Source of the DNA: a virus
Taxonomy: Duplodnaviria > Caudoviricetes
Length of the DNA: 64,000 nt
Virus record (IMG/VR): IMGVR_UViG_3300042691_031247
Reading direction: 5' to 3' (one strand)
Part shown: positions 1 through 64,000 of the stretch, in pieces
Position numbering within the stretch: the first letter of the stretch is position 1
Layout: each line of letters starts with the position of its first letter
Notes under the pieces: generated by a model
Seen by the model: only the letters and a program-made list of their open reading frames with translations
Database searches by the model: none
Told to the model about the DNA's origin: nothing
Made by a program: the position numbers and the translations under genes

Positions 1-96
1 AGCGTCTTGCGCCGTGACCGCCACGAGATTACGGCACCAGTTCAGTACGGCTTCAGACGGATGATCCAGCTCAAAATTGTCATTGAGCGCTACCAT
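1..96 (-). CDS. Hypothetical protein, 5' part only (MVALNDNFELDHPSEAVLNW...), runs off the window
   Basis: ATG at 96 with GGAG about 12 nt upstream; frame open to base 1. Confidence 0.4.
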   Translation of the reverse strand, partial: MVALNDNFELDHPSEAVLNWCRNLVAVTAQDA

Positions 97-598
97 CGGG
101 TTTCGTTTCTCCGGCGGTCAAGGGTTCAGTTTTAAAGTAGTTGTTAGCAGCCGCGGCTCGAATATAGTCTCCAACCAAAAGGTCGTGACCAACCTCAATA
201 AAAGCAAATTTGCGCAGCGTATCTTCCATGTACTCAGCGTCTATAACGAGCGTGTCGGGCCACGACGCGGCTTCTTCGGCGTATAGCTGGTCTGCGCCGT
301 TGGCTTTGTAAAACTTTATTACTTCGTTACGGTAGACCTCTTCTGCCGCGGGCCCGCGTAAAATTTTGGCTTCAACAGCTGCCTCTGCGCTATTGTCGTC
401 CTCGTCGTGCACTGCGGCGAGCCGGAGCGTGCAAAGGCAGCTCGAAAGCTGCGCTATGATCGTTGACACCATTTCGTCGTCTTGGTTTTCGCAGAAGCTG
501 CTCGCAAACGCGCGCATCAGCAGTTCTTCGATAATTTCCGCTGTTACGGGTTCTTTGTTTGCAACTAGATAATGCAGCCGTAAATCTTCTTTGCTCAT
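80..598 (-). CDS. Hypothetical protein
   Basis: 172-aa ORF, ATGA overlap with the upstream gene. Confidence 0.7.
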   Translation of the reverse strand: MSKEDLRLHYLVANKEPVTAEIIEELLMRAFASSFCENQDDEMVSTIIAQLSSCLCTLRLAAVHDEDDNSAEAAVEAKILRGPAAEEVYRNEVIKFYKANGADQLYAEEAASWPDTLVIDAEYMEDTLRKFAFIEVGHDLLVGDYIRAAAANNYFKTEPLTAGETKPDGSAQ

Positions 599-969
599 AC
601 AGAACTCGCTTCTGGTTTGGGGTCAAGGCGTTTGTGCAGCTCATCGCGCCATACGTACGCCTGCGAACCGCGCCCAAACTTTGTCGGGCAATTGATATCA
701 AAATCTCGGATCATGCTAGATAGTGCGTCCAGCCCGTAGATACCGCGCATCTGGTTGACTGGCTTACCGTCAGGGCCGGAGATGGTGTATTTTGGATTGC
801 TGAAGTCACTCTCATAAATCGTGGTGCAGCGCTCGACCATTTCTTGCGGCACGCCGACATCCAAAAACGCCTGCGGGTCAAATATTGTGTGGCCGTCGCA
901 TATGTCTGCGGCGGCGAGCACAATGTGCGCAGGAATATCGGTCCATTTGATTGTGTGGGCTTCAGTCAT
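595..969 (-). CDS. Hypothetical protein
   Basis: Start moved to ATG 969 (GAGGAG upstream); in tandem with neighbours. Confidence 0.7.
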   Translation of the reverse strand: MTEAHTIKWTDIPAHIVLAAADICDGHTIFDPQAFLDVGVPQEMVERCTTIYESDFSNPKYTISGPDGKPVNQMRGIYGLDALSSMIRDFDINCPTKFGRGSQAYVWRDELHKRLDPKPEASSV

Positions 970-1201
970 CTGTTTGCTCCTCGCATACGCTGTCGTAGTT
1001 TTGCTCGTCGTCGCTGCTGAGTCCTTCGTATTCGGTAATGCAGCCGCCACACACGAGCCGATTGACCCATCGATGCGCGTCGTCTATGTCGATCTCTTCA
1101 CCGCAAGCAGCGCACGGAATAATCGTTTCTTCTAGGTAGGCTAGCAAGTTTTCTTCGTCCTGCAACGCCGCGTCTTCGATCGTGTCGTGGATAGAGTGCA
1201 T
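962..1201 (-). CDS. Small acidic protein with CxxC...CxxC (zinc-ribbon-like)
   Basis: CAAC...CGGC motifs; GGGG SD-like sequence upstream. Confidence 0.55.
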   Translation of the reverse strand: MHSIHDTIEDAALQDEENLLAYLEETIIPCAACGEEIDIDDAHRWVNRLVCGGCITEYEGLSSDDEQNYDSVCEEQTDD

Positions 1202-1215
1202 GGTTGTTCCCCTAG

Positions 1216-1250
1216 TGCCCGGGCGGTAGTTTTTGGCTACCGCCCGGGCA
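1216..1250 (-). other. Perfect 14-bp intergenic hairpin (7-nt loop), no U tract
   Basis: TGCCCGGGCGGTAG (1216-1229) / CTACCGCCCGGGCA (1237-1250). Confidence 0.75.
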
Positions 1251-1268
1251 GTGGCTTCGGTTTAGATA

Positions 1269-1892
1269 TCAGTCCCACACGCGGATGACGGTGTTGTCCC
1301 GTGCAACCGTACGCTGGTATGTGATCCTATATGTGCCCGGCGGCAACAGCCAGTCGCCGTGTTCCGGGTGCGCGATCGTGTTAGCCTTGGTCAGCCTGAG
1401 AATCGGGCCAGCGAACGCAAGCATCGTGGTGGCGTCCTGCGCCGTCAACCGGTTTGTCGGCGCGGCCGGGTTGGCGCGACGTTCGGCCCACTCGGCTTCC
1501 TGCAGCCTCGGCCGCCAGTTTGGCTCAGCCGTGGAGATCCCGCGCATTTCGGCGAGTTGTGCAAACATCTCGCGGGAGCCAGCCTCAACCGGGCTGTAAA
1601 CAGTGACGCCGTCTCCGTGAGCCAGACAGTGTCGGCTACCCTTGGTGTTACCCTCGGCAAGCTGAAGCGGAAATACCGGGTGCAGCGTACGCGTGTAGAG
1701 CAGCGGCGTTTCCGAAATGTCATCAATCTTCTGAATGTAAATATCGCCCTGTCGAACAGCATCGCCGACGCTAGCCGCTTCGGGAAACTGCTGCGGGGCG
1801 TCGTTCTTAATCTGCTCAACAGCCGCGGCGGCAGCACGAAGCCGCACCACCGTGGCATGCGAAACCGGGGCGTCAATAACAGCGGTACTCAT
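1269..1892 (-). CDS. Conserved partner of DUF6745 proteins (RQGD...LAEG...H...HPEH...LPPGxYxxxxQR)
   Basis: Motif pattern recognised; AAAGGAG SD before ATG 1892; directly downstream of the DUF6745-like gene. Confidence 0.7.
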   Translation of the reverse strand: MSTAVIDAPVSHATVVRLRAAAAAVEQIKNDAPQQFPEAASVGDAVRQGDIYIQKIDDISETPLLYTRTLHPVFPLQLAEGNTKGSRHCLAHGDGVTVYSPVEAGSREMFAQLAEMRGISTAEPNWRPRLQEAEWAERRANPAAPTNRLTAQDATTMLAFAGPILRLTKANTIAHPEHGDWLLPPGTYRITYQRTVARDNTVIRVWD

Positions 1893-1912
1893 GAAAAACT
1901 CCTTTGGTTGAT

Positions 1913-3343
1913 TTACGATGCGCCAATAACCCGAACCCGATTGGCAGCGTACGAAACACTCGAAGTGGTTCCGGCGTCTGCCATCCAACCCTGCGCTTCA
2001 ACGCAGGTGCTAATATCTCGCGGCACGCTGATGAAATACCGCCGCCCAGTAGAACGGCAGAACAACACCATCCGGTTTTGACCGGTTCTGTTTTCTTGTC
2101 CGCGCGGCGGACCAACCAGCATCTCGGTCGTGTTATCAATATCGTTAACACGGCTATCAAGAACTGGGCAGTCTGCCTCTGCAATAAAGCGATCCCAGCC
2201 GAAACGCTCGATGGCCAGCCGGCGTGTTTCCTCGTTACGAATGCGCATGATGTGCGCCGTCGACAGTTGCTCCGGTTTTGCGACAATCATCCGGCCGCCT
2301 TCGTTCATGAAGTGCCCGTCGTTGAACCATAGCTTTACGCCGTCGGCCCACTGTACTGCCGGTCCGGTCGTGCTGTGCAAATTGTCCGACTCGTTCAGCG
2401 TGATGCGCGGACGATCGGCAAGGATGATGCACGACGACTGGAACGCGGCAAACGCCGTGCAGTGGTGGAACACTTCGTGCTCCCACGTAGTCGCTGGGTC
2501 ATCGATCTTTAGGATCTTGCACAGAATTTCGGCGTCAAGCGCCTGCGGCACGCTGCCCAGAAACACGTTGTCGTCAGAAATTGAATTAGTCGGGTTGGTT
2601 AATTCGTTTATGGACATGGCGCGATTCAGCTCGCCAATTGACCCCGCGGTCGAGCTGCTGTCAAAAATAATCTTGCCGCTAATTTCAGACAGCTTCTTTT
2701 CCGTCTTTAATACTTCGTTGTTGCGCATTGTTCCGTCCCAACTACGAAAACGCTCTGTGATAGCTTCTAGGCCGACGGTGTCGTTGAGCATAGATCGAAA
2801 AAGATTGACTGTGGTGGTCAAGTTGTTTGTCTTGTACATGACAACATCTTCTACGCCTTCGCCGCGGCTTCGCCACCAGCGACGACTTAACCCAAACGAA
2901 GTCGCTATGAGGTTTTCACTTGTCATGTACTCTTCGCGAATTGCCCGCAACCACGTTCGGGTAAACTCGTTGTTTTGCATGTTGCTCCACCAACGCCGGC
3001 GATCGCTATTCCAGCCGAGCAACGAGTCTTTACGCAGCGGGATAACAAACGCGCTGTCGATTTCAAGCTCGCGACACAGCTCTTTTGCGTATGTCTTTGT
3101 CATCCGTCCGCGCACTACCGCCATCGAAATCATGAACGTCACCGGCGACGAGGCGACGTGAAAAGTTACAGGGCTTTTCTTGTGGCGGTCCGAGCGAAAA
3201 GAACCCAAACCACCGGCATAACCGGCGCGAAGTATTTCCGCAGCTTTAGCGTGGCTGGGTTGGCCGTTGTGAATAGTTTCAAGCCAGCGATTGATCGTGT
3301 TTTCAACAATGGTTCGAGTTGCTTTGGAGATCTTAGATTTCAT
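1913..3343 (-). CDS. DUF6745-like domain protein
   Basis: LHSTTGPAVQWADGVKLWFNDG motif and conserved RRLAIERFGWDRF...CRSTGRRY..VP C-terminus; start at ATG 3343 abuts the upstream stop. Confidence 0.7.
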   Translation of the reverse strand: MKSKISKATRTIVENTINRWLETIHNGQPSHAKAAEILRAGYAGGLGSFRSDRHKKSPVTFHVASSPVTFMISMAVVRGRMTKTYAKELCRELEIDSAFVIPLRKDSLLGWNSDRRRWWSNMQNNEFTRTWLRAIREEYMTSENLIATSFGLSRRWWRSRGEGVEDVVMYKTNNLTTTVNLFRSMLNDTVGLEAITERFRSWDGTMRNNEVLKTEKKLSEISGKIIFDSSSTAGSIGELNRAMSINELTNPTNSISDDNVFLGSVPQALDAEILCKILKIDDPATTWEHEVFHHCTAFAAFQSSCIILADRPRITLNESDNLHSTTGPAVQWADGVKLWFNDGHFMNEGGRMIVAKPEQLSTAHIMRIRNEETRRLAIERFGWDRFIAEADCPVLDSRVNDIDNTTEMLVGPPRGQENRTGQNRMVLFCRSTGRRYFISVPRDISTCVEAQGWMADAGTTSSVSYAANRVRVIGAS

Positions 3344-3344
3344 G

Positions 3345-3800
3345 TTAGGTAGTGGTTGCCATGATGGGGTCAACAAACCCGCAGTTCAGCGTGCTGTCTG
3401 TCAGCACAATTTCAAGTGTTTCAAAGTGATCGCAGTTCTGTACCCAGCTGCGCGGAATATTAATTACTTCGGCAAAGTCATCGCCGCCGACTAATTCTCG
3501 GCTATTGTCGTACCATTCGTCGTCGGTATTTGGGTTGCAGTGTTCGGCGTAAACAACGTGTGAGCCGCTATCGGCGCCGTCGATGTCTCGCGGAATACCG
3601 TTGCTCATGAGGTATACGCCGCGATCGTGTACAAATACCAATCCGGGGCCCACGGGCGTTCGCGTTTCCGGCGGTTCTAACCCAAGCTCGTGAAACTGCT
3701 CGTTCGTCATGTTCTCGTGCCCCATGTCAAACTCTGTTGCTGCGTACGCGTGCTCAAGACAGCGCTTCACTTCTGCAGCTTTAAACCTTAGCGTGCTCAT
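3345..3800 (-). CDS. DUF3085-like protein
   Basis: VHDRGVYLMSNG...VYAEHCNP...GGDDFAE motifs. Confidence 0.75.
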   Translation of the reverse strand: MSTLRFKAAEVKRCLEHAYAATEFDMGHENMTNEQFHELGLEPPETRTPVGPGLVFVHDRGVYLMSNGIPRDIDGADSGSHVVYAEHCNPNTDDEWYDNSRELVGGDDFAEVINIPRSWVQNCDHFETLEIVLTDSTLNCGFVDPIMATTT

Positions 3801-3999
3801 GCTTTAACTCCAGTACCACAAATCCGACAGGGTTACAGTTAGTTAGTTTTTGGGCGTCAATTTCAGCTTCAGCTTTATTGTCGTACACCTTGCCGGGTTC
3901 AACTCCGGCGTCAGCGCACGTCGGCCCGCGATAGGCCCATGGCGCGGTAGGGTTATCAAACGCTCGCGACGACTTCATGATGATGTACTTTGTTGTCAT
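3781..3999 (-). CDS. Hypothetical protein
   Basis: 72-aa ORF in a tandem array; GGAG upstream. Confidence 0.6.
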   Translation of the reverse strand: MTTKYIIMKSSRAFDNPTAPWAYRGPTCADAGVEPGKVYDNKAEAEIDAQKLTNCNPVGFVVLELKHEHAKV

Positions 4000-4354
4000 T
4001 ATTTAGCTCCTTCTCTAGATTTTTACCTCTTCCAAACATCCACGAGTCGCCGTCTTCTGGTTGAATGCGGCGCAGCCAGTCGGCAACACTGGGGATGCGG
4101 CCAAGGTCTTCGTTGACGTGCTGCTCGCCGATATACCGTACCGGCACGACGCGCCCGTCAGAATTTGTGATTACCTTTCCGAAGATTCGTTCTGATAAGA
4201 AAATCCCTTCGGAGTGGTGCCGCAGCGCGCGATGGCGAAAGTCGGCCATGTGCGCTTTTGATCCATCAAACCATTCGTGGATCGCGAGATAGTCGTCTAC
4301 CTCGCCTCCCCACTTGCGCACTGACGACAGCGCGTGATGGTACGGATGTGCCAT
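3956..4354 (-). CDS. DUF6915-like protein
   Basis: MAHPYHHALSSVRKWGG...IHEWFD.SK...RHRALRHHSEGIF signature. Confidence 0.8.
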   Translation of the reverse strand: MAHPYHHALSSVRKWGGEVDDYLAIHEWFDGSKAHMADFRHRALRHHSEGIFLSERIFGKVITNSDGRVVPVRYIGEQHVNEDLGRIPSVADWLRRIQPEDGDSWMFGRGKNLEKELNNDNKVHHHEVVASV

Positions 4355-4707
4355 TATTTTTTCGTTGCCTTTTCGATGGCAGCGATCGCGTGGTCAATAA
4401 CGAGTGTCGTATCGTTTTCTGACTCGTCATCTGGGTACAACCGCTCGTATAGCGAGATTAGTTCGTCTTTGGTGTTACGCAACGCTTCCAGTAGCTCTGG
4501 CGCTGCCGCAATTAACCGCGTGTTCGCTGCGTCTTCGTCGGTGACCCTATGGCGACCGAGCGGTTCAAACCCGTTTGGTTCGGTTGGGAAAAAGGTACAG
4601 GTGCTAAACGCAACAATACGCTGCGCGCTTGGCGAATCAATTGCGTGAGCTTCCCAATCTTCTAAATCTACATCGTTTTTTATTACCCACGGGCCGGGTG
4701 TGTGCAT
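4354..4707 (-). CDS. Phage hypothetical protein (HTPGPW...ANxRLIAAAPELLEAL family)
   Basis: Both widespread phage motifs are present. Confidence 0.75.
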   Translation of the reverse strand: MHTPGPWVIKNDVDLEDWEAHAIDSPSAQRIVAFSTCTFFPTEPNGFEPLGRHRVTDEDAANTRLIAAAPELLEALRNTKDELISLYERLYPDDESENDTTLVIDHAIAAIEKATKK

Positions 4708-4709
4708 TG

Positions 4710-4919
4710 CTAATCTCCTGTGTACAAGTCAAGCACAGAGGTCAGATCGCTGTGCGTAGCTGACCAGTCCATTTTGTCTTCGGCTATTTCAGAAGAACGT
4801 TCCCAGTCGGCGTCGTCGGGTCTGCCGAACATGTCAGCGCTCCACCAAGCCAGAATGACGCTTTTGACGCCGTTCTTTTTCGCTCGTCTTAGATTGTCAA
4901 TCGCCTCGTCAATAGTCAT
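4710..4919 (-). CDS. Hypothetical protein
   Basis: 69-aa ORF, tightly packed with neighbours. Confidence 0.6.
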   Translation of the reverse strand: MTIDEAIDNLRRAKKNGVKSVILAWWSADMFGRPDDADWERSSEIAEDKMDWSATHSDLTSVLDLYTGD

Positions 4920-5209
4920 GCTAGCGGTTTCACTGTTGGTTCGGTTGCGCCTTCTGCAAACTCTATGTCTGCTTCGCCGCGCATCACTTGTTTAATGATG
5001 TTGACGTCGTTGAGCACCCGTTCAATCCACGGCTGCATGTGCAAGATAAGCGGATCGTCAGCCGGCCGCTTTGCCTTATACATCAGCATCATCGACATAC
5101 CCACGACCACCATTTCAAGCGGCGGACAATCAGCGGCCCAGTCGGCGGTATACGTGATTGGCGCCATCACCTCTTTAACGTCTTCTTCTGTCCATTTGCC
5201 CGCGGTCAT
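4916..5209 (-). CDS. Hypothetical protein
   Basis: 97-aa ORF, 4-nt overlap with the next gene. Confidence 0.6.
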   Translation of the reverse strand: MTAGKWTEEDVKEVMAPITYTADWAADCPPLEMVVVGMSMMLMYKAKRPADDPLILHMQPWIERVLNDVNIIKQVMRGEADIEFAEGATEPTVKPLA

Positions 5210-5213
5210 TTAG

Positions 5214-5657
5214 TCACCACTCGTTTTGCGTCGTGGTTGTTTCCATGATGCGCTCGTTGTGCTGGTGCTTGATCTTGCCTTTGAGCGTATCGATTTCAAT
5301 TTCGCCAAAACTACCTTCGTTAATCTCCCAGCCGCCCGGAAGAAGATCCCAAAGCGTATCATAAAACTCCGCAAGCTTTTCGAGCGAAATAATGGGCTTG
5401 GCGTCAGTGCCGGTCGGCGTTGCGTACTGCCGCTTGAACTCTTCGAAATACACTCTGCGGCCGTTTGTCGACGATTCCATGGCTTCGCTGTCGTGCTGCG
5501 CTACGGGGTCGCAGAACCAAAAACAGAGTTCTTGAAAGTCCCCGGAATCGCCGCTGCCGTCATACGAGGCAATTACCCGTGTAACGCCAAGCGCATTAAA
5601 CAGCGGGCAGATTTCTTTAAGCGTTTCAATTGGCGTTTTGACTTTAGTTTTTGCCAT
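5214..5657 (-). CDS. DUF6878-like protein
   Basis: YDGSGDSG...GWEINEGSFG motifs; start moved to ATG 5657 just after the upstream TAA. Confidence 0.7.
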   Translation of the reverse strand: MAKTKVKTPIETLKEICPLFNALGVTRVIASYDGSGDSGDFQELCFWFCDPVAQHDSEAMESSTNGRRVYFEEFKRQYATPTGTDAKPIISLEKLAEFYDTLWDLLPGGWEINEGSFGEIEIDTLKGKIKHQHNERIMETTTTQNEW

Positions 5658-5658
5658 G

Positions 5659-6162
5659 TTAATAAGACGCGTATACCGTACAGGGTTTACCGGTTTTCTT
5701 TTCTTTCTCTTCAGCAAGCGTGACAAAATTTTGAAATGACTCGACCACGCGGTCCGCAAGGTCAGACTGTTCGCCGTATAGTCGCGCTTGCCGTTCACGT
5801 ACAGCCTCTTCGACCGTCATTGGTCTTGTTGTGTCGCTTCTGATGTTTCCGCCTTCTGCAACCTTGGCGCCAGTTGATTGCACCATATCCAAAAACATTG
5901 CAGCGAGCTTGTGCCCGTCGCCGGTCATTGCTGGTTCTGTGACACGCGTTAGCCGTTCGCGCATAACAGCGGCAGGAATCTGCGCCCGGCAATCGTCAGC
6001 CTCGAACGCTTCGCGCACAAGGATTCGCGTGGCATACGGGCCGCCGTGGTACGCTTCGCGCAGATAACCGACGTGACCGGACGTGGTAGAAAAACCAGTG
6101 GCTTGCGCCGACTTTTCTTCTTCTTCCATCCCGTCCCATTCCAGATAGATATCAATACCCAT
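5659..6162 (-). CDS. Conserved hypothetical protein (MGIDIY...GHVGYLREAYHG)
   Basis: 167-aa ORF, 1-nt overlap with the upstream gene. Confidence 0.75.
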   Translation of the reverse strand: MGIDIYLEWDGMEEEEKSAQATGFSTTSGHVGYLREAYHGGPYATRILVREAFEADDCRAQIPAAVMRERLTRVTEPAMTGDGHKLAAMFLDMVQSTGAKVAEGGNIRSDTTRPMTVEEAVRERQARLYGEQSDLADRVVESFQNFVTLAEEKEKKTGKPCTVYASY

Positions 6163-6389
6163 TACTTGCTCCTCTTCTTTTTGCAGTTGAGCGCCGCGGT
6201 CATGTCAGCTTTGGATGCGTCGCTGATATCGAGCGAGCAGCCGCTGTCTTTGTGTGTCAGCACTATTTTTTTATCGAGTTTTCTGACGTCAGCAAGCACC
6301 GCAGCCGTTTCAGCGGCCGCCTCGTCTACAGCCTCGATGACGTATGTTTCTGCGCGGGTGCGAGAAACGCGAACATGGAAATAAGGCAT
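6162..6389 (-). CDS. Hypothetical protein
   Basis: 75-aa ORF; AGAGGA SD upstream. Confidence 0.6.
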   Translation of the reverse strand: MPYFHVRVSRTRAETYVIEAVDEAAAETAAVLADVRKLDKKIVLTHKDSGCSLDISDASKADMTAALNCKKKRSK

Positions 6390-6398
6390 TGTGTCCTC

Positions 6399-6445
6399 TG
6401 TAAATAAAGAGAGGGCGCCGGGAGAACTAGCCCCCGGCGCCCTCT
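6399..6445 (-). terminator. Rho-independent terminator downstream of 6478..6810
   Basis: 13-bp stem (6410-6422 / 6433-6445) followed on the minus strand by CTTTATTT. Confidence 0.7.
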
Positions 6446-6477
6446 ACGACTATCTGTTGTTAGTTACTGCCGGCAGT

Positions 6478-6810
6478 TCACTGGCAGCAGCAGCCGCGCG
6501 GGCCGCGGCAGCTACGCGTGCGGATTACGCGGGCCGGCGCTGTCACAACGCGCACCGGAACCTCTACGACGGCGCGGGTTACCGTGCGGGTCTTCTCGAT
6601 CGTCCGACCGAACAGACCATTGCGGCACGAGCTGCGGCACGAGCTTTCCGTGCAGCAGGTGCCGTTGGCGCACGCCGGTGCGGCCTCGGCAGCTACCGCC
6701 GGAGCGGCAGCAGCGGGCTGCACGAGCACGCTCTGCGGTTCGCCGGCATCGCCAGCAAACGCCACGGACGAAACAAACGCAAGGACCACAGCTGCAAAAC
6801 AAGACTTCAT
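6478..6810 (-). CDS. Small exported Cys-rich, Ala/Arg-rich protein with signal peptide
   Basis: MKSCFAAVVLAFVSSVAFA signal peptide (AFA cleavage motif), CANGTCC..C..C, GLFGR, terminal CRGPRGCCCQ; GGAG SD. Confidence 0.7.
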   Translation of the reverse strand: MKSCFAAVVLAFVSSVAFAGDAGEPQSVLVQPAAAAPAVAAEAAPACANGTCCTESSCRSSCRNGLFGRTIEKTRTVTRAVVEVPVRVVTAPARVIRTRSCRGPRGCCCQ

Positions 6811-6879
6811 GTCAATCTCCTTGAACTACCGAACAAATACTACCGCACGCGCGGCAATAACCTGCTCAGCGATACTCTT

Positions 6880-6907
6880 TGTATAGCGGAGCAGGATTTT
6901 GTTGCAA
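6880..6907 (-). promoter_or_regulatory. Candidate sigma70-like promoter TTGCAA-N16-TATACA
   Basis: AT-rich 144-bp gap upstream of 6478..6810; hexamers read directly. Confidence 0.5.
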
Positions 6908-6954
6908 CCCCAAAATCAAAAACAGATTCTGGGGAATTTTGTCAAAATGCGTAA

Positions 6955-7221
6955 TTATTCACGCACTACGTGAACGTTGTACCAGCGCATTTTATCGTTG
7001 AGCCACTTGGCCTCGGCGGCGAGTGCGTCTGCGCGCGACTCAAAGTTACGCAGAGACGGCCCGCCAACTGGCGATAAATCAGCAATCCACTCTCCCGGAA
7101 TTGTCGGGTCAGGCTCAACATGACTGGCACGTTTGATATCAAGCTCTCCCAGCGCTTTTAGGTTGATCTCTTCGCCATAGAGACATTGCGCTGAGCCGTT
7201 GGGGCGAATGTATAGCTGCAT
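6955..7221 (-). CDS. Small conserved protein (IxRASHVEPD...WxADLSPVGGP), usual partner of the DUF1257/DUF2997/AAA module
   Basis: Motif recalled from planctomycete gene clusters. Confidence 0.7.
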   Translation of the reverse strand: MQLYIRPNGSAQCLYGEEINLKALGELDIKRASHVEPDPTIPGEWIADLSPVGGPSLRNFESRADALAAEAKWLNDKMRWYNVHVVRE

Positions 7222-7225
7222 TGTG

Positions 7226-8227
7226 TTACATCGACATCAGACGTCGAGAGGGTATTAGCTCGTTCATGTTAACCGCTCGCGGCAACTGCGCCACGGCTGC
7301 AGGCGTATACAGGTTTTGTCGTCGCCGCTCAGACCTTGACACGTTGTACGCATTAAATTGCGTAACGTTGTCAATGATTGCTCCCGCAAACAACGCGTCT
7401 TCATGCACGTCTTCGCGAGCGTAGGTTTGCGACGGGCCATCATACGTAGGGCGAAAAATGATATGACCGCCGGCTGCAACAGCATGGCCGCGAAACGCTA
7501 ACAGGGCATTGATTTGTTCGACGTTTGCAATGATGGCGTAGTCGACAACTTTTAGACGTGACCGTTCAAACGTCGGGTCGTTCTGCTCACGCGAGTAGAT
7601 CGACACTTGCATCAGTTTGCTGCCCACGACCTGCGCTTTCCCGGCAATAGTGACAAAGCCGCGAAGCACAGAACTGCTGATTTGCGCTTCGCCGCCGACG
7701 TACGCCTGACCTTCGAGCGACGTTTGAATTGCAATCGCTTTTCCCGAAATACCGCAGTGACCGCGTAACGTGCAACTGATAACGCGGGCGCTGTCTCTGA
7801 TAAACGCGTTTTCGTACGCAGTTGTCGAGCCAGAAACAACACCGCCGTATACACGGGCTTCGTTTGAGAACTGGCAGTCGTCCATTACTCGGGCCCGGCC
7901 GCTGACGCTCGCAAACTGGTTCAGTTTTACGTTTCCGCTGACGTGCGCGTATCCGCAGATCTGGGCCCGATTATGCACGCGTACGTTGCCCTCAACACGG
8001 GCGTTGTGATACACCTGCGCTAGCTTGTAAACAAAAACCGAATCGGCAACTTTTGCGGTATCTGCTACCCAGCCCTCGCCGTTAACGTGTCGATGTGCAA
8101 ACACGCGGCCGTTACCGTCTTTGAAATCATGCTTTGATGCCCGCTTCTTTTTTGGTTTGACCGCGGTCATCACCGCTGCCGCCGCATCCAGCACGGCGAC
8201 AGCGCTGTCTTTTTGTTCCTCCATCAC
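7226..8227 (-). CDS. Hexapeptide-repeat (left-handed beta-helix-like) protein
   Basis: Six-residue periodicity (A[RKQ]VxxxA[RKQ][VI]xG); GGWVA-like lead-in GEGWVADTAKV. Confidence 0.75.
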   Translation of the reverse strand: MMEEQKDSAVAVLDAAAAVMTAVKPKKKRASKHDFKDGNGRVFAHRHVNGEGWVADTAKVADSVFVYKLAQVYHNARVEGNVRVHNRAQICGYAHVSGNVKLNQFASVSGRARVMDDCQFSNEARVYGGVVSGSTTAYENAFIRDSARVISCTLRGHCGISGKAIAIQTSLEGQAYVGGEAQISSSVLRGFVTIAGKAQVVGSKLMQVSIYSREQNDPTFERSRLKVVDYAIIANVEQINALLAFRGHAVAAGGHIIFRPTYDGPSQTYAREDVHEDALFAGAIIDNVTQFNAYNVSRSERRRQNLYTPAAVAQLPRAVNMNELIPSRRLMSM

Positions 8228-9171
8228 GACTCCATCGGAAGGACACGCCGTCTGGGCGCGTTTGTGATCAGACTGTCGAGCGCGGTTTTAACCTCGCCCA
8301 TCTGCTGCGTCAGGTTTTGCCGTAGGTTGTTGTTTTTACGCAAATCCTTGACGTCGATACCGGACACAAGCTCGTTGGCTTGCCTAATGAGTCTTTCTAG
8401 TTGCGCATTCGAACGCACGTTCATGTCCTGAAAATTCTCGTAAAACTCTTTGAAGTTCTCGATAGCCGAAACCTTGAACGTCTTTTTGGTTCCGTCTGGC
8501 TCGTCGGTCAGCCGCTCGATGAGATGCGAGATCATGTCTTGCAGCTGCTCGGCAAACGCGTTCTCGGCCATGACTACAGCCGTCTCAAACCGTTGTTGGA
8601 CGCGTTGCTGTTCCTGTTGATACAGTTCGGGATTAAACGTCATTAGGTAGTTTGGCGGCTCAACGGGCGGGTACTCCCAGCGAAGATCAAATACACCATC
8701 TAGTGACGCCGGGTAGTCCGCAGGGTTGTATAGATCACCCAGCTTTTCGCGGGCGGCGGTTTTTAACGTTTCGTATTCTAGTTGCAGGTTGGCGGCCGCG
8801 GCGACCAGCTGTTCTTTGTACTCGCGCATCCGATCTTCAAACGCGCCGATGTCCGCCTGTTTGATTAGTCGCACGCCGTCCTGCGGATATGGCAACGTGA
8901 CGGCTCTCCAGTACGCCGCCGCCTGACTCTTGAGCGTGGTTAGCACGCGATATGTCGTGTTCTTTGTATCGATAAGGCGCTTGGACGCTGTGACCAGATC
9001 GGTGGCGGCATGAAACGTATCAGCGGCTTGCTTGGTCTGCGCATCAGATAGCTTGCGCTGCGTCCCTAACCACGAGAACGACAGCTTGACGGCGCCCATC
9101 GTCTGGCGCAAGTCGCTAGCTGTCTGCTCCACTGTCGTGTTTTCTTCGATCGTTGTGTCGGTTGTGGACAT
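8224..9171 (-). CDS. Helical/coiled-coil protein (DUF3150-like) of the AAA module
   Basis: VKLSFSWLG...LPYPQDGVRLI...ADYP...F.VSAIENF..F...NVRSN; long amphipathic helices. Confidence 0.7.
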   Translation of the reverse strand: MSTTDTTIEENTTVEQTASDLRQTMGAVKLSFSWLGTQRKLSDAQTKQAADTFHAATDLVTASKRLIDTKNTTYRVLTTLKSQAAAYWRAVTLPYPQDGVRLIKQADIGAFEDRMREYKEQLVAAAANLQLEYETLKTAAREKLGDLYNPADYPASLDGVFDLRWEYPPVEPPNYLMTFNPELYQQEQQRVQQRFETAVVMAENAFAEQLQDMISHLIERLTDEPDGTKKTFKVSAIENFKEFYENFQDMNVRSNAQLERLIRQANELVSGIDVKDLRKNNNLRQNLTQQMGEVKTALDSLITNAPRRRVLPMES

Positions 9172-9771
9172 TCAGTCTCCTTCTTCGTCTGTGTCGAGTT
9201 CTTCTTCAATTGTTTGCTCCACCCACTCGTCGATTGCAAACGCTTGTACAAGTCTCTTTGGTAATTTTTCTAGTTCGGCCAGATTGTCGGGTACGCTAAA
9301 CTCTTGAATGTCGCCGTTGCGGTAAATTCCGCAAAAACCTACGCCCGGCTCAAAGCAATAGGCTGTGATATCAAAACCCTCAACAATGCGCAGGTGGTCA
9401 AAGAACTGAATTGGCGGTGACCAAGCTGAATCGAAAACGAGTGTGATGTGTTTGGATTTTGGCGGCACGCGCTTTGGCGTTTGATCCGTTTCGCGCCCGA
9501 CGTCCCATTTCGTTCCCCAATGACCGACCTGCCAGTCGTACCAGTTTTTCGCCCCGTACAACTCAATGTTTTGCCGCTCTTGCGTCTCTAACGCGAGTTG
9601 CGCGTCAGACCCGGTAGGGCCCGCACAACCAGCTATAGTCGCTTTTAACTCGGCGGGGCACGGCAGAAATGTGCCCATAAGACAACCACTGTTCCATGCG
9701 CGCACTAACTTGTGCAACTGCTGCGGGTCGGTGTGTTTAAACGTAACTTTGTTGGCGCACCAGTTAGGCAT
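9172..9771 (-). CDS. DUF1281/YubB ferredoxin-like domain protein
   Basis: MPNWCAN start (ATG 9771), NWYDW...WGTKWDV, FDSAWSPP, EPGVGFCG. Confidence 0.8.
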   Translation of the reverse strand: MPNWCANKVTFKHTDPQQLHKLVRAWNSGCLMGTFLPCPAELKATIAGCAGPTGSDAQLALETQERQNIELYGAKNWYDWQVGHWGTKWDVGRETDQTPKRVPPKSKHITLVFDSAWSPPIQFFDHLRIVEGFDITAYCFEPGVGFCGIYRNGDIQEFSVPDNLAELEKLPKRLVQAFAIDEWVEQTIEEELDTDEEGD

Positions 9772-9782
9772 GTGTTCGCGCT

Positions 9783-9829
9783 GCAAGCCGCAGCTGCGGG
9801 GCTGTAACACCCCGCAGCCGCAGTCTTGC
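9783..9829 (-). other. Long intergenic hairpin (19 bp, two G.U pairs, one bulge)
   Basis: Minus strand GCAAG(A)CTGCGGCTGCGGGG / CCCCGCAGCTGCGGCTTGC; mismatches are G.U only on the minus strand. Confidence 0.65.
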
Positions 9830-9835
9830 TAGCAC

Positions 9836-11320
9836 TTAGCCCTTTGCGGGCGCAGCGACACGACGCGGCCGCTGCGTGGTAACGGCAGGCTTACCAACAC
9901 GCGTGTAAATACCGCGGTTGTCAGCCGACAGGCAACGACCTTCCGCCCAGCCGCGCAGACGCTCGATCTGCTCCGCCGACGTCACGGAGATCGGTACCAC
10001 GTTCTGCGCCGCTTCAACAAGCGGGATATCAAGCAGCGCCGCGAGACGGCAGCACGACTTGATCTCGGCGCCCGTCCAGTTGGCGTCGTCCGGCTTTTCC
10101 TGCGACTCATCTACGCCGAAGTGCTTCAGGTAGATATCCCAGATCGCCGCGCGCTGGTCAGCGCCGGGCAGATCCACGAAGAAGATACCGTCGAAGCGCT
10201 CGGCGCGGGCAAACGGCGCCGGCAGCTGGCTGGCGTCGTTGCAGGTACCGATGAAGAACACATCGGACGTGTGATCGTTGAGCCACGTCAGCAGCGTGCC
10301 GAACAGGCGCGCTGAGACACCGGAATCGGTCTGACCAGAGCTTCCGACGCCGGCAAGACCCTTCTCGATCTCGTCGACGAACAGAACGCACGGGGCCATG
10401 GCGTCGACCTGCTTGAGCGCACGCCGCATGTTACCCTCGGACTCGCCCACGAACTTACCCATGAGCGAACCGAAATCCAGCATTACGGTCGGCCGGCCGA
10501 CCTCGTTGCCAAGTGCTTTAGCAAACTGCGACTTGCCGCAGCCCGGAGGCGACAGCAGTAGCACGCCCTTGGGGCGCTTTTCTACGTTAGTCTCGCCCTG
10601 ACGCCGCATGGCGCGCAGGCAGAAACTCTTCAGGTTTTCGAGACCGCCAAGGTTCTCGAAGTTCGCGTCGCCGCGATACAGGGTCATCGTCCCACTCTTT
10701 TCGAGCGTCTGGGCCTTGATACCCCAGATCGTGTCCGGCGACAGCTTGTTGTTGCGCACCAGTGACAGCGCGAATGCGTTCTCAGCTTCCTGCCGGGTCA
10801 GGCCGCGAGAGGCGTCGACGACAGCAGCTACGTCCTGTTCAGTCGGCTTGGCAAACGGCGAGCCATCCGGGAACAGCTCGTTGCATACCGTGGTCAGCTG
10901 CGGAAGATCCGGCAGCTCGTGATGCACTACCGTGAACAGCTTCTCAACCTCGGGCTGAAGCTGCAGCACCGGCGCCACGATAATGATATGTTTACCTTCG
11001 CCCTTACCCTGCACCACACGGTTAGCCAGAGCCTGCAGAACCTCGGGATTACCAAGGAAGCGGTGGAAATTCTTCAAGACAAGCAACATCGGCTGCTTGG
11101 TTTGCGGCTGATCTAGAAACCGCAGCGCCTGAAGCGGACCGGGAGCCGGAGCAGAACCCGAATACAGTTGGCGGTCGATGTCCCACACATCAAAACCCCA
11201 TTCCTTCTCTTCAGTTACGCGACGGATCGACGCAATCGCGTCATCGCACTCCTGTGATTCAATCCAGATGCCGGAGAAGCCGGCGCAAACCAGCTCCTTG
11301 ATTTCTTTTTCGAGCGACAC
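9836..11320 (-). CDS. AAA+ ATPase, Ycf46/SpoVK-like, with degenerate N-terminal ATPase domain
   Basis: Walker A SPPGCGKS, pore loop KFVGESE, Walker B VLFVDEIEK, sensor-1 GTCN, Arg finger RAERFD. Confidence 0.92.
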   Translation of the reverse strand: MSLEKEIKELVCAGFSGIWIESQECDDAIASIRRVTEEKEWGFDVWDIDRQLYSGSAPAPGPLQALRFLDQPQTKQPMLLVLKNFHRFLGNPEVLQALANRVVQGKGEGKHIIIVAPVLQLQPEVEKLFTVVHHELPDLPQLTTVCNELFPDGSPFAKPTEQDVAAVVDASRGLTRQEAENAFALSLVRNNKLSPDTIWGIKAQTLEKSGTMTLYRGDANFENLGGLENLKSFCLRAMRRQGETNVEKRPKGVLLLSPPGCGKSQFAKALGNEVGRPTVMLDFGSLMGKFVGESEGNMRRALKQVDAMAPCVLFVDEIEKGLAGVGSSGQTDSGVSARLFGTLLTWLNDHTSDVFFIGTCNDASQLPAPFARAERFDGIFFVDLPGADQRAAIWDIYLKHFGVDESQEKPDDANWTGAEIKSCCRLAALLDIPLVEAAQNVVPISVTSAEQIERLRGWAEGRCLSADNRGIYTRVGKPAVTTQRPRRVAAPAKG

Positions 11321-11362
11321 TTGTGACCTTTGTAATTTGTTTTGTGAGAGAACCGGCTATTG

Positions 11363-11554
11363 TCAGTTGCTTTCAGCGATCTGCTCGTCATTGCTGGCGG
11401 TGTAAAACTCGCCCGTCAGCTGCTCATCAACCTTTGCGCCCAGCGCCTGCTCCAGCGCGCGGGTCGCGTCCTGACACGAACTACCGGTAAAGCCGCTCGT
11501 CTCGATCTTGGTGCCGCCCTTGGGGTCGACAATGATTTCGATGGTCTTTGACAT
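11363..11554 (-). CDS. DUF2997 family protein
   Basis: IEIIVDPKG.TKIETSGFTGSSCQDATRALEQALG signature. Confidence 0.85.
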   Translation of the reverse strand: MSKTIEIIVDPKGGTKIETSGFTGSSCQDATRALEQALGAKVDEQLTGEFYTASNDEQIAESN

Positions 11555-11556
11555 GT

Positions 11557-11922
11557 TTAGAAACCTCCCGTCAGGCTGAGTTTGACCGAACCGTCCGGCA
11601 GCATTTCCTCGAACACCGAGTAGCCGCCCTTCTGCGCTTCATAAATCGCCTTTTCCACCGCGTACGCCTGCAGGAAATGATCCAGCTCTTCCTGCTTACC
11701 CCACGCGCCGTTGTAGTTGTCGTAGTTCGCCGCGCCGGTTTCAGTATTAAACACGGCCGGGAACTGCCAGCCGGGAAGCTTCACGGCGAGACCGTCCGCC
11801 GACTGACCGGCAAACAGCACATGGTGCCCGGCCTTCGGGGCCTCAAGCCCGAGACGCTTGCAAGCCGCCTCAACGGCTGCCGCGTCCTTCACTTCCGTCT
11901 TGATCTGAACGATATGAGACAT
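11557..11922 (-). CDS. DUF1257 (Ycf35-like) family protein
   Basis: MSHIVQIKTEVKD...LQAYAVEK...GY...E...DGSVKL signature. Confidence 0.85.
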   Translation of the reverse strand: MSHIVQIKTEVKDAAAVEAACKRLGLEAPKAGHHVLFAGQSADGLAVKLPGWQFPAVFNTETGAANYDNYNGAWGKQEELDHFLQAYAVEKAIYEAQKGGYSVFEEMLPDGSVKLSLTGGF

Positions 11923-11923
11923 G

Positions 11924-12241
11924 TTAGCCTCTTAGATCCTTTTCTTTTAAGTGTTGTTGAAGTGCGCACACGATCGTGCTTTCAAATACTTCGGGCGTGA
12001 TATAATCGTTGCCCTTGAAATAATTTAATACCGCAACTGCAGTGTTACGGTCATACATCGTGTCAAATACGCGCGGGCCGCGCTGCGTGTCTACGCGATA
12101 CTCAGTTATGTCATGTAATGTGACAATTTCTGGTATAGCGATCACGTCGCCGTATTTTTGACGCAGTGCGTCTAGCGCATCTAGCGCCGACAAAATTCGC
12201 TCACGATCTTTGTTAAATTGATCTGTGGTGTATGGCGTCAT
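11924..12241 (-). CDS. Hypothetical protein
   Basis: Start moved to ATG 12241 (ATGA overlap with the upstream stop); AT-rich. Confidence 0.6.
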   Translation of the reverse strand: MTPYTTDQFNKDRERILSALDALDALRQKYGDVIAIPEIVTLHDITEYRVDTQRGPRVFDTMYDRNTAVAVLNYFKGNDYITPEVFESTIVCALQQHLKEKDLRG

Positions 12242-12591
12242 CGATACGCCACAACCTCGGCGCGCGTCTCTACCCATACGTGCGCGCCGCAAGAAAGCGG
12301 CGCGTCTGGCGAATAGACAACGCGTGAGTCGCCGCGAACGTCTACGTTTTTTGCCGCGTACGTTTTGCTGCGCCACTTGATTGTCAGCGGCGGCACGCGC
12401 AAGTTTTGTTTTTTATTGTCGCGAATTATGTGCTGGTTAACGTGAATACGTTTAAGCGTACCAGCCGGCATTGTCATTTCATCGGCGTCGCCCGGGAAAC
12501 GCAGTGGAATACGGGGCTCAAGTAGGCAGACGTCGTCTGTCGCCATTGGGTAAAGATATTTATCTGCGTCGGTGCGGTCGTCCGTGACCAC
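12238..12591 (-). CDS. Conserved phage protein (KRIHVNQHxIRxN...PLSCGAxVWVET); true start may be 12477 or 12471
   Basis: Motif recalled from many phage genomes. Confidence 0.7.
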   Translation of the reverse strand: MVTDDRTDADKYLYPMATDDVCLLEPRIPLRFPGDADEMTMPAGTLKRIHVNQHIIRDNKKQNLRVPPLTIKWRSKTYAAKNVDVRGDSRVVYSPDAPLSCGAHVWVETRAEVVAYR

Positions 12592-12613
12592 AACCGGACG
12601 CGGATAAAACAGC

Positions 12614-13492
12614 TTACGACGCGACTACCGAGCGCAGCTTCTTGTGCTCGGCCAGAATATCGCCGGCCATGTCGTAGCAGCCGTCACAGGCAGCCAGAAA
12701 CGCCGTCGCAGCCTTAAGCTGATCCATCGGCAGCGTCGTCGAGCCAGTCGGAGCCTTGGCTACAGGGCGCTTCGGCGCGATCTTGGCCGGCTCTTCTTTC
12801 CTCTTGTGGCGGGCCGCGTCGCGGCTGCGTTCGTCACCGGCGCCTACGGTAGCGCCGCGCTTTGCCGGCGCCGCGCCGGCCTTCTTCAACAGCTGGCTCA
12901 CCTGAGCCGGGCTGACCGTTACACGCTTCTTGGCGAGCGCCGACACGATATCGACACCGCGGAGCGAATCGCCAGATTCTTGCCGACGCTCGATCTCCTC
13001 GCGGATGTGATCGGCGCCGCTCTTCTTATCGGCCATATTCTTCACCTTCCCTTTTCGGGTCTTGGTCGCCTTGGGCGCCTCGACCGTGTCATCGTCTTCG
13101 TCGGCTTCCACAGTGGAGTCGACAGCTTCGTCCGAAACCTCGTCGCCCGCTTCGGGTTCGTACTCGGTTTCATCGTCGTCTTCATCGTCATCAGCCGCGA
13201 CTTCTTCGTCGGTCAGCTTGGCGGCCGTCTCGCGGACGTCTTCGCTACCTTCGTCTTCGTAGTCGGCGTCTGCCGCCGCATACGCTTCCTCGTCGTCGGC
13301 TGCGTCTTCTTCAAGCTCGGCGTCGACATCCGCGTCGATGTCTTCGTCATCGTAATCTTCTGGTGTCGCGAACCGCATCCGTGTGGTTCCTTTCTCTTTC
13401 TTTTCTTTCTCTGCAGGAGCCTTGCTGGTTGCGCCCGGCAGGGGTTTGCCCCACAGATTTGCCGGACTCACAAATTCTTCAGCTTTGGCCAT
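12614..13492 (-). CDS. Protein with a long Asp/Glu tract and a planctomycete-type K/A-rich, probably DNA-binding C-terminal domain
   Basis: Acidic tract of about 100 aa, then KSGADHIREEI...LAKKRVTVSPAQVSQLLKK...MDQLKAATAFLAACDG; strong AGGAG SD; high GC3. Confidence 0.75.
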   Translation of the reverse strand: MAKAEEFVSPANLWGKPLPGATSKAPAEKEKKEKGTTRMRFATPEDYDDEDIDADVDAELEEDAADDEEAYAAADADYEDEGSEDVRETAAKLTDEEVAADDDEDDDETEYEPEAGDEVSDEAVDSTVEADEDDDTVEAPKATKTRKGKVKNMADKKSGADHIREEIERRQESGDSLRGVDIVSALAKKRVTVSPAQVSQLLKKAGAAPAKRGATVGAGDERSRDAARHKRKEEPAKIAPKRPVAKAPTGSTTLPMDQLKAATAFLAACDGCYDMAGDILAEHKKLRSVVAS

Positions 13493-13600
13493 AGCGTCCT
13501 CTCCTAAAGCGCCGCCGGCCGAAACATTTCGGCCTCGTTGTGCGGCTAAATGAAAAATACACCGCCGGATACAAAAATCAACTATTGTAGAAAACAGCCG

Positions 13601-13963
13601 TTATTTGCTGCTTCTGTAGTTGTCCGGCACGTTGCCGTCTTCGGTGCGGAGCATACCGGCGTTTAGCTCGGGCCACTTCTCCAGCGAGTGGATAGCACCA
13701 ATGACATTCCACGCAGCGTGGGCCAAATGATCCTCGCTGCGATCGCCGTTCAGGAAATTGTAGATGTGCGCAATGGCATGATTCAGCAGATCCGCAACCG
13801 GCATACCGTTTTCCCAGTTGTACGGGCCAAACTTTTCAGCCCCTTCGTGGTAAGTCTGAGCAAGCGCGCGCAGACCAATCGGCGAAATTAGATCGTAGCG
13901 TACTGCGTCGCAATCGGCGCTGCGTACGGCGCCAGTGACATACTCGTGGCGTTCGTTGCTCAT
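13601..13963 (-). CDS. dATP/dGTP diphosphohydrolase-like protein (DUF5664 type)
   Basis: RYDLI...GAEKFGPYNWENG...DLLNHAIAH...EDHLAHAAWN. Confidence 0.85.
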   Translation of the reverse strand: MSNERHEYVTGAVRSADCDAVRYDLISPIGLRALAQTYHEGAEKFGPYNWENGMPVADLLNHAIAHIYNFLNGDRSEDHLAHAAWNVIGAIHSLEKWPELNAGMLRTEDGNVPDNYRSSK

Positions 13964-14271
13964 CAGAGATAACCTTCTTGTCGGAAAGCAAAGTAGAGCC
14001 GCGGCTCGTCGTTGAACGCAACCGTGCCTCGAACGCCGTCAGACTTTCGAATCACGTGCACGTACGGCGGTTCAAAGTGAGACACCTCAAACGTGTCCAA
14101 CAATTGTTCGCTGTTCCAGACGTCTTCGCCGCACTGCTCTCGCAGCACAGCGCGTATTTCGTCTAGTCCGCGGCGGTCGAGCTGTTCTTTGATAACATTG
14201 CGCAACATCACATGCCCGATATCGAGCGGTATCTGCGTTGCGAGTTCTTTAGCTTTGGGTGATGTCGGCAT
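13963..14271 (-). CDS. Conserved hypothetical protein (W..EQL...FEV..F..PYVxVxRKxDGVxG...F...PRxYF)
   Basis: Motif recalled from planctomycete proteins; start moved to ATG 14271. Confidence 0.65.
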   Translation of the reverse strand: MPTSPKAKELATQIPLDIGHVMLRNVIKEQLDRRGLDEIRAVLREQCGEDVWNSEQLLDTFEVSHFEPPYVHVIRKSDGVRGTVAFNDEPRLYFAFRQEGYL

Positions 14272-14647
14272 TTGGTTGTGCAAGCTTGTCCAGTTCGTCT
14301 TTCTGTTGTTTGAGTTGCTCTGCGACGTGCGCCGCATACTGGTCAAGCATCCGAAGCTGGCCGACAAGATCTTTGTGGACGTCGACACTAAACAACGAGA
14401 GTCGGCGCAGCAGCATGAGTAGACTCGCCGTGAACGGCGGCTCTTTGCTGCGCAAACTCAGTAGGCCGGGCGGCGCGTTCTCTGGTTGAGATGTCCACAG
14501 CGGTACAAGCGCGAGCCCGTGCAACTCTGGCACGGCGGCCATCACTTCGTTGCAGAACTCTTCGCCGCGCCGCATGAACTCGACGTCAAACGGTAGGCGG
14601 TCAGATTGAATTTCAGATTGCTGCTCAGGTTGCTGCGGCGTATCCAT
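14249..14647 (-). CDS. Hypothetical protein with C-terminal coiled coil
   Basis: 132-aa ORF; AAGGA SD. Confidence 0.65.
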   Translation of the reverse strand: MDTPQQPEQQSEIQSDRLPFDVEFMRRGEEFCNEVMAAVPELHGLALVPLWTSQPENAPPGLLSLRSKEPPFTASLLMLLRRLSLFSVDVHKDLVGQLRMLDQYAAHVAEQLKQQKDELDKLAQPNADITQS

Positions 14648-14660
14648 TAAACATCCTTTG

Positions 14661-15008
14661 TTATTGCGCGTAGCGCGATTCCTTTGGGAGCACGCCGTCG
14701 ATTACGTTACCGAGGCGTGTAGCTGCGAGGCTGTAGATCACTACCCGAACGGCAGTCTCGACCATACCGCCGATTCCGGTTCCTGCCAAGAGCAGCAAAA
14801 ATAAGTACAATGGCGCGTGATATGACTTGCAAAACGGGCAATTGATCAGCTCTAGGAGCTTCCCTTTTGCCGTGTTGTACGGGGTCACGTCCTGCAGCGC
14901 CTGCGCGTAAGCCCGCGCCGTTTCGAACAAAGAGCCTTTATGCCACACCTCGATGATTGCGCCGGCCGCGAGGGTGACAGCCAAAAAGTCTAGAGCCGTG
15001 ATTGTCAT
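14661..15008 (-). CDS. Membrane protein with CPFC motif (DUF1360-like)
   Basis: Hydrophobic segments flank LLELINCPFCKSYH. Confidence 0.6.
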   Translation of the reverse strand: MTITALDFLAVTLAAGAIIEVWHKGSLFETARAYAQALQDVTPYNTAKGKLLELINCPFCKSYHAPLYLFLLLLAGTGIGGMVETAVRVVIYSLAATRLGNVIDGVLPKESRYAQ

Positions 15009-15187
15009 CGGCGTTTTCGTTTGGGTTGATTTGCAGTGTAGCCGTTCATAAAACAGGCGCCACTATAAATCGCTCCGGCCGCCATAAGCAAGCCCGCAAA
15101 ACCGACTTGCGACATCGCGCAAACGCCGGCAAAAAGCATGAGGGCGGCGTAACCGGAAAAAGTTGCGTTCGGATCTGATTGCGACAT
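15005..15187 (-). CDS. Small two-TM membrane protein with basic tail (holin-like topology, function unproven)
   Basis: Two hydrophobic stretches, C-terminal PKRKRR. Confidence 0.5.
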   Translation of the reverse strand: MSQSDPNATFSGYAALMLFAGVCAMSQVGFAGLLMAAGAIYSGACFMNGYTANQPKRKRR

Positions 15188-15412
15188 TTACGGAGCCTGA
15201 CTGTCGCCGTGCGGCCACACCTGTGTTCGAGTTGTGTCCGGCGCGGCAGGGTTAAATTGATAGTAGGGTAGCGGCAACGGCGCCTCAAGTTTAAGATGGT
15301 TTACGGCGTTATCGGGTAGGTAGACCTGCGGACCCGGTCCGCGGCGTGTGCCTTCTGTGTAAATCTGTTTGCGTTCTTGATACAGCTTTGCAGAGCGTCC
15401 GACGTTAGCCAT
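15188..15412 (-). CDS. Hypothetical Pro-rich protein
   Basis: GGAGG SD; first gene of a minus-strand block divergent from terL. Confidence 0.65.
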   Translation of the reverse strand: MANVGRSAKLYQERKQIYTEGTRRGPGPQVYLPDNAVNHLKLEAPLPLPYYQFNPAAPDTTRTQVWPHGDSQAP

Positions 15413-15624
15413 ATAACCTCCAATAAGTACGCGTCCGGGTCACCGTTTAGTATACCCGGCCGCGCATTGATTACTTGCGAGTCGTTTCTTTGGCGGCTGC
15501 CGCTGCAACTTGACACATGTAACCAAGTACATTTGCCAGCCCAGCAAGACCGTATATGAAAACATGTCCCGTGTATTTGAGACTGTCTTCAACCCATTGA
15601 AACTCTGACTCACTACTGCCGTTA

Positions 15625-17550
15625 TTGTGGTTCATGGATAAACCTGATCAAACAATTACTGAAGCGATTGACATGCCGTCCGCCGGCGTGCAATCACTTC
15701 TACAAGAATTAATCTCAATTGATGTGACGGATGTACATTCTGTTCACGCGCGAGCTGGTGTGTTGCAACAGCTCGCCGGCAGACATGCGTTTCCGTCGCT
15801 CGAACCTATTTTGCCGTTGGTTCTGAATCTTAATGGACGCCCGTACAGCATTCAGAATCATATGCCTTTTTCCCCACTTTTCCGGCTACTGACACCGAAA
15901 AATCAAGTGTGGTGCACGGGCCGTCAGGTATCAAAATCGACCAGCCTAGCAGCGCACGGAGTTGTAGTTGCCAACTCTCTCCCGTTTTTCAAAACGTTAT
16001 TCATCACACCGTTGTACGAACAGATACGCCGGTTTTCGAATAACTATGTGCGTCCGTTTATCGATCAGTCTCCTGTGAAGTCGCAATGGAGCGGCACGAC
16101 GACCGAGAATTCAGTTCTGCAAAGATCGTTTAAGAACAACTCAATGATGTTGTTCAGCTTTGCGCTTTTAGATTCGGATCGTATACGTGGTGTTTCTGCA
16201 GACCGCGTGTGTATCGACGAAGTTCAGGACATGGATCCTGATCACGTGCCGATCATTCAAGAAACGATGTCTTACTCCAAATGGGGAACTAGTTATTACA
16301 CAGGAACTCCGAAGACGCTAGATAACTTAATTTACGGATTGTATAAACGATCATCACAGGCCGAATGGTTTATACCGTGTCATTCCTGCAAGCACTGGAG
16401 CATCCCTTCGCTTGAGTATGACTTGGACAAAATGATCGGCCCGTACAGCCCGCATATCAGCGAGAATTATCCGGGCACCGTCTGCGCTAAATGTCAGAAA
16501 CCGATCAGCCCAAGGCATGGTCGGTGGGTGCATAGATATCCCGAACGCCGCTGGCAATTTGCCGGGTACCACGTACCACAGATGATACTGCCGCTTCATT
16601 TCTCCGACCCTGAAAAGTGGTCAACTCTATTGTTGAAGAGAGAAGGGTTTGGGAACATGACCCAAGCCCAGTTCTACAACGAAGTAATGGGAGAAAGCGT
16701 TGATACCGGTCAGAAGCTCATCAGCGAAACTGATTTGAAGGCTGCGTGCGTGCTAGACTGGGAAAACAAGAAAGAACCAGACCCTAAGTGCTTTGCAAAT
16801 CTCTCGAACTACAAACATCGCATCCTTGCGGTCGACTGGGGCGGCGGCGGAGAAGCAGGTATTAGTTTCACCGTGCTTGCTGTGCTGGGGTTCCGCCCGG
16901 ATGGGACCATCGACACGCTTTGGGCCAAGCGCCTGCTTATTGGCGGCGATCATTTGGCCGAAGCTGTTGAATGTATGCGCTGGTCTAACTTGTTTAATTG
17001 CGATTTTGTCGCTCACGATTACACGGGCGCCGGCACGGTCCGCGAAACGGTCATGGTGCAGGCAGGGTTTAATCTAGAGCGCGTCTTGGCGATGCGGCTT
17101 GTTCGTTCCGCATCGCAAGATTTGATGGTGTTCAAACCACCGACAGAGATCAATCATCGAGCACACTATAGCCTCGACAAAACGCGGTCGTTGCTGTACA
17201 CGTGTCAGGCGATCAAGCTGAAGCAAGTCCGTTTCTTCCAGTACGACTGGTCGTCACAGGATTCGCCGGGCTTGGTGTCGGACTTTCTTGCGTTGGTAGA
17301 AAGTAAAGCCGAGTCTAGACTAGGCGGCGATATTTATACCATTACAAGGAACACGTTGTTGACTGACGACTTCGCGCAAGCTGTTAACCTAGGCTGCGCC
17401 GCTCTTTGGCACGTGAATAACGCGTGGCCTAATTTCGCGGAGATCGCTGGCGTAGCGCGGTTAAGCGAGCGTGTTGTCAAAGCCGAGACGCCGATGGATG
17501 ACGACTGGGCGGATGACTCCATCGGGCGAAGCTACTTTGGCGGTTACTAG
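15625..17550 (+). CDS. terL: Terminase large subunit (lambda gpA-like ATPase plus nuclease); start may be ATG 15634 or 15673
   Basis: Walker A variant GRQVSKST, Walker B VCIDEVQD, TGTPK, CHSC...CAKC zinc motif, GYHVPQM, QFYNEVMG, nuclease AVDWG. Confidence 0.9.
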   Translation: MWFMDKPDQTITEAIDMPSAGVQSLLQELISIDVTDVHSVHARAGVLQQLAGRHAFPSLEPILPLVLNLNGRPYSIQNHMPFSPLFRLLTPKNQVWCTGRQVSKSTSLAAHGVVVANSLPFFKTLFITPLYEQIRRFSNNYVRPFIDQSPVKSQWSGTTTENSVLQRSFKNNSMMLFSFALLDSDRIRGVSADRVCIDEVQDMDPDHVPIIQETMSYSKWGTSYYTGTPKTLDNLIYGLYKRSSQAEWFIPCHSCKHWSIPSLEYDLDKMIGPYSPHISENYPGTVCAKCQKPISPRHGRWVHRYPERRWQFAGYHVPQMILPLHFSDPEKWSTLLLKREGFGNMTQAQFYNEVMGESVDTGQKLISETDLKAACVLDWENKKEPDPKCFANLSNYKHRILAVDWGGGGEAGISFTVLAVLGFRPDGTIDTLWAKRLLIGGDHLAEAVECMRWSNLFNCDFVAHDYTGAGTVRETVMVQAGFNLERVLAMRLVRSASQDLMVFKPPTEINHRAHYSLDKTRSLLYTCQAIKLKQVRFFQYDWSSQDSPGLVSDFLALVESKAESRLGGDIYTITRNTLLTDDFAQAVNLGCAALWHVNNAWPNFAEIAGVARLSERVVKAETPMDDDWADDSIGRSYFGGY

Positions 17551-17897
17551 AAAAGCCGCCAGCAATAGTCTTCGATAAATTTTTGCATCGGGCGGTGATC
17601 GCGAATCTTAGAGTTTTCGATAACGTCGATTACTTCGCGAGCCGCGTCAGCTAACGCCGCAGCAGCCTCCGTGCAATCCATAGACGAATCGTACAACTCC
17701 CAACCGGCGCCTGATCGCGGGATCGACGGCTCTTTGCCGTCAAACGCGTCAGCAATCAACCGCTGAAATACGCCGTCTGGTTCCGTGTCGAGCGCGCCAA
17801 ACTTGCGATACTTCGTTTGCATGTGCTCAAACCTACGAACCGCTTCGCGAAGTTTCTCCACCGTCAGCGTCATTGGAGTCGTTAATAGAGTTGACAA
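17547..17897 (-). CDS. Hypothetical protein (start may be 17873)
   Basis: ORF converges on terL with a 4-nt overlap. Confidence 0.6.
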   Translation of the reverse strand: MSTLLTTPMTLTVEKLREAVRRFEHMQTKYRKFGALDTEPDGVFQRLIADAFDGKEPSIPRSGAGWELYDSSMDCTEAAAALADAAREVIDVIENSKIRDHRPMQKFIEDYCWRLF

Positions 17898-18315
17898 GCT
17901 CCATTCCCTTTTCGGTTATTGAGAAATTGAAATCGTTTTTATCGCAGTCGTATTCTGCGTCTAGAAAACCGCGCTGCACGCCAACACGCATAATGTTCGA
18001 TATGACGCGCGCACCGAGCGCACGAAACAGTCGAAGCATTTTTGTCTTGTACTCTTCGAACGAGTTGGCGCCGATGCCATACGCGCCGTCAGCCTGCACG
18101 TCAGACAGTTCACGAACAATTTGTTCGACCTCCCAGACCTCCAAAAACTGTCGCTGATATTCGAGCGAGCATTCACTTTCAGTCGGTTCTTCGTCCTGCA
18201 GCTTGGCGATAAAACCGGCGAACATCACTAGTACGTGATCGCGGAGATCTTCAATCGACCCGCAAATACGCCGAGCGGGCTGTTCTTCGTTTTCGTCTTC
18301 GTAGTCTTCGAACAT
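17833..18315 (-). CDS. Hypothetical acidic protein, possible C-terminal winged helix
   Basis: Start moved to ATG 18315 (GAGGT SD); ends FSITEKGMELV. Confidence 0.6.
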   Translation of the reverse strand: MFEDYEDENEEQPARRICGSIEDLRDHVLVMFAGFIAKLQDEEPTESECSLEYQRQFLEVWEVEQIVRELSDVQADGAYGIGANSFEEYKTKMLRLFRALGARVISNIMRVGVQRGFLDAEYDCDKNDFNFSITEKGMELVNSINDSNDADGGETSRSGS

Positions 18316-18322
18316 AACTACC

Positions 18323-18643
18323 TCAAGCCGTCTCTGCGGCAAGACGAGCCGTGGCGAGCGCGGCGTCGTAATTGCCACGCGCAATCATACGCGCGTGAGC
18401 GGCGTCACGGCACTGCCCCAGATAATCGGAGTAGTCGCTGTCGGTGTTGACGAGCGCTTCCGCCGAACTGAAGCTGTGCGGCTTGTTGGTCAGCGGGTTG
18501 TCGCCGCTTTTCATGATCCGCTCGACCGCAGCCATCTTGACAGAGATGCGGTTGTCTTCCAGCTCTGCCTCGCTGCGCACAGCGTCGGCAAGAACGGCGG
18601 CGGCGTGGGTAATGTTATCAGCAAAATTCTTGGCCATGATCAC
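18323..18643 (-). CDS. Hypothetical Ala-rich helical protein
   Basis: GAGGAG SD, high GC3. Confidence 0.65.
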   Translation of the reverse strand: MIMAKNFADNITHAAAVLADAVRSEAELEDNRISVKMAAVERIMKSGDNPLTNKPHSFSSAEALVNTDSDYSDYLGQCRDAAHARMIARGNYDAALATARLAAETA

Positions 18644-18924
18644 TCCTCAATTTTTTGCCAACCATCTATGGCGCGGCGAACAGTCAATATGTCGTCAAGC
18701 GCCCGGTCTAGCATGTGTACAGCCGATTCGAGATCGTCAGCGTCGGCTAATTCAAAGATAATAAACGCAAACAAGGTATCGCCGCATTCTCGAATACTCT
18801 GTTTGCCCACACGATTGATGTAATCGTGAAATGTTTCGTCGTTATTTGGCGGATCGACTGCGAGTAGGTCTGATCCCGGATATGAATCGTAAATTGCTTT
18901 CGGAACCAGTTGGCTATTCGTCAT
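18640..18924 (-). CDS. Hypothetical protein (GDTLFxFIxxEL motif)
   Basis: Start moved to ATG 18924 (GGAG SD). Confidence 0.65.
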   Translation of the reverse strand: MTNSQLVPKAIYDSYPGSDLLAVDPPNNDETFHDYINRVGKQSIRECGDTLFAFIIFELADADDLESAVHMLDRALDDILTVRRAIDGWQKIEE

Positions 18925-19168
18925 TTCTCCAGTTTTGTTTTTCTTGGCGCGTTGGCTGCCGTTTGGGATATTTCTCGGGATGACAAACCTGACAACGTGC
19001 GCGCGTGCAACCACAACTGCGCAACGTTTTACGATACCGCCCGGCTTCGCTCGCGGTTTGCGCCGCGTTTTCAACCCAACTACCAAACTCCAGCCACCCG
19101 GCATTAATTTGTCGGTGCTGCTTTACTCGGCGTTCGATGATGTGCTTTTCGCTGTGGTAACGTTTCAT
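18914..19168 (-). CDS. Small basic protein with CGC...C..C cluster
   Basis: 84-aa ORF; GGAGG SD. Confidence 0.6.
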   Translation of the reverse strand: MKRYHSEKHIIERRVKQHRQINAGWLEFGSWVENAAQTASEAGRYRKTLRSCGCTRARCQVCHPEKYPKRQPTRQEKQNWRNDE

Positions 19169-19170
19169 TG

Positions 19171-19623
19171 TTATCTGCCGTCTGTTTCACAGTAGATGAC
19201 GATTTTGCAGCCGCACTGCTCTGCTAGTTTGACAACGTCGGGCGCGTACACCGCCACGATTTGGTCGCGTTTGACCGCGCCAGCGGTGATCAGGGACTGC
19301 AACCCAAGTTTAGCTATGCCGCGACGTCTATACGCAGGGTCGACGAAACACTCGACGGTTTGTGCGGTAACAGGCCGGCCCTTGAATTTTTCCGGCCACG
19401 GGCGCGAACCGACCCAGCCGGCTAGCGTCTCGTCTACCCACACCAGCGCTATGGCCATTTCTGGATACGGCTGCTCGTGGTTGACGTGCAGATAACGCTT
19501 GCTGAGTTCTTTTTGAATTGAACTGTCGCTGCCGGAATCAGGCCACGACAACCGCGTCAGGATGGCCGTCACATCGACCAGTCCGAGCTGGTTGATGTCT
19601 TTGATTTTGATATTAATATTCAT
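19171..19623 (-). CDS. GNAT-family N-acetyltransferase
   Basis: Acetyl-CoA motif A CFVDPAYRRRGIAK; GGAGG SD. Confidence 0.8.
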   Translation of the reverse strand: MNINIKIKDINQLGLVDVTAILTRLSWPDSGSDSSIQKELSKRYLHVNHEQPYPEMAIALVWVDETLAGWVGSRPWPEKFKGRPVTAQTVECFVDPAYRRRGIAKLGLQSLITAGAVKRDQIVAVYAPDVVKLAEQCGCKIVIYCETDGR

Positions 19624-19658
19624 AGCTGGTCCTCCGTGACCAACTATGAAGTATACAA

Positions 19659-19731
19659 AGCCGGCGGTCGGATTCGAACCGACGACAGGCAGTTTACAAA
19701 ACTGCTACTCTACCAACTGAGTTACGCCGGC
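19659..19731 (-). tRNA. trnT: tRNA-Thr(UGU), no encoded CCA
   Basis: GCCGGCG acceptor stem, D-loop CAGTTGGTAG, anticodon arm GCAGT-TTTGTAA-ACTGC, T-loop GGTTCGAATCC. Confidence 0.95.
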
Positions 19732-19736
19732 AAGCG

Positions 19737-20204
19737 TTAAACAGGTTCAGTGATTAAACCAGTTGGCCAGTAGTATGGCATGTCGATCGGCTCCTGCCAA
19801 CCAAACCGTGAGTAGTAGCGGAAATCTTTGCGGAGAAGATTGCTGCGATGACTGGCGTGAAATTGCTCGTCGCCAACCCACGGAGGATACACGTTGCGCT
19901 CAATGGTGTTGCGCAACGTGGTATAGCTGCCCATGAACTGCGGGCAGAGCGTGTCATTAAACCCGCGGCGTATCCACTCGCGGCACACGACTATGGCGTA
20001 TACAGTTAGCGCTGTTTCATATCCCGCCCACATACGGACGGCAGGGTGATTGCGCCAGCTACTTGTTCCGGGCTCGTGTTGGCCAACCGGAACGCCAAGG
20101 CAGAGTAAGATCTGCTTACATTCAACCCTTTGTTTGCCTAACCTTTTGTTATCAAGGCAGGCAGCCGAGTGTTTGAATCTCGGCAGGGGCAAGAATGTTT
20201 GCAT
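19737..20204 (-). CDS. Pyrimidine-dimer DNA glycosylase-like protein (MSMEG_6728/DenV-like family)
   Basis: MQTFLP...LDNKRLGKQRVECKQIL...HPAVRMW.GYE...HASHRSNLLRKD. Confidence 0.85.
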   Translation of the reverse strand: MQTFLPLPRFKHSAACLDNKRLGKQRVECKQILLCLGVPVGQHEPGTSSWRNHPAVRMWAGYETALTVYAIVVCREWIRRGFNDTLCPQFMGSYTTLRNTIERNVYPPWVGDEQFHASHRSNLLRKDFRYYSRFGWQEPIDMPYYWPTGLITEPV

Positions 20205-20208
20205 TTAA

Positions 20209-20526
20209 TCAGTCGTCAAACTCGTCGTCAAAGTCTTCTTCGTATGCGGGGTCTTCATCCTCTTCGTCCTTGTATTCTTCGTCCCAGTCTTCATCTTCTT
20301 CGTCGACCCACTCCTCTTCGTCATCGTCTTCGTCGTCGTCATCGTCGTCGGTAAATACGTAGTTCGGCTTGGGTAACTGAATGTCACTGTCATCGTCTTC
20401 GTCGTCTTCGTCGTCATCGACAAACTGCCACTCCTCTTCGATGAAATCATCGTCGAGGCCGTCGTCATGACGGGCTGTGTTTTCGTTCGGCATGTCGCGA
20501 AACAACGGAGATTCAAAGTAGCGCAT
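20209..20526 (-). CDS. Hyper-acidic low-complexity protein
   Basis: More than half the residues are D/E, with periodic W/F/Y; ATG 20526 follows the upstream TAA by 2 nt. Confidence 0.7.
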   Translation of the reverse strand: MRYFESPLFRDMPNENTARHDDGLDDDFIEEEWQFVDDDEDDEDDDSDIQLPKPNYVFTDDDDDDEDDDEEEWVDEEDEDWDEEYKDEEDEDPAYEEDFDDEFDD

Positions 20527-20528
20527 AG

Positions 20529-23162
20529 TTATCCAGTTTCCCGGGCAAGGTCCGCAGCAGGTAACAAATACTGATCGCACCAGTTGCTATCGACAAGAAT
20601 GCCCGGTAGGTTGCGCACAGCTTCCTCTCCACCGAAAACTCCGCGACGCGTCAATAGTTTAACAAGCCAAAGCCAGTTTGGGGGTAGTGCTTTTTTATCT
20701 GCAAAATAGCGGTTGACCGCCCGCTGGTTTAACCACCAGTGCGCCTTCTTACGCACGATGTAATTATTTGGCTGCCCGACTTTTCTGGGCCGGGGTAAAA
20801 CTGCCAGCGCGCCTGTCTGTACGGCTGTCGTTAATTCCGTAAAAAACGCTATATCGGCTTCGTTTTGCGTAATTAAATGCGCACGGGCATAGTCCAGTTG
20901 AAAAGCCGCGCCGTATGTTTCTTGCAGCCACGTGTGCATGTCCGCCAGAACGGCCGCCGTCGTGGACTGGTCGGTCAGGCTGATCCGCATCCGCTGACGC
21001 AGCGCGCGCTGGATATACGCCGGTAAGATATATGTCAGCGGCGTAAAATCTGTGTTTGTGTTGGCGCTGCCGCTAATTACCTGCCAGTCGTACATGGGCG
21101 CCACGTTCGCTGCCGTGGCGGCTAAGCGCATGAGTATGGGGCGGTTGTGGCACCGCGGGATCGTCAGGCTTAAGCTCGACGCATCAAACACGCTGGCGAC
21201 TGTTGTTGGCCACGCCAATGAGTCGGTTCGTGCAGACACCGCCGCGCCGGCATTGCCGCGGTTCAAGATATCAATACGCAGATGCTGGCACCCGAGCGTC
21301 GCCGCAATTTTTTGTACTATTTCAAAGTCGTCGCCGGCAAACCCTGTAGCCGTCGGATCTCGCCGAAAGACAGGGGCAATAAGATCGGCAATGACGGCCG
21401 CGACAACTGTCCACGTGAACGCGTTCTCCGGGCTTGGCGTCAGGAACTGCCGTATAGCTGGCGGCGCGACGGCGACCGGTTCAGGAAATATGGCGTGTTT
21501 ATTTTTTTCGCTCGGCTGGTTCGGCGCGGATGGTGTACCGTCAGCAGCCAGTTCGTAGTTTGCAAAGCGAAACACGCTGGCTCGATCATCCCAACCCAGC
21601 CTGTTTGATATGCACACCAGTTCTGGTTTGCTGAGGCTGATCGCAATCAGATGGCTGCGCCCGTTCCACCGGCTGTCGTAGAGCATCACTTTTTTGTGTG
21701 CTGCGACAAGGCCCGCGGCGTAAGCCAGTAGACCGACACGTTCTATTTTGAACGCGCTGTCTGCAAAACTGATTTCTTCGCCGCGGAGATGGATGGTGCC
21801 TATGTATGTTTTTTCGCCGTCATCGGCTTGGGTGATTTTATTGATAACAATGTTTGCGTCACATATAGGCTGATTTGTCACGCTCCACCAACCGTCGGAT
21901 CGCGGCACGACGGTGCGCTGCCACGGAAGGACTATGGCCGGGGTGATGTTTTTCGACGTTTTAACATGCGTCAGTACGCGGTCTGAAAAGCCGGGAGAAA
22001 AGTTCTTGTCAATCTTAGTCAGGAACGGCACCAGCTTGTCTGGCGGAATAGTGAGCCGCGTCGCAAACGAGTGCGCCGCGATTTCGTTCATTTGCTCCAT
22101 CGCGTTACCCAAGCGGCTCTGCCACGTCTCCGCGTTCTTTCGGATTGAGACGAGCCGGCTCATTGCGTCTGTCGCGAACCGGTTTTTCAGTCGTTGGTTC
22201 TGCGCAACGATCGCCACGTAGCCGCGTGCGTTAGCGGCGCGGCTGATTAGCTCTGGCGAGACGACGTGACTTTGAAAGATCCGCGGCACGGGTGTAAACG
22301 CACACCAGCTCCCGCCCCAGCTATTTGCTTCGACGCCGGTGTAACTCGCCATCACAGGCAATAACGACAACCCGTGGCGCAGCATTTCACATTGCATGCT
22401 TAGCGCCCACATCGGATCATCAACTACAAACTGCGTGCTTTTGAGCGTTTCTGTGGCGGGCAAAAGCGCGGCACGCAGCAAAAAGTAACCGGCTTCCGGG
22501 CGGTCGCGCCGGTACTGGTTCAAAGCGATAAAGTTTTGCTTGGCCGTAAACTGCTCATCGTACTGCACGACCAGAAAGCCTGTGATGCGCCCGGGGAGGT
22601 CGTAGTACGGGAACACAAGGCTCGCGCCGTTTTCGCGCACCGGGGTGATCGGCGGGCGGCGCACGAATTTCTGCAGCGCGTCTATTTGTTCCTTGTACGC
22701 GACACCGACTAACCCAGCGGCGTTAATCTCTGGATATACACCAAGCTCTCGGAGGCGGCAGGCGATGACGTCGTCGTGGTGCCCCCAAATCTGCGCCTCA
22801 GCGGCAAACCAGAACTGCTCGAATTTTTCGAAGCGTTCGATCGTGCGGGCGTATTCGGCAACGGCATTATCTTTTTCGGCCGGGTTTATGGCGTTTAATT
22901 CGATAAAACGGGCAATCGCCACGTCCGGGCTTGTATTCCATAACGCCGCGCTAAACGTTATGATATCTCCATGGGCAGAGCACGAGTTACAGTGCAGCCA
23001 AATACCGTTAGTGCTTGCGTCGTCGAACAGGTGTAGCGTATTTTTTTGACATAGCGGACAACTAACGACGGCCGGGAAAACCAACTGGTCCGGTGCAATG
23101 CCCAACGCCGACAGGGCAATCGCGTGGTGTTGGCGGCCAATTAAACAGGTAGGAAATCCCAT
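20529..23162 (-). CDS. Primase-like protein: N-terminal Cys4/His zinc finger, degenerate DnaG-like core, DUF927-like C-terminal half
   Basis: CPLC...HCNSCSAHGDIITF zinc domain, LVFPYYDLPGRITGF DnaG-like motif; no clear EGxxD/DxD or Walker A. Confidence 0.55.
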   Translation of the reverse strand: MGFPTCLIGRQHHAIALSALGIAPDQLVFPAVVSCPLCQKNTLHLFDDASTNGIWLHCNSCSAHGDIITFSAALWNTSPDVAIARFIELNAINPAEKDNAVAEYARTIERFEKFEQFWFAAEAQIWGHHDDVIACRLRELGVYPEINAAGLVGVAYKEQIDALQKFVRRPPITPVRENGASLVFPYYDLPGRITGFLVVQYDEQFTAKQNFIALNQYRRDRPEAGYFLLRAALLPATETLKSTQFVVDDPMWALSMQCEMLRHGLSLLPVMASYTGVEANSWGGSWCAFTPVPRIFQSHVVSPELISRAANARGYVAIVAQNQRLKNRFATDAMSRLVSIRKNAETWQSRLGNAMEQMNEIAAHSFATRLTIPPDKLVPFLTKIDKNFSPGFSDRVLTHVKTSKNITPAIVLPWQRTVVPRSDGWWSVTNQPICDANIVINKITQADDGEKTYIGTIHLRGEEISFADSAFKIERVGLLAYAAGLVAAHKKVMLYDSRWNGRSHLIAISLSKPELVCISNRLGWDDRASVFRFANYELAADGTPSAPNQPSEKNKHAIFPEPVAVAPPAIRQFLTPSPENAFTWTVVAAVIADLIAPVFRRDPTATGFAGDDFEIVQKIAATLGCQHLRIDILNRGNAGAAVSARTDSLAWPTTVASVFDASSLSLTIPRCHNRPILMRLAATAANVAPMYDWQVISGSANTNTDFTPLTYILPAYIQRALRQRMRISLTDQSTTAAVLADMHTWLQETYGAAFQLDYARAHLITQNEADIAFFTELTTAVQTGALAVLPRPRKVGQPNNYIVRKKAHWWLNQRAVNRYFADKKALPPNWLWLVKLLTRRGVFGGEEAVRNLPGILVDSNWCDQYLLPAADLARETG

Positions 23163-24339
23163 GACAAATATCCCGCTCGATCAGGCGCATGACGTCAGTG
23201 GCCGCGAGACCCACAGGCTGACTACCCTGTACCCGCAACCTGACTTTGTAAAAAATGCCGCGCACGAAAAACTAAGCGGTGCCGCGGATTTACCACGCCA
23301 TTTATACGCTGATCAGCGCCATAAACTTTATCCGTGCCATACTGCCCCTGCAACATGGATGTCGGCGCTTTTCTTTGCTGACAAGCAAGCGCAGTTCGAC
23401 GCCAAGGAGGCCGAGGCTATTCAATCTAGGATACACCAAGCCGCCGAGTATTTTGGTATTCGCGGGGCTGTGGCGGAACTAGAAGAGAAGATTGCGGCCA
23501 GCTCGGCGCAGGATATTAACAGCCTGCCGGACTCGGAGTTCGCCATCGTGTGGGTCAGCGACGTAGGCGGTAAAGAGCGCCACTGGCCGCTGCGGAACGC
23601 CGAAGAAGTCAAGTTCGCTGCGGCGCATTTCAAGACATTCCGCGACAACTTTGTGTTCGACGACCGGCACGTGATCGCCACCAAGATCCTTGAAAAGGCC
23701 GCGCAATACGGCGCCGACGTTTCGGGCGCCGAGGGCTCGCTAGAGCTGGCGGCGGGTCTGGGTGCGTGCGCCGCCAAGGTCGCGAGCGACATGATCAAAG
23801 ACCGCGTAGGGCTCACCCGCCGGCAGCATTCGCAGCTGGCAGGCGAGTTGTCCAAGTTAGCCGAGGTTATCGACCAGAACCCTGAAAGGGCTCGTGCGGT
23901 CGAAATGCGGTTAAAGTTGGCAAGCGCGGTCGATAATTTCGATAGAAGCACCAACCTCTATCGCATGTACGACGCCGGCGGCCTACCGCGGCCGGAAGAA
24001 GTCCTGTTCGCCATTACTGAAAAGGTGGCGCGCGACTTTTTAGATAGCAATGTCGAAACCACCACTGGCAACGTCTACGCCCTCACTGATTTAGAGAAAC
24101 TAGCGGTTGAAGACGTACGCGAGTGGCTTGGCGACGACTTCGCAGACGCGGTAAGTGCCGGCGGCGTATACATGGATCGCGACAAGCTGGCGGCGATTGT
24201 GCCCACGCTTGACCGCGGCATGGCTACTATGCTGGACCGGCTCATGCAGGACAAGTCTGCTGCGCCGGTTGTGAAGTCAGCGTCAGCGGACAATCTGCTT
24301 TCGCTCGACCGGCTTCGCGAGCTTGCGCAGCACGGTTAA
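23161..24339 (+). CDS. Probable virion/head-assembly-associated protein with a duplicated LPxxxFA...RxxP motif (DUF6582-like)
   Basis: LPRHLYADQRHKLYPCH and LPDSEFAIVW...ERHWPLRN repeats; AGGA SD at 23151-23154. Confidence 0.55.
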   Translation: MTNIPLDQAHDVSGRETHRLTTLYPQPDFVKNAAHEKLSGAADLPRHLYADQRHKLYPCHTAPATWMSALFFADKQAQFDAKEAEAIQSRIHQAAEYFGIRGAVAELEEKIAASSAQDINSLPDSEFAIVWVSDVGGKERHWPLRNAEEVKFAAAHFKTFRDNFVFDDRHVIATKILEKAAQYGADVSGAEGSLELAAGLGACAAKVASDMIKDRVGLTRRQHSQLAGELSKLAEVIDQNPERARAVEMRLKLASAVDNFDRSTNLYRMYDAGGLPRPEEVLFAITEKVARDFLDSNVETTTGNVYALTDLEKLAVEDVREWLGDDFADAVSAGGVYMDRDKLAAIVPTLDRGMATMLDRLMQDKSAAPVVKSASADNLLSLDRLRELAQHG

Positions 24340-25410
24340 AGGGTTTTCGCCGCGTAGCGCAACACCGTAATTCGCTAATTGTTCTCGAACTTCGAAGAGC
24401 GTGGCGGCCCCGAAATTTTTATACTCTAGCAGATCAGCTGCGCGCATATTCGTTAGTTCGGCGACCGTTAGTATTCCCATCTTTGTCGTCACCTTCCTTG
24501 CGCGAACAGAGAGATTTAGTTCTGTGATCGATATGTCTGTGCTAAGATGCAGCCCGATTAGCGCAAGTTTTGTAACAATTTCGTCCACTGCAGAGTGGCT
24601 GCACTTTACGATATCGTACAAGTCACGGCGATCACGCGACACAAGCTCGCGCAGCGTAGAAATACCGGCAGCGTCAAGGAGTTGACTTGTTCGCTGTGAA
24701 AACCCTAGACGCGAAACTAGCTCGCCTAAAAGCTGGTCGTCTTCCATACCGAGCGCGAGCCCATGCGCGTTTAACAACTCTTCAATCTCAGCCAAACTTG
24801 TTTCCCCAAACCCTTTGGACGCGACCAGTTCTTCTTTCGTCATGCGGGACAAGTCGGCGAGAGTTTCGACGCCCATTTTTTTCAGCTCGTTACGACAGCG
24901 CACGGAAATTTCGACGTCGGCTATCGGGACGTGCGCGGCGGTCAGCAGCGCGTTCACCTGTGGCGGCGTTTTTGGTGCGCACAATACATACAAGATTTCA
25001 TCTAACACCGTTTCGCCGGAGTTTCGCGCAGTCAGCAAATCTTTGCGGCTGAGGCGTCCGAGGTCGCCGAGCGTAGCGATATTGTTATTTTCAAGAACGC
25101 TTCGCGTGCGTAAAGAAAATCGCGCTACGTCTAACCGTATAGCGTCTAGCAGCGTTGTCTCCATTTCTGGCGTTGTAATCGGTTTTACACGAATGTACTC
25201 GGGTATCGTTGTGTAAAGCGAGAGTACCGACCACAGACAATCAAGCTGCGTTTTTAGCGTTACGGCTGTTTGTGCGTGCGTCGGGTCTTCCGCGCTTGCG
25301 TAAACACCTTTTTTGACCGCAATTATCGCGAGTTCTGTTTTTGTTCGTATCAATCCGCACAGCCTATCGACGACCCAATCGAGCGTTTCGTTTACGGTTG
25401 TTTTTGTCAT
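24283..25410 (-). CDS. Protein with four tandem RNA polymerase alpha-CTD domains
   Basis: Four units with SxRxxxxL...GIxTLxDL...GxxxLxEI...L...GLxL; units 2 and 4 are near canonical (SVRCRNEL..KGFGETSLAEI; SVRARK..KNFGAATLFEV). Confidence 0.85.
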   Translation of the reverse strand: MTKTTVNETLDWVVDRLCGLIRTKTELAIIAVKKGVYASAEDPTHAQTAVTLKTQLDCLWSVLSLYTTIPEYIRVKPITTPEMETTLLDAIRLDVARFSLRTRSVLENNNIATLGDLGRLSRKDLLTARNSGETVLDEILYVLCAPKTPPQVNALLTAAHVPIADVEISVRCRNELKKMGVETLADLSRMTKEELVASKGFGETSLAEIEELLNAHGLALGMEDDQLLGELVSRLGFSQRTSQLLDAAGISTLRELVSRDRRDLYDIVKCSHSAVDEIVTKLALIGLHLSTDISITELNLSVRARKVTTKMGILTVAELTNMRAADLLEYKNFGAATLFEVREQLANYGVALRGENPLTVLRKLAKPVERKQIVR

Positions 25411-25425
25411 TGCGCTACCGTATTG

Positions 25426-25914
25426 TTATTTTTGTTTAACAGCTTTTTTTCGCTTGAACGCCTTCGCGAGCTTGCGAGGAGCTGGGGCTTTCTTTTTCTT
25501 CTTGCGCGGAGCCGGGCCAAACAACGACTTAATATGTCGGAGTACGGTCGCTTCGTTTGTACGTTTGTAGTTCACGTCGTCCCACGCTTGATCGGCGTGT
25601 TCGATTCCACGCCGCGCCGCCTCGACGTCGTGGATAAGGCTGTAGTCCGGGTTGTACCATTTGAACGCCCGCCCCTTGCCCTTGTTCCACTTAAAGTCTG
25701 CCACCGATATTTCATAGACGGTGTGCGTCATTGTATTGATAATTATTTGCGCTTGGCATTTAAACTCTTTGTTCGGCAGCCGGATTGTAGCCTCAAGTAT
25801 CTGCGCGTTGTCGCCGTAACAAGACCAGCAGTACTTTTCGCTGTCGCTTATTAAAAACCGGCAGGCGTTTAAAAAGCGATTAACACGCAGAGCACCGCAG
25901 TGATCAAATGTCAT
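25426..25914 (-). CDS. Hypothetical protein with basic C-terminal tail
   Basis: 162-aa ORF, ends PRKKKKKAPAPRK. Confidence 0.65.
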   Translation of the reverse strand: MTFDHCGALRVNRFLNACRFLISDSEKYCWSCYGDNAQILEATIRLPNKEFKCQAQIIINTMTHTVYEISVADFKWNKGKGRAFKWYNPDYSLIHDVEAARRGIEHADQAWDDVNYKRTNEATVLRHIKSLFGPAPRKKKKKAPAPRKLAKAFKRKKAVKQK

Positions 25915-26153
25915 TTTGATATCAACTCCTTTAATGCGTGAAACAGCCGGCGCACCGACGGCATGAGCTGCCGCTTTCTTAGCGGTTCAGCACCCGGCTC
26001 AACGTTCTGAGAAGATAAGCCGCCAGTGTGTTCTTCTAGTTCACTGCGGCAGTAGTCGAGGTAGAGCTGCCAGTTGTCGTAGGCGTCTCTGTCTTCGGCT
26101 CGTTCGTATGGGATGTAGGGGGGTTCGTCAGGGACTCTGTCGTTCCAGCCCAT
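25911..26153 (-). CDS. Hypothetical protein
   Basis: 80-aa ORF; AGGA SD. Confidence 0.55.
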   Translation of the reverse strand: MGWNDRVPDEPPYIPYERAEDRDAYDNWQLYLDYCRSELEEHTGGLSSQNVEPGAEPLRKRQLMPSVRRLFHALKELISK

Positions 26154-26326
26154 TGTTTGGTGTCCTTCTTTTTGCTCCCGTCAATTAATTCGCCACGCAC
26201 GATTGATGTCGTTTGCGGCGCCGTTAGTCCAATCTTGACGCGATCGCCTGTGATTCCCAAAACCTTCACGACGATCCCATCGCCAATTACGACTTCCTGT
26301 TCTTTCTTCCTTGAGAGTACAAGCAT
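26036..26326 (-). CDS. csrA: Carbon storage regulator CsrA-like translational repressor
   Basis: MLVLSRK...VIGDGIVVKVLGI.GDRVKIGLTAP...IVRGEL signature. Confidence 0.9.
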   Translation of the reverse strand: MLVLSRKKEQEVVIGDGIVVKVLGITGDRVKIGLTAPQTTSIVRGELIDGSKKKDTKQWAGTTESLTNPPTSHTNEPKTETPTTTGSSTSTTAAVN

Positions 26327-26336
26327 TGTGTCACCA

Positions 26337-27008
26337 TCATGATGTGGCTGAACCTTGTAACATTTTTACGACATACTCCGTGTTGCCGTTTTTAAGGTCC
26401 AGTGCGGCCATTTGTTTAATAAGTAAATCTGTCTTTAATCGAATTGACTGGTTGATATCTTCTGTCTTTCCGGCTTCCAAGTCGTAGACCGCGTTAAACA
26501 TCGCCGGGTCATCAGAGAAGTCTGTAATGTTGGGGCTGACCCGCGCGGCTCGGAGCGCGATGCGCAGGATGTCGGGGGCGTTGATGATCCCCTCGCTATC
26601 CAGCACGGCGCCAACGTAGCCGCGCACTTCGTCCGTAAACGGTTCTTTGTCGTCGTCTTCTGGCGGGCTGATGAGCAGGGCTTCGGTAATACCCCACGCG
26701 ACCTCTTCGGCGTCCGCGGGGTCCCACATATCGGGGCGGTATGTGTCGCCGCCCAGCACGTTGCAGAACGTCACGAAGTCAGGCAGGCTTTTGAAAAACT
26801 TGTCGGTCGTGAGGATCTGAATCGCGACTAGCAGCTTGTCGAGCGCCAGTTGGGGTAGCTCGACGTCGAACTCCTCTTCGATTTCGAGGGTGATCGTCGC
26901 CGGATCCCAGTCCAGCGCTTCAATGCCAAACTTATCCAGAAACAGGGTCAGTAGGACGCTCGCAAACGTCTCCCTGCTTTTCCAAGCTTCCTGCGCTATT
27001 GTCGACAT
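26337..27008 (-). CDS. Conserved acidic hypothetical protein (LDWDPATITLEIEEEF)
   Basis: Start moved to ATG 27008 (AGGA SD); high GC3. Confidence 0.7.
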   Translation of the reverse strand: MSTIAQEAWKSRETFASVLLTLFLDKFGIEALDWDPATITLEIEEEFDVELPQLALDKLLVAIQILTTDKFFKSLPDFVTFCNVLGGDTYRPDMWDPADAEEVAWGITEALLISPPEDDDKEPFTDEVRGYVGAVLDSEGIINAPDILRIALRAARVSPNITDFSDDPAMFNAVYDLEAGKTEDINQSIRLKTDLLIKQMAALDLKNGNTEYVVKMLQGSATS

Positions 27009-27465
27009 TGAGGCCATTCCTGCTCTTGATGATCTGCACGCCCCGGCGGTACAGCTCGCATAGATTATACGCGATCGTCTCCAGTGGCGGCCTAGGTAGC
27101 TGGGCAAGAGGCTCGCCCGCGTCGAGCGACACCCAGCCGGGAGCCCCGGTCCACGTGGCGTACCGCCCGTCGGCAAAAGCGAGTGTCTGACCGCAGCCGC
27201 TTGTAATTGCGTCGGCGTCAAGCTCAAGCTCTTCTTGCGTTCGCCGCATCATTTCGCTGACCAGCAAGCGCTGCTCGCTGGATAGGAACTGGAGATTTTC
27301 TAGCATGTCGGCGAGCAGCAGATAGAACACCGCCTCTTTGTCCACGTAGTCGCTGCCGGCGGCAAATCCGCGCTGTAAAACCGCGGTGAATACGCTGCGA
27401 ATTTGCAACTTGCTAAGTTTTATGACGCGCATTACCATATCAAGCGTCAGGTCTGTTTCTTCCAT
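26932..27465 (-). CDS. Hypothetical protein
   Basis: Start most likely ATG 27465; 77-nt overlap with the downstream gene. Confidence 0.55.
   Translation of the reverse strand: MEETDLTLDMVMRVIKLSKLQIRSVFTAVLQRGFAAGSDYVDKEAVFYLLLADMLENLQFLSSEQRLLVSEMMRRTQEELELDADAITSGCGQTLAFADGRYATWTGAPGWVSLDAGEPLAQLPRPPLETIAYNLCELYRRGVQIIKSRNGLNVDNSAGSLEKQGDVCERPTDPVSG
27410..27438 (+). promoter_or_regulatory. Candidate sigma70 promoter TTGCTA-N17-TACCAT for 27476..27754, lying inside the opposite-strand gene
   Basis: Hexamers at 27410-27415 and 27433-27438 with an exact 17-nt spacer. Confidence 0.5.
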
Positions 27466-27475
27466 GGAGGTATTT

Positions 27476-27754
27476 ATGTCCGTTTCCATCATTGACAACC
27501 TTTCTAATATCACTCAGGGCCGCGCCGAGATCATCGTGAGCGCTGATGGTATCGAGGAACTGCTGGCTGCCGCAACCTCGAACATGGTGCTGCAGAAGGC
27601 TGCGGAAGCTGGGTTGCATCGTCCGGGCGTGTCGAACGCCAGCGGCCCGTACCCGGTTGACGCCGACGGCAAAACAGACGACGAGCTGATGATGGGCAAG
27701 CGCGGCCCCGTCGTCGGTTATCGCCGAGATTTTGTTATCTTGGCGTCGCTTTGA
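27476..27754 (+). CDS. Small hypothetical protein, probably highly expressed
   Basis: GGAGGT SD at 27466-27471, high GC3. Confidence 0.75.
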   Translation: MSVSIIDNLSNITQGRAEIIVSADGIEELLAAATSNMVLQKAAEAGLHRPGVSNASGPYPVDADGKTDDELMMGKRGPVVGYRRDFVILASL

Positions 27755-28084
27755 TCAGGCGTCGTCTGGTCGGCTGACAATAAGCATATTCGTGGGCTTT
27801 CCGTAATCAAATGAGATAACGGCAAAGCACACGGGCGTCCTGCAGTCGATATCGAGCTTCTTCGTCGCGGCGTATCCGACGCGGAAGCTCGTTGTCTTTG
27901 CCGCTTTGATCGCGGCTGCTTTTGTCTTGAATAAACCGACCGGCACGTCGTCCATCGTGTGGCGCCAGACGACAAGGTGACCGGTTAGGCCCGGCACGAC
28001 CTCTGTGCCTTTTGGTTTGCGCAGCAGTTTATTCGCACCCGAGGCGCGCGGAGCGCGCCTCTTCTTTTGCGTTTTTGTTTTCAT
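27755..28084 (-). CDS. Basic hypothetical protein
   Basis: 109-aa ORF; GAGGA SD; stop abuts the plus-strand gene stop. Confidence 0.65.
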   Translation of the reverse strand: MKTKTQKKRRAPRASGANKLLRKPKGTEVVPGLTGHLVVWRHTMDDVPVGLFKTKAAAIKAAKTTSFRVGYAATKKLDIDCRTPVCFAVISFDYGKPTNMLIVSRPDDA

Positions 28085-28560
28085 TCCTCTACTCCAAACT
28101 TGTCGATATGCGCCAGTCTGGCGCAGTAGAACTCAGCCACAAGCCCGGCTACGTTGCCGAACCGTTTGACCATATCTGGAACTACCTGCTCGTTAAACAC
28201 GCGCAGGATAACTTTCCGAAACTTGGCGATGGCTTCTTTTGTGTAACCCTCTTCTCTCGCTTTTTCGGCGGCTTTGCGAATGTCTGCATTGCCGTCAAAC
28301 TGCAGTTGAAGATAAGCCGGGTTTACAAACTCAATGATGTGACCATAGACCTGCCGAACCTCGTAGGTGCACGGCACGTCAAATACACCGGGGCCGGGCC
28401 AGCGTTCACCGTTGACCGCGTCTTTTGACAGATACCGCAGCTTTCCCAGCGTCCAACCGAATGCCGCTGCATCATCATTCGGTTCAGCCATGACGAAGGC
28501 TGGTTTTGGCGCTGGCGGTTGTTTGTCAAGTTTTGTTGCAGATTTACTTTTACGCGCCAT
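28081..28560 (-). CDS. Hypothetical protein
   Basis: 159-aa ORF. Confidence 0.65.
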   Translation of the reverse strand: MARKSKSATKLDKQPPAPKPAFVMAEPNDDAAAFGWTLGKLRYLSKDAVNGERWPGPGVFDVPCTYEVRQVYGHIIEFVNPAYLQLQFDGNADIRKAAEKAREEGYTKEAIAKFRKVILRVFNEQVVPDMVKRFGNVAGLVAEFYCARLAHIDKFGVEE

Positions 28561-28598
28561 GATTCACAATAGCTAAGGAAAATTGGGACAGTTTTAAA

Positions 28599-28671
28599 TT
28601 CTGACCGTGTAGCCGGGAGTCACATCAGCCGTCATAAGACGATTAGATGTGTCCCGACTACACAGTCAGAA
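28599..28671 (-). ncRNA. Long intergenic hairpin (about 30 bp), candidate structured RNA or processing site
   Basis: Minus strand TTCTGACTGTGTAGTCGGGA-CACATC...GATGTG(AC)TCCCGGCTACACGGTCAGAA; outer-stem mismatches are G.U on this strand. Confidence 0.5.
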
Positions 28672-28682
28672 CACGCCGAAGA

Positions 28683-29057
28683 TCAATCTCCGGCGGTGCA
28701 AGCAAGGTACGCATGGTAGCGCGCTAATTCCTCAATGTTAGGATCAACCTCTCTAAAGATTGGCTCATCATCCATAGTAGCCAGCTCACCACGAAAGAGC
28801 GCGGTCGTATACTCGTGATACATCCGAGCCATATCACCGCGCAGTTTCTTCTTGGTGAATTTAAGCACGCGCTCCTTCAAAAAGGCGGCGCGTTCCCAGA
28901 AGTTCGGAATCACATCAAGCTGGTCCCGAAACTTCTCTGCAGTTCTCTCGAAAAGCTTATGCGCCTTATCAGGTACAATCTGAAATTGAGGCGCGGTCTT
29001 TTTGCATCGAGCGGTAACTGCAAGGCGGATCTGCTCCGCCGGGTCCGAAAGAAGCAT
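28683..29057 (-). CDS. Hypothetical protein
   Basis: 124-aa ORF; GGAG upstream. Confidence 0.6.
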   Translation of the reverse strand: MLLSDPAEQIRLAVTARCKKTAPQFQIVPDKAHKLFERTAEKFRDQLDVIPNFWERAAFLKERVLKFTKKKLRGDMARMYHEYTTALFRGELATMDDEPIFREVDPNIEELARYHAYLACTAGD

Positions 29058-29224
29058 GCGTTAACTCCGTTGTAACGCGGTAGAAAAGAGCTGCTGATAC
29101 TGCACAGCAGCAACATTAAATATGCCGCGATTTTGGCAGAAATTTAGCTGCCGTTCGGCGTTCGCGAATTGCGAAAGTGCCTGTTATTACAGGACTTACG
29201 GCGCGGTATAGCGTGTTCTGGAAA

Positions 29225-29317
29225 ATGGAAAATGCAACCGCCGCCCCGCGCTGCCTAAGAGCGTGAAGCCCGTGGGTTACGTGGCACGTAACCCGTCAGC
29301 AGACCGCAGGGCGGCGG
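29225..29317 (-). ncRNA. Three-way-junction RNA followed by a U-rich tail (structured terminator or ncRNA)
   Basis: Closing stem CCGCCGCCCTGCG/CGCGGGGCGGCGG plus CTGC/GCAG, 9-bp hairpin GGGTTACGT/ACGTAACCC, 4-bp hairpin, then TTGCATTTTCCATTTT. Confidence 0.5.
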
Positions 29318-29347
29318 AAGATCGCAGCCTACGCGTGGCAGGTGCGG

Positions 29348-29650
29348 CTAGAAGGTCAGCTGCACAACTTGGCCGCCGGAGTTCACGTAGATCACGCGAA
29401 CCGTTTTGGCGTCCAGCAGCGACTTGAGCTGTGTCTTTTTTTCACTGCTCATGCCGGCAAGACAAGATTTAATTTGCGCCATGGCGTTGCGACGCTTTTC
29501 TTGTTTCTTTTGCGCGCACGCACTGCACCCGCCGCCCGAAGACTTGAGCACGTCCCGCTTGTTGTAAAAACAGGGGATGGACTCGGCGTACGCCGGGTCG
29601 TTCAGTAATGATATTATTGTGCTGTCTTCTAGCACTACCATGTCGCGCAT
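29348..29650 (-). CDS. Small CxxC protein (GGGCSAC), last gene of the tail operon
   Basis: Start moved to ATG 29650 (GAGGT SD). Confidence 0.7.
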   Translation of the reverse strand: MRDMVVLEDSTIISLLNDPAYAESIPCFYNKRDVLKSSGGGCSACAQKKQEKRRNAMAQIKSCLAGMSSEKKTQLKSLLDAKTVRVIYVNSGGQVVQLTF

Positions 29651-29657
29651 ATAGACC

Positions 29658-30188
29658 TCACGGAGGCGGAGCTTGCACGGGCGGACTACCGATCCACATC
29701 TCGCCGCCCGGAAGCAGGTCGTCCGAGATGTCGAGCGTGTCTTTGAGACGCTGCACGTCTTCAACGACGTCTTCGATAAAAGCTTTGACTTCGGCCCGGG
29801 AGCGCAGCAGGACGTCGACATAGTTCAGACGAAACCACGCCGGCCGGTAATTCGGAATCGGGTCATCTTCTGGATACTCTTCTAAATCAGTCGGCGAGCA
29901 TACGTGATCAAATGCGCCCACTCGTTCGTTTGCGCCGGGCTTTAGCGGCAACATTTGGTACGCAAAGATCTTGGTTGGCATTTGCGTCGCGTTGCTGGCC
30001 GTGATGCGCACCCGAATACCGTCAGTGGTCTCAAAGTTGTACCGGCTGACTTGCCACGTAAGTTTGACGTTACGGGCGCTACCAGAGGGTGGCGGCGGGT
30101 CAACGTCGGGCAAATAGAAGTTTAAGCCCAGCGTATCCGGCAGCTCGATGATCCCTTCGTTTGGTCCGGGTGAGCAGCAGTCTGTCAT
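29658..30188 (-). CDS. Hypothetical Pro-rich protein, probably structural
   Basis: In the tail operon; begins MTDCC. Confidence 0.7.
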   Translation of the reverse strand: MTDCCSPGPNEGIIELPDTLGLNFYLPDVDPPPPSGSARNVKLTWQVSRYNFETTDGIRVRITASNATQMPTKIFAYQMLPLKPGANERVGAFDHVCSPTDLEEYPEDDPIPNYRPAWFRLNYVDVLLRSRAEVKAFIEDVVEDVQRLKDTLDISDDLLPGGEMWIGSPPVQAPPP

Positions 30189-30189
30189 G

Positions 30190-30468
30190 TTATTCTTGCT
30201 CCGGTAATACGCGGCCTGTGATGTTGACGGGGCCGGGTGTAGTCGAGCGCACGTAAGCCAGCGCTAAACCGTCGTTATCCGTCGGGCCGGGTTGTGTAAT
30301 TTCTACGGTTTCTACGTCGGCCATAATCTCGACCTGTCGTCCGGCAACGGGCCGATCGCAGGCGTCGCGGAGCCGAATTTTGACGACCGCTGCTTTTGAG
30401 CCGTCCGCGAGAACCTGCGGCTTGGACCCGTACAGCAGTTTTGAATGTTCAGGGCTGACGTAACTCAT
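30190..30468 (-). CDS. Stand-alone bacterial Ig-like (Big_1/invasin-type) domain protein
   Basis: ADG...A.V...L.D....PV.G..V...TD.DG.A...V.ST.PG...ITG pattern. Confidence 0.75.
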   Translation of the reverse strand: MSYVSPEHSKLLYGSKPQVLADGSKAAVVKIRLRDACDRPVAGRQVEIMADVETVEITQPGPTDNDGLALAYVRSTTPGPVNITGRVLPEQE

Positions 30469-30833
30469 GGATACGCGTATCTCTGCGGCGTGTCACCATT
30501 CGGCGGTGCGTAATATATTGTAACCCCGGTCGTCTCAATATTCGGCGTCTTGGCGACAAACTGAATAAACTGGCGCATTACATCGCCGTCACTCTCTTTT
30601 GACGCGTTTAAACTATCAACAAACGCCTGCACGCACGGCGACAGCACATTGTTATCAGCCCGGCACCGGCACCCACGCTCTTTGGCCGATTTTTCATAGG
30701 CGTCGTGGCAGGCGTTAAACTGCTCTTTCAGTGGCAGCATTCCGGGGACGGCGTTAAAAAAGTCATCCTGCCGGCCAAACTGCATTATGTTATCTCGGCT
30801 GATCGAGATCATGCGCGTAATGCGCTGCGTCAT
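30465..30833 (-). CDS. Small Cys-containing protein (RGCRC), possible distant paralogue of 29348..29650
   Basis: Similar size and GC-x-C motif position. Confidence 0.65.
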   Translation of the reverse strand: MTQRITRMISISRDNIMQFGRQDDFFNAVPGMLPLKEQFNACHDAYEKSAKERGCRCRADNNVLSPCVQAFVDSLNASKESDGDVMRQFIQFVAKTPNIETTGVTIYYAPPNGDTPQRYAYP

Positions 30834-30886
30834 AGCAATACCCTCACGAGTTACGGTCGAATTCTAATCGGCGTAACGAGATTGCG

Positions 30887-31789
30887 CTACGATTGCGCAG
30901 CCGCTTTTACCGCGGCACGTAATGTTGCGTTTGTTTGCAGCTCAGAGAGAAGCTGTGCGAGCGTTAATTCACCCTGCGGCCCGGTTGGTCCGGTAGCGCC
31001 CATGTTGCCGCACGGCCCTGTGGCGCCCGCCACGCCGACGCCTGTAGCGCCTGTGGCGCCGCGGGCGCCTGACGGACCTGTTACTCCGCGCGGCCCTGTG
31101 GCGCCCTGTGGTCCTGTAGCGCCCGTATCGCCTCTGGCGCCACGGGCACCAGCCGGCCCCGTTTGCCCGGCCGGCCCCTGAGCGCCTTGCGACCCGGCCG
31201 AGCCTTGCGGTCCGGCTGGGCCGGGAGGTCCGCCTAAGCCTTGCGGCCCCTGCACGCCTTGTGCTCCGCGATCACCTTTTGGTCCGGTCGCGCCGCGGGG
31301 TCCGGTAGGACCTGTAATCCCCGTAGCCCCTGTAGAGCCCCTAGCGCCGTTTGTGCCGTTTATACCGGAGGGACCTGTGGGTCCGGTGGCCCCGCGCAAA
31401 CCAGTGGGTCCTGTGGGCCCTGTGGGCCCCGTAGGGCCTGTAGGACCCGACGCGCCAGTAGGGCCTGTGGTTCCGGTTGCGCCTCGTGCGCCGGTTACAC
31501 CTGTCGGCCCGGTTATCCCTGTGGCCCCGCGCGGGCCGGTCGCGCCTGCGCGGCCAACTGGGCCTGTAGAGCCTGTGGCGCCTTTATCCCCTTTGTCTCC
31601 TTTAGCTCCCTGCGGACCGGCAGGGCCGCGGGCACCGGCAGGCCCTTGTGGTCCAACCGGCCCGGGGTTTCCTTGTGGTCCGGCGGGTCCGGGCGGACAG
31701 ACACCGCAGCCGCCGCCACCCTGCGCCATCGTAGCGCCGTCATACGGGACGAATTCGATGTTGTCGTCGGTGTTTTCTGTGTCTGTCAT
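30887..31789 (-). CDS. Collagen-like (Gly-X-Y) fibre protein
   Basis: Long uninterrupted GXY run between CGVC and a short helical C-terminus ([15 protein letters not shown]). Confidence 0.9.
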
Positions 31790-31791
31790 GT

Positions 31792-34700
31792 TTAACTATC
31801 TAAAATGGCGCGAATGGTGTTGCGCAAATTTGTGTTGTTATTCAACTGCGCAATTAATTCGTTGAGGAATGCGCCAGATTTTACAATTTCAGCCACGTTG
31901 ATTGTTATGCTGCCGTCAATGGTTGAGGTCGTGGCGGTAATTGTCCCGCTTCCGACGGCGGCGGGCGTAAACGTAATTATACCGCCAGCGGGTATAACTC
32001 CGGTGGCGCCTTGCGGTCCGGTCGCGCCTGTAGCGCCTGTGTTGCCGCACGGCCCTGTAGCGCCCACGGGACCTGTTTGACCGACAGCGCCGGTCTGGCC
32101 TGTAACACCGGTCGGGCCTCTGGCGCCGGTTGCTCCCACTGGGCCAACAAGTCCTGTCGCGCCAGTCGCGCCGCGCGGACCAACTTGCCCTTGCGGGCCT
32201 GTCTGTCCGATTAAACCAGCCGGGCCTGTGACGCCCGTCGCGCCGCGTGGTCCCACCGCGCCGGCTTGTCCAGTAGCGCCTGCTGGTCCAATTGGTCCGG
32301 TCGCGCCTGTGGCGCCCTTGTCGCCTTTGACGCCAGAAACGCCGCGGGGTCCCGCTGCGCCCGCCGGTCCGACTGGACCCGTGGCGCCGGTCGCGCCTGT
32401 AACGCCCGTAGCGCCCGTTGCGCCTTTCGCTCCGGTTGAGCCGGTCACGCCAGTCGCGCCGCGCGGACCAACCGGGCCAGTAGCGCCGGTCGCTCCTGTT
32501 GCGCCAGTAGCACCTGTTGCGCCAGTGACACCTGTTGCGCCGCGCGGTCCGGTCGGACCTGTCGGACCTGTTACACCAATCGGTCCGCTAGGTCCTGTAA
32601 CGCCGCGATCACCTTTATCGCCTTTTGCGCCGTTGGCGCCGGCAGTACCTGCGACGCCGGTCGCGCCGCGCAAGCCGGTTACACCTTGGTCACCTTTGTC
32701 GCCCTTGTCGCCCTTGTCGCCCTTGTCGCCAGTGCAGCCGGTCGGGCCCATTTCGCCCTGTGGGCCAATAATGCTGAAACCGGGGAGACCCTGAATACCC
32801 TGATCGCCTTTATCGCCCTTGTCTCCCTTGTCGCCCTTGTCGCCTTTAAGTCCGCGCTCGCCGGGTAAACCCGGGAGGCCCATAAAGCCTTGTGGTCCGC
32901 GGGCGCCGGGAACCCCCTGATCTCCTTTATCGCCCTTGTCTCCCTTGTCGCCCTTGTCGCCTTTATCGCCTTTAGCTCCTTGATTGCCCGTGTCGCCTTT
33001 ATCGCCTTTAGCTCCTTGAGCGCCCGGTCCGCCGGTTGGGCCTTGCGGCCCCGGCGGACCGGGTACGCAACTACCACCACCACCACCGGCGCCACTGCCA
33101 GACGGGCATGTAGTGGTGTTTAAATTGATATCAATGTTGAGCTGGTCGCCATCGACAGTAACTGTACCGCTACCCAAACCAGACGGGTAAATGGTCACCG
33201 TGCCGCCGGCAATTTCGCATCTGGGAATCCACAGGTATGGTTCGAGTTTAAATTTGCAATCGCCGAGATCTGTAACCAAGATCTCCGCTCGCGGCTCCTC
33301 ATCACACCCGACAATCAACGCGCGACCTACGCTACCCTCGATTTGCGTCTGGCAAACCGGTACGCCAATGCTGATGTTCAGGTCATAAGAACACTGTGGC
33401 GGCTCATCTGGCGAGCCGCCGGGAGTAACGGTCGGCGTGACGTAACCGTTACCGTACAGATACGATGACTGCACAACGTCTACGTTTAACGTAATAGTCG
33501 GGCAGGGCGGCGGGGGGCATTTTGGAATCCACAAATACGGCGTTAATTTAAACTCGCAAAGATCTAGCTGCTCGACCAAAATCTCGGCGCGGGGCTCAAT
33601 GCCGCAACCGGTTAATACCATGCCTTCGCCGCCCTGAATTTTTGTCAGACACGGTTTCGGTATCCCGAGGTATAGCGGCAGTACAACTTCGCAGTAATAG
33701 CCGGGATCAAAGTTAAAGATTGGCGCGCCGGAGAACGCATACGGGTCTGCTTGCGGCGGCAGAGTCTGCATATCAACAATTAGTGAAACTATTGTGCATG
33801 GTGGTTTCGGAATTTGAATGAATAGGTCAAACTCAACTTCGTAGCAACAGACTGGTGGCTCGTTGGTGCCGCGTTTTTCGTCATACTCGGGGCACTTTTT
33901 GATCTCAAACGAAAATTTTGGTGCAACGTCATAACCAACTTCGTGGTCTGTGCGTTTAACGCGTACTTCGGTGCACGGCGGCCGAGGCGTCGGAATGTCG
34001 ATGTGGATGTCGAATAAAAAGTTGCATGAGCCCGGGTCGTTACATGTTGCCGGCGTTGACACGGCAAGCAAGTTAAAAAAGCTGGGCGTATTATTGAGCC
34101 GACCAGCCGGGCCGTCTTTATAGTGGCTGTTGACCGTTAAAAAGCGCGAGAGAATCGGGCAGCGCGGCCGAGGAATCGGGACGAAGATTTCAATTTCAAT
34201 TTCAAAGTCGCAGCGTTCCGGCTGATCGCACCCGGCTGCGGGTGTGATTGTTTTGATAATCTCAAACCGCGACTGCCCGTCTGCGCAACCGGTACCAGCA
34301 AAACCGGTTTTGACAGTAAACAGTTTTTTAGTTAGGTCGATGCACGGCGGCGGCGGGATTGGGATAACAATCTCTAACTCGATATCAAAATCACACGTGT
34401 CTGGTGTGGTGCAGTCGCCCGGCGTCACGCGCGGTGTAATTTCAAACCGATTTGACTTGCCTTGTACGCACGGAGAATCACTAAAACCTGTGGATACTTC
34501 AAATTTTGTGACGTTAAGGTTTGGACACGGCGGCTTGGGAATAGGAATATCGATCGTCAAATCGATATTGAATTCGCACTGATCTGGGTTGTTGCAGTCG
34601 CCGGGGACATGGCTTGTGGTGATTTCAAACTTGGATGTGCCCGTAGAGCAATTTTGCTCGTCGTAATGTACGGATACTTCAAACGTCCGCGCGTTGATGA

Positions 34701-36324
34701 TCGGGCATGGTGTGCGCGGAATCGGCACGACGATTGTGAGATCTAGGTCAAACTCACATGTGTCGGGTGTGGTGCAGTCGCCGGGCGTTCGGCGGGATGT
34801 GATTTCAAACGTAGAACCACCTTGCACGCACGATGAGTCACTAAACCCGGTTTTAACTTCAAACGTTTTACGGTTGATGATCGGGCATGGTGTGCGCGGA
34901 ATCGGTACGATGATTTCTAGTTCGATATCAAATATGCACTGGTCGGCGTTGTTACAGTCGCCGGGTGTGTGGTTTGGCGTAATTTTGAATGAAGACGAAC
35001 CCTGCACGCACGACGAGTCACTAAACCCAGTTTTTACTTCGAGCGTCGGCGCGTTAATAATCGGGCACGGTGGACGCGGAATCGGTACGACAATCTCTAA
35101 TTCAAAGTTAAACTCGCACTGGTCAGCGTTGTTGCAGTCGCCCGGCGTGTGGTTTGTTGTGATCTCAAAGCGGTTGGCGCCGGTTAGGCAATCAGAATCT
35201 GAAAACCCAGATGTGACGCTAAACTTTGTTGCGTTGATGAGCGGGCACGGCGTCCGCGGAATCGGTACGACAATCTCAAGCTCAAAGTTAAACTCACACT
35301 GATCGGCGTTGTTACAGTCGCCGGGAGTATGATTCGTCGTGATCTCAAAACGGTTGTCGCCGGTTAGGCAGTCAGAATCTGAAAAACCAGATGTGACGCT
35401 AAACTTTGTTGCGTTGATTGCTGGACATGGTGTACGCGGGATCGGAACGACAATCTCAAGCTCAAAGTTAAACTCGCACGTATCTGGCGTGTCGCAGTTG
35501 CCGGGTATATGCGCCGTTGTGATTTCAAAGCGATTTGTACCCTCGACGCAATCGGAATCGGCAAACCCGGACGAGACGCTAAAATTTGGCGGGTTTAGCG
35601 TGGGGCACGGCGTGCGCGGGATCGGAATATTGATTTCTAGGTCAACGTCAAACGAGCACTGATCGGCTGTGTCGCAGTCGCCGGGGGTATGTGTCGGCGT
35701 GATTCGGAACTCCGACACGCCCTGTCCGCAGCTATCGCCTGCAGGCTCGGCGCCGGCAAGTGTAGACGTGGTTAAGCCGGAGCTGACAACAAACGTTGTT
35801 GTGTTGATGATCGGACACGGCGTTTTGGGTACCGGGATTTTGAGATCTAAATCGATGACAAATTCGCAGTCGTCGGGACGATTGCAGTCGCCCGGCGTGA
35901 TGATTGGGGTAATGCGAATTTCGCTGCGGGGTGTAACGCAGTCTTGATATCCAACCTCTAAACCAAACTCACCCGCAGTTAACGTCGGGCACGGAATGCG
36001 CGGCACTGGCACATTGATATCTAAGGTGACATCGTACCGGCACGGGTCGATATCTTGCCGCGTAATCGTCAGTTCGTTTTTTGGCGGCGGGCAACCGTCA
36101 TCACCCTCGTTGACAAAGTTAACGCCAATGGATGTCAGCGTGGAAAAATCGGGGCACTGCAGCCCGACCTCTGTAGGCGGCTCGCGCGGGATGATTGGCG
36201 ACTGGCAGCCGAAAATTGGTGGCGGCAGCGGCTCTATTTCGCATACATCGGAAATGAAGTCAAAATCCGCCTTGGGGACGGATTCAATCGGGCACTGCGA
36301 GTCTTTAAAAAGATTTTCAGCCAT
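31792..36324 (-). CDS. 1510-aa fibre: about 17 Cys/Pro-rich ~60-aa repeats followed by a long collagen domain
   Basis: Repeat CP.IN...F.V.SGF.DS.C..G...FEIT..HTPGDC...[21 protein letters not shown] region, C-terminal [15 protein letters not shown]. Confidence 0.85.
32690..33020 (-). repeat. 9-bp coding tandem repeats (TCGCCCTTG-type) encoding (GDK)n
   Basis: Three clusters, near 32690-32730, 32810-32845 and 32925-32970. Confidence 0.9.
34150..36010 (-). repeat. 180-bp-period coding repeats of the Cys/Pro-rich domain
   Basis: ATCGG(T/A)ACGACAATCTC at 35081, 35261 and 35441, exactly 180 bp apart. Confidence 0.9.
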
Positions 36325-36325
36325 G

Positions 36326-37588
36326 TTATGTGCAGTTGACTTGCGCGTTCGGTTTTTTCTGGACTGTAATTTGACCGTCGTCGAGCAGGATATTTACGCC
36401 CGCTCCGCCGATTAGATTAACATTTGTACCGCCAACGCCGTTGATAGATGAAATTGTTTCGCAGCAGCGCGGGCCGCCGCTAAAAAATGCCAACACAGAC
36501 TGAACGTCCGGCGGCATGTCTTTTGGAAAATCTTCAAACTCGCCAGTGGGTTGAATCGACACTTCGCCCGTACCGCTGATGACCTCTTCATAAAGTGGGG
36601 TAAAAATCACCTTTGCCGAGCGTACCCACGTTTTATTGTTCCACGTGTAGTAATAAGCCTCGTAGTATGGCGGCGGTGGCGGATCACCGGGCAGCTGTAT
36701 TAGATCTGATTTCCAGCCATACGTATCGCCGATTTTGTTACCGGCGCACACTGCCGGTAACAAGGCGAGAAGCTGAGTTGCAGTGGGCGGGTTTTCTCCG
36801 TGAATATCGAACGCCTCGACAAAGGTTGTCGGTTTAACTAGCCCGAGCGGTAGAGTTTCGTCGGGAAATAGCGGCAATTCTCCGGCGTACTCGCAAAGCT
36901 CGGCGCTTGTTTCTCCGACACCCGCGCCTTTAAACGCGGTAACGGTCAGTTCGTTTGCGCGGTCTGTTTGTGTAATTAAACAGTTGTAGCCTTCTTTTAA
37001 GCGAATATCACCTTTCATACATCGCGCGTTTACAACAATCGGGCGATTGTCGTTTGTGCTGGGCTCGTCACATTCGGGTACACGCACGCGCGCGTAGTTA
37101 CCGACACTGATTGACCGCAGATACGCTTTGTTTAGGTTTTGAATGCGACTGGGCTCGATTTGGTAATCGTTTGGTTGCAGCGCCCATACGCCGCCAGAAG
37201 ATGCCGCCGTAAATGCCGCAGTGAGAGCATCGAGCGGACCAGTAACTAAAAACCCAGACCAAATCGGCTCGGTGGCGCATTCGTTTTCTGTGTCGGCGGC
37301 TGACTCACCGTGTTCGAGCGCCCATTCGCCGTCGTCGTCGTGCCGTGTGAACGATATTGTTTCCGTACTAGCGTCTGTACTGAATACGAATTCAAAAATG
37401 CTGCCCGTTTTTTTAATTGCCGAGAGCCACACTGTATGTTGCGTTTCGTCATAGTGTGCGTCGAGCCCCATGATAAAACCAGCGTCTAAGACGGCACTGG
37501 TTGGCAGTGCGGGCAGCGTCATTGGCTTATTGTAAATAAACGGATACGCGCGGTATTCGTTATCGTTGTAAAATCCGGGACGAGGCAT
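36326..37588 (-). CDS. Tail-associated protein, paralogue 5 of the RxYP...INGV family
   Basis: [12 protein letters not shown]; [19 protein letters not shown]. Confidence 0.75.
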
Positions 37589-38394
37589 TAGACAACACTC
37601 CTGCCAACCGTATCAATAACGATTGTCTCGCCGTCGGCGTAAACGCGCAACACATTGTTATTGACAGGCGGTATTTCGCGGCCTGCAACATTCGGCTGGT
37701 CGGTCGCGGTAAATGTGAAATTACCAAACTCGTCTGGTCCGCAGCCGTTAATCGTTTTCAGATATTGTTTGTTAGGGAAGTCTGCCCCTTGTTGCGGCTC
37801 GCACAGAAACCGACGAAATAGGGGCACGCCGATGATATCAATACGAATGACACTTGGACCGTCTTGACGCAACACCACACCCTGATCGCCCACGAGCCAT
37901 ATGTCCCCAGTTAAAAACTGTTTTGTCTCTGGGCGAATCGCCCGTACACCCGGCTCATTCGCTGGAATAACAACGCTGCTTACAAACTCAGTTTGGTCGA
38001 TGTCGAACGGGTACGAGCCGTTGCCCCAGCCAGAAAACCTCGCGAGCGCCGTCGGGGATGACAGCAGCATCCCGGCCGGGCGGCCGTACTGATCTGCAAA
38101 TAACAGCAACCCGTCGGCCGGCGGGCTCAGCGGGTTATACGTCGACGTAACGCGGACGCTTAATTCTTCGTCGCCCACGTTGATTGTGACGCTTTGCGGC
38201 GCTATTACGATGGACGAAATGTATACGCGCTGATAACCACCAATAATAAAAAACGACGCGTCAATAAACGTGTCAGGCGCAATTTGAATATTTTCTGCTG
38301 CGTCGCTTTGAAGCCCAGCGGAGTCGGCAAACGGGTAACGCGACGCCTCTTGCTCGTCACGAAACTCTGGAAATAGGATACGTGTGCCGGCCAT
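37588..38394 (-). CDS. Tail-associated protein, paralogue 4
   Basis: FRDEQEASRYPF; LKTINGCGPDEFGNFTF. Confidence 0.75.
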   Translation of the reverse strand: MAGTRILFPEFRDEQEASRYPFADSAGLQSDAAENIQIAPDTFIDASFFIIGGYQRVYISSIVIAPQSVTINVGDEELSVRVTSTYNPLSPPADGLLLFADQYGRPAGMLLSSPTALARFSGWGNGSYPFDIDQTEFVSSVVIPANEPGVRAIRPETKQFLTGDIWLVGDQGVVLRQDGPSVIRIDIIGVPLFRRFLCEPQQGADFPNKQYLKTINGCGPDEFGNFTFTATDQPNVAGREIPPVNNNVLRVYADGETIVIDTVGRSVV

Positions 38395-40124
38395 TACTGC
38401 ACCACAAATTTGTTAAAGAATGTTGATGCTTGGTTTGTAAACAGACCAATTGTTCCGGTGACGTCGCCGGGATTGTTGAGGCTAGCTGTTCCGCTTACTG
38501 GGTGCGCGCCGTCAAGTTCTGCAACGGAAAACGACACCGCAAGATTGCTACCGTCTAACGAAAGACTGGCATACATGCGATACCACGTGTTTACCTTTGC
38601 GTTGTAATTAACTGACAGTTCGTCAACAAAAACACTGCCGTTGTATCGAAGCACGCGTACTTTTCCGCGCGTGCTGTCAATGAGCACCACAACGTATCGT
38701 GTTACAACTTGCCCAAGCTCTAGCGTTTGCACATAGTTCAGTACGAGCCCGCCGTTTCGCGCAGCGCCATTTGTGCCAAGTTTAAATTCCCCCATGACCG
38801 ACTTGTTGAGCGCCCAGTCGGTGGCGCAATTTTTTAACACGGCGACATTGGTGCCGCCGATACCCGTTGCGACGTATGTGCCGTGGTTTGTCAGCGTGGC
38901 TCCAATCTCCGGCGAGAATTCGCCCGGCGAGCAGTTACCGCAGATAGGCGGCGCCATCGTCTCTTGCGGCGCAAACGCACCTGTTTTGGTAACAAAATGC
39001 GCGCTGGGCTGGCACGACCCGAAATCAATACACAGCGGTAGCGGCATGCACGCGTATTCTGGCGGATCCAATGTTTCGTCAACGACGATGTCTATCGCGT
39101 CAGTTGGGTCTGGCCAGCAGTACTCATCAAGAACGATATCGGTGTCGGCGTAGTTGGAGCCATCCCACCTATAGACGTTGTTTGTGTCAAACGCCAGATA
39201 AAGTTGATTGAGTTCGCCGGCCGGCGGAAACGAGGCGCGGTTTGCGTACACAGTAATGTTTTCGCCGGTTAGCTCGCAGCAAAGGTCTTTAAACTCTTGT
39301 GGCGGCTTTGGTTTGTTTGCGTCACATACCGCGTCAAGCTCAGTAGTTGTGACAATGTTTGCGCCGCCGCAGTTCTCAAAGTTGAGCGCGGTGAACCCGT
39401 CAAAAATAATATTGATGTTGCCGTCACAGTTTGGTGCGACACCGTTGATTGTTTCAATCGGTGTTTTCGGGCACGTTCCGCTTTCGGGCCGCTGCGCGCA
39501 CGAGCCGAGAAACGTTGACAGCGGGTTGTAATCACCTGTAACCAGTGCGCTATCAAGCCGGAAAACAATTGCGGGATACTCAACCGAGTCATACTGAATG
39601 GTTTCGTATTTAGCGGTTACAGGCGACGTGCCGATAACGTTGACCACGCCCTGCAACGACGTGCCAAGATTGATCTTGCCGATTGTCGGGATCGGAAGCG
39701 GGCGGTATGGGCGCGCGCTGCGCGGCTGTACAAGTGTTTGGCGCGCCGTGCTGTACCTGCCGACAAAAGGAGTGTCTACGCCGGGCCCGAATACCACCCA
39801 GCCCGACACAGCCTCAGCAAGCGGCGTGATCGGGTAGTTCACATATGGCGCCGCGGGCTGCGGAACAGAAACTGCGCATACGGTTTGTCCGGCGTCGTCA
39901 ATGTTGTTTACAGCGCCAAACACCACAGTGACAATTCCAGCAGAGACCGTGATTCCTTGCACGTATAAATATTCGCCCAAGCTGCGTGGAAAACGAATAT
40001 GGCAATCAACAATGATATCTTCACGGATAAACGCACCGCGGTCGTCAACACCCGTTGAAATATCATCAAGCGGGTATCGTCGCGTGGATTGGAGGTTGTA
40101 CCAGTTCTGGTTGCGAATAGACAT
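38394..40124 (-). CDS. Tail-associated protein, paralogue 3, with a C-terminal ConA/lectin-like beta-sandwich
   Basis: WYNLQSTRRYPL; IETINGVAPNCDGNINI; FPxxG...LY...DT...YRWDG fibre motif; beta-rich last ~180 aa. Confidence 0.75.
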   Translation of the reverse strand: MSIRNQNWYNLQSTRRYPLDDISTGVDDRGAFIREDIIVDCHIRFPRSLGEYLYVQGITVSAGIVTVVFGAVNNIDDAGQTVCAVSVPQPAAPYVNYPITPLAEAVSGWVVFGPGVDTPFVGRYSTARQTLVQPRSARPYRPLPIPTIGKINLGTSLQGVVNVIGTSPVTAKYETIQYDSVEYPAIVFRLDSALVTGDYNPLSTFLGSCAQRPESGTCPKTPIETINGVAPNCDGNINIIFDGFTALNFENCGGANIVTTTELDAVCDANKPKPPQEFKDLCCELTGENITVYANRASFPPAGELNQLYLAFDTNNVYRWDGSNYADTDIVLDEYCWPDPTDAIDIVVDETLDPPEYACMPLPLCIDFGSCQPSAHFVTKTGAFAPQETMAPPICGNCSPGEFSPEIGATLTNHGTYVATGIGGTNVAVLKNCATDWALNKSVMGEFKLGTNGAARNGGLVLNYVQTLELGQVVTRYVVVLIDSTRGKVRVLRYNGSVFVDELSVNYNAKVNTWYRMYASLSLDGSNLAVSFSVAELDGAHPVSGTASLNNPGDVTGTIGLFTNQASTFFNKFVVQ

Positions 40125-40127
40125 TGT

Positions 40128-41738
40128 TTAACACGGCGCCTCTGTTTTACCTTCCGCGTTGCAGTGCAGCGTTTGAACCGTTTCTGTGATAGCGGGGAGC
40201 GGCGGTAAGTCGTCGTCTAAGTTGTTTCCGCAGTTTGTCAGGATGGGTTGAGTAGTACCCAAGTATGTGCCAGTTAGCGTGCCAGTCACGACATACGGTC
40301 CGCGCGCGCGTGTGTTTACGGCGGTAAGCGCCGCGGGATCGTATTGGTTAAATTTCACGCGAAATTGTACGTAGGCTGAGTCGCCGGGTTTTAACTGAGG
40401 AAACACGGCCGAATACTGAAAACCATCGCCAGCTACGGCGATACCCACAGCGCTGCCGCGAATACCCGGCGCGTACATTGCCGTGTATCCGCACTCTAAT
40501 TCTGGTCGAATTGCCACCGACGTCTGTGTTTCTGGATCGGCGACTACGAGATCGCCGCTAATAGACAGGTTTAGCGTCAAGCGCGTCGGCTCTACGCACG
40601 TTTGGCAGGGGTTGCACAACATCATAACGATGTCAAGATACGGGCAACGTTGCGGCACCATAAGCAGCCGCAACGGTCGCTGTACGCTACATGAGCGCTG
40701 GTCTAACCACCGCGCAATATTGTTTTCGTGCTCTGTGCGTACCTTCTCTGCGCGCTGCCCGATAAGTTTGTACCGGTAACTCGTCTCGTTCATGTATTTC
40801 GCGGTACTGGCATAATCATCGCAACCGCAGCACGGATCGCAATCCGCGCCGATTTGTTGATGCGCAGTTGTGGACGGGTTTACAGGGTATGGCGCAGCAA
40901 TGCCGACAGTCACGGGCCGGCGGACCCACAAGCAATCCGTCGCGCTGAGCCTAAAGTCTCCGCCGGTACCAGCTACGCCATTAATTTTTGTGATCGGTAC
41001 GGCTGCGCCTTCCGGGCACGCGCCGTACCGGCCCAGACCAGTCCCGGCTACAGCGCTAAAATTAACTTTTGTGATGTTACGAAAATTGTTTGTTTCAGCC
41101 GGCGTGTTTGTAATTTGTGTGCTGTAACCGTTTTCAAACGTAAACGCGCCTGAATACCGCGGCGATGTTGTCTGCCCGTTACGCACGCGCATCGACAATA
41201 GGCGCCGCGGCATTTTGTACACGGCGCGCTCATCTAATCGCGCGTTGGTCGGCGCAAGAAATTTGTCGTAGTTGCGCCGCGTGTCATCGTCTGTTTCTCC
41301 GCTGTCGTCGTCTGGCCATGTCGTGTGCGTGACGAGGCGGCATACCACGCGCGCGGTCTTCCACTCATAAATGCGATAATCGCTGCTCCACGCTTGGGCG
41401 TTAAACGCAGTCGGCTGTGTCGTGGTGTCTAGGATGACGCGATTATTTGCATCGACAACGACAATGTCAGCCGTATGAACAGGCGTAGGAAACCCGGTCG
41501 GCGGCGTGTTTTCAACGCATCCAACGCCGTATAGATATTTAATCCGCAACGGGTGGGCGGCCGGCGTTAACGCTGTGTTGTATTCGCCGTCATCGTCGTA
41601 GGCTAGATGCAGGTCGGCCAACAAGTATCGAATGTCGGCAGACGGCGCGACGAGCGGATAATCTAAGCCGCTCTGCGGTTGAACTACGCCGATGCCGGCG
41701 CGGCCGTTTTTTGATGTCTGAAAGTCGGGGCATGTCAT
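40128..41738 (-). CDS. Tail-associated protein, paralogue 2, with coiled coil and C-terminal beta domain
   Basis: SGLDYPL; ITKINGVAGTGGDFRL; DCDPCCGC. Confidence 0.75.
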   Translation of the reverse strand: MTCPDFQTSKNGRAGIGVVQPQSGLDYPLVAPSADIRYLLADLHLAYDDDGEYNTALTPAAHPLRIKYLYGVGCVENTPPTGFPTPVHTADIVVVDANNRVILDTTTQPTAFNAQAWSSDYRIYEWKTARVVCRLVTHTTWPDDDSGETDDDTRRNYDKFLAPTNARLDERAVYKMPRRLLSMRVRNGQTTSPRYSGAFTFENGYSTQITNTPAETNNFRNITKVNFSAVAGTGLGRYGACPEGAAVPITKINGVAGTGGDFRLSATDCLWVRRPVTVGIAAPYPVNPSTTAHQQIGADCDPCCGCDDYASTAKYMNETSYRYKLIGQRAEKVRTEHENNIARWLDQRSCSVQRPLRLLMVPQRCPYLDIVMMLCNPCQTCVEPTRLTLNLSISGDLVVADPETQTSVAIRPELECGYTAMYAPGIRGSAVGIAVAGDGFQYSAVFPQLKPGDSAYVQFRVKFNQYDPAALTAVNTRARGPYVVTGTLTGTYLGTTQPILTNCGNNLDDDLPPLPAITETVQTLHCNAEGKTEAPC

Positions 41739-41741
41739 ACG

Positions 41742-42683
41742 TCACCCCGTTGAGCAGCCGGAGTCGCCGAGCTGGCTGCCCAACACGACCAGACTCATCT
41801 GGGTTACTTCAGACCCGAGACGTGTAATGAAATTTTGTAATGTCATAACGCCGTCACCAAAACGATTAATCTGATCGACAATGGCGTCAAGCTCAGTACA
41901 CCCGCAGCACGGCTGCGCGCACGTATCAGCAAACTTTAAACCGTTACTCATCGGCGTAATTTGCACGCAGTCATCGGGCGCAAGAATAAAGTTGCCGTCC
42001 GTGCTACACACCCCGTTAATGCAGCGAATGCAGTCGCCGATTTCGGGCGTTTCGCAATAGCACTCTTCGTTGAGGTTTGTGCCGGAGATTGCGTCAAAAA
42101 TGATTTCTGTTTCTGTGGCGAACGCTACTGCCGTGATCCGCACATTGTTGCCGGCGACCAGCGTCACATCTCCGTAAATCGGCGCGCTCAGTTCACCGTT
42201 GTTCGACACGCGGAGCCGTGTTACGGCGCGCAGCATCGGCCGGATAGTGTCGGGCTCTAACTCGCCGTCGGTAAAAGTAAATTCATACTGGCCGGGCGGC
42301 AGCTGATCGACCTCGTCAAGATTGCCGAGTACAACGCGGCCAACACAGTCGTCAAAGTTATCTACGCCGCCAAGCGCATATGACCGGTTTGGCTGATAAT
42401 TGCTGCGAATAACGTTTGCTGACGCGACGTCGACCGCGGTGCCGTTGTCGTCGTACCCAATAGTGATGTTAAACCCGGTCGGGGCAATTAGCAGGCTTTT
42501 GATAAAAAAACGGTTCGGCGCAAAAGCCAGACCAGAATGAATCGGCAGGTAGAGCGCGACAATAAAGCTGTCGGGCAGCCGAATAGTTCCAGTCGTATCT
42601 GTTTTGGTGGCGCGCTCTGTCAGCGGATATGACCGCTGAGAGTTATGGTTGAGCCACTGTAGATTCCAATTTCCGATGGGCAT
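41742..42683 (-). CDS. Tail-associated protein, paralogue 1
   Basis: WLNHNSQRSYPL; CIRCINGVCSTDGNFIL; CAQPCCGC then a heptad helix. Confidence 0.75.
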   Translation of the reverse strand: MPIGNWNLQWLNHNSQRSYPLTERATKTDTTGTIRLPDSFIVALYLPIHSGLAFAPNRFFIKSLLIAPTGFNITIGYDDNGTAVDVASANVIRSNYQPNRSYALGGVDNFDDCVGRVVLGNLDEVDQLPPGQYEFTFTDGELEPDTIRPMLRAVTRLRVSNNGELSAPIYGDVTLVAGNNVRITAVAFATETEIIFDAISGTNLNEECYCETPEIGDCIRCINGVCSTDGNFILAPDDCVQITPMSNGLKFADTCAQPCCGCTELDAIVDQINRFGDGVMTLQNFITRLGSEVTQMSLVVLGSQLGDSGCSTG

Positions 42684-42699
42684 GGCGGCTCACCTAGTT

Positions 42700-44562
42700 T
42701 TATGTCGCGCTATAAACGATTCCCGTAACGCGCAATACGCCGATTTCGCCGTAGACGTTATCCTCGTTTCGACCGATGGTTACCAACACTGTGTCGCCCT
42801 CTTCAACGACAATTGGCGCACTCTCGCGCGTGATGACGTGATCAATAAACAAATTGGCGCTGGAATTAAACGTTAGCGGATTGTCTGCTGTTATAAGCTG
42901 TTCTCCGTCAATCGCCGTCAGCGCGGGCGCAGTTAAAACGCGCCGCGTCATATACAACGACGGCATTACCTTTCGATTTCCGTTTGGAAAAGCTCCGCCG
43001 TCGCGCCCGAACAGCTGCACACGAATTTTCATTTCAAGATTGTCGCCAAGGTTGCTTCCGGGGACATTAAAACGCATACGTAGTAGCGCCGCCTGCCCGC
43101 CCGGAAAACCAAGGTAAGGAATATCCATGTACAACCGCTCGACGGTATCGCTTAGCCGAATGATTTGCGGCGCGATCTCGCGTTCGACGAGCTGATCGGT
43201 GTAGTCAATTTTCAGGATACCCTGATGCAGCGTAATTGGGCTTGTCGTGGTGAGATTGAACTGTTGTTTTTCTTGTGTCGTCAGCGTACGCGGGCTGGCA
43301 CGCGAGCCAGTGATCGCTAGTTGGTTAGACGTTGTAAACGCGCCTTCTGCCAACCAGCCTCTCGTTAACTGGTGGCGGTTAATTACGCTTTTAAACGCCT
43401 GCCCGCCCATAGCCTCAGCCGCTGCAATCTGCAGGTCTAGATTAAGCTGAAGATCGCCCGTAGACGCCGGGTCATCAGCGCAGTTCGATATCGCGATCGG
43501 GCTGTTGATGGTCTGAGCCGCTGGCGTGGGTTGTGTTTCGGCCGCCGTGCCGTCTACGTCTTTTACAAGACTCGTGACGACGTTGCGGTCATTGCCGACG
43601 AGCATACGCAAATACACAACTGATACGCGCATGTTCTCGTAGCGGGGACACTCGCCTGTCTCGCTCGGGTGTTCTGTCGGAGCTGCAAACGGAACGTCGT
43701 CTTCGCAGTCACTCATCCACCAAATGCCGTTTGTGTCGCAGACCGCCAAGCCAGTAGAACCGAGCGGGATTTCTGTAGCGCCGACATGATCGACGCCCTT
43801 GTCCCACAGCATTGCGACAGACTGAATCGGTAGCGGGGGCCACACGTTCGAGAGCGCCGAATGCTGACTTAAGTTGTAGCCAAACGCTGCGCCTGTCGGC
43901 GCTTTGCCGTTAAAGGTTGGATGACTTGCGGGCAGCCAGCCGGGATCATTTGCGGTCGCAGCCTGTAGCGGAACAAGATCAAAGCGGTAGTGCGTGTGCT
44001 CGTCGATAAAGTCGCGAATGTGCGGCATGACTACCACACGCGGTACAGTCGTGCAGCTATCCTTCGGGCCCTGTACGTGGCACACTGTTACTGTGACAGG
44101 CGGCTTTTGTTTAACAAGTTTGCCGGCGTCGGTAGCTGATAAGTAATAGCGGCCCGGCGTGATCGACCCCGCGATCGCGTTTGCTAAGTCAGGAATCTCG
44201 ACGATGCCGCGCAGCACAATGTCGCCAAGCGTCTCGGAGCGCTTTCGCAAACAGATGCCAACGCAATCTGACGACGGCTGCACAAGCAGCACTTGCGTTT
44301 CAGGATCAGACGCAACAGCGGCAAGCGCGGGCTCGTAGCGCTTTTCTACCCAGTTCCAGTACACAGGCTGACCGGGCAGCACTGAGCTGCAGATCGTCGC
44401 GTCGCTGTCGACAAGTACGCGGCCGAGGGCAGCAGCGTCAAGTCGGTCTTTTAGATAGTCAGTGCGGTCTTCGAGCGTGCGGTCAGGGCGTGAAACGACC
44501 CCGGCCTGTACAGGCTCTCCCGGATTGACATGTTTAAGGTTATGCAGCCAGTTACCGGACAT
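42700..44562 (-). CDS. Structural protein, probably tail or baseplate associated
   Basis: 620-aa beta-rich ORF; G..Y.LS....G.L motif typical of phage fibre/cement proteins; GGAGG SD. Confidence 0.65.
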   Translation of the reverse strand: MSGNWLHNLKHVNPGEPVQAGVVSRPDRTLEDRTDYLKDRLDAAALGRVLVDSDATICSSVLPGQPVYWNWVEKRYEPALAAVASDPETQVLLVQPSSDCVGICLRKRSETLGDIVLRGIVEIPDLANAIAGSITPGRYYLSATDAGKLVKQKPPVTVTVCHVQGPKDSCTTVPRVVVMPHIRDFIDEHTHYRFDLVPLQAATANDPGWLPASHPTFNGKAPTGAAFGYNLSQHSALSNVWPPLPIQSVAMLWDKGVDHVGATEIPLGSTGLAVCDTNGIWWMSDCEDDVPFAAPTEHPSETGECPRYENMRVSVVYLRMLVGNDRNVVTSLVKDVDGTAAETQPTPAAQTINSPIAISNCADDPASTGDLQLNLDLQIAAAEAMGGQAFKSVINRHQLTRGWLAEGAFTTSNQLAITGSRASPRTLTTQEKQQFNLTTTSPITLHQGILKIDYTDQLVEREIAPQIIRLSDTVERLYMDIPYLGFPGGQAALLRMRFNVPGSNLGDNLEMKIRVQLFGRDGGAFPNGNRKVMPSLYMTRRVLTAPALTAIDGEQLITADNPLTFNSSANLFIDHVITRESAPIVVEEGDTVLVTIGRNEDNVYGEIGVLRVTGIVYSAT

Positions 44563-44586
44563 CCTTGTCCTCCGGCAGTTAGTTGA

Positions 44587-45219
44587 TTACAGGAATGCGA
44601 CATCCCACGTGATGCCGATCTGAGATGACGCTTCCTTGGTCACCTGATGCTCGCTATCAAATACTGTGCGCGCAAATACAACGTCCTTAGACCGGTCGTT
44701 AATCGCCGGCGCAGCCACGAGGGCGGCGGCATATACGCGGCTGTTCGTCACGTTGCTGAAACGCCGCTCCTCGCCGCCATAGACCACTCGCGCTTCTGCG
44801 GTCTGCGCAAAAAATGTTAATTGATTGCCCGACTGATTGACGGGCAGATTTGCTTCATACCCCGACGACACGCTTAGCGCCGGTTCAATAGTGAGCGGCA
44901 CCCGAATGAAATTACGCGACGACGAATCGGCGAGCGAGTTGTAGTACGTGATGTCTACGTTGCGACTAAACGTCGGCGTGGAAATTTGAATCCCCGGGTC
45001 GACATTCTCGTATTCGATGTACATGGCTGAGATGTGGTAATCCAGCCGGTCGGGCTGGCGGCGGTACCCGAGTTGTTTCGCGGCGATAAAACCCCAGCCG
45101 TACTGGATCTGGTTGGACTGCGAAAACAGCGGCAACTTCAAACCAGTCTTCTCGTCGACGCGCCACACCGACACGTGTCCGCGTACGCCAAAAGCTGGGG
45201 TAATGTTATCGGCAGCCAT
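44587..45219 (-). CDS. Tail-fibre attachment/collar-like protein (DUF3751-like C-terminus)
   Basis: VFARTVF...VTKE...IGITWDVAF ending; position after the wedge genes. Confidence 0.55.
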   Translation of the reverse strand: MAADNITPAFGVRGHVSVWRVDEKTGLKLPLFSQSNQIQYGWGFIAAKQLGYRRQPDRLDYHISAMYIEYENVDPGIQISTPTFSRNVDITYYNSLADSSSRNFIRVPLTIEPALSVSSGYEANLPVNQSGNQLTFFAQTAEARVVYGGEERRFSNVTNSRVYAAALVAAPAINDRSKDVVFARTVFDSEHQVTKEASSQIGITWDVAFL

Positions 45220-45228
45220 GTGTTGTCC

Positions 45229-46956
45229 TTATTGGCATGTTCCAGATACAAGTCGCGCCGTCGCGCCCAGATCACTGACTAATGATACCGGCACGGTGTC
45301 GGTTTGGGGGTCCATACCGGTGAAACGCTGCACGGTCTCCGCCGTCAAGTGTTCGGGGTTTATGCTATCTTTATCGGCCGTCAGCTCAAAAATCGCAATC
45401 ATGGCCGTGTGTGGCGGCAATAATTGACGTAGATGCCTAATATTGTACAGTCCCAGCTGATTTAACCCTAGCGCGTTCACATAAATTCGTACTACAAACA
45501 CGTTGTTTCGTAGCACGTTTTCCACGAGAAAACGCAGCGGATTAATAGTCTTCGGCAACTGCGACGCGGTCGGTTCCGTGCCGGCGTTTACGCGCTTGTC
45601 TAGCAGGTGCGCAAGCGTGCCGATTTTTAACTTTGGCGCGCAATCGGGCTGCGATTTGCGTAGCTCCGCTGCCTGCACGCCCCGGGCATGTACCTCGTCA
45701 AAAAACTGCTCAATGTCCGCCGGGTACCCGCCGAGCCGAAATTTTACATACGTGTAACCACTTGGATGTGTCGTGTTTACTTCGAGCGGAACGAGTTTGT
45801 TTTCAAACACGATGTCGCCATAAAAGCACGACGCCAAAAATCCGCTATCGACAGCAATGGCGGCGATTGTTTTTCTAACCGGTTGACACTGCTCGTCGTT
45901 TGGATCTACAAGCAGCTCTTCTTCGCTTTCGGTTGTGAGCGCGTCCCACGCGTTGCTCGACAAGATGTTATTCGGCGGAGGGCAGCACAATACGCTTTGC
46001 TCTGGCGCCCGCGCATAAGAGTTACCGACAAAAAACTCGTGCACGTCGACGCCGTACACAAGAGGCGTGCCGGCCGTTACGCGCTGTTCGACCGCTACGC
46101 GCGGTACCGCGGTCTCTGGAAAGCGATAGACCGCTTTGTCGGTAACTATTAATAATCCTCGTGCGTCGTTGTCTACGCGCTCGACAACCTCTTCTGGTTC
46201 GACGCTAATTGGGACGCCGCAGATAGCTGCAATAGCGGCGTCAAGAATTGCCGCCGTCGCGCCGCCTTCTACCAGACCAGAGATGACAGCGTTGGTGAGA
46301 TCCTTGTAGCCCTGACTTGTTCGGAGCTTTATACCGACGGCGTATGCAAATTGGTTGAAAATGTTGTTGTAGTCAAACTTACCGCAGAACGCCCACAACG
46401 TAAGTTCTTCGTCGTCCGCCGTGTCTGCAGCCGGTCGTTTCGTGAACACCGGGTTTTCAAACGGGTCTTTGGCAAAAATCAAAGCGCCGCGCTCGACGTC
46501 GATAAGAAAGTCGAGGTTTTTGCTGAGGACGCCTGTCGGAAACGTGATGCGATTAAACAGTTGCGCGGCGTCTACAAGCCCGGCCGGCAGCGGGAAAGAA
46601 AAGAACGGGGCGTTTACATTCGCGGCGTCAAACTGTAAGCCGCCATCAAACACAGCGGACGGGTCGCGATCAAACCGCGCGATTGTTGTCCGCGCGGAGT
46701 TGCGCTCGGATTTTTTCAAAACAACAGGGGTAAGCTTCTCCGTGTGAAATAACGGAATATCAAATCGGCTTAGCGCTTCGATGGTCTCGATCAGGTTTTG
46801 ATACGTCTGGTTTACGACGTGTGCTGTCGCGTCGGCATACGAATGCACTTGATCAACGCCGGTGTAGAGGCGTGACCAGAAGCTACCAAGCGCCGCAATT
46901 AAATTGCGACTGCGGTCAAAGTCTGATCCGGGATATACAAACTCAGGCTTTTTCAT
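45229..46956 (-). CDS. Baseplate wedge subunit (gpI/gp7-like)
   Basis: Follows baseplate J; LGSFW N-terminus; LRQLLPPHT ending typical of this class. Confidence 0.65.
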   Translation of the reverse strand: MKKPEFVYPGSDFDRSRNLIAALGSFWSRLYTGVDQVHSYADATAHVVNQTYQNLIETIEALSRFDIPLFHTEKLTPVVLKKSERNSARTTIARFDRDPSAVFDGGLQFDAANVNAPFFSFPLPAGLVDAAQLFNRITFPTGVLSKNLDFLIDVERGALIFAKDPFENPVFTKRPAADTADDEELTLWAFCGKFDYNNIFNQFAYAVGIKLRTSQGYKDLTNAVISGLVEGGATAAILDAAIAAICGVPISVEPEEVVERVDNDARGLLIVTDKAVYRFPETAVPRVAVEQRVTAGTPLVYGVDVHEFFVGNSYARAPEQSVLCCPPPNNILSSNAWDALTTESEEELLVDPNDEQCQPVRKTIAAIAVDSGFLASCFYGDIVFENKLVPLEVNTTHPSGYTYVKFRLGGYPADIEQFFDEVHARGVQAAELRKSQPDCAPKLKIGTLAHLLDKRVNAGTEPTASQLPKTINPLRFLVENVLRNNVFVVRIYVNALGLNQLGLYNIRHLRQLLPPHTAMIAIFELTADKDSINPEHLTAETVQRFTGMDPQTDTVPVSLVSDLGATARLVSGTCQ

Positions 46957-46958
46957 AA

Positions 46959-48674
46959 TCAGCGCGTCCAGCCGGCGGAGACTACGGATACCGATACATC
47001 TTGCGGGCTTGTTAAGAACGCGGTGGTGCGTCCGGTGACGAGCCGCGCAACGTCGTCGGGGATTTGCAGAATCGTGTTATCACGCACAAAAGCCGTGCTG
47101 CCGTCTGGCCGGCGAATACGGCCAAACATATCAATACCCCCGAGCGCTTGCTGCGCTGTGAGGTACTGGTGCGCTGCCGTACCGATAAGCGACGCGTGCA
47201 GCTGGCCAGAGAAACCAACACCGGCGACAGCCTTACTTACGGCCGCCTTGATCGCTTCAATATCTGGCGTCGGGTCAGCCGCGTTCTTACGAATTTCAAA
47301 CGCAATTTTTGTAAAGCACGGGATCGGAGCTTTGACCAGTACGTCTGCGGCGCGGGAGCGCGTTTCGCGGGACGCCATGTAATCTTGAAGCTCCGCGATC
47401 AGCGGGAGCCCGGCCGTAGTGATTGAGTACAGCCGTTTTGTTTGTCCCGGCGTCAGCGTCGGGTTTGGCTGGATGTCCGTGTTTACAAACCGGATCGTGG
47501 CTGTCTGGTAGCGTGTATATGCGCTTTCAGTTAGATACAGGATGTCAGGAATGAAGTCGAAATCAGAGAAGTCAACATTCCGCTCGTCGCTTAGCACAGA
47601 GTAATTGACTGGTAATGCCGCCGCGGGATTTACGATGCCGACAACTTCATAAAAACCGGGCGCAAGGTCACGACCGATTGATACCTGCCAGATGGTTCCT
47701 GTCGGTGTGCCGCCCACCAAGTCGCGCTCGTCGCACGGACCGGTCGCGTTTTGCTGGGGCGAATACGGCCCGATATACGTCGCTTCTAACAGGTGCTCGC
47801 GTTCTTGCGCATACGCGTTGGTGTGCGCATAGATATCCACTTTGCCGCCACCGGAGATCGGAAAGAGGGAGTGCTGATCGCGCTGCTGCTCCGCGTCTCC
47901 GCAGCCGAGCACAGACAGGTGCAGCGTATTAGCAAAAACGGGTTGCGTTTTAATGGCCGCCATGTAGCTCTGCCGGCTGCCGATCGTTTTTGCGGCTAAA
48001 CCGGTAGACAGGCGCGTAAGGTATTCGGCGTTGGTCGCCGGGTCGCGCCCGTCGATAAAGTCGGCACTGGCATAAAGATCTACAACGTTGCTGATCGAGC
48101 CGCGGCTGTTTAGCCGTGTGCGGCGGCGGATGTTACCGGCATCACCCACGACGCTAGCAATGACAGTAATTGTCGCGGCGTACGTGCCGTCACCGACAGC
48201 CACCATTTTGCGCTGATCTGGTTCCGTGGCCGGCAGCAGCGGGTCTGTTGGGAACACCACAAAGTTTTGTGTCGGACTAAAAGTAATGTCGCCGTCCTCG
48301 ATACCAAAAATCGCCGCGGTTGTGATCTCCGTGCGAATGTCAGAGTTGAAGACAACTGTGACATAACCCACCGCGGGGGAACCGTTGTCGCGCGCTACAT
48401 TGAAATTAGACAGTACCTGATCGACGATATCGGTGTCGGCGAGATCTGGATTCTGTGTGATGCTCAGCAAGCTCTGACTCTGCAGCACGCGATCAACGTT
48501 TTCTTGAATTGCCGCGTTTAACAGTCCGTCAAAGTACAGTACGAGATCGTGGAACACACCACGCGACAGCTCGACCTCGGGATGACGTTCGGCCATCAGC
48601 TGCGATAACGTCGCAACCATCGCCTGTACTTTTTCAGGGTTAAGCTGTTTGAGGCTGGAAATGGCAATCGGCAT
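46959..48674 (-). CDS. Baseplate J-like wedge protein
   Basis: LSRGVFHDLVL, GN...T.L, GRDPATNAEYLTR, GGGKVDIY. Confidence 0.85.
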   Translation of the reverse strand: MPIAISSLKQLNPEKVQAMVATLSQLMAERHPEVELSRGVFHDLVLYFDGLLNAAIQENVDRVLQSQSLLSITQNPDLADTDIVDQVLSNFNVARDNGSPAVGYVTVVFNSDIRTEITTAAIFGIEDGDITFSPTQNFVVFPTDPLLPATEPDQRKMVAVGDGTYAATITVIASVVGDAGNIRRRTRLNSRGSISNVVDLYASADFIDGRDPATNAEYLTRLSTGLAAKTIGSRQSYMAAIKTQPVFANTLHLSVLGCGDAEQQRDQHSLFPISGGGKVDIYAHTNAYAQEREHLLEATYIGPYSPQQNATGPCDERDLVGGTPTGTIWQVSIGRDLAPGFYEVVGIVNPAAALPVNYSVLSDERNVDFSDFDFIPDILYLTESAYTRYQTATIRFVNTDIQPNPTLTPGQTKRLYSITTAGLPLIAELQDYMASRETRSRAADVLVKAPIPCFTKIAFEIRKNAADPTPDIEAIKAAVSKAVAGVGFSGQLHASLIGTAAHQYLTAQQALGGIDMFGRIRRPDGSTAFVRDNTILQIPDDVARLVTGRTTAFLTSPQDVSVSVVSAGWTR

Positions 48675-48681
48675 GCTACAC

Positions 48682-49158
48682 CTACGGTAAAGTTGCGATG
48701 GGGACTAGTATTTCGCGGGAATCACCGGCGCGGCTAGTGATAGCGATGCTGAGATTCATGTAACCCGGCAGCAAGCCGACAGATATAAGTTCCGCGTCAT
48801 CAAGCCGTTCGTCGTCTGGCATTCCTTCGTATTCTTCGTTTTGCAAAGTAACGCGAATACGCATGTTCGAGGCGTGAAATGTTTGCGTCACGTTTAGCTG
48901 CGTTTTAATGCTGCCCTGTCGGACAAACGTCATGAAATCGCAGCCGCGTTCTGGCAAGCCGGGCATTGACCCCTTTTCAGTCAAAAACTCTAACAGCCAC
49001 CGTTGGGCGAGCTTTTGCGGCCCGGCGCATATTTTTCCCGGGTTGTCTTCGGAGTATAGAACGAGATCGAGCCGGCTGTTGCGTGCGTCACCGCTTCGCT
49101 GCAGCGCGAGAAAGTCGTACTTTCGATTTGCAAAATCGGCGATGCTCATAACGCTCAC
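48682..49158 (-). CDS. gp25/GpW-like baseplate sheath initiator
   Basis: GPQKLAQRWLLEFLTEKGSMP..PERGCDF pattern; directly upstream of J. Confidence 0.7.
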   Translation of the reverse strand: MSVMSIADFANRKYDFLALQRSGDARNSRLDLVLYSEDNPGKICAGPQKLAQRWLLEFLTEKGSMPGLPERGCDFMTFVRQGSIKTQLNVTQTFHASNMRIRVTLQNEEYEGMPDDERLDDAELISVGLLPGYMNLSIAITSRAGDSREILVPIATLP

Positions 49159-49622
49159 TTACCGGCATTGATGTGCGATTGCACGCCGTCTTTCAAAAAT
49201 GAAAACACGCTTTTCTTCGGAAGCCCGTGGCCGTCGAGGCGCCCGTGCATAAAGCAGGCGCAGCGAATCATACTGGCGTGCCGCAGCCGCCAGCCCCGTT
49301 CTTCAGTCGCCATAAAGTCAGCCTGCCATTTCATAGCTACAAGATCGCCAGTGGTGCCGCCTTGGCTGCCCGGCCCGGCCAGTACGCTCATTGAGTACGT
49401 CTGATTAATGCCGTCCCGGTTCCAGCTCGGCTCGTGGAGGTTTGGTACGTCGAGCAGTTCTTTTTGCTTCATTTCGTCGGGGGTGTGCCACGGCCGCCAG
49501 TTGTTTTGCTGACGAAACGTTTCTGACATCTTTTTTGCGCGCTCTTCCAACTGGTTAATGCGCGCTTCAAACTTGCCGTCGACCTGCCCTTTAGTTGTGC
49601 CAATTCCTTGCGGTTTATCCAT
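49155..49622 (-). CDS. Hypothetical protein in the baseplate cluster
   Basis: 155-aa ORF, 4-nt overlap with the gp25-like gene. Confidence 0.65.
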   Translation of the reverse strand: MDKPQGIGTTKGQVDGKFEARINQLEERAKKMSETFRQQNNWRPWHTPDEMKQKELLDVPNLHEPSWNRDGINQTYSMSVLAGPGSQGGTTGDLVAMKWQADFMATEERGWRLRHASMIRCACFMHGRLDGHGLPKKSVFSFLKDGVQSHINAGK

Positions 49623-49629
49623 GTGTCAC

Positions 49630-50451
49630 CTAAAAAGTGCTTTGTGTGTATTGCTTGTCTAACATCGCTTGAATTTTTGCTGCGCGTTGGCTTACGGCGC
49701 CGGGCGTAATGTTTAATCGGCGAGCAATCTCTTGCGTGCTCGTTTTGCGCCGGCCGTTGCGCCCCAGCGTCATGTCAGCAACAAGCTTGTCGATCGGACT
49801 CAGATCTTCGTAGACAAACTTAAACCACGCGTCCGCCGCTCGCGTGCTGTTCGGAATTGTGCTCGCGACGTCGCCGCCGTAGCTTTCTTCGTCCATAACT
49901 TCGCGTGTTGTCATGCCTTCAGATACAGGCTGATTGAACGCACGAATCTTTTGAATACGGCGCGTAGACAACCCGGTGGCGTCCGCGACTTCATCGTCGG
50001 TCGGCTCGCGGCCAAGCTGGTCACGCAGTTCGTTTTCGCTCTCGTTGAGTCGCGTGTAATCTAACCCTACTTGTTCCGGGATAGCGATAATGTTTTGATT
50101 CTGGGCCGATACCCGCCGGAGACTCTGCAGCTGCGACAGAAGATGTGTGCGCACATTCCCGCGGTTGGGGTCGTACGTGTCGAGCGCTTTTAACGCCATA
50201 AGCTTGGCTCGCGACCGGATTGTCGGGCTGGCGGCTTGCCCGGCGTAACTCATCACCGCGGTGTCGATTACAGGCTGAAGTGTCTGCAGCAGCGCCGAGC
50301 TGGTCTCGGGGGTTTTGTGGGCGGCCCACTGCGGGTACAGACTGTCAAACTCCGGGCTGACGCCGGCTGGTTTTTTAGCTGAAAACGGTGGCGGGGTGTC
50401 GCCCAGTATGGACGGCATGCCTTGCTGCTTTTTGTTATTTATATCGGTCAT
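49630..50451 (-). CDS. Phage sigma70-family sigma factor (FliA/SigF-like regions 2, 3 and 4)
   Basis: ALKALDTYDPNRG (region 2), LGREPTDDEVADATGL (region 3), LSPIDKLV...TQEIARRLNITPGAVSQ (region 4 HTH); ATG 50451 overlaps the hub stop. Confidence 0.88.
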   Translation of the reverse strand: MTDINNKKQQGMPSILGDTPPPFSAKKPAGVSPEFDSLYPQWAAHKTPETSSALLQTLQPVIDTAVMSYAGQAASPTIRSRAKLMALKALDTYDPNRGNVRTHLLSQLQSLRRVSAQNQNIIAIPEQVGLDYTRLNESENELRDQLGREPTDDEVADATGLSTRRIQKIRAFNQPVSEGMTTREVMDEESYGGDVASTIPNSTRAADAWFKFVYEDLSPIDKLVADMTLGRNGRRKTSTQEIARRLNITPGAVSQRAAKIQAMLDKQYTQSTF

Positions 50452-52070
50452 TTCAGCGTATATCCCGACCATTTTTGGCCTTTGTACAGCGGCGCAGTTT
50501 CTTGCGTAATTTTATTGGTTCTGAGATCTTCTAACTCGGTGCGAATGTACGACAAATCAAGCGACGTGCCGGCGAGGGCGCGTTCGGCGTTAATCGCGTA
50601 AGACACCTTCGTGACTGCCGCAATTAAATGCCCGCCGCCCTTACCAACGTCGCCGTCAGGGAGTTTAATTTTAACGATACTGCCCGGCGCAATATCAAAA
50701 CGCAGTTTACCAGACAGTTCGCCGTATCTTTGGCTTAAAAACTCGGTGTGGTAAAAGTGTTTTGCAAAACGTGTGCATACCTCGTTGTACATGGCATCGG
50801 CGAGTTCGGCTGGCTTTTTCCAGCCGGCCGGTAACGACGATTCACCTGTCTGTGGCGCAAGGCAGTCGCCCGGCCGTTTGCCGCCCTCGCCGGTCGTCGG
50901 CCCGCACATGATCGGCCACGGCGACGTGTTCGCCAACCACGATGGTAAGTCTTTAAATAGCTTTAAACCTTGCTGCGGTTTTTGCGCCGTAGCAGCGTCG
51001 GGCCACTGACCGGACGGCGTCGAAAACTTATCGCTGCTCTGCATGTCACCGCCGAGATGCAGCATAGGATCCATTTGCGCCGGCCAGAACACCGTCACGT
51101 TCTCGATCAGCTGGTGCATGGTCGAGTTAAAGTTGGCGTAGCTATAGTCGTCCGCGTGGATAGTGAGTTTGTCGCTACCGCTAAATTTAAGCCCGCCAAA
51201 AAAAGGAATGACGTACGCTTTGTCGATACACGGCGACACGGCAAAGAAAAACTGCGACGCATAATCACCGACGAGCGTGCTCCAAAATGTTGTATACGCA
51301 AACGATTCAACCGCGTCTTTGGTGAGCGCCTGCCGGACAGACATCTCGGCATTCAAACCGACGCCACTAATATCTAAACTCAATTTTGCCGGACCACTAA
51401 AACTAGGCGCTTCGTCGGGCATGCGCGCGAGGGCTTTGAGCGCGGCGTCATTTGGATCGTTTGACGACGTCTTCCACCCGGCCATGGTTTTAAAAATTGG
51501 TTTAATAACGTCGCCCCACAAATTCTGACTGATATTTGACTCAGTGATAATTTTTTCGTTGGCGTCGATAATCGGGACAGGTGACCAAACGTTTCCGTCG
51601 CTCGTTTGCAGCGCTTCGAAAGCTGCGTTCTGCGCCATCAAAAACGGCGCGTTTGGCGCCCACTTGCCATTAAGCGCAGACGAGTTATTCAGGTCGTCGA
51701 GCCAGTGCACGACGTTGATGACGTAATTGGCGCTATTGTGCGAACGCTGATACCCGACGCTGACCAAAAAACCTTCAAATATCTTTATCTCGCCGCTTTC
51801 CATTTTGTCTGTCTTACCGGCTGACGGTGTAATGGTTAAAAACACTTCAACCGGCGCGCGGGGCTGCAGCGCCACTTTTGCCATATGAATAGTCGCCGGT
51901 GCTCCGCCGCGGGCGTTTTGACCAACGGCGACAGTGATACTCGCGGTCGGTATTGTGTTCAGCGGAAACGACGCCGAAATCGCAACAATCTCATTACTAA
52001 AATCAAACCCAGCTATCTTTGCGCGGAGTTTAAATTTTGTGTGTACGTAATTCGGGTTCAGCTCGGTCAT
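50448..52070 (-). CDS. Baseplate hub protein (gp27/gpD-like)
   Basis: KIFEGFLVSVGY N-terminal and GKLRFDIAPGSIVKI...VTKVSYAI C-terminal patterns; position. Confidence 0.7.
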   Translation of the reverse strand: MTELNPNYVHTKFKLRAKIAGFDFSNEIVAISASFPLNTIPTASITVAVGQNARGGAPATIHMAKVALQPRAPVEVFLTITPSAGKTDKMESGEIKIFEGFLVSVGYQRSHNSANYVINVVHWLDDLNNSSALNGKWAPNAPFLMAQNAAFEALQTSDGNVWSPVPIIDANEKIITESNISQNLWGDVIKPIFKTMAGWKTSSNDPNDAALKALARMPDEAPSFSGPAKLSLDISGVGLNAEMSVRQALTKDAVESFAYTTFWSTLVGDYASQFFFAVSPCIDKAYVIPFFGGLKFSGSDKLTIHADDYSYANFNSTMHQLIENVTVFWPAQMDPMLHLGGDMQSSDKFSTPSGQWPDAATAQKPQQGLKLFKDLPSWLANTSPWPIMCGPTTGEGGKRPGDCLAPQTGESSLPAGWKKPAELADAMYNEVCTRFAKHFYHTEFLSQRYGELSGKLRFDIAPGSIVKIKLPDGDVGKGGGHLIAAVTKVSYAINAERALAGTSLDLSYIRTELEDLRTNKITQETAPLYKGQKWSGYTLK

Positions 52071-52954
52071 CGATGTAATCTCACTTGTTCTGTGCGGTAG
52101 ATAAGCGCCATGACGAGTCCGGCCAGTCTATAGGCTGGTAACGGGTGGTCAAACCACACATTTTTAAACGTTGCGTACGGTTCTTCAGGCGCAACGCCAA
52201 ATAGATCAAGAAACAGCGGCTCACCGAGAATTTCAAGCGTCGGCAGCAATGACGTGATTGCGGGCACTGGATTAGCGAGCAAGTTGATGTACCAACGCCC
52301 TTCGTACGTTGACGGGTCGGTGCTGAGTGCGCTGAGCTTTACGCGTACCTCAGTTTCAGGCAGTACGAGCGTCGGGAGCCCGTCTGCAACGGTCTGGCGT
52401 GTTTCTTGACGCTGGTCGTTAAGCGTCTCGGCACTGACTGTAAGAAACTCAGACTTTAACTCTTGCAGCATCAGTCCTTCGCCGGATTCCAGCGTCAACA
52501 CGGAACCTTCTTGTTCGCTAAGCACTGGGGTGTCGAGCGGGTCAACAAACGTGAGCGTGTATTGCCGATGCGCCCGCCCGGAGCCGTTGGCCGCGATAAA
52601 CTCGCCCCCAACCGCGACGGCGCGCGACGGCCCGCGAATTTGTTTAATCCAGATACCTGTCGGAAACTGAAAAGACGTCGCCGACGCTTCGGGCCAGTAT
52701 GTCACCCGGGGGTCGAGCTTGTATATGTATTCCGATAGTTCAGTTTGGTGTACGTAGCTCAGTAGTTCGCGGGCGCGCAGATTTAAAAACCGTTGGTCCG
52801 GCAGCGAGCCAAATAACACGCGGCGCAACGTCTTCAAAGTCTGCGGCAACACAAGCGGCCGGTATTCTACAGGAATGTACTCGTATCCGGCCAGCTGCTT
52901 GTCGGCGCTCTGGGCGAAGATATTCAACAAAAGTGTGCGGGCGTGATTAATCAT
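52067..52954 (-). CDS. Hypothetical protein in the baseplate cluster
   Basis: 295-aa ORF, ATGA-coupled to the hub gene. Confidence 0.65.
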   Translation of the reverse strand: MINHARTLLLNIFAQSADKQLAGYEYIPVEYRPLVLPQTLKTLRRVLFGSLPDQRFLNLRARELLSYVHQTELSEYIYKLDPRVTYWPEASATSFQFPTGIWIKQIRGPSRAVAVGGEFIAANGSGRAHRQYTLTFVDPLDTPVLSEQEGSVLTLESGEGLMLQELKSEFLTVSAETLNDQRQETRQTVADGLPTLVLPETEVRVKLSALSTDPSTYEGRWYINLLANPVPAITSLLPTLEILGEPLFLDLFGVAPEEPYATFKNVWFDHPLPAYRLAGLVMALIYRTEQVRLHR

Positions 52955-52959
52955 GACGT

Positions 52960-53412
52960 CTACTTCTTTGGCAACACGTTAAACCGAAGAGACCACTGCG
53001 CAATTGCTGTTTGCGGGTCTTGCACCTCGACGCGCATACCGGTGAGGAACGCCCAGAAATTTGCGTTTGCGCACTCCCCGATATGGACCGAAAGATTGCC
53101 TTTTTCTTTAATGCGGTTTTGCGTATAGAAATCAAACAGGTTGCAGATCTTAGCTGACGAAGCGTTACCACATGTCTGCGAGAACCCGAAGCCCGACACC
53201 GTCAGCTCGCCGATTCGGTCACCGAACGCGTACACGTAAATAAAATCGTTTACGGTATGTAGAAACTGGTAATTGCCGTTTAGCTCTAGCGCGAAGCCAG
53301 ATATCGGCATGGTGAACTCGCCGCCGCTGATATCAACTTTAAATACGGCATCGCCAGAGCAGCCGGGAATTTTAGCGACGGCGCCAACGCAGGGACTAAA
53401 GACAGCAGCCAT
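52960..53412 (-). CDS. Tail tube initiator-like protein (tube fold)
   Basis: YQFLHTVNDFIYVYAFGDRIGELTVSG; directly after the tape measure gene. Confidence 0.6.
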   Translation of the reverse strand: MAAVFSPCVGAVAKIPGCSGDAVFKVDISGGEFTMPISGFALELNGNYQFLHTVNDFIYVYAFGDRIGELTVSGFGFSQTCGNASSAKICNLFDFYTQNRIKEKGNLSVHIGECANANFWAFLTGMRVEVQDPQTAIAQWSLRFNVLPKK

Positions 53413-53419
53413 ATATCAC

Positions 53420-56400
53420 CTATCTGTGGTAAGAACCGGTTCCGCCCGCCATGTCGACTGGCGTACCGTCTGGCGTCTGTTCCATGTGGCGCCCGCTGGC
53501 CTGCATTACGGCCTCTGACAGGCCCTTTAATACAAGTGTGCCGGTAAGCTGCATGTCTCTCCCGCGCTCGTTGTCTTGAACGCCGCGCTGGGCACGCAAC
53601 GCTTGCTCGGCGTTTTGCTGCGCAACACTCGTCGCCTCGCGACCAGATGACACAAACGCTGCTTGTGTCTGCCGGATCGCTGTTACACCGGTAGACGCGC
53701 CGCTAGCCCACGGCGGCTCGCCGCCAGCGCTTGGAGCGTCGCCGCCTATGCTCGCCATCGGATCAATTTGTTGCTGCGCCGGATCAAGCGTTTTGATTTC
53801 GTCGCGCCGCTGGCGCAAGAAATCGTATTGCTTTTTGTCGTCACTAGACAGTTGCAGTTCGCTTGTAAACCAACCGGACTTTCCGCGCGATGCAATCTCT
53901 TCCATCTGCTTGGTAACAGTTCCAAGCGGATCGCCTGATTCGAGTTCTTTGCGTCGCTGACTCAGCGCGTCATATTTTTTGCGGTCTTCTTTTCCTAGCT
54001 GCAGTTCGCTAGTAAACCAGCCAGACTTACCGCGAGACGCAATCTCTTCCATCTGCTTGGTAACAGTTCCAAGCGGATCGCCGGATGTAATCTCGTCTTT
54101 GCGGCGCTGCAACGACGTGTATTTTTCTTTGTCTTCGTCGGATAGCTGTATTTCGCTGGTGAACCACCCCGGTTTGCCGCGCGACGCAATATCCTCCATC
54201 TGCTGCGTAACAAGCTGCAGCTGCTCTTGCTGCGACGGTTGACCCTGCGCACCGCCGCCGCCAGATAGCAAATCCATCATCTGCTGCAGCCCGCTCGAAT
54301 GCAGGGCTGCAGCTTGTTTAGGATCAAGATTTTGTGAAGTAAGTCCGCCGGCCGCGGGCGCTGGCGCGCCAGACTTTACGCGTTCCATTACTTTGGTCGC
54401 TTGATGTTCGGCCAACGTTTTGTGCAGGCGCGAGACGTTCGCGCGCTCTTCTTTCGACAAGAACATGCTGGTGCGCGCGCCGTCCAGCCCGTCTAAGCCC
54501 TTTTGCTGATCTTCTGGCGAGAACTTATCAAATAGCTTGCGCGCTTCGCCGCCGGGGAGCGACAGCAGCTGCTTTCGCTTATCCGTGTCGTACATCGCCG
54601 ACGTAAAGTTATCCGCGGTTGGATCTTTACTAATTTCGTCGACAACTTTTTGCTGCGCGTCTGTTAGTTTAGCGTCATCTGCGGCAGACGGTGTTGCCAG
54701 CTCTTTCTTTCTTTTCTGGAGTTCTTCCCACCGCTGCTGGTCCTCGTCGTTGCTGAATCGCATGTCAGTAGCCATCCAGCCGCGGTCTGTACCGCGTTTG
54801 CGCAGCGCCTCAATTTGAGCGTCGACGCTAGCGGGGTCGTCCATGTTGGTCTGCTTGGAACGAAACGTTTCCAACCCCTGCTCTTTGGCCGTTTCACGTG
54901 CTTTTGCGTAAACGTTGTTAAGCTGCTGCACGCCACGGTCGCCAGAGCCAAATACTGCTTCCAAGTGTTTTTTGGCTTTCTCTTCGGCGCGGGCTGGGAC
55001 CGAACCCTCGCTTTCAAAGTGCTTGATCATTTCTTCCTTCAAGCGCTTTGACATAAACTGCGCGCGATCTTCCGGTGTGTCGTCAACTTGGTTACCCATT
55101 TCGTTGATTGCAACGCCGGCGGCGACATCGGCCGTTTTGCGCATAAGATCTTTACGTCGGGCGTCGAACTGTTCGGCAGTTACGTTTTCCGGTTTAAGCG
55201 CAGCATACGCACGCTTATCGTAATTTTGTTCGAGCTGGTCGAACGTCTGCTTGCTAACGTCACGCGTAACCTCGTTGGTCTTGGCTAACGGTCGTTCTTG
55301 CGCCTCTGTGACTGTTTGCGCCGTTTGATTTAATCCGGCCGCAGCTAGCCCGCCGAACTCTTGCGACGCGCGTAATGCTTTTGACATAGCGCGGGCTTCT
55401 TCTTGTTTTGCGTCACTGAGTTTGCCGCCGAAGAAACCGCCCTGCATTTTCTTTTCAAATGCCGTTGTATCTTTATCCAGCGCAGCTTGAGCGAAAGCAT
55501 CGATTTGCTTCTGGTCAGCTTTCGGACCCAACACAGACTCGGCCATAGCGCGCGCGCCAGCCGTGACGTCTTCTTTTTTGCCGGTGTTATACGCTTTGAT
55601 GACCGCTGTAGACCGCCGGCGTTGCGCTTCGTTTTGTTCTTTTTGCGCAGGCGTATCACCCGCAGCCGTGTTACCGACCGCCATTTGAGCGCGGGCGTAG
55701 AGCGTCTGCTGCTGCTCGGCAGTCAATTCTTCGTCCGGCTTGAACCCTGCCATTGTCTTTAGTTTTTTCGCTTCCGGGCCAGTCGGATTTTTTTGCGCCT
55801 CTTCGTGCAGCTTTTGAATCTGCTCGGGTGTGATAGTAGCAGACGTATACATCTTGGCGGCTGCTACTAAACCTTCCTGCATGTCGGGCGCATACTTCTG
55901 CAGCATCTCGTCTTCCGACATGACGTTTAAGACGTGCTTTAATGATTCCGCGCGCGTACGCGTATTGTCCGACGAAATGTTATTTAATTCGTCGCCGACC
56001 CGTTGCGAGAACGTAGACTCGGTTCCCAGCGCGGCCTTATTGAAACGCTCGGCGCGACGCTCGTCGACCTTTTGCTTCGCATCAGCGTTCGCGAGTGCGC
56101 CGCGATCGCGGATTTGCTTCTGCCCCTCAATATTAACGCCCGTGCGCTCTTGCAGGATCGCGCTGGATTCCGTGTAGAGTGCGCGCATGTTTTCTTTGCG
56201 CGTTTCCGGGTCGGCGCCGTAAAGGGCGTTGAAGTATTTTTCAGCCCGGGCGTCGGCTGCGCGTTTGCCGAGATTACCACCGTCTTTACTCTGGAAGTAA
56301 TTCGACAGCTCTTCTTTGCCGCGCTTTTCGAGCGTCGCGTCAACCTCTTCGCTGCTCATGTCTTTCGTCTCGTTCATCACGACATCGAGCATGCGATTAG

Positions 56401-58306
56401 CGAGGTTAGGCGCAATCGTCTTTTTCTGTTCGGCAAACTCCTCGTCTGACATACCAGCCGGCTTAATCTTGTTGAAGTCTTCGCTGGCCATGGTGCCTTG
56501 CATAACCGCAGATTGGCGCTGCGCCAGCCGGCGCTGGTGCATGTAGGTTTGACCCTTGTAGGCATAGCCCTCCTGCACGAACGGCTGTAACCCCTGCCGA
56601 TCCATCTGGTACGCGCGGAAGAGGCGGTCCGACGCGCCGGATTCTTTTGCGAGTTGGTACATAGAGCCTACGCCGCCCTCGCCAACCATTTGCGCAAGAT
56701 TAAATTTTTGTCCCTTATACTCGAACTCTTCTTGATTGTTTCGGTATGCCTGTACGGCGGCTTCCATTTTGGTGCCGCGGTACTTGTCCGGGTTTTCTGT
56801 CACGAGCCTATTCAGCACAGCAATACTCTGCCCGCCGGCGCTCGCATCACCGCGGCGAGAGAAGTTAGCCATCACTTCATCGGCTTCTGCTTTTTGGAGC
56901 TTACCCGGGAGCATCTTGTTATACGCCCCGGAGTCGTGCATTGCTTGGCTACGCAGCATGTTTGTGTGCGCGCGCTCCAAACCGCTTTCGCGCGAGAGGC
57001 CCATCTGCACGCCCATCTCCTGCTCGTCACGCACGATCTTGTTTAATTCGGTCAGGCTGGTGTTAGAGTCTCGGGCCGCCATGCGCACTTGCCGCACCAG
57101 CTTTTCGAGTTTGCCCGGGGCTAGCGACGACGCGCCACCAGTTAAATGCTCAAGGCTTTTAATAAGCGCTTGAACCGGCGCGTTCTCTTGGCCATTGTCG
57201 CCAAAGATCTCGCGAATCGCGGCGATACTGCCCGTGTAGTCTTTAAGCGCTTTCGTGGTTCGCTGGGCGTCAACGGCGTTCGCGGCGGTGCTAAAACCGT
57301 CCATCTGCTCAATTTCAGAGACCGACTTGGCGCGCGGATCTTTGGCGGTGTGCCTGTCGATTTCTTGGAACGTCGAGCTGATGCGCTTCTTGTAGTCGCC
57401 CATCTTGTCGGCGAGCATGATCTTTTGTTCTTCTTCGGTGGCGTTCGCATAGTCGAAATTGCGCGACATTAAATCGTCATGCCCAAACTGCTCGGCAAGT
57501 CGGGTGATTGTCTTGTCGTCGCGCTTCGACGCGCTCATGGCTTTAACGCGCTCTGCCGGCGTGAGCGCGCCCAGCGCTTGCGGCAGCTGCCCCTTCTGGA
57601 ACAGGTGCTCCATCATTTCGCCGCTCGCTACGGCACCAAACCCGCGCATCTCGTTGAGGTTGGCGTCGGGGCCGTACATGTTTTGATATACATTCTGCGA
57701 AAACTGCCGCGTCGAGTTTTCGGACATCCGGCTGTCGCCTGTCGCGGCGTCGGCCCGGTAAAAGCCGATCCTGTTCGCGGCTGCGGCAGTAGCTGACGGG
57801 TCGCCGCGACGGCCGAACATAAGTCCTTCGTATGTTTCGGCGCCGATCTGGCTGGCGGCAAATTGTTTAAAAATTGGATTGTTTAATACGCGCGCCCCTG
57901 TGTTAGCCTGCTCGCGATCAAGCTGTGTGATTGGTTTGCCGCCGTTTGCGATCTGCTGCGCGGCTAGTATTTTTTTGGCGACCTCTTCGTTGCCGGCCAT
58001 GTGCGCGGCGTTAATAACCTGCGCGCCACCGCGCTGATACTGCGCAGCCGTGTGTTGGTCCATCACGTTCTGGCCGGGCATCTGGTGCATTAAAAACGCA
58101 TCTGGGCCGAAGGCGCCCTGCACCAGCTGCGGGCCGTACATGTTGGCCAGATAGCCAAACGCGTCGTCTACGTTTCTAGGATTCGTAAACGGCGAATAGG
58201 TCGGCGGGGCGTAGCGCAGAGCGTCTATAGACTGCGCCGCCGCCATGTCGTACTCGGACGGCGCGTTGCCAAAAAAGCCCGGATGAATGTACTGCGAAGC
58301 CTGCAT
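53420..58306 (-). CDS. Tape measure protein
   Basis: 1628-aa helical A/Q/E/K-rich ORF after the chaperone pair and before the hub. Confidence 0.85.
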   Translation of the reverse strand: MQASQYIHPGFFGNAPSEYDMAAAQSIDALRYAPPTYSPFTNPRNVDDAFGYLANMYGPQLVQGAFGPDAFLMHQMPGQNVMDQHTAAQYQRGGAQVINAAHMAGNEEVAKKILAAQQIANGGKPITQLDREQANTGARVLNNPIFKQFAASQIGAETYEGLMFGRRGDPSATAAAANRIGFYRADAATGDSRMSENSTRQFSQNVYQNMYGPDANLNEMRGFGAVASGEMMEHLFQKGQLPQALGALTPAERVKAMSASKRDDKTITRLAEQFGHDDLMSRNFDYANATEEEQKIMLADKMGDYKKRISSTFQEIDRHTAKDPRAKSVSEIEQMDGFSTAANAVDAQRTTKALKDYTGSIAAIREIFGDNGQENAPVQALIKSLEHLTGGASSLAPGKLEKLVRQVRMAARDSNTSLTELNKIVRDEQEMGVQMGLSRESGLERAHTNMLRSQAMHDSGAYNKMLPGKLQKAEADEVMANFSRRGDASAGGQSIAVLNRLVTENPDKYRGTKMEAAVQAYRNNQEEFEYKGQKFNLAQMVGEGGVGSMYQLAKESGASDRLFRAYQMDRQGLQPFVQEGYAYKGQTYMHQRRLAQRQSAVMQGTMASEDFNKIKPAGMSDEEFAEQKKTIAPNLANRMLDVVMNETKDMSSEEVDATLEKRGKEELSNYFQSKDGGNLGKRAADARAEKYFNALYGADPETRKENMRALYTESSAILQERTGVNIEGQKQIRDRGALANADAKQKVDERRAERFNKAALGTESTFSQRVGDELNNISSDNTRTRAESLKHVLNVMSEDEMLQKYAPDMQEGLVAAAKMYTSATITPEQIQKLHEEAQKNPTGPEAKKLKTMAGFKPDEELTAEQQQTLYARAQMAVGNTAAGDTPAQKEQNEAQRRRSTAVIKAYNTGKKEDVTAGARAMAESVLGPKADQKQIDAFAQAALDKDTTAFEKKMQGGFFGGKLSDAKQEEARAMSKALRASQEFGGLAAAGLNQTAQTVTEAQERPLAKTNEVTRDVSKQTFDQLEQNYDKRAYAALKPENVTAEQFDARRKDLMRKTADVAAGVAINEMGNQVDDTPEDRAQFMSKRLKEEMIKHFESEGSVPARAEEKAKKHLEAVFGSGDRGVQQLNNVYAKARETAKEQGLETFRSKQTNMDDPASVDAQIEALRKRGTDRGWMATDMRFSNDEDQQRWEELQKRKKELATPSAADDAKLTDAQQKVVDEISKDPTADNFTSAMYDTDKRKQLLSLPGGEARKLFDKFSPEDQQKGLDGLDGARTSMFLSKEERANVSRLHKTLAEHQATKVMERVKSGAPAPAAGGLTSQNLDPKQAAALHSSGLQQMMDLLSGGGGAQGQPSQQEQLQLVTQQMEDIASRGKPGWFTSEIQLSDEDKEKYTSLQRRKDEITSGDPLGTVTKQMEEIASRGKSGWFTSELQLGKEDRKKYDALSQRRKELESGDPLGTVTKQMEEIASRGKSGWFTSELQLSSDDKKQYDFLRQRRDEIKTLDPAQQQIDPMASIGGDAPSAGGEPPWASGASTGVTAIRQTQAAFVSSGREATSVAQQNAEQALRAQRGVQDNERGRDMQLTGTLVLKGLSEAVMQASGRHMEQTPDGTPVDMAGGTGSYHR
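53800..54235 (-). repeat. Three 147-bp (49-aa) tandem repeats in the tape measure C-terminus
   Basis: VT(Q/K)QMEEIASRGKSGWFTSELQL...; TGGTAACAGTTCCAAGCGGATCGCC at 53911 and 54058. Confidence 0.9.
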
Positions 58307-58321
58307 GTGCCGCCGCCGTGT

Positions 58322-58723
58322 TTATTTTTCGTTGTTTAGCGTTTTATATCGCTCCAACATGTCGCTCAGGTCTTTGCTTAACATTGTATCTTTTTTGGGC
58401 TCTTCGCCGCGCGGCTCTGACGGTTTTACGTCTTCCGGGGTGATCCACGGAAAAACAGTTTTTTGGATATCGCTTAGCAGTGCGTTTGAGCGCTTTTTGA
58501 TATCAGCAAAACTCTCTTCTGTCAGATTGCCGTGAGCCAACAGCGCCAACCAGTGCCGCTGCGCCGTAACTAGTAATTCGTAATCTTCTCGGCGCTCTAC
58601 CTCGTTTAGTAACAACCGGTGCTTAATTCTCCACTGACGATTTCTGGGATCGGCGCCGGCGTAGTTTATTGCGCCGGACACGGCAGCCCGCACCATTAGG
58701 GCTGCTACCCGATCCCGTTCCAA
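58322..58723 (-). CDS. Tail assembly chaperone C-terminal extension (gpT-like), likely reached by -1 frameshift
   Basis: Lies in the -1 frame, overlaps the upstream gene end, only a TTG start and no clear SD. Confidence 0.65.
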   Translation of the reverse strand: MERDRVAALMVRAAVSGAINYAGADPRNRQWRIKHRLLLNEVERREDYELLVTAQRHWLALLAHGNLTEESFADIKKRSNALLSDIQKTVFPWITPEDVKPSEPRGEEPKKDTMLSKDLSDMLERYKTLNNEK

Positions 58724-59748
58724 AAACTTGGTTCGAGCGCCATGGCCTCTAGCGCCTCCACCAGCCGCTGAAACCTCCGTAAGTGCGTACTGATCAGGCG
58801 GCGAGTAACTTCGTGCGCCAGCGCCTTTGTGTTAATGAACTGGCGCGCTGTTGGAAGAGCCGTCTGGTTCGGCTGATCCTCCGGCGGTGTAAACTTCACG
58901 TCGGCGAGGACGGGGTTTAACATCGTCGGCTTGCCGCTACTGTCGATGATGGCTTCAAGCGAGCACACCAACCGATATTCCGCAAGCCGCAGAAACCACT
59001 CCGCCTCCGAGAAAATCTCCCCGGCGTTCTGGTCAAGAAGCAGCTGCCGCTGAATTAAAAAGTTCTCGTCGGCAAGCAGGCTGCGGAGCCGCACAACCAT
59101 ACGGCCGCCGGCCAGCTCGTAGTCGCGCGTGAAGCGGTTGCCACCAAGCAGCGTGGCCAAAAAATCTTCTTTATCTGCGTCAGATACATCAACGTCAAAT
59201 TTCTGCTGCATGTTCCACCCGCACCGCGGGCAGAACGGCAGAATCGCCATCGGGCCTTCAACGTCGCCTGCTGGCGGTGGCAGCACTTCGTCAGCGGGCG
59301 CGGTCGGCGACTCGGCGGGCTTGTCGGCGTCGGCCGTTTGCACAATAACAACGTCGGGCTGGGTCGCTGGCGGCGTCTGCGGCACAAACTCAGCCGCGTC
59401 TGCGCGATCGTCTACGATTTGCGTCTCCATCATCTTCTTGTACGCCTCGGCCACGCTAGGCGCCATGTCTGCCGTCGCTTCTTTAAGCTTTTCGGCTGCT
59501 TCTTTCTTTTTACCTGCGTCCTTCGCGACCTTGAGGCTGTTCTTTACTTTTTCAACGTCCTCTTCCGTCATCAGCTCGGCGTCGATAAGTACGTCGATGC
59601 GCTTAGACGGCGGCAGCTTATCGCGAATTTGCAGCAGCAGCTCGCCAAGATCGGCCGGGATCGGGTCGTTTACTTTCCAACCAAACTGCTCCAGCGTGGC
59701 TTTGGTAAAGTCCGACACGTAGGGGTTTTCAACTAGCTCCATGACCAA
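58705..59748 (-). CDS. Tail assembly chaperone (gpG-like) with a CPRC motif
   Basis: Acidic 347-aa ORF just before the tape measure gene; GGAG SD. Confidence 0.65.
   Translation of the reverse strand: MVMELVENPYVSDFTKATLEQFGWKVNDPIPADLGELLLQIRDKLPPSKRIDVLIDAELMTEEDVEKVKNSLKVAKDAGKKKEAAEKLKEATADMAPSVAEAYKKMMETQIVDDRADAAEFVPQTPPATQPDVVIVQTADADKPAESPTAPADEVLPPPAGDVEGPMAILPFCPRCGWNMQQKFDVDVSDADKEDFLATLLGGNRFTRDYELAGGRMVVRLRSLLADENFLIQRQLLLDQNAGEIFSEAEWFLRLAEYRLVCSLEAIIDSSGKPTMLNPVLADVKFTPPEDQPNQTALPTARQFINTKALAHEVTRRLISTHLRRFQRLVEALEAMALEPSFWNGIG
58721..58729 (-). promoter_or_regulatory. Candidate -1 ribosomal frameshift site (CCA AGT TTT TGG to AAG TTT TTG GAA)
   Basis: T5 run four codons before the TAG; the -1 frame stays open for about 130 codons. 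Confidence 0.55.
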
Positions 59749-59753
59749 CTCCT

Positions 59754-62639
59754 TTAGGTACGCGGAATGACGGGGTAGTTACCGTTGATAATCTTTGGCG
59801 TATTGGGTTTAAACTCTGGCTCTTTGTATTCGCCGGCCAAACCGGGGGCCGGGTTGCGTTTCTTGTCGATATAGCCGCCCTCGTTTTGCACGATCTTGAA
59901 ATCTTGCTCGACGTACGCGGGTTCGGAGTTGAGCCATTTATCGCCGGGGAACGGGAACGTCTTTCCGCACGCGGCAGCCGTGACTGGCCGCTCTGTCCAC
60001 TTGTCGGGGCTCTTGCCGCCGATACGGGCCATCTGCTGCCAACGGTCCTCGTAAAGCATGAAGTCGGGAATCTTGTAGTCCTCGTCACGTCGGAACGAAA
60101 ACTCCATAATCGTCATCACGCGGTCGTTGCCGGCGCGTTTTTCCTCGTACCACATCTGTTGAATTTTTTGCGTATCAATCAGGTCGCCGACTTTTGGAAT
60201 TTCAACGTCGATGAGTTCTTTAAACAGCTCCACTGCCGCCCGTACTTGCGCCTGACAATCACCGTCACACGGACCTACGAAAATAGCGCCGCGAGCCGCC
60301 ATCTCGGTAAGAATATGGCCCTTTGATACGAGCACGCTTCCGTCGCACAGAACGTTGCCGTCAACAAAAAGATCCTTGTCTGTGCCGACCGGGCCGCAAA
60401 GCAATGTTAACGACTGTTTAAATAGGTTGGCCTTGTTTGTGCCGCCGACCTTTTGACCGCCAAAGAAGTGATAAACTGAACCCGATTCTTTGAGGTAGTT
60501 ATACAGGTTCTCAGACTTGGTAATGATATCTTTGCTGCCCTGTGCGGCGTCGAGCATGATGTCGCCCGGCTTTATGTTGCCGCCGCCTGTGCGCATGTAA
60601 ATCTGATGCGCCAGCCCCACCACGTTCGAGTAAGGGGCGCGCGCAACGACACCGGCAAACTTAATCTGGTCGCCGCACTGCTCGAAGTCGTACTCGATGG
60701 TCTTTCCGCGCGACTCCAACAGAATGCCGCCTTCACGGTCAGACGTCTCGTTACCGGCAAACACCAAGACGTTGCGCTCGGCTTTAATGCGGACGTTCTT
60801 TTCGGTGGCGGAGATATCGACTGTCTTGTTGCCGCGCAGAATGACGTCGTTACCACCCCACGCTTGAACGTCGCGGCCGCCTTTGAGCCACACGTCACCC
60901 GGCGCCGAGATAATCACGCACCCAGCCACCATTCGGATCTCGCCGCCGTATCCGTCACCAATGACTACGCCGCCATCCTCCAGCAACGAGATATACGATT
61001 CTTGCTCATAGAACTTTTGCTGGTTGTAGCGGTGGTCGATTTTCCACTCTTTTGGCGTCGGCTCTTTGAGATACATCGAGCCCTTGAGCTGGCTGAACTC
61101 AGGAATCTTTTGGTTAACGTCAGCGTAGCCTTCGGTTTTTAGATCCTGTTCTTCCCACGTCTTGTAGTCTTTCTCGTGCCAGTAGAACGGGTGCAGGCCG
61201 GCGTAGTTAAACAGATAACCGTGGAGATCGAGGACAGCCGTGGCGCGCTGCATGTTTGGCCACTTGGAGTCTGTCGTCTTGATGTCGCCTGTAATCTTGT
61301 GATCGGGGCCGCTACCGTACTTGCTGGCGGCCTTGTAGTTCCGCTCGGTGTCGTCGCCCTTGCCGGACTCAGGGCGCTTTAGGCGCTGCGGGAAGGGCAG
61401 CAGAATGCGTTTAGATAACACAATGCCCTTGGACGACGTGATAAACCGCCGACCGTCCATGGCCACGTTATCTTCTTGCAGGCCATATACGGGCTTTTCT
61501 TCGTGATCGGGGCTTTTGCTCCCGCCACCACAGTCCGGGGGGAAACTGTGTTTGCTGACGAGCGGCGATTCGAACGGCGGGCCCGGCTGGCCTTCTGGGT
61601 CGGGCTTGTACGTCCATTTCTGCTGGCCCGGTGGCGGCGCGTGGACAATCGTCCTCGTTCCCTGCCCGAGATAGCCGTAGAACTTCTGTGTGCGGTGGTA
61701 CGGCTGCGCAAAGTCGTCTTTGTTTTCCCAGTGCGAGTAATACGGCACGCCCTTGGGGCACTGATAGTCTTTCGGCTGGAAGTCTTTAACAATATCCTGC
61801 CCGGGCTGCAGTAACCCCATCGCTTCCCACGGGTACGGCGCATAACCGTTGGTGTCGTTGCACTCGGCCTGATCCATGTAGGCGTCGCGCTCGCTGCCGG
61901 CCGTCCAGACCTGCATGTTGTAACCGGCCACGCGGAGCATCTGGTCGTGATAGAAGCCGTATACGCCGCAGAACTCGTTTACGGACGCGCGGAACATGAA
62001 GTCATCGACCGTGACGCCAATGCCGGTTGTCGAGATCGCGCCCCACTCGCTGGCTAGCGTGGCGTCCCATGGCCGCCAACCGCTCCAGTCGACCATCTGG
62101 CCGTTGAGCTTTTCTTTGATGTACTTCTTGTGGCAGTCGTCTACGCGCTTGCGGCTAGCCTGCGAAATGTAGTCGTGATAGGCCCGCGTACCGATATCTA
62201 AAACACCCGGGGCGGCGCCAAGAATGAAACCCTGCCCGAGCCGGTCGTGCACCATGACGATGACAGGCGTACCGGGGGCGTACGTATTGATAGCAGAAGC
62301 GCCAAAGCACACCTGACTCGTATGACTCAGGGCCGACGCGATAATTGGCGCACGCGACTTCTCGACAAACACTTTATAGCAATTTGCGATAGCCGTGCCG
62401 TCGGCGATCGTGCCCATACAGATCCGCCCAGTATCCTGAAACCCGGCTTTAAAGCCGTGTAACTTACTGTTGGGATCTGCTACTGCTTGTGTTTGTGCCC
62501 CCCACGCCGCGGTTGCTGTACGACTTGAAAACTGCGTATTACTTTGAACTCGTCGCGCAGTTTGAGTTGTGTCGTATGTGTGTTGCTGTCCGGTGGCTGG
62601 AGAAATACTAACTGGTTTGGGGAGCGGTTGCTCGCTCAT
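59754..62639 (-). CDS. Central spike protein (gp5/VgrG-like: OB-fold plus beta-helix)
   Basis: N-terminal G.I...CYKV...PGT.V.V, then beta-helix strands (ISLLEDGGVVIGDGYGGEIRM...VWLKGGRDV...VDISA). Confidence 0.7.
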   Translation of the reverse strand: MSEQPLPKPVSISPATGQQHTYDTTQTARRVQSNTQFSSRTATAAWGAQTQAVADPNSKLHGFKAGFQDTGRICMGTIADGTAIANCYKVFVEKSRAPIIASALSHTSQVCFGASAINTYAPGTPVIVMVHDRLGQGFILGAAPGVLDIGTRAYHDYISQASRKRVDDCHKKYIKEKLNGQMVDWSGWRPWDATLASEWGAISTTGIGVTVDDFMFRASVNEFCGVYGFYHDQMLRVAGYNMQVWTAGSERDAYMDQAECNDTNGYAPYPWEAMGLLQPGQDIVKDFQPKDYQCPKGVPYYSHWENKDDFAQPYHRTQKFYGYLGQGTRTIVHAPPPGQQKWTYKPDPEGQPGPPFESPLVSKHSFPPDCGGGSKSPDHEEKPVYGLQEDNVAMDGRRFITSSKGIVLSKRILLPFPQRLKRPESGKGDDTERNYKAASKYGSGPDHKITGDIKTTDSKWPNMQRATAVLDLHGYLFNYAGLHPFYWHEKDYKTWEEQDLKTEGYADVNQKIPEFSQLKGSMYLKEPTPKEWKIDHRYNQQKFYEQESYISLLEDGGVVIGDGYGGEIRMVAGCVIISAPGDVWLKGGRDVQAWGGNDVILRGNKTVDISATEKNVRIKAERNVLVFAGNETSDREGGILLESRGKTIEYDFEQCGDQIKFAGVVARAPYSNVVGLAHQIYMRTGGGNIKPGDIMLDAAQGSKDIITKSENLYNYLKESGSVYHFFGGQKVGGTNKANLFKQSLTLLCGPVGTDKDLFVDGNVLCDGSVLVSKGHILTEMAARGAIFVGPCDGDCQAQVRAAVELFKELIDVEIPKVGDLIDTQKIQQMWYEEKRAGNDRVMTIMEFSFRRDEDYKIPDFMLYEDRWQQMARIGGKSPDKWTERPVTAAACGKTFPFPGDKWLNSEPAYVEQDFKIVQNEGGYIDKKRNPAPGLAGEYKEPEFKPNTPKIINGNYPVIPRT

Positions 62640-62693
62640 TTTTAATCACCAAGTTGGCGTGTTACGGGCGCGAACGCCCCGGGCGGCTGCCCA

Positions 62694-62735
62694 ATACAAT
62701 AAACGGCGGCTGCGAAAACCGCAACCGCCGTTTAT
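62694..62735 (-). terminator. Terminator-like hairpin after the tube gene
   Basis: 16-bp stem ATAAACGGCGGTTGCG/CGCAGCCGCCGTTTAT with one G.U on the minus strand, then TGTATT. Confidence 0.7.
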
Positions 62736-62763
62736 GTTTGTTCCATCACATCAACGTGCCGTA

Positions 62764-63195
62764 TCAAGACACGTCAATATCACTGCAAATAAAGCTCAGA
62801 TTCTCGTTGATTACGACGTCTTGCGCCGTGACGCTGGCGCCGATCGACGTCAGTGTCGCGTCTTTTACGTCGTAATTTACAGAGCCACCGCCCTTGCACG
62901 CGATGCCTTGCAGCATCATGTTCTTGGGTTGGCACATGTTGCCGTAGGTTTGAATCAACGTCTGGAAATCTCCGTTACCGGCCATCACGCGCGTAAGCTG
63001 GCACTGCCCCTGCCGACGGTTACCAACGTAATACACGTTGTTGCTGCCGATCTCGTACAGGAAGTTTACGGTACGGTTCACCGTAAACTGGAACTGCTGC
63101 ACGAGTACGGCCTTAGATCCGAGCGTTAAAACAACATCTTCTGCGCGCACGGCGCCAGTATGTGTTTGCGCTGCACTCTGCCACGGTACTGCCAT
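62764..63195 (-). CDS. Tail tube protein
   Basis: 143 aa directly after the sheath; LVQQFQFTVNR.V..LYEIGS...YYV. Confidence 0.75.
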   Translation of the reverse strand: MAVPWQSAAQTHTGAVRAEDVVLTLGSKAVLVQQFQFTVNRTVNFLYEIGSNNVYYVGNRRQGQCQLTRVMAGNGDFQTLIQTYGNMCQPKNMMLQGIACKGGGSVNYDVKDATLTSIGASVTAQDVVINENLSFICSDIDVS

Positions 63196-63237
63196 AATTC
63201 ACCTGCTGTTGTTGGGTTGGTACTTACAATTACGCGA

Positions 63238-64000
63238 TTAGACAACTAAGTGCAGCTCAATGTTGTTGAGCGGCGCCGGGACAGTCAGATCAAGCACAAT
63301 CTCGATACGATCCTTAAGCAGCGGATGAATCTGCAGCTTACGAATCGCGCCGTCGATGAGTTGCGAACCCAGCTCCTCGGTATTACCGTTGCCCTTGAGG
63401 AAATCGATAATCGCCGTGACCTCGTAACGTAACCGACGTACCATGCCCGGCTGCGCGTTCGTGCGGCCGATGAACGGCTTCAGACGGCGGTAGAACAGGT
63501 ACGACATGCTGTCGACGTTACGACGAATCATCTCTTCGCGGCGGTTCAGATCGAGGTTGTCGGTCGTCAAGGCGTGACGCGTGTGCGGCGTGCCGTCCTT
63601 GTCTTCCGTCACGATCCAGACGCCGGCCTCAGCCATGCGGTTAAGCTGGGTTTCGTTGAGGTACTTGTAGGAGCGCGAGAAGTCGTCGAACCCGGCGACC
63701 TCGACGTTCGTCAGCGGCTGGTGGGGCACCACACCGGAGACGAGACCGGCCAGAGCGGCCGCGAGGTAGTAACCGGGCTGAATCGTGCCGGCTTCGCCGA
63801 CCTGATCCGGCCACACGGCGCACACGCGACGGTTCGAAAGCGAACCGCCTTGTTGTGCAACGTCTTCAACGATCTCGTTGCGGTTGCGGTTATGCCAGAC
63901 CTCGACACGCTGCGGAACTGTAACAGCGGCGTCAGCGCCGGAGTACAGCAGCAGGGTCGATTCCGAGATAACCTGATCAACCACGTACTCTTCGTACTGC
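63238..64000 (-). CDS. Contractile tail sheath protein, C-terminal part (continues beyond the window)
   Basis: GYYLAAALAG...PHQPLTN..., RHALTT, EEMIRRNVD, TVPAPLNNIELHL ending; high GC3. Confidence 0.88.
   Translation of the reverse strand, partial: QYEEYVVDQVISESTLLLYSGADAAVTVPQRVEVWHNRNRNEIVEDVAQQGGSLSNRRVCAVWPDQVGEAGTIQPGYYLAAALAGLVSGVVPHQPLTNVEVAGFDDFSRSYKYLNETQLNRMAEAGVWIVTEDKDGTPHTRHALTTDNLDLNRREEMIRRNVDSMSYLFYRRLKPFIGRTNAQPGMVRRLRYEVTAIIDFLKGNGNTEELGSQLIDGAIRKLQIHPLLKDRIEIVLDLTVPAPLNNIELHLVV

Follow-up and report, generated by a model that had tools for sequence, protein, structure and literature searches.

The window analysed here, the whole 64,000-nucleotide stretch of DNA, is about one third of the genome of an uncultured, contractile-tailed lake phage of ~200 kb. 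Our sequence searches recovered contigs of 193,815 to 204,621 bp that share with it an identical alpha-CTD protein (an array of RNA polymerase alpha C-terminal domains) and near-identical tail genes, and these lengths bear out the first-pass annotation in calling the phage large. Near-identical sequence is found on lake viral contigs of 194 to 205 kb in IMG/VR, and the phage is present in 20 sequencing runs from 12 studies, mostly of freshwater or lake metagenomes. All of the features that the earlier annotation listed as seen are present, at or near where it placed them.

A large terminase of the GpA type (TerL) is encoded on the plus strand at 15625-17550 (Pfam GpA_ATPase PF05876, E = 5e-13), and the tail genes described below lie on the minus strand. 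The C-terminal 253 aa of a tail sheath (63238-64000; PHROG 2839/279, E = 4e-9) belong to a gene that runs past the end of the window; its full homologue in a 97%-identical relative, L100, is 1078 aa long (L100:717-3953) and matches the same tail sheath PHROGs. The adjoining gene (62764-63195) encodes the tail tube, an identification confirmed by its predicted Hcp/gp19 fold: the AF2 model (pLDDT 85) matches the PVC, AFP, and phage 812 tubes in Foldseek with TM 0.60 to 0.70 and E = 1e-6. We collected 317 homologues of this tube family, which has no PHROG or PDB match by sequence search. Between the tube and baseplate genes lies a 1628-aa protein (53420-58306) with no PHROG match, which is a candidate tape measure by virtue of its size and position. 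The baseplate block comprises a Baseplate_J-like wedge protein (46959-48674; Pfam PF04865, E = 5.3e-8), a probable gp25-like baseplate wedge or sheath initiator (48682-49158), and, within the same block, a sigma-70-like factor (49630-50472; Pfam Sigma70_r3, E = 4.6e-10, r4 weak; phrog_351). The gp25-like assignment comes from a weak fold prediction (AF2 pLDDT 76.5), for which the best Foldseek match is T4 gp25 (E = 1.6e-3 to 7.5e-3; TM 0.43 to 0.53), followed by GPW-like 2ia7 and TssE. Two collagen-repeat tail fibre genes, of 300 and 1510 aa (30887-36324; Pfam Collagen, E = 5.8e-36), match PHROG tail fibre families at E = 2e-74, a score that is partly repeat driven. The terminase and contractile tail reported at first reading are thus borne out by TerL, the sheath, the tube fold, Baseplate_J, and the collagen-like fibres, with the gp25-like protein the weak member of the set, and the description of the tail genes as divergent holds as well, most tail proteins having no Pfam or PHROG match.

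The terminase marks the region as part of a virus that packages its genome, and not as a tailocin or injection system. The tube model does resemble PVC and AFP tubes as well as phage tubes, as it would if the region were prophage DNA or a contractile injection system of phage origin in a bacterial chromosome instead of a free phage. Such an origin is very improbable, however, given the terminase, the stand-alone viral contigs (~194 to 205 kb) that are its relatives, a 64-kb window without bacterial housekeeping genes, and a survey of 401 planctomycete genomes in which neither prophages nor binned phage contigs related to it turned up, and no TerL closer than a single distant one at 28% identity.

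Cultured phages offer few points of comparison. The best TerL matches among 50,697 phage records, likewise of the GpA type, are Salmonella phage Arash (31%) and Vibrio phage D69 (27%); tblastn against the same records returned no match to the tail tube or Baseplate_J, nor any match to the alpha-CTD protein in a cultured phage. Arash and the Vibrio phages D69, D148, and D181, all cultured, have genomes of ~180 to 187 kb, similar in size to that of the ~200-kb lake phage, but their hosts are Gammaproteobacteria, unlike the planctomycete host that we propose here.

Two gene sets bear most directly on that proposal. The first is a seven-gene AAA+ module, kept by the whole phage group and encoded here on the minus strand. 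It opens with a Ycf35-like DUF1257 gene (11557-11922; weak Pfam match, 0.0042), whose product is 46 to 62% identical to its syntenic counterparts in 61 planctomycete-type loci, and continues with DUF2997 (11363-11554; PF11211, E = 2.4e-16; syntenic in 66 loci), a Ycf46-like AAA+ ATPase (9836-11320; PF00004, E = 1.4e-27), a helical DUF3150-like partner (8224-9171; 39 to 48% identity, syntenic in 49 loci), and, as its last gene, a small protein in which the RASHVEP motif is found (6955-7221; 47 to 61% identity, syntenic in 41 loci). Two further module genes are displaced, DUF6878 (5214-5798; Pfam E = 4.8e-13) and DUF6915 (3956-4354; Pfam E = 2.3e-48), and all seven share synteny with planctomycete loci. 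The planctomycete copy of DUF6915, sited between DUF2997 and AAA, shares up to 74.5% identity with that of the phage. We rejected DUF6915 as a marker of recent transfer: it evolves slowly, with 71 to 97% identity within the phage group and ~74% to planctomycete copies, and its tree is unresolved.

Among 185,579 species genomes scanned, 249 relatives of the AAA protein were confirmed. Among the best 80 of these 249 loci, ~70 carry Planctomycetota titles, the complete genome of Anatilimnocola sp. NA78 included, and five loci with other titles (Nanopelagicales, Nealsonbacteria, Desulfovibrionaceae, Nitrosomonas, and Chitinophaga) nest in shallow planctomycete clades of the AAA tree. Identity reaches 52 to 60% to Planctomycetota loci, as against 40% at most to plasmid and phage homologues of other phyla; the nearest homologues in cultured phages are about 30 to 32% identical. 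The module's close cellular relatives are only accessory, often multicopy loci in planctomycete genomes, present in about 2 to 4% of planctomycete species. In the AAA tree, the phage clade and the planctomycete clade (support 99 for each) are mutual nearest relatives. In an outgroup-rooted version, a freshwater planctomycete subclade came out as the sister group of the phage clade (support 96), but the AU test did not support this placement, since a tree uniting every planctomycete row scored better (lnL +24.6, p-AU 0.76); we therefore claim no nesting, donor lineage, or direction of transfer.

The same set of domains, Ycf35 (DUF1257), DUF2997, Ycf46-like AAA, and DUF3150, makes up known modules of cyanobacteria, plastids, and plasmids. 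A Manganitrophus plasmid, for example, holds AAA, DUF1257, DUF2997, and DUF3150 together, with DUF3150 annotated at the position of the phage's helical partner. These modules differ from that of the phage, however, in their gene order and in identities of no more than 40%, whereas the planctomycete loci match the phage order and some of them also have DUF6878, DUF6915, and the RASHVEP protein, as the phage does.

The second gene set is a single minus-strand gene (24283-25410) whose product consists of four copies in tandem of the RNA polymerase alpha C-terminal domain (RNA_pol_A_CTD PF03118, four stretches, E = 1.4e-46) and contains the literal strings FGETS and NFGAAT. A search of 5.8 billion proteins returned only three phage-type relatives among the top matches, and the four-domain protein is confined to the phage's nearest relatives. 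All of the other top matches are proteins of ~440 to 455 aa with two alpha-CTDs and TPR repeats, and the nine that bear an organism name are without exception assigned to Planctomycetes, Planctomycetia, Pirellulales, or Thermoguttaceae. The query matches 119 of 121 Planctomycetota genomes, at about three places in each (45 to 68 bits, 48 to 59% identity), while two control phyla yield a single RpoA match apiece (21 to 36 bits). At 48 to 59% identity, the phage domains resemble those of the planctomycete alpha-CTD+TPR proteins more closely than they do RpoA from the corresponding genomes; in Anatilimnocola, identity is 54% to the tandem protein and 36% to RpoA. The architectures differ: in the planctomycete proteins, a pair of PF03118 domains precedes the TPR repeats, whereas the phage protein has four domains and no TPR. 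These comparisons indicate that the phage protein derives from the alpha-CTD domain of an alpha-CTD+TPR family specific to planctomycetes, and not from RpoA.

The first-pass annotation had named a planctomycete as the host on the strength of six host-like clues, and the two just described, the AAA module with its planctomycete synteny and the alpha-CTD protein with its xFGETS/NFGAAT loop, are those that stood; for both, the best cellular matches lie in Planctomycetota, and neither falls in some other phylum, as would have counted against the host call. The other four did not carry over. CsrA is present (26135-26326, minus strand; PF02599, E = 3.8e-20) within an open reading frame (26036-26326) that has a Thr/Ser-rich tail, but it does not discriminate, being equally close to 61 Planctomycetota genomes (47 bits, 35 to 53%) and to 61 Pseudomonadota-type control genomes (41.5 bits, 35 to 50%). 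The protein at 12614-13492 (minus strand) has the described K/A-rich C-terminal domain together with an acidic tract, and an Atlas language-model feature search scored it at 0.90 to 0.91 to planctomycete clusters; by sequence search, the C-terminal domain gave one weak match in 61 planctomycete genomes (E = 4e-4), and the link was not reproduced. The Cys-rich GLFGR peptide with its signal peptide (6478-6810, minus strand) likewise gave one marginal match in 61 Planctomycetota genomes (E = 0.006), and the FEV..F..PYV protein at 13963, although as described, has viral clusters as its nearest neighbours in the Atlas. Elsewhere in the window, the DUF3085 and Pyr_excise proteins have no match in three planctomycete genomes, and the DUF6745 protein has a single partial match (39%) in Anatilimnocola. 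The tRNA-Thr (UGU) at 19659-19731 on the minus strand (ARAGORN; Rfam 69.8 bits) is at best 85 to 86% identical (up to 93 bits) to Planctomycetota tRNAs, compared with 79 to 83% (65 bits) in one control phylum, a small margin between samples of unequal size. The GC content of the phage (55%, against a median of 60% in the planctomycete loci) is compatible with a planctomycete host and is not specific to one.

Neither spacers, prophages, nor shared bins yielded evidence for a planctomycete host. A DNA search with positions 1 to 20000 of the window against 401 planctomycete genomes found no CRISPR spacer-like match, which is a weak negative, since two candidates per genome were scored; the search recovered only the AAA module (64 to 71% nucleotide identity), DUF6915 (69%), and the tRNA. 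A 94%-identical fragment lies in a 5.3-Mb bin that falls outside the planctomycete phylum sample, and this bin is the sole species-representative genome with a near-identical contig; its S4 and L17 ribosomal proteins cluster with MAGs named "Proteobacteria bacterium" or "Pseudomonadota bacterium." A 203-kb relative, 80% identical, was deposited as Sphingorhabdus sp. Together with an AAA family that is widely plasmid borne across phyla and with identities to planctomycete genes of just 42 to 60%, these records would fit a host from another phylum, such as a Sphingorhabdus-like alphaproteobacterium or the "Proteobacteria"-type organism behind bin WB9_2_064, with the planctomycete-like genes as relics of ancient exchange or as arrivals by way of plasmids and other mobile elements. 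We consider such a host unlikely. The two bin labels, both non-planctomycete, conflict with each other, and the 5.3-Mb bin, whose contigs number more than 760 and include parts of at least three distinct related phages, has the look of a typical chimeric bin. Moreover, the phylum in question and the Pseudomonadota-type sample hold only RpoA-level matches to the alpha-CTD protein, and neither contributes a close AAA module to the best 80 of the 249 loci. A non-planctomycete PVC member that shares these gene families, for example one of the Verrucomicrobiota, is less probable still: direct controls came from two other phyla, and the searches across all phyla placed no Verrucomicrobiota among the best 80 AAA loci or among the named proteins in the top 120 alpha-CTD matches.

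On balance, the window belongs to a lytic-type, contractile-tailed phage, widespread in lakes and ~200 kb in genome size, that most likely infects a freshwater planctomycete. Such a host is likely, though not proven, because two independent gene sets find their closest cellular relatives almost exclusively in that phylum, the Planctomycetota. As the similarities are old (52 to 60% identity for AAA, 42 to 59% for the alpha-CTDs), the host is probable at the level of the phylum only. Both gene sets may have been exchanged during infection of planctomycetes, and such exchange would place the present host in the Planctomycetota. The alpha-CTD protein could act on host transcription, perhaps as a decoy for the factors or DNA sites that are bound by alpha-CTD-type proteins of the host. 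More tentatively, and with the odds somewhat against it, the entire widespread lake-phage group may be specific to Planctomycetota and share an AAA+ remodelling machine with mobile elements of the bacteria it infects, while this member would redirect host transcription through a fourfold decoy copied from a planctomycete-only family of alpha-CTD regulators.

Lakes harbour Planctomycetota in abundance, and members of the phylum are unusual in both their envelopes and their cell biology. A concrete and abundant phage whose genome is close to complete, and whose host call can be defended at the phylum level, is a target for isolation, for phage-host linkage in lakes, and for the development of genetic tools. 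Were the group indeed Planctomycetota specific, it would be the first large, well-sampled phage lineage of the phylum. A 2025 review of a century of Planctomycetota research mentions phages once, as phage genes on a plasmid (PMC12673574). Uncultured phages from lake metagenomes have already been assigned to Planctomycetes on the basis of CRISPR loci, gene content, or both (Kavagutti et al. 2019, PMC6802176; Jaffe et al. 2022, PMC9040852). Going by their published descriptions, we liken our phage to these, and it differs in so far being without the CRISPR spacer support that some of the phages of Jaffe et al. (PMC9040852) possess. A planctomycete MAG of the Jaffe study, from Lake Fargette, bears the AAA module (loci L011 and L019).

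Two independent gene sets, together with a weak tRNA signal, make a member of the Planctomycetota the probable host of this phage, at the level of phylum. The first-pass annotation had named such a host from a list of sequence features, all of which are indeed present: the FGETS and NFGAAT motifs in a protein of four RNA_pol_A_CTD domains, CsrA, DUF2997, a weak DUF1257, AAA, RASHVEP, GLFGR, the K/A-rich protein, and the FEV..PYV protein. Only the AAA module and the alpha-CTD protein, however, carry the host assignment; the CsrA, K/A-rich, GLFGR, and FEV..PYV clues do not. Planctomycetes have already been predicted as hosts of phages known from metagenomes (PMC6802176; PMC9040852), so the kind of finding is known, though its members are few. 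Phrase searches of the literature found no isolated planctomycete phage, and a 2025 review of the Planctomycetota mentions phages once, as plasmid-borne genes (PMC12673574).

For the Ycf46-like AAA+ ATPase (9836-11320, minus strand), some 94 relatives of phage type share 60-98% identity, many of them encoded on contigs of ~200 kb, and a next tier at 55-58% includes proteins from NCBI "Pirellulales" and "Planctomycetia" metagenome-assembled genomes (MAGs). A pattern scan of one genome per species across 185,579 species yielded 249 confirmed relatives. About 70 of the best 80 bear Planctomycetota titles (Pirellulales, Planctomycetaceae, Thermoguttaceae, Isosphaeraceae, Phycisphaeraceae, "Kuenenia," Rhodopirellula, Fuerstiella, and Anatilimnocola sp. 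NA78, the last a complete genome). Another of the 80 is a phage fragment, 94% identical, from a bin that lacks a classification. Five loci labeled as other phyla fall in shallow planctomycete clades of the tree, beside near-identical planctomycete copies, and are probably mis-binned contigs. By local tblastn, seven window genes (DUF1257, DUF2997, DUF6878, DUF6915, AAA, a DUF3150-like helical protein, and a small RASHVEP protein) recur jointly in planctomycete-type loci, with identities of up to 74.5% for DUF6915, 39-48% for the helical protein, and 47-61% for the RASHVEP protein; the precomputed Pfam annotation of a metagenomic copy is consistent with this. Gene order is conserved between phage and loci except for two phage-specific inserts and the displaced DUF6878/DUF6915 pair. 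We infer that the module encodes a Ycf46-type remodeling machine with dedicated partners, common to phage and planctomycete accessory loci.

Within the Planctomycetota the module is accessory and often multicopy. A strong AAA match occurs in only 3 of 121 sampled genomes and the module in only ~2-4% of sampled species; one MAG holds five copies (L032, L033, L034, L047, and L058), two of which (L033 and L034) score equally for every module gene, and another holds three (L007, L014, and L028). The module thus looks mobile or recently amplified. Outside the Planctomycetota, plasmids (Nostoc, Manganitrophus, Bacillus, and others) often carry the AAA family, and some phages have it too, at no more than 40% identity. 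The Candidatus Manganitrophus plasmid CP114554.1 (Nitrospirota) clusters AAA, DUF1257, DUF2997, and DUF3150 at 115311-118017, but in a different order and with JAB and Fic genes adjoining. As a cassette of mobile elements, the module is widespread.

In the unrooted AAA tree, the phage clade and the planctomycete clade (support of 99 for each) are mutual nearest neighbors. A quick tree rooted on four plasmid sequences gave the phage clade a nested position, next to a freshwater subclade (support of 96). We dropped this placement because the AU test favored a tree in which the planctomycete rows all form a single clade (lnL +24.6, p-AU 0.76), and we therefore claim only a sister relationship, with neither a donor lineage nor a direction of transfer.

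The four-domain alpha-CTD protein (24283-25410, minus strand) is a separate acquisition that indicates the same phylum. Among 5.8 billion proteins its phage-type relatives are itself, one at 76% identity, and two shorter proteins, and GenBank phages hold no homologue; it is not a core gene of the phage group, and this narrow distribution suggests that it was acquired more recently than the AAA module. The remaining top matches are proteins of ~440-455 aa with two alpha-CTD domains and TPR repeats, and all nine with organism names are Planctomycetes, Planctomycetia, Pirellulales, or Thermoguttaceae. The query matches 119 of 121 sampled Planctomycetota genomes at about three places each, the best at 45-68 bits and 48-59% identity in open frames of 440-530 aa, whereas two control phyla (61 genomes each; the first is that of a Nitrosomonas-titled MAG) give one RpoA-sized match per genome (21-36 bits, 29-44% identity). 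In Anatilimnocola, the tandem alpha-CTD protein is 54% identical to the phage query versus 36% for RpoA. A plausible role for the phage protein is to compete for DNA sites or transcription factors with host proteins of the alpha-CTD type.

The other clues discriminate poorly or not at all. The single tRNA of the window, tRNA-Thr(UGU) (19659-19731, minus strand), shares 85-86% identity with its best planctomycete counterparts versus 79-83% with the best of one control phylum, a small margin. CsrA does not distinguish Planctomycetota from the control phylum. The K/A-rich domain resembles planctomycete clusters solely by language-model features (sequence search, 1 of 61, weak), the GLFGR peptide gave one marginal match in 61 and was counted as not found, and the clusters nearest to the FEV..PYV protein are viral. 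Anatilimnocola sp. NA78 and two other planctomycetes (G008 and G048) have eight CsrA-like matches each, a large paralogue expansion. A ~100-aa Asp/Glu tract precedes the K/A-rich domain (12614-13492, minus strand), and a 123-aa protein at 20209-20580 (minus strand) is mostly Asp/Glu; these two extremely acidic proteins might serve as mimics of DNA or as histone-like partners.

A shallow search of 20 kb of the window against 401 planctomycete genomes found no spacer-like matches, and these genomes held no related prophage or phage contig. The 94%-identical fragment sits in a bin titled only "bacterium" (NCBI "bacterium WB9_2_064"; 5.3 Mb, >760 contigs), whose phylum sample differs from both the Planctomycetota and the first control and whose S4 and L17 proteins group with those of MAGs labeled "Proteobacteria bacterium." Fragments of at least three different phages of this group occur in it beside bacterial ribosomal-protein genes (contigs C329, C86, C287, C391, and C761); pyrimidine-dimer glycosylase occurs on three contigs at 83%, 57%, and 55% identity, and the DUF6745 protein at 79%. 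Because at least three different related phages share one bin, it seems to be chimeric rather than a host signal. Another relative is deposited as Sphingorhabdus sp., a label that disagrees with that of the bin.

In the window (G+C, 55%), ~74 of 80 called genes lie on the minus strand. Its alpha-CTD protein recurs unchanged on contigs as long as 204,487 bp, and IMG/VR contigs of 193,815 and 204,621 bp have tail genes 89-97% identical to its own. The stretch 15625-25410 is present in 20 public runs from 12 studies, mostly freshwater or lake metagenomes.

The proposed terminase and contractile tail are borne out. The large terminase (15625-17550, plus strand) matches Pfam GpA_ATPase, and at the high end of the window, on the minus strand, are the last 253 residues of the tail sheath (PHROG 2839/279), whose full length is 1,078 aa in a relative with 97% identity. 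The next gene downstream (62764-63195, minus strand) has no sequence match in Pfam, PHROG, or PDB and 317 homologues among 1.84 billion representatives. Its AlphaFold model, built from 79 homologues (pLDDT, 85), aligns at TM 0.60-0.70 with the tubes of contractile systems, among them PVC, AFP, and phage 812, and on this modeled fold we assign it as the tail tube; all 79 family members tested lack PHROG matches, and the family is absent from that library. Baseplate_J (46959-48674, minus strand) is a family match, its 158-aa neighbor has T4 gp25 as a weak top fold match (E of 1.6e-3), and two collagen-repeat fiber genes occupy 30887-36324 (minus strand). A tblastn search of 50,697 phage records matched neither the tube nor Baseplate_J, and most remaining tail-block proteins lack a family match, so the remark that tail genes were assigned mostly by order was fair. 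A sigma-70-like gene with regions 3 and 4 (49630-50472, minus strand) lies within the baseplate block, with a 540-aa gene on one side and the gp25-like/Baseplate_J genes on the other; it begins within the end of the upstream gene. Just upstream of the fiber genes, 30190-30468 (minus strand) encodes a 92-aa stand-alone Big_1/invasin-type Ig-like domain protein.

Follow-up and report, generated by a model that had tools for sequence, protein, structure and literature searches.

In p97, cofactors dock through arginine-rich linear motifs (VIM/VBM). Cyanobacteria and plastids encode the AAA+ protein Ycf46, Ycf35 (DUF1257) and DUF2997 as orphan genes, and the cyanobacterial DUF2997 and ycf35 genes adjoin each other beside the ferredoxin gene fed7 (PMC4284462). 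Phages and plasmids carry another combination, in which DUF3150 accompanies a MoxR (CobS-like) ATPase and a VWA (CobT-like) protein; in Synechococcus phage MinM2, DUF3150 lies between the two. The anti-phage system IetAS (IteA) and the SGI1 sgiAT module, an AAA+ protein with a subtilisin-like protease, ride mobile elements (PMC10954446), as does the module described here. This module, carried by a large freshwater phage, connects three orphan sets: ycf35/ycf46/DUF2997 of cyanobacteria and plastids, DUF3150 of phages and plasmids, and an unnamed 88-aa family. We found no published explanation of the five-gene module in the literature searched.

Layout of the module in the phage genome

The window, the whole stretch of DNA that was analysed, comprises 64,000 nt of a virus of the Duplodnaviria (Caudoviricetes). 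It encodes a large terminase subunit (phrog_675, 1e-53) and a baseplate wedge protein, and its relatives in IMG/VR form a close clade of phages of ~200 kb, all of which bears out the phage context given in the initial annotation. Five co-oriented genes with two inserted genes had been listed there, and we find all five ORFs intact on the minus strand exactly as claimed. In gene order, the seven genes encode a DUF1257 (Ycf35-like) small partner of 121 aa (11557..11922), a DUF2997 small partner of 63 aa (11363..11554), the AAA+ ATPase of 494 aa (9836..11320), an inserted Api92/DUF1281-like protein of 212 aa (9172..9810), a divergent DUF3150-family protein of 315 aa (8224..9171), an inserted beta-solenoid protein of 333 aa (7226..8227), and p88, the 88-aa RASHVEP protein (6955..7221). 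Neighbours in this region are spaced by -4 to 42 nt. No terminator-like site was found between the module genes on the minus strand, the single candidate sitting within the DUF1257 ORF.

The Api92/DUF1281-like gene (weak PF18406 match; phrog_20518, 6.5e-17) occupies a slot between the ATPase and DUF3150-like genes that holds variable cargo in phages and cells alike, and only part of the phage clade has this gene. In this phage clade alone, the beta-solenoid gene (hexapeptide / bactofilin / YdcK-like by Pfam, NCBIfam and PHROG matches) always separates the DUF3150-like gene from p88. It evolves fast; every close relative has a copy, with identities of 30-97%, and the distant phages and cells examined have none. 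Outside the core, two minus-strand neighbours show a looser association with the module: a DUF6878-like gene (5214..5798), which is found with it in ~19 Planctomycetota loci as well, and a DUF6915 gene (3956..4354), recognised by an HMM match in the window and found with it in ~21 such loci. A near-identical copy of the DUF6915 gene in locus L021 matches PF21866 at 2.1e-48.

The three ATPase-side genes had been described as GC-rich, with strong expression or host origin as the suggested cause. This description holds up in part, the AAA, DUF2997 and DUF1257 genes having a GC of 0.58-0.61 and a GC3 of 0.73-0.77 versus a window GC of 0.55. RNA evidence for expression was looked for and none was found. 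A recent host origin finds no support in the ATPase tree, where the phage copies form a single clade that is the sister group of the planctomycete copies and does not branch from within them.

The ATPase and its four partners

The ATPase (PF00004, 1.4e-27; phrog_8638, 2e-82) is an intact member of the classical AAA+ clade, and its active module lies nearest the D2 ring of Cdc48/p97/VAT, the source of the closest solved chains (E 5e-44). An N-domain of ~215 aa is followed by a single active-type AAA module with Walker A at 257-265 (GCGKS 260-264), the pore loop KFVG at 289-292, Walker B at 312-317 (VLFVDE), sensor-1 N361, and the arginine fingers R372/R375 in the second region of homology. The Walker A/B motifs, KFVG loop and arginine finger noted initially are all present in this protein, and motifs and closest solved structures together give it the full set of features of an active classical-clade translocase. 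Across 103 ATPases of the family, the Walker A lysine, R372 and R375 are each conserved in 100%, N361 in 99% and the Walker B DE in 95%; in the pore loop, V-G is kept in 97-99% and leucine stands at the aromatic position in 54%. The N-domain aligns with the protein's own AAA domain (hhalign probability 43%, E 2.5e-4) and is possibly a degenerate AAA-like fold. The ATPase is the region's most conserved gene in nearly every relative, and in some relatives a group I intron of the self-splicing type sits at its Walker B site.

The two small partners form a pair, with the DUF2997 gene invariably immediately after DUF1257. The 121-aa protein scores 17.7 bits against a PF06868 cut-off of 22.2; 13 of its 24 relatives match PF06868 (best 4.4e-15), the nearest Atlas clusters carry that family, and from these sequence matches we read it as a divergent DUF1257 member. 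An N-terminal Met-Ser-His is found in 92 of 110 DUF1257 family members, and in one phage lineage the N-terminus is Met-Pro-Cys. The DUF2997 protein matches PF11211 over the whole profile length (2.4e-16; 59.8 bits versus a cut-off of 24.1). Its lone conserved cysteine, C27 here, is kept in 102 of 107 proteins (95%). Candidate DUF2997 counterparts in the Met-Pro-Cys lineage have His in place of this Cys, and those of three phage types within it carry His-rich C-terminal tails.

The 315-aa protein has no direct Pfam match; 9 of its 14 relatives match PF11348 DUF3150 (best 1.3e-20). Its structural model (pLDDT 88.6, pTM 0.78) matches DUF3150 entries of the AlphaFold DB (E 1.5e-19, TM 0.80 over 287 residues) and an Atlas DUF3150 cluster (TM 0.78), and the predicted fold is compact: a sheet of five strands, long helices and, at the C-terminus, a four-helix bundle. 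The family comprises at least 11,871 clusters at 50% identity. In cells the p88 gene lies directly 3' of the DUF3150-like gene, with a 4-nt overlap in most loci. The p88 protein belongs to no Pfam family and has no name, although its family comprises at least 7,975 clusters at 90% identity. It has a predicted beta-beta-beta-alpha core (pLDDT 80) and a strongly conserved motif, RASHVEP...W.ADLSPV.GP.LGPF..R..AL.AE..WL; the p88 alignment has 14 invariant columns. The fold neighbours of the DUF3150-like and p88 families are chiefly viral.

Distribution and gene context

We clustered 2,981 ORFs from 148 loci all-vs-all and found just five families common to the close phage clade, distant phages and cells. 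The ATPase travels with two gene pairs, DUF1257 with DUF2997 and the DUF3150-like gene with p88, in unrelated phages and integrating elements. Gene order varies from lineage to lineage, and the co-occurrence of the genes in independent phage lineages and cellular elements in differing order upholds the proposal that the five are one unit. Recurrence in planctomycetes, which the initial annotation had stated, is confirmed: ~80 Planctomycetota loci, in small integrating elements, carry module families, and the complete set is present in 21 of the 30 cellular loci with full flanks. The distribution there is patchy, with the module in 10 of 201 genomes at 1-4 copies each. Among cultured phages, Tunturiibacter phage Tunturi_3 has all five genes and Rhizobium phage L338C four of the five, providing tractable hosts for these orphan families. 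In phages that apparently have the ATPase and DUF3150 alone, a DUF1257-like gene is also present (hhalign probability 72%), together with a candidate for DUF2997 that was recognised by sequence pattern only (hhalign probability 2.9%). The DUF3150-like gene was undetected in distant phages L046-L052 and p88 in some distant phages, so not every part of the module is obligatory. The presence of the same set in unrelated phages and in Planctomycetota integrating elements indicates that it is probably one undescribed mobile-DNA machine.

Replication genes are close by in L338C, MinM2 and Javan368. Cellular copies adjoin a primase-polymerase, a divergent beta-clamp (located after p88), a PD-(D/E)XK nuclease or a Ubl/E2/JAB/E1 cassette, and a compact integrating element has the order serine recombinase, NikA-like protein, AEP-TOTE primase, module, 165-aa protein and PD-(D/E)XK nuclease. 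In ~9-12 Planctomycetota loci the cassette comes immediately after p88; it consists of a ThiS-like Ubl, an E2-like protein (HPHV..LCEG), Prok-JAB and a ThiF E1. Its genes are absent in the window and all phage loci examined, and it is therefore an optional neighbour and not a part of the module.

A basic tail shared by the ATPase and the DUF3150-like protein

The ATPase and the DUF3150-like protein have a common basic C-terminal tail motif, which in the window reads RPRRV in the ATPase (9839..9880, minus strand; ..QRPRRVAAPAKG) and PRRRV in the DUF3150-like protein (8227..8265, minus strand; ..NAPRRRVLPMES). R308 is the sole invariant column of the DUF3150-like alignment, and the tail is modelled as disordered (pLDDT <50 at residues 309-314). 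For these short basic peptides from 16 lineage representatives, tail similarity was 15.6 within lineages versus 12.1 between lineages (permutation p 3e-4). Matched ATPase/DUF3150 pairs include KRRVVR/RRRVVR (L048), KKRNIN/KRRKIN (L053) and KKKVIR/KRKVVR (L065). The specificity controls, namely internal segments and the tails of DUF1257 and p88, were without a covariation effect. The motif is missing in two cellular ATPases (L125, L130) and the match in Tunturi_3 is only faint. The shared tail offers a concrete starting point for experiment.

A proposed machine and its alternatives

Our leading interpretation, held tentatively, is that the five genes form one mobile-element machine, an early-acting unfoldase with adaptors whose client sits on the element's DNA. 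The ATPase would assemble into a hexamer that unfolds substrates by threading them. The DUF3150-like protein, probably complexed with p88, would dock on it via the disordered basic peptide PRRRV, and the ATPase tail RPRRV would mimic this peptide, so that the two tails might compete for or share one binding site; such mimicry would give a built-in route to autoinhibition. DUF1257 and DUF2997 would form a second small adaptor/regulator pair, and a metal or reactive thiol may be part of it. The client, a protein associated with the element's DNA, would then be remodelled or pulled out by the machine. By its gene context (guilt by association), it most likely acts early, in the establishment and replication of element DNA, and the same context argues that it is not a virion-assembly factor; non-structural phage genes tend to cluster regardless. 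If the module does support mobile-DNA replication or establishment, it would represent a new accessory machine of phages and integrating elements.

A mobile counterpart of the eukaryotic Cdc48 'segregase' pathway is a quite improbable form for the module to take. Here DUF3150/p88 and DUF1257/DUF2997 would direct the unfoldase to a protein that is clamped onto replicating DNA or bound to it, for instance a sliding clamp or one of the host's nucleoid or defence proteins, with coupling to the adjacent ubiquitin-like conjugation cassette in some planctomycete elements. If true, this would give a testable function to the orphan plastid and cyanobacterial ycf35 and ycf46.

It is rather unlikely that the module is instead a host-takeover or counter-defence unfoldase, to which the partners deliver a host protein (a defence factor or nucleoid protein) for unfolding, helping establishment. 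The module lies among early-type small genes and adjoins the Api92/DUF1281-like gene, whose family is typical of plasmid and island establishment regions; the variable cargo between ATPase and DUF3150 and the patchy, multi-copy distribution in Planctomycetota also fit. However, arms-race adaptors usually evolve fast, whereas these partners are well conserved, p88 having 14 invariant columns. The hosts of the same module span several phyla, and a search of anti-defence families matched no known family.

The conserved residues of the small partners bear on another possibility, that of an AAA+-driven chaperone for inserting a cofactor or metal, comparable to the MoxR/VWA systems (CobST, NorQD, CbbQO). 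DUF1257/DUF2997 would then bear a metal or a thiol-bound group, with DUF3150 as scaffold or target adaptor. The DUF2997 cysteine with its His replacement and His-rich tails, and the Met-Ser-His or Met-Pro-Cys start of DUF1257, would suit such a role on a reading of the sequences, as would the pairing of DUF3150 with MoxR and VWA in MinM2 and the ferredoxin gene beside cyanobacterial DUF2997 and ycf35. We consider it quite unlikely, as the ATPase is of the unfoldase clade and not the MoxR clade, no metal-dependent enzyme is among the conserved neighbours, and the DUF3150-like alignment lacks conserved His or Cys ligands.

Still more doubtful is a defence or exclusion system of prophages and islands, in which the ATPase and sensor partners would abort infection or exclude competing elements. 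The AAA domain does resemble IetA of IetAS at the domain level (PADLOC 6.8e-16, NCBIfam IteA 2e-14), and cellular copies lie in islands, at times near restriction-modification genes or defence-like Ubl/E1/JAB cassettes. The operon, however, has no IetS protease or other effector domain, and in the whole large-phage clade the module is syntenic, vertically inherited and highly conserved, with an intron in some members, so that a core phage function fits better than accessory defence.

Disassembly by the ATPase of a polymer of the long helical protein, the analogy to Vps4 on ESCRT-III (or PspA/Vipp1) offered initially, is highly improbable: the ATPase is of the classical clade like Vps4 and the 315-aa protein is mostly helical in its model, but that model (pTM 0.78) is a compact sheet-plus-helix fold and not an ESCRT-III/PspA hairpin, ESCRT-III, PspA and Vipp1 chains were absent among the matches listed by Foldseek (PDB) and VIA-align wide for the whole-protein model, its structural matches were generic four-helix bundles only, below the helical-protein noise level, and the ATPase N-domain yielded no MIT-like domain.

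Comparison with known systems

The module shares with Vps4/ESCRT-III and PspA/Vipp1 the combination of a classical-clade AAA ATPase and a helical partner, and differs in the predicted fold of that partner and in the MIT domain, for which no match was obtained. PRTRC-type and Bil/Bub-type cassettes have the same Ubl, E1, E2 and JAB genes that follow p88 in some planctomycete loci, where they are optional. Similarity to IetAS and sgiAT lies in the AAA domain; the module has another partner set and is without a protease partner. We rejected IetAS/IteA membership, since the ATPase scores 53.5 bits against an IteA cut-off of 510 and the IetS protease is missing. The MoxR, DUF3150 and VWA modules of phages and plasmids, such as that of MinM2, likewise place DUF3150 beside an AAA+ ATPase in a non-structural region. 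Their ATPase belongs to the MoxR/AAA_5 clade, whereas ours is of the PF00004 classical clade, and a VWA partner takes the place of DUF1257, DUF2997 and p88; as our operon has no VWA gene, membership was rejected here too. A shared tail motif was looked for in the MinM2 system and none was seen.

The likeness to Cdc48/p97/VAT extends to a D2-like AAA module with Walker A/B, sensor 1, SRH arginine fingers and a pore loop beside a GESE motif, to an N-terminal domain before the active ring, and to small dedicated partners; the arginine-rich partner peptide also recalls the VIM/VBM motifs that dock p97 cofactors. In contrast, the module ATPase has one predicted active ring and not two, its N-domain is unrelated to the double-psi barrel, its four partners come from unrelated DUF families, and the phage system does not depend on ubiquitin, although the Ubl/E2/JAB/E1 cassette lies near some cellular copies. 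With ycf46, ycf35 and DUF2997 of cyanobacteria and plastids the module has three protein families in common, the likeness to Ycf46 being one of size, architecture and DUF1257/DUF2997 partners only. Unlike these orphan genes, the phage version is mobile, carried by phages and integrating elements, and is extended by the DUF3150-like protein and p88.

Five gene families recur together in phages and Planctomycetota

The window belongs to a tailed phage of ~200 kb seen in freshwater metagenomes. Its genes include those for a baseplate wedge protein and a large terminase subunit (phrog_675, 1e-53), and IMG/VR contigs nearly identical to it span 198-205 kb. Five open reading frames lie exactly where the initial annotation had placed them, all on the minus strand: a DUF1257-like gene (11557-11922, 121 aa), a DUF2997 gene (11363-11554, 63 aa), an AAA+ ATPase gene (9836-11320, 494 aa), a DUF3150-like gene (8224-9171, 315 aa) and the gene for an 88-aa protein, p88 (6955-7221). 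The two additional genes described as interspersed among them are also present, one Api92/DUF1281-like (9172-9810) and one encoding a beta-solenoid (7226-8227). Neighbouring genes of the operon are separated by -4 to 42 nt, from overlaps to gaps, and no minus-strand terminator-like site falls between module genes, the single candidate sitting within the DUF1257 ORF. The DUF2997 protein and the AAA domain match Pfam directly. The 121-aa protein scores below the DUF1257 threshold, with 13 of 24 relatives matching that family; the 315-aa protein has no direct family match, and 9 of its 14 relatives match DUF3150.

We found that the five genes co-occur beyond chance in viral contigs, in prokaryote genomes and in ORF clustering. 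A scan of viral contigs yielded 68 loci, comprising ~45 syntenic loci from the same phage clade and 23 from distant phages in which the ATPase is 28-47% identical, and a scan of prokaryotes, taking one genome per species, yielded 374 relatives. The recurrence in Planctomycetota named in the initial annotation was borne out: the best 80 of these 374 relatives are almost all from Planctomycetota at 50-59% identity and are often present in multiple copies per genome. Using profile HMMs built from the close phage clade, we detected the partners in distant phages and in cells, in varying gene order. All-vs-all clustering of 2,981 ORFs returned exactly these five families, and no others, as common to close phages, distant phages and cells, and all five genes are found in 21 of the 30 cellular loci with full flanks.

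Incomplete sets also occur. One phage lineage that seemed to carry the ATPase and DUF3150 alone also has a divergent DUF1257-like gene (hhalign probability 72%) and a candidate DUF2997 gene recognized by its sequence pattern, for which the hhalign probability is just 2.9%. AT-rich phages (loci L046-L052) have four of the five genes, lacking DUF3150. Among cultured phages, the full set is present in Tunturiibacter phage Tunturi_3 (gp103, gp102, gp101, gp99 and gp96), and Rhizobium phage L338C carries four of the five genes. Tunturi_3 gp96 (L150:6905-7864) is annotated as an HNH endonuclease and is actually DUF3150-like (E 1e-65 against the family HMM). Of 201 Planctomycetota genomes sampled, 10 carry p88, each with 1-4 copies, a distribution that fits the pattern expected of a mobile element. 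Five separate DUF2997 matches in one 7.7-Mb Planctomycetota genome, which holds three of our loci (L112, L113 and L126), point to up to five copies of the module.

The genes interspersed with the module are less constant. In the window's phage clade the DUF3150-like gene and p88 are always separated by the beta-solenoid gene, which evolves fast (30-97% identity); in cells the two are adjacent, typically with a 4-nt overlap. The Api92/DUF1281-like gene sits in a slot of variable content between the ATPase and DUF3150; other phages and cells have different cargo there. Downstream of the module, a DUF6915 gene (3956-4354) and a DUF6878-like gene (5214-5798) also stand beside the module in about 20 Planctomycetota loci; the gene pool shared by the phage and the cellular elements is therefore wider than the five core genes. 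Just downstream of p88 is a 110-aa Cys-rich ORF (6478-6810) with a GC content of 0.68 against ~0.53 in its neighbours, which has the look of a cassette acquired independently. After this ORF comes a strong terminator-like hairpin at 6445-6410.

The ATPase motor, its intron and its origin

Within this region, conservation is highest in the ATPase gene in almost every relative. The AAA module of the protein is most similar to the Cdc48/p97/VAT D2 ring (E 5e-44). A comparison of 103 family members shows 100% conservation of the Walker A lysine and of the two arginine fingers, with the sensor-1 Asn at 99% and the Walker B DE at 95%. The initial annotation had described intact Walker motifs, an arginine finger and an aromatic pore loop; the catalytic motifs are conserved across the family and the KFVG loop is present in the window, but 54% of relatives have Leu at the aromatic position. 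The N-terminal ~215 residues align weakly with the ATPase's own AAA domain (hhalign probability 43%, E 2.5e-4) over a stretch that begins at Walker B, takes in sensor 1 and ends where the lid begins, with the catalytic residues absent. Judged from this self-alignment, the protein may be built as a dead ring followed by a live ring. A profile search of the PDB did not confirm a degenerate AAA N-domain; it returned a lectin neck repeat and a weak dynein match (E 0.026), both spurious.

A group I intron (RF00028, 68-72 bits) interrupts the ATPase gene at Walker B (VLFVD|EIEKG) in several members of the window's phage clade (L035:8939-9721, L049:8954-9741 and L038:6384-7171). The L035 intron, where ORFs were read, contains a 186-aa HNH homing-endonuclease ORF. 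The window's own copy is without an intron.

Raised GC is indeed seen in the three ATPase-side genes (0.58-0.61, with GC3 of 0.73-0.77, against 0.55 for the window), as had been pointed out, but a recent host origin as its explanation is rejected on the maximum-likelihood ATPase tree. There the phage copies form a single clade, placed as sister to the planctomycete copies and not nested within them, and the composition bias is therefore no evidence of recent host capture. As to expression, no RNA data set was listed as containing the module, and two lake metatranscriptome entries, apparently the same data, gave only one 151-nt contig of ~96% identity over the ATPase gene, which is uninformative either way.

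Partner proteins of the ATPase

The DUF3150-like protein was modelled with high confidence (pLDDT 88.6, pTM 0.78) as a five-stranded sheet with long helices and a C-terminal four-helix bundle, and the model matches DUF3150 entries in the AlphaFold DB (E 1.5e-19, TM 0.80). Viral proteins predominate among its closest folds in the ESM Atlas, and the family comprises at least 11,871 clusters at 50% identity. The likeness to ESCRT-III or PspA that had been suggested for this protein was not supported: fold searches of the PDB gave generic four-helix bundles whose scores (Z up to 9.8) fall short of the noise threshold for helical folds, and the matches listed included no chain of ESCRT-III or PspA. 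A PDB profile search with the alignment recovered designed helical bundles alone, which are spurious. A tblastn search of plasmids with a phage DUF3150 protein gave no match, and no informative domain fusions were seen among long DUF3150-like representatives. In a single case, a truncated metagenomic protein of 327 aa (P0260) carries, in a single reading frame, the C-terminal two thirds of a DUF3150-like protein joined to a p88 domain; it could be a genuine natural fusion or an artefact of a frameshift.

Searches against Pfam, NCBIfam, PHROGs and PADLOC assigned no function to the 315-aa and 88-aa proteins of the window. The p88 family lies outside every described family and has 14 invariant columns including R-A-S-H-V-E-P; its clusters at 90% identity, of which there are at least 7,975, are all without a name. 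Its model has a beta-beta-beta-alpha core, and a PDB profile search with its alignment found nothing. The best match of the model, the HicB N-domain/dsRBD-like fold (Z 5.3), is at noise level and was rejected.

The two small proteins have conserved features of their own. The single cysteine of DUF2997 is kept in 102 of 107 members, and the Met-Ser-His N-terminus of DUF1257 in 92 of 110. The counterparts in one phage lineage differ: those of DUF1257 begin Met-Pro-Cys, and the DUF2997 candidates have histidine in place of the cysteine. Three phage types of this lineage have His-rich C-terminal tails on these candidates (L059:11219-11428, L060:4840-5055 and L061:3927-4196), with 6-10 His in the last 25 residues, a composition that suggests metal binding.

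The ATPase and the DUF3150-like protein share a variable C-terminal tail

The tail of the DUF3150-like protein is disordered in the model, and arginine R308 is the family's sole invariant column. The C-terminal tail of the ATPase resembles it, the window sequences of the two being NAPRRRVLPMES and QRPRRVAAPAKG. This motif varies by lineage, and it does so jointly in both proteins: the pairs are KRRVVR/RRRVVR in L048, KKRNIN/KRRKIN in L053 and KKKVIR/KRKVVR in L065, and in a distant phage group both proteins end in [KR]-x-[ILA]-[DE]-[FIM]-COOH. Over 16 lineage representatives, matched tails gave 15.6 versus 12.1 for mismatched tails (permutation p about 3e-4), an effect absent in the controls, namely internal segments, DUF1257 tails and p88 tails. 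The motif is missing from two cellular ATPases. The simplest reading is that both tails bind one common putative site on a component of the module, and such a site would offer a mechanism for docking and autoinhibition.

Genomic context and interpretation

In two Planctomycetota contigs (L155:1-11845 and L154) a compact integrating element of ~12 kb is largely taken up by the module. This element encodes, in order, a large serine recombinase, a NikA-like protein, an AEP-TOTE primase-polymerase, three small genes and the five-gene module, followed by 66-aa and 165-aa proteins and a PD-(D/E)XK nuclease, after which host genes lie on the other strand. Elsewhere in Planctomycetota p88 has alternative followers. 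One is a divergent beta sliding clamp of 470 aa (L109:13857-15272; also L103, L105, L127 and L144), whose profile matches DNA polymerase III beta (PDB 7rzm, E 2.9e-6) and which has 3′ of it a conserved 165-aa protein and then a PD-(D/E)XK nuclease. The other, directly after p88 (L112:11110-14422; also L113, L126, L099, L075 and L141), is a run of genes for a ThiS-like Ubl, an E2-like protein that has a Cys-rich C-terminus and bears the motif HPHV..LCEG, a Prok-JAB peptidase and a ThiF E1. These genes make up a complete ubiquitin-like conjugation cassette adjoining a Cdc48-like ATPase. The window and the phage loci examined contain none of the extra genes of these Planctomycetota loci. Replication or DNA-end genes lie near the module in cultured phages.

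The best-supported reading is that the module is one putative five-protein AAA+ machine of mobile elements, which would act on a client during the establishment or replication of element DNA. The motor could instead serve as an unfoldase for counter-defence or host takeover. It could also be a chaperone for cofactor or metal insertion by analogy with MoxR/VWA systems; in Synechococcus phage MinM2 (L151:5622-10079) a DUF3150 gene is flanked by those for a MoxR-family ATPase and a VWA protein, so that DUF3150 recurs as a partner of AAA+ motors of two unrelated kinds. A further alternative is a system for defence or exclusion. The polymer-remodelling model of the initial annotation fares worst, its Vps4/ESCRT-III analogy not being supported by the predicted fold.

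The literature searched on DUF1257, DUF2997, DUF3150, Ycf46 and phage, PRTRC, DUF6915 and DUF6878 mentions the DUFs in passing and contains no mechanistic work. New here are the tail covariation, the rejection of the ESCRT-III analogy on a confident model and the MoxR/VWA pairing of DUF3150, as well as the compact integrating element, the ATPase intron and the systems in cultured phages. Arginine-rich motifs dock cofactors on p97, and the tail docking proposed for a five-protein machine of mobile elements would recall these motifs.

What the first reader, a model, noticed from the sequence alone, without database searches (positions are those of the whole stretch)
24283..25410. Four tandem RNAP alpha-CTDs on a short helical N-terminus
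Seen: four alpha-CTD units and no alpha-NTD, so it cannot assemble into the RNAP core. The DNA-contacting Arg (SxR) is kept in all four units. Established: alpha-CTD binds UP elements and is the contact surface for CRP-type activators, NusA and Spx-like factors. Inference: a multivalent decoy that titrates host activators, or a tethered UP-element binder that boosts phage promoters. Host planctomycetes have multi-alpha-CTD proteins, so it may be a captured regulator.
Basis: partly seen in the sequence, partly recalled or inferred. Interest (0 to 1): 0.7.

Follow-up and report, generated by a model that had tools for sequence, protein, structure and literature searches.

The report
Phage protein of four alpha-CTD domains
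A large uncultured lake phage carries an optional gene whose product strings together four copies of the promoter-docking domain of bacterial RNA polymerase. At least two copies were taken from a conserved but unstudied Planctomycetota protein, so it probably imitates or competes with that host factor, though its function is untested.

Summary
Each unit passes the Pfam cut-off on its own, and units 2, 3 and 4 superpose on solved alpha-CTDs at Z 12-13.5. There is no alpha-NTD.

New here: units 2 and 4 are not RpoA-derived. In order, they are the two alpha-CTDs of a conserved Planctomycetota protein (TPR repeats plus two alpha-CTDs). The tree and AU tests reject an RpoA origin. Units 1 and 3 are of unresolved origin.

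The gene is a 1149-bp accessory insert flanked by a 29-nt direct repeat. It is absent from 18 of 22 related phage loci and from 4 of 5 near-complete relatives, which all encode a beta' subunit and no alpha-NTD. It is therefore not a core subunit of the phage's own RNA polymerase. A 3-unit allele exists. Four related loci (two distinct sequences) carry a single-unit gene of the same type elsewhere. The gene evolves about five times faster (dN/dS) than its neighbours.

Best reading (function inferred, not shown): a TPR-less multivalent mimic or competitor of the host factor at promoter DNA or RNA polymerase.

The scan had already noted this same stretch in an overlapping window, but not on other DNA.

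The parts
24283..25410 (-). Whole gene, 375 aa (P0001): N-terminal helical hairpin, four alpha-CTD units, basic tail
   Evidence: ORF; Pfam PF03118 x4, E 1.4e-46; the identical protein is on 15 metagenomic contigs
25135..25410 (-). aa 1-92: orphan N-terminal part. It has two long helices (3-33, 43-64) and a Pro-rich linker carrying the conserved motif IPEYIRVKPI..P (aa 69-81).
   Evidence: No Pfam family. No homologue outside its own cluster among 1.84 billion representatives. Model pLDDT 35-55. Motif residues P70 I73 R74 K76 P77 P81 are invariant in four alleles. dN/dS 0.21.
24961..25134 (-). aa 93-150: alpha-CTD unit 1. It lacks the C-terminal GLxLG loop. R101 is the R265 equivalent. Origin unresolved.
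   Evidence: PF03118 34.1 bits alone; long branch inside the TPR_u1 clade, but grouping with RpoA is not rejected (p 0.11)
24745..24936 (-). aa 159-222: alpha-CTD unit 2, acidic (net -4). It is the counterpart of the first alpha-CTD of the Planctomycetota TPR-2xalpha-CTD protein. R171.
   Evidence: 58.5 bits. Z 12-13 to solved alpha-CTDs. 57% identity to host u1 against 40% to host RpoA. 5 of 9 u1-diagnostic residues. AU rejects RpoA grouping, p 0.004.
24541..24720 (-). aa 231-290: alpha-CTD unit 3, the most degenerate. G296 and the NFG hairpin motif are lost; R240 is kept. The unit is absent from the three-unit alleles P0003 and P0200.
   Evidence: 32.9 bits. Folded alone: Z 13.1, rmsd 1.2 A. 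Nearest to the RpoA/small-protein class, but on a long branch. Alignments.
24349..24540 (-). aa 291-354: alpha-CTD unit 4, basic helix 1 (SVRARK). It is the counterpart of the second alpha-CTD of the host protein, ends LRGE like the host's LRGD/E, and is the most constrained unit. R303.
   Evidence: 54.3 bits. Z 13.5. Clade with host u2 at 100/99. 7 of 11 diagnostic residues. dN/dS 0.15.
24283..24348 (-). aa 355-375 plus stop: basic tail. Its last 14 aa (RKLAKPVERKQIVR) are the former C-terminus of the neighbouring 162-aa gene. This part overlaps the convergent 392-aa gene by 57 nt.
   Evidence: The relative without the insert (L123) ends its 162-aa homologue with ...RKLAKALKRKQIVR; overlap seen
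24299..24327 (.). Direct repeat, copy 1 (right edge of the insert as the gene is read)
   Evidence: 29 nt, 90% identical to 25448-25476, spacing 1149 nt; a single copy at the empty site of L123
25448..25476 (.). Direct repeat, copy 2, inside the 3' end of the upstream 162-aa gene
   Evidence: L139 carries its own version of the same duplication
25426..25914 (-). Upstream 162-aa gene (Cys-rich N-terminus, Lys-rich tail), 15 nt from the alpha-CTD gene start. It also evolves fast.
   Evidence: 46-48% identity between phages whose flanking genes are 77-98% identical; no family match

Best explanation
The gene is an optional (accessory) gene of a roughly 200-kb freshwater myophage that presumably infects Planctomycetota.

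Shown. Its core is the tandem alpha-CTD pair of a conserved Planctomycetota protein (about 270 aa of TPR repeats followed by two alpha-CTDs). The pair is kept in the original order as units 2 and 4 and stripped of the TPR domain. It has been enlarged with one or two further alpha-CTD-like units (1 and 3) and joined to a new N-terminal helical hairpin and a conserved Pro-rich linear motif. It entered the phage as a 1149-bp insert in the 3' end of a neighbouring gene.

Inferred mechanism. The protein works as a TPR-less, multivalent stand-in for the host factor. The basic u2-type unit 4 (SVRARK helix, R265-type Arg, GxTS hairpin) anchors it in the minor groove of promoter-proximal DNA. The acidic u1-type unit 2 keeps the D/E patch that in E. 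coli alpha-CTD touches sigma region 4, and it offers a protein-contact face. The protein would thus occupy the docking sites of the host TPR-alpha-CTD factor without bringing the TPR effector part, which would disconnect or redirect host promoter control during infection. The N-terminal hairpin and linear motif probably provide oligomerisation or a new partner.
For: Domain identity is shown.

Host origin of U2 and U4:
- The alignment is gapless. U2 is 57% identical to host u1 (72% in allele P0003) and U4 is 56% identical to host u2, against 38-40% to host RpoA.
- ML tree: U4 with host u2 at 100/99; U2 inside the host u1 clade at 92/89.
- AU tests reject U2+RpoA (p 0.004), U4+RpoA (p 0.006) and a single clade of all phage units (p 0.0007).
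- Type-specific residues are kept: 5-7 of 9 and 5-9 of 11, against 0-2 for other classes.
- The host family is widespread. At least 493 species genomes hold it, and the 80 best are nearly all labelled Planctomycetota. Each of 5 genomes checked has RpoA, this protein and a small single-alpha-CTD protein.

Accessory status:
- The gene is absent from 18 of 22 related IMG/VR loci, where the 162-aa gene abuts the 392-aa gene directly.
- Four of 5 relatives that are at least 95% complete have no alpha-CTD anywhere, yet all 5 have beta' and none has an alpha-NTD.
- The insert is flanked by a 29-nt direct repeat, and the empty site holds one chimeric copy.

Selection for this particular domain type:
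- A three-unit allele sits at the same site.
- Four related loci (two distinct sequences: L121/L122 and L130/L132) carry a single u2-type alpha-CTD gene at another site, 64-69% identical to host u2.
- U4 and the N-terminus are under purifying selection (dN/dS 0.15 and 0.21), and the ORF is intact in alleles down to 44-48% identity.

Host-interaction flavour: whole-gene dN/dS is 0.38 against 0.03-0.08 in conserved neighbours. Protein identity is 44-76% where flanking genes are 77-98%.

DNA-contact residues: the R265 equivalent is present in 10 of 11 phage units, and G296 in units 1, 2 and 4.
Against: No binding or activity was measured. The function of the host TPR-2xalpha-CTD protein is itself unknown: no paper was found, and its gene context (KdsA-like DAHP synthase upstream, Rho_N+DUF4912 protein downstream) gives only a weak nucleic-acid hint.

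Unit 2 of this allele has Glu at the C269 position next to the DNA-contact Arg and is acidic. Unit 3 has lost G296. So not all units can bind DNA like RpoA alpha-CTD.

dN/dS near 0.9 in units 2-3 (72 and 67 codons, one pair of sequences) could mean relaxed constraint rather than an arms race.

The host phylum is inferred from sequence similarity only. Insert GC (50%) is far from host gene GC (63-67%), so the capture is old and the present target may have shifted.
Confidence: 0.45

Rival explanations
1. The protein is a trans-acting alpha-CTD supply for the phage's own polymerase. The phage encodes beta, beta' and sigma but no alpha, and this protein would give that alpha-less enzyme UP-element-like DNA anchoring and a sigma region 4 contact at a subset of phage promoters.
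For: The phage sigma lies in the window (49630-50472, Sigma70_r3 above cut-off). Beta' is present and alpha-NTD absent in 5 of 5 near-complete relatives. The R265-type Arg is kept in all four units, and the acidic 261-type patch (A-D-E / D-D-E) is kept in unit 2.
Against: The gene is missing from 18 of 22 related loci and from 4 of 5 near-complete genomes with the same beta'. It evolves much faster than the core genes. The units derive from the host TPR protein, not RpoA. No A/T-rich tracts stand at intergenic promoters in the window.
Confidence: 0.2
2. This is the first reader's main idea: a decoy for partners of the RpoA alpha-CTD. The array would soak up host activators, NusA or Spx-like factors that normally dock on RNA polymerase alpha-CTD, shutting down activated host promoters.
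For: All four units have the alpha-CTD fold or family match. Multivalency fits titration. Unit 3 sits nearest the RpoA/small-protein class, and grouping it with RpoA is not rejected (p 0.20). The gene is fast-evolving and accessory, as host-targeting genes often are.
Against: Units 2 and 4 are significantly not RpoA-type. The 287-determinant positions differ from host RpoA in every unit. Unit 3, the only RpoA-like one, is dispensable, being absent from the three-unit alleles.
Confidence: 0.12
3. The protein is a general helix-hairpin-helix DNA binder with a structural or DNA-handling role (nucleoid coating, packaging or head-associated, like the PmgS-type match) that is unrelated to transcription.
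For: There is a local match to phrog_1660, PmgS-like head morphogenesis (E 2.2e-5), and weak HHH_5 and DUF4332 matches. The gene lies between the tail genes and terL.
Against: The PHROG match covers only one alpha-CTD unit (aa 144-213). The whole protein is near neutral (net -2, pI 6.3). It is optional in the phage group.
Confidence: 0.08
4. The insert is a passenger or decaying remnant with no present function.
For: Distribution is patchy. dN/dS is near 0.9 in units 2-3. Unit 3 is degenerate, and its Arg is lost in P0002.
Against: The reading frame is intact in four alleles down to 44-48% identity and identical on 15 contigs. dN/dS is 0.15-0.21 in unit 4 and the N-terminus. A linear motif and an N-terminal motif are conserved. 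The stretch is held in runs from 13 studies of freshwater and lake metagenomes.
Confidence: 0.08
5. The protein is an anti-defence decoy imitating the alpha-CTD-like domain found inside defence proteins such as the BREX/Pgl kinase PglW.
For: Unit 4 matches an internal stretch (801-865 of 1403) of the PglW profile, at PADLOC E 9.7e-11 and NCBIfam E 4.4e-8.
Against: The match is one domain long and far below the family cut-off (31 against 990 bits). The units are much closer to the housekeeping TPR protein. No defence context was examined.
Confidence: 0.05

Closest known systems
Planctomycetota TPR + 2x alpha-CTD proteins (about 442 aa; for example P0004 = L010:3001-4326; NCBI name 'DNA-directed RNA polymerase subunit alpha C-terminal domain-containing protein' or 'tetratricopeptide repeat protein'); uncharacterised
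   Same: Units 2 and 4 correspond to its first and second alpha-CTD, in the same order. They share type-specific residues and the same LRG(D/E) end.
   Different: The phage protein has no TPR domain. It has an orphan helical N-terminus, one or two extra alpha-CTD units, and a borrowed basic tail. It is phage-borne, optional and fast-evolving.
C-terminal domain of bacterial RNA polymerase alpha subunit (RpoA; Pfam PF03118; structures 1COO, 1LB2, 3K4G, 1Z3E, 9ZUM)
   Same: Same fold (Z 12-13.5, rmsd about 1 A). The R265-type Arg is in all four units, and the G296 hairpin is in three.
   Different: There is no alpha-NTD, so it cannot join the core enzyme. It has four domains per chain. N268 is kept only in unit 2, and the K298 lysine is absent from every unit, though host RpoA also lacks it. 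It scores below the rpoA equivalog cut-off (139 against 227.8 bits).
Single-alpha-CTD small phage genes in relatives (L121:1322-1657, L130:79-510; also the 76-aa proteins P0192, P0198, P0199)
   Same: Same u2-type alpha-CTD (64-69% identical to host u2), in the same phage group.
   Different: They have one unit, no N-terminal hairpin and a different genomic site. Whether they stem from one capture or several is unresolved.
Phage factors that act on the host alpha-CTD: T4 Alt/ModA ADP-ribosylation of R265 (PMC2988021), phage G1 gp67 blocking alpha-CTD/UP use (PMC3694059), phiKMV Rac-induced alpha cleavage (PMC7552054)
   Same: All concern the alpha-CTD node of promoter control during infection. 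This comparison rests on established knowledge and on titles and abstracts seen.
   Different: Those factors modify, block or remove the host domain. This phage encodes copies of such a domain. No paper describing a phage-encoded alpha-CTD was found.
Arash-like phages with their own beta, beta' and sigma (Salmonella phage Arash, PMC10585845)
   Same: The phage carrying this gene belongs to a group with a bacterial-type polymerase and sigma. In Arash these proteins are found in virions.
   Different: No alpha or alpha-CTD protein is reported in Arash. tblastn of this protein against 50,697 GenBank phage records found only short single-domain matches, in fragment records that are probably host DNA.

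Membership tests
Pfam PF03118 RNA_pol_A_CTD (domain family) | Each unit scores above the curated gathering cut-off (23.8 bits) | tested here: met
   U1 34.1, U2 58.5, U3 32.9, U4 54.3 bits when scanned separately
Pfam PF03118 RNA_pol_A_CTD (domain family) | Compact four-helix alpha-CTD fold with a helix-hairpin-helix | tested here: met
   U2 and U4: Z 12-13.5, rmsd 0.8-1.2 A. U3 alone: Z 13.1, rmsd 1.2 A over 67 aa. U1 shows only the same helix pattern at pLDDT 56-80.
Bacterial RNA polymerase alpha subunit (RpoA, TIGR02027) | N-terminal dimerisation and assembly domain (PF01193 / PF01000) | tested here: not met
   aa 1-92 match no Pfam family. rpoA equivalog scores 139 bits against a cut-off of 227.8, with matches only to model positions 233-298.
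RpoA alpha-CTD DNA-binding '265 determinant' (E. coli R265, N268, C269, G296, K298, S299) | These residues are conserved | tested here: inconclusive
   R265 is in 4 of 4 units. N268 is in U2 only. C269 is in none (E in U2). G296 is in U1, U2 and U4. K298 is in none, and host RpoA has T there too. S/T299 is in U2 and U4. Binding itself was not testable.
Planctomycetota TPR-2xalpha-CTD protein family | Two alpha-CTDs of types u1 then u2 at the C-terminus | tested here: met
   U2 falls in the u1 clade (92/89) and U4 in the u2 clade (100/99). Diagnostic residues and AU tests agree.
Planctomycetota TPR-2xalpha-CTD protein family | N-terminal TPR array of about 270 aa | tested here: not met
   No TPR match in P0001, whereas P0004 matches many TPR models
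PmgS-like head morphogenesis proteins (phrog_1660) | Match along the profile | tested here: not met
   Only profile positions 316-385 of 405 match (aa 144-213, one alpha-CTD unit), E 2.2e-5
BREX/Pgl kinase PglW (NF033442 / PDLC02512) | Whole-protein score above cut-off; kinase domain present | tested here: not met
   31 bits against a cut-off of 990. Only aa 289-357 match profile positions 795-865.

The most novel reading that the evidence does not exclude
Phages of Planctomycetota have taken the alpha-CTD modules of a conserved, unstudied host promoter factor (TPR-2xalpha-CTD), possibly more than once, and built TPR-less mimics with one, three or four domains. This would be the first viral alpha-CTD mimic: a protein that competes for promoter DNA or RNA polymerase docking sites instead of modifying the host alpha subunit. 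It would also expose a second, alpha-CTD-based layer of transcription control in a whole bacterial phylum.
Probability: 0.4. Interest if true: 0.75.

Novelty: new variant of a known kind. Interest (0 to 1): 0.62.

Why it matters
Phages are known to modify, block or cleave the host polymerase's alpha-CTD. A phage that encodes its own alpha-CTD array would be a different strategy, namely domain mimicry at the promoter-docking node.

The finding also points to its source. The TPR-2xalpha-CTD protein is present in hundreds of Planctomycetota species and has no described function. The phage copies show which part of it matters (the u2-type domain) and give a compact tool to probe it.

The phage also carries its own beta, beta' and sigma but no alpha. 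The protein therefore gives a concrete way to test whether alpha-less phage polymerases ever use alpha-CTD functions supplied in trans.

Tried and rejected
- Whole genome of the window: none is held, and the 204-kb ENA contig is not searchable. Near-complete IMG/VR relatives were used instead.
- Pattern scans of IMG/VR with P0001 and with the alpha-CTD alignment found no relative. This is weak evidence, because the scans depend on the patterns used.
- tblastn against GenBank phages found nothing at 1e-5. At E up to 1 it found only single-domain matches in short, unannotated records that look like host rpoA fragments.
- N-terminal domain: no sequence homologue. Atlas structural look-alikes are generic helical hairpins such as TraM and relaxase linkers, which are not informative.
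- Complex prediction of two copies of aa 1-95 gave no verdict (score 0.03). It is not used as evidence either way.
- RNA evidence: no RNA holder was listed for the gene or the 4.2-kb stretch.
- The sigma-70-type promoter and terminator scan of 23900-29500 found no more sites than in shuffled sequence.
- A/T-rich tracts (at least 17 of 20): only 13 in 64 kb, mostly inside genes, with no UP-like pattern at intergenic regions.
- Number of captures: the u2-only tree puts all phage sequences at the base of the host clade on long branches, so one capture and several captures cannot be told apart.
- Longer proteins (658-2000 aa) gave no hit, which is weak evidence. Among shorter hits, the 133-aa two-unit proteins include at least one frameshifted host gene on a low-coverage contig. 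Genuine TPR-less two-unit cellular proteins also exist (P0134, P0135).
- Literature: no paper on planctomycete TPR-alpha-CTD proteins or on phage-encoded alpha-CTDs.
Full report
**1. What is there**

window:24283-25410 on the minus strand is a 375-aa ORF (P0001). The ATG lies five codons after the upstream in-frame stop and 15 nt after the stop of the preceding 162-aa gene. Its 3' end overlaps the convergent 392-aa gene by 57 nt.

Pfam finds four RNA_pol_A_CTD stretches with a whole-protein E of 1.4e-46. Each unit scanned alone passes the curated cut-off of 23.8 bits:

| Unit | Residues scanned | Bits |
|---|---|---|
| U1 | 86-152 | 34.1 |
| U2 | 153-226 | 58.5 |
| U3 | 224-292 | 32.9 |
| U4 | 288-375 | 54.3 |

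An AlphaFold model built on 20 sequences has mean pLDDT 65.5. It gives four repeats of the same four-helix pattern.
- U2 and U4 (pLDDT 82-89) superpose on solved alpha-CTDs at Z 12-13.5 and rmsd about 1 A.
- U3 folded alone (pLDDT 85.7, with an alignment made of alpha-CTD units) gives Z 13.1, rmsd 1.2 A over 67 residues.
- U1 lacks the last GLxLG loop and rests on Pfam plus the helix pattern.

Residues 1-92 match no family. They have no homologue outside their own cluster among 1.84 billion representatives. They are modelled, at low confidence, as a two-helix hairpin followed by a Pro-rich linker.

There is no alpha-NTD. The rpoA equivalog scores 139 bits against a cut-off of 227.8.

**2. Setting**

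The window is part of a roughly 204-kb metagenomic phage contig.
- The large terminase is at 15625-17550.
- A sigma factor is at 49630-50472, and a CsrA at 26036-26326.
- Earlier notes of this scan report a phage-encoded beta/beta' polymerase beyond the window end. I checked this on five relatives that are at least 95% complete (194-205 kb). All five carry a beta'-type frame of about 1470 aa, and none has an alpha-NTD.
- The cultured relative named in those notes, Salmonella phage Arash, packs beta, beta' and sigma in its virions and lists no alpha (PMC10585845).
- The stretch is held in runs from 13 studies of freshwater and lake metagenomes.

**3. Where the units come from**

After the phage's own alleles, the nearest proteins are about 442-aa Planctomycetota proteins made of TPR repeats plus two C-terminal alpha-CTDs (E about 1e-30).
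- This family is present in at least 493 species genomes. The 80 best loci are nearly all labelled Planctomycetota.
- Five such genomes each carry three alpha-CTD genes: RpoA, the TPR protein, and a small single-domain protein.

All units align without gaps.

| Comparison | Identity |
|---|---|
| U2 to host first unit (u1) | 57% (72% in allele P0003) |
| U4 to host second unit (u2) | 56% |
| U2 and U4 to host RpoA | 38-40% |

(All.)

- In the ML tree, U4 joins u2 at 100/99 and U2 lies in the u1 clade at 92/89.
- AU tests reject U2 with RpoA (p 0.004), U4 with RpoA (p 0.006), and all phage units as one clade, meaning simple in-phage duplication of one unit (p 0.0007).
- Type-diagnostic residues agree: U2 keeps 5-7 of 9 u1-specific residues and U4 keeps 5-9 of 11 u2-specific residues, against 0-2 for other classes.
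- U4 even keeps the host's terminal LRG(D/E).
- U1 sits on a long branch in the u1 clade, but RpoA is not rejected (p 0.11).
- U3 sits nearest the RpoA/small class. Placing it with u1 is rejected (p 0.013, a post-hoc test), but the other placements are not. Their origins remain open.
- Insert GC is 50%, against 55% for the window and 63-67% for the host genes, so the capture is not recent.

**4. The gene is an optional insert**

The 392-aa neighbour finds 22 related IMG/VR loci at 64-93% identity.
- In 18 of these loci there is no alpha-CTD. The homologue of the 162-aa gene lies directly convergent to the 392-aa gene.
- Whole-record searches show no alpha-CTD anywhere in 4 of 5 near-complete relatives.
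- In the window the insert is bounded by a 29-nt direct repeat (24299-24327 and 25448-25476, 90% identical, 1149 nt apart).
- At the empty site of L123, a single copy encodes ...RKLAKALKRKQIVR. This equals the last residues of P0001 (RKLAKPVERKQIVR), while the window's 162-aa gene keeps the other copy (...RKLAKAFKRKKAVKQK).
- The basic tail of the alpha-CTD protein is therefore the old C-terminus of the neighbour gene, held in place by the overlap with the 392-aa gene.
- The same duplication, with its own sequence variant, flanks the three-unit allele in L139. Recombination between the repeats would delete the gene cleanly, which may explain the patchy distribution. This last point is inference.

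**5. Variants**

- P0002 is 76% identical and has four units, but its U3 Arg is Gln.
- P0003 and P0200 are 47-48% identical. P0200 is 317 aa, lies on a 206,882-bp contig at the same site, and lacks U3.
- All alleles keep the N-terminal motif NETLDW(V/I)VDR and the linker motif IPEYIRVKPI..P.
- Four related loci (two distinct sequences, L121/L122 and L130/L132) instead carry a small gene with one u2-type alpha-CTD, 64-69% identical to host u2. It sits at a different site, between the GNAT gene and the next genes.
- Similar 76-aa proteins occur on short contigs.
- A u2-only tree cannot tell one capture from several.

**6. Evolutionary rate**

Between phages whose flanking proteins are 77-98% identical, this protein is 44-76% identical and the upstream 162-aa protein 46-48%.

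dN/dS values for P0001 against P0002:

| Region | dN/dS |
|---|---|
| Whole gene | 0.38 |
| Three conserved neighbours | 0.03-0.08 |
| N-terminus | 0.21 |
| U1 | 0.58 |
| U2 | 0.87 |
| U3 | 0.97 |
| U4 | 0.15 |

This is one pair of sequences with short segments, so the per-unit values are rough.

**7. Reading**

Shown: the protein is a phage accessory protein built around the alpha-CTD pair of a host TPR-2xalpha-CTD protein, without the TPR part.

Inferred: it imitates or competes with that factor.
- Unit 4 and the host u2 are basic (host u2 net +4), with an SVRARK helix.
- This is the only domain type that also occurs alone in relatives, and it is the most constrained unit, which fits a DNA anchor.
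- Unit 2 and the host u1 are acidic. They keep the D/E patch that in E. coli alpha-CTD (D259, E261) meets sigma region 4. That contact is established knowledge; the residues are.
- The TPR effector part is replaced by a new hairpin and a linear motif.

I put this reading at about 0.45.
- The trans-acting alpha-CTD for the alpha-less phage polymerase (0.2) is attractive, but it is weakened by the gene's absence from most relatives with the same polymerase.
- The RpoA-partner decoy (0.12) is weakened by the non-RpoA origin of the constrained units.
- A generic HhH DNA binder, a passenger remnant and an anti-defence mimic remain minor options. The last is prompted by the local match of U4 to an internal stretch of the PglW profile.

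**8. Novelty**

The domain and the principle of host-domain capture are both known.
- No paper describing a phage-encoded alpha-CTD, or the planctomycete TPR-alpha-CTD family, was found.
- Apart from probable host fragments, none turned up in 50,697 GenBank phage records.
- Proteins with three or four units appear only in this phage lineage among the proteins scored.

I rate it a new variant of a known kind, with interest 0.62. The same stretch had been noted once before by this scan in an overlapping window, but not on other DNA.

Noticed in passing
window:26036-26326 (-): An intact CsrA domain (PF02599, E 1.2e-19, aa 1-49) lies about 630 nt upstream of the alpha-CTD gene. The ORF runs on for about 45 further residues and overlaps the next 80-aa ORF (25911-26153). 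CsrA is 84-92% identical in close relatives (46-77% in the more distant loci; none detected in L126/L134).
   Followed up: partly
window:25426-25914 (-) and 25911-26153 (-): The 162-aa protein (Cys-rich N-terminus, Lys-rich tail) and the 80-aa protein just upstream match no family. They are also unusually divergent between close relatives (46-48% and 68-74% identity where flanking genes are 77-98%).
   Followed up: partly
window:18917-19186 (-): A 90-aa stop-to-stop frame overlaps the called 154-aa ORF (18640-19104) in another frame. It has clear homologues in relatives (L121:1545-1832, 95 aa; L130:284-502, 72 aa) with the motif CQLCHPEKYPKR. It is probably a real small gene missed by gene callers.
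   Followed up: no
P0001 aa 289-357 (window:24340-24546): Unit 4 matches an internal part (about 795-865 of about 1400) of the BREX/Pgl kinase PglW profiles (PADLOC E 9.7e-11; NCBIfam E 4.4e-8). This suggests PglW contains an alpha-CTD-like helix-hairpin-helix domain.
   Followed up: no
L010:4535-5638 (+) and equivalents in 43 of 47 host loci: The host TPR-2xalpha-CTD gene is almost always followed on the same strand by a 368-aa protein with Rho_N and DUF4912 domains. A KdsA-like DAHP synthase is encoded divergently just upstream. Neither the pair nor its function is described.
   Followed up: partly
G001-G005 (loci L104-L108, L110): Planctomycetota genomes also carry a highly conserved small protein (116-140-aa frames, 92% identity across genomes) that consists of one alpha-CTD. 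This is a third alpha-CTD gene beside RpoA and the TPR protein.
   Followed up: partly
window:19171-19623 (-) and 19737-20204 (-): A GNAT acetyltransferase and a pyrimidine-dimer DNA glycosylase (Pyr_excise) sit near a tRNA-Thr gene (19659-19731). The glycosylase is present in some otherwise near-identical contigs and not called in others (L001 against L002, L005, L008), so it is another optional gene.
   Followed up: no
L137:10001-10519; P0135: TPR-less proteins made of just two alpha-CTDs (171-172 aa) exist in cellular contigs, next to PEPCK and inositol phosphatase genes. One lies on an 812-kb contig. The host family therefore also has naturally TPR-free forms.
   Followed up: partly
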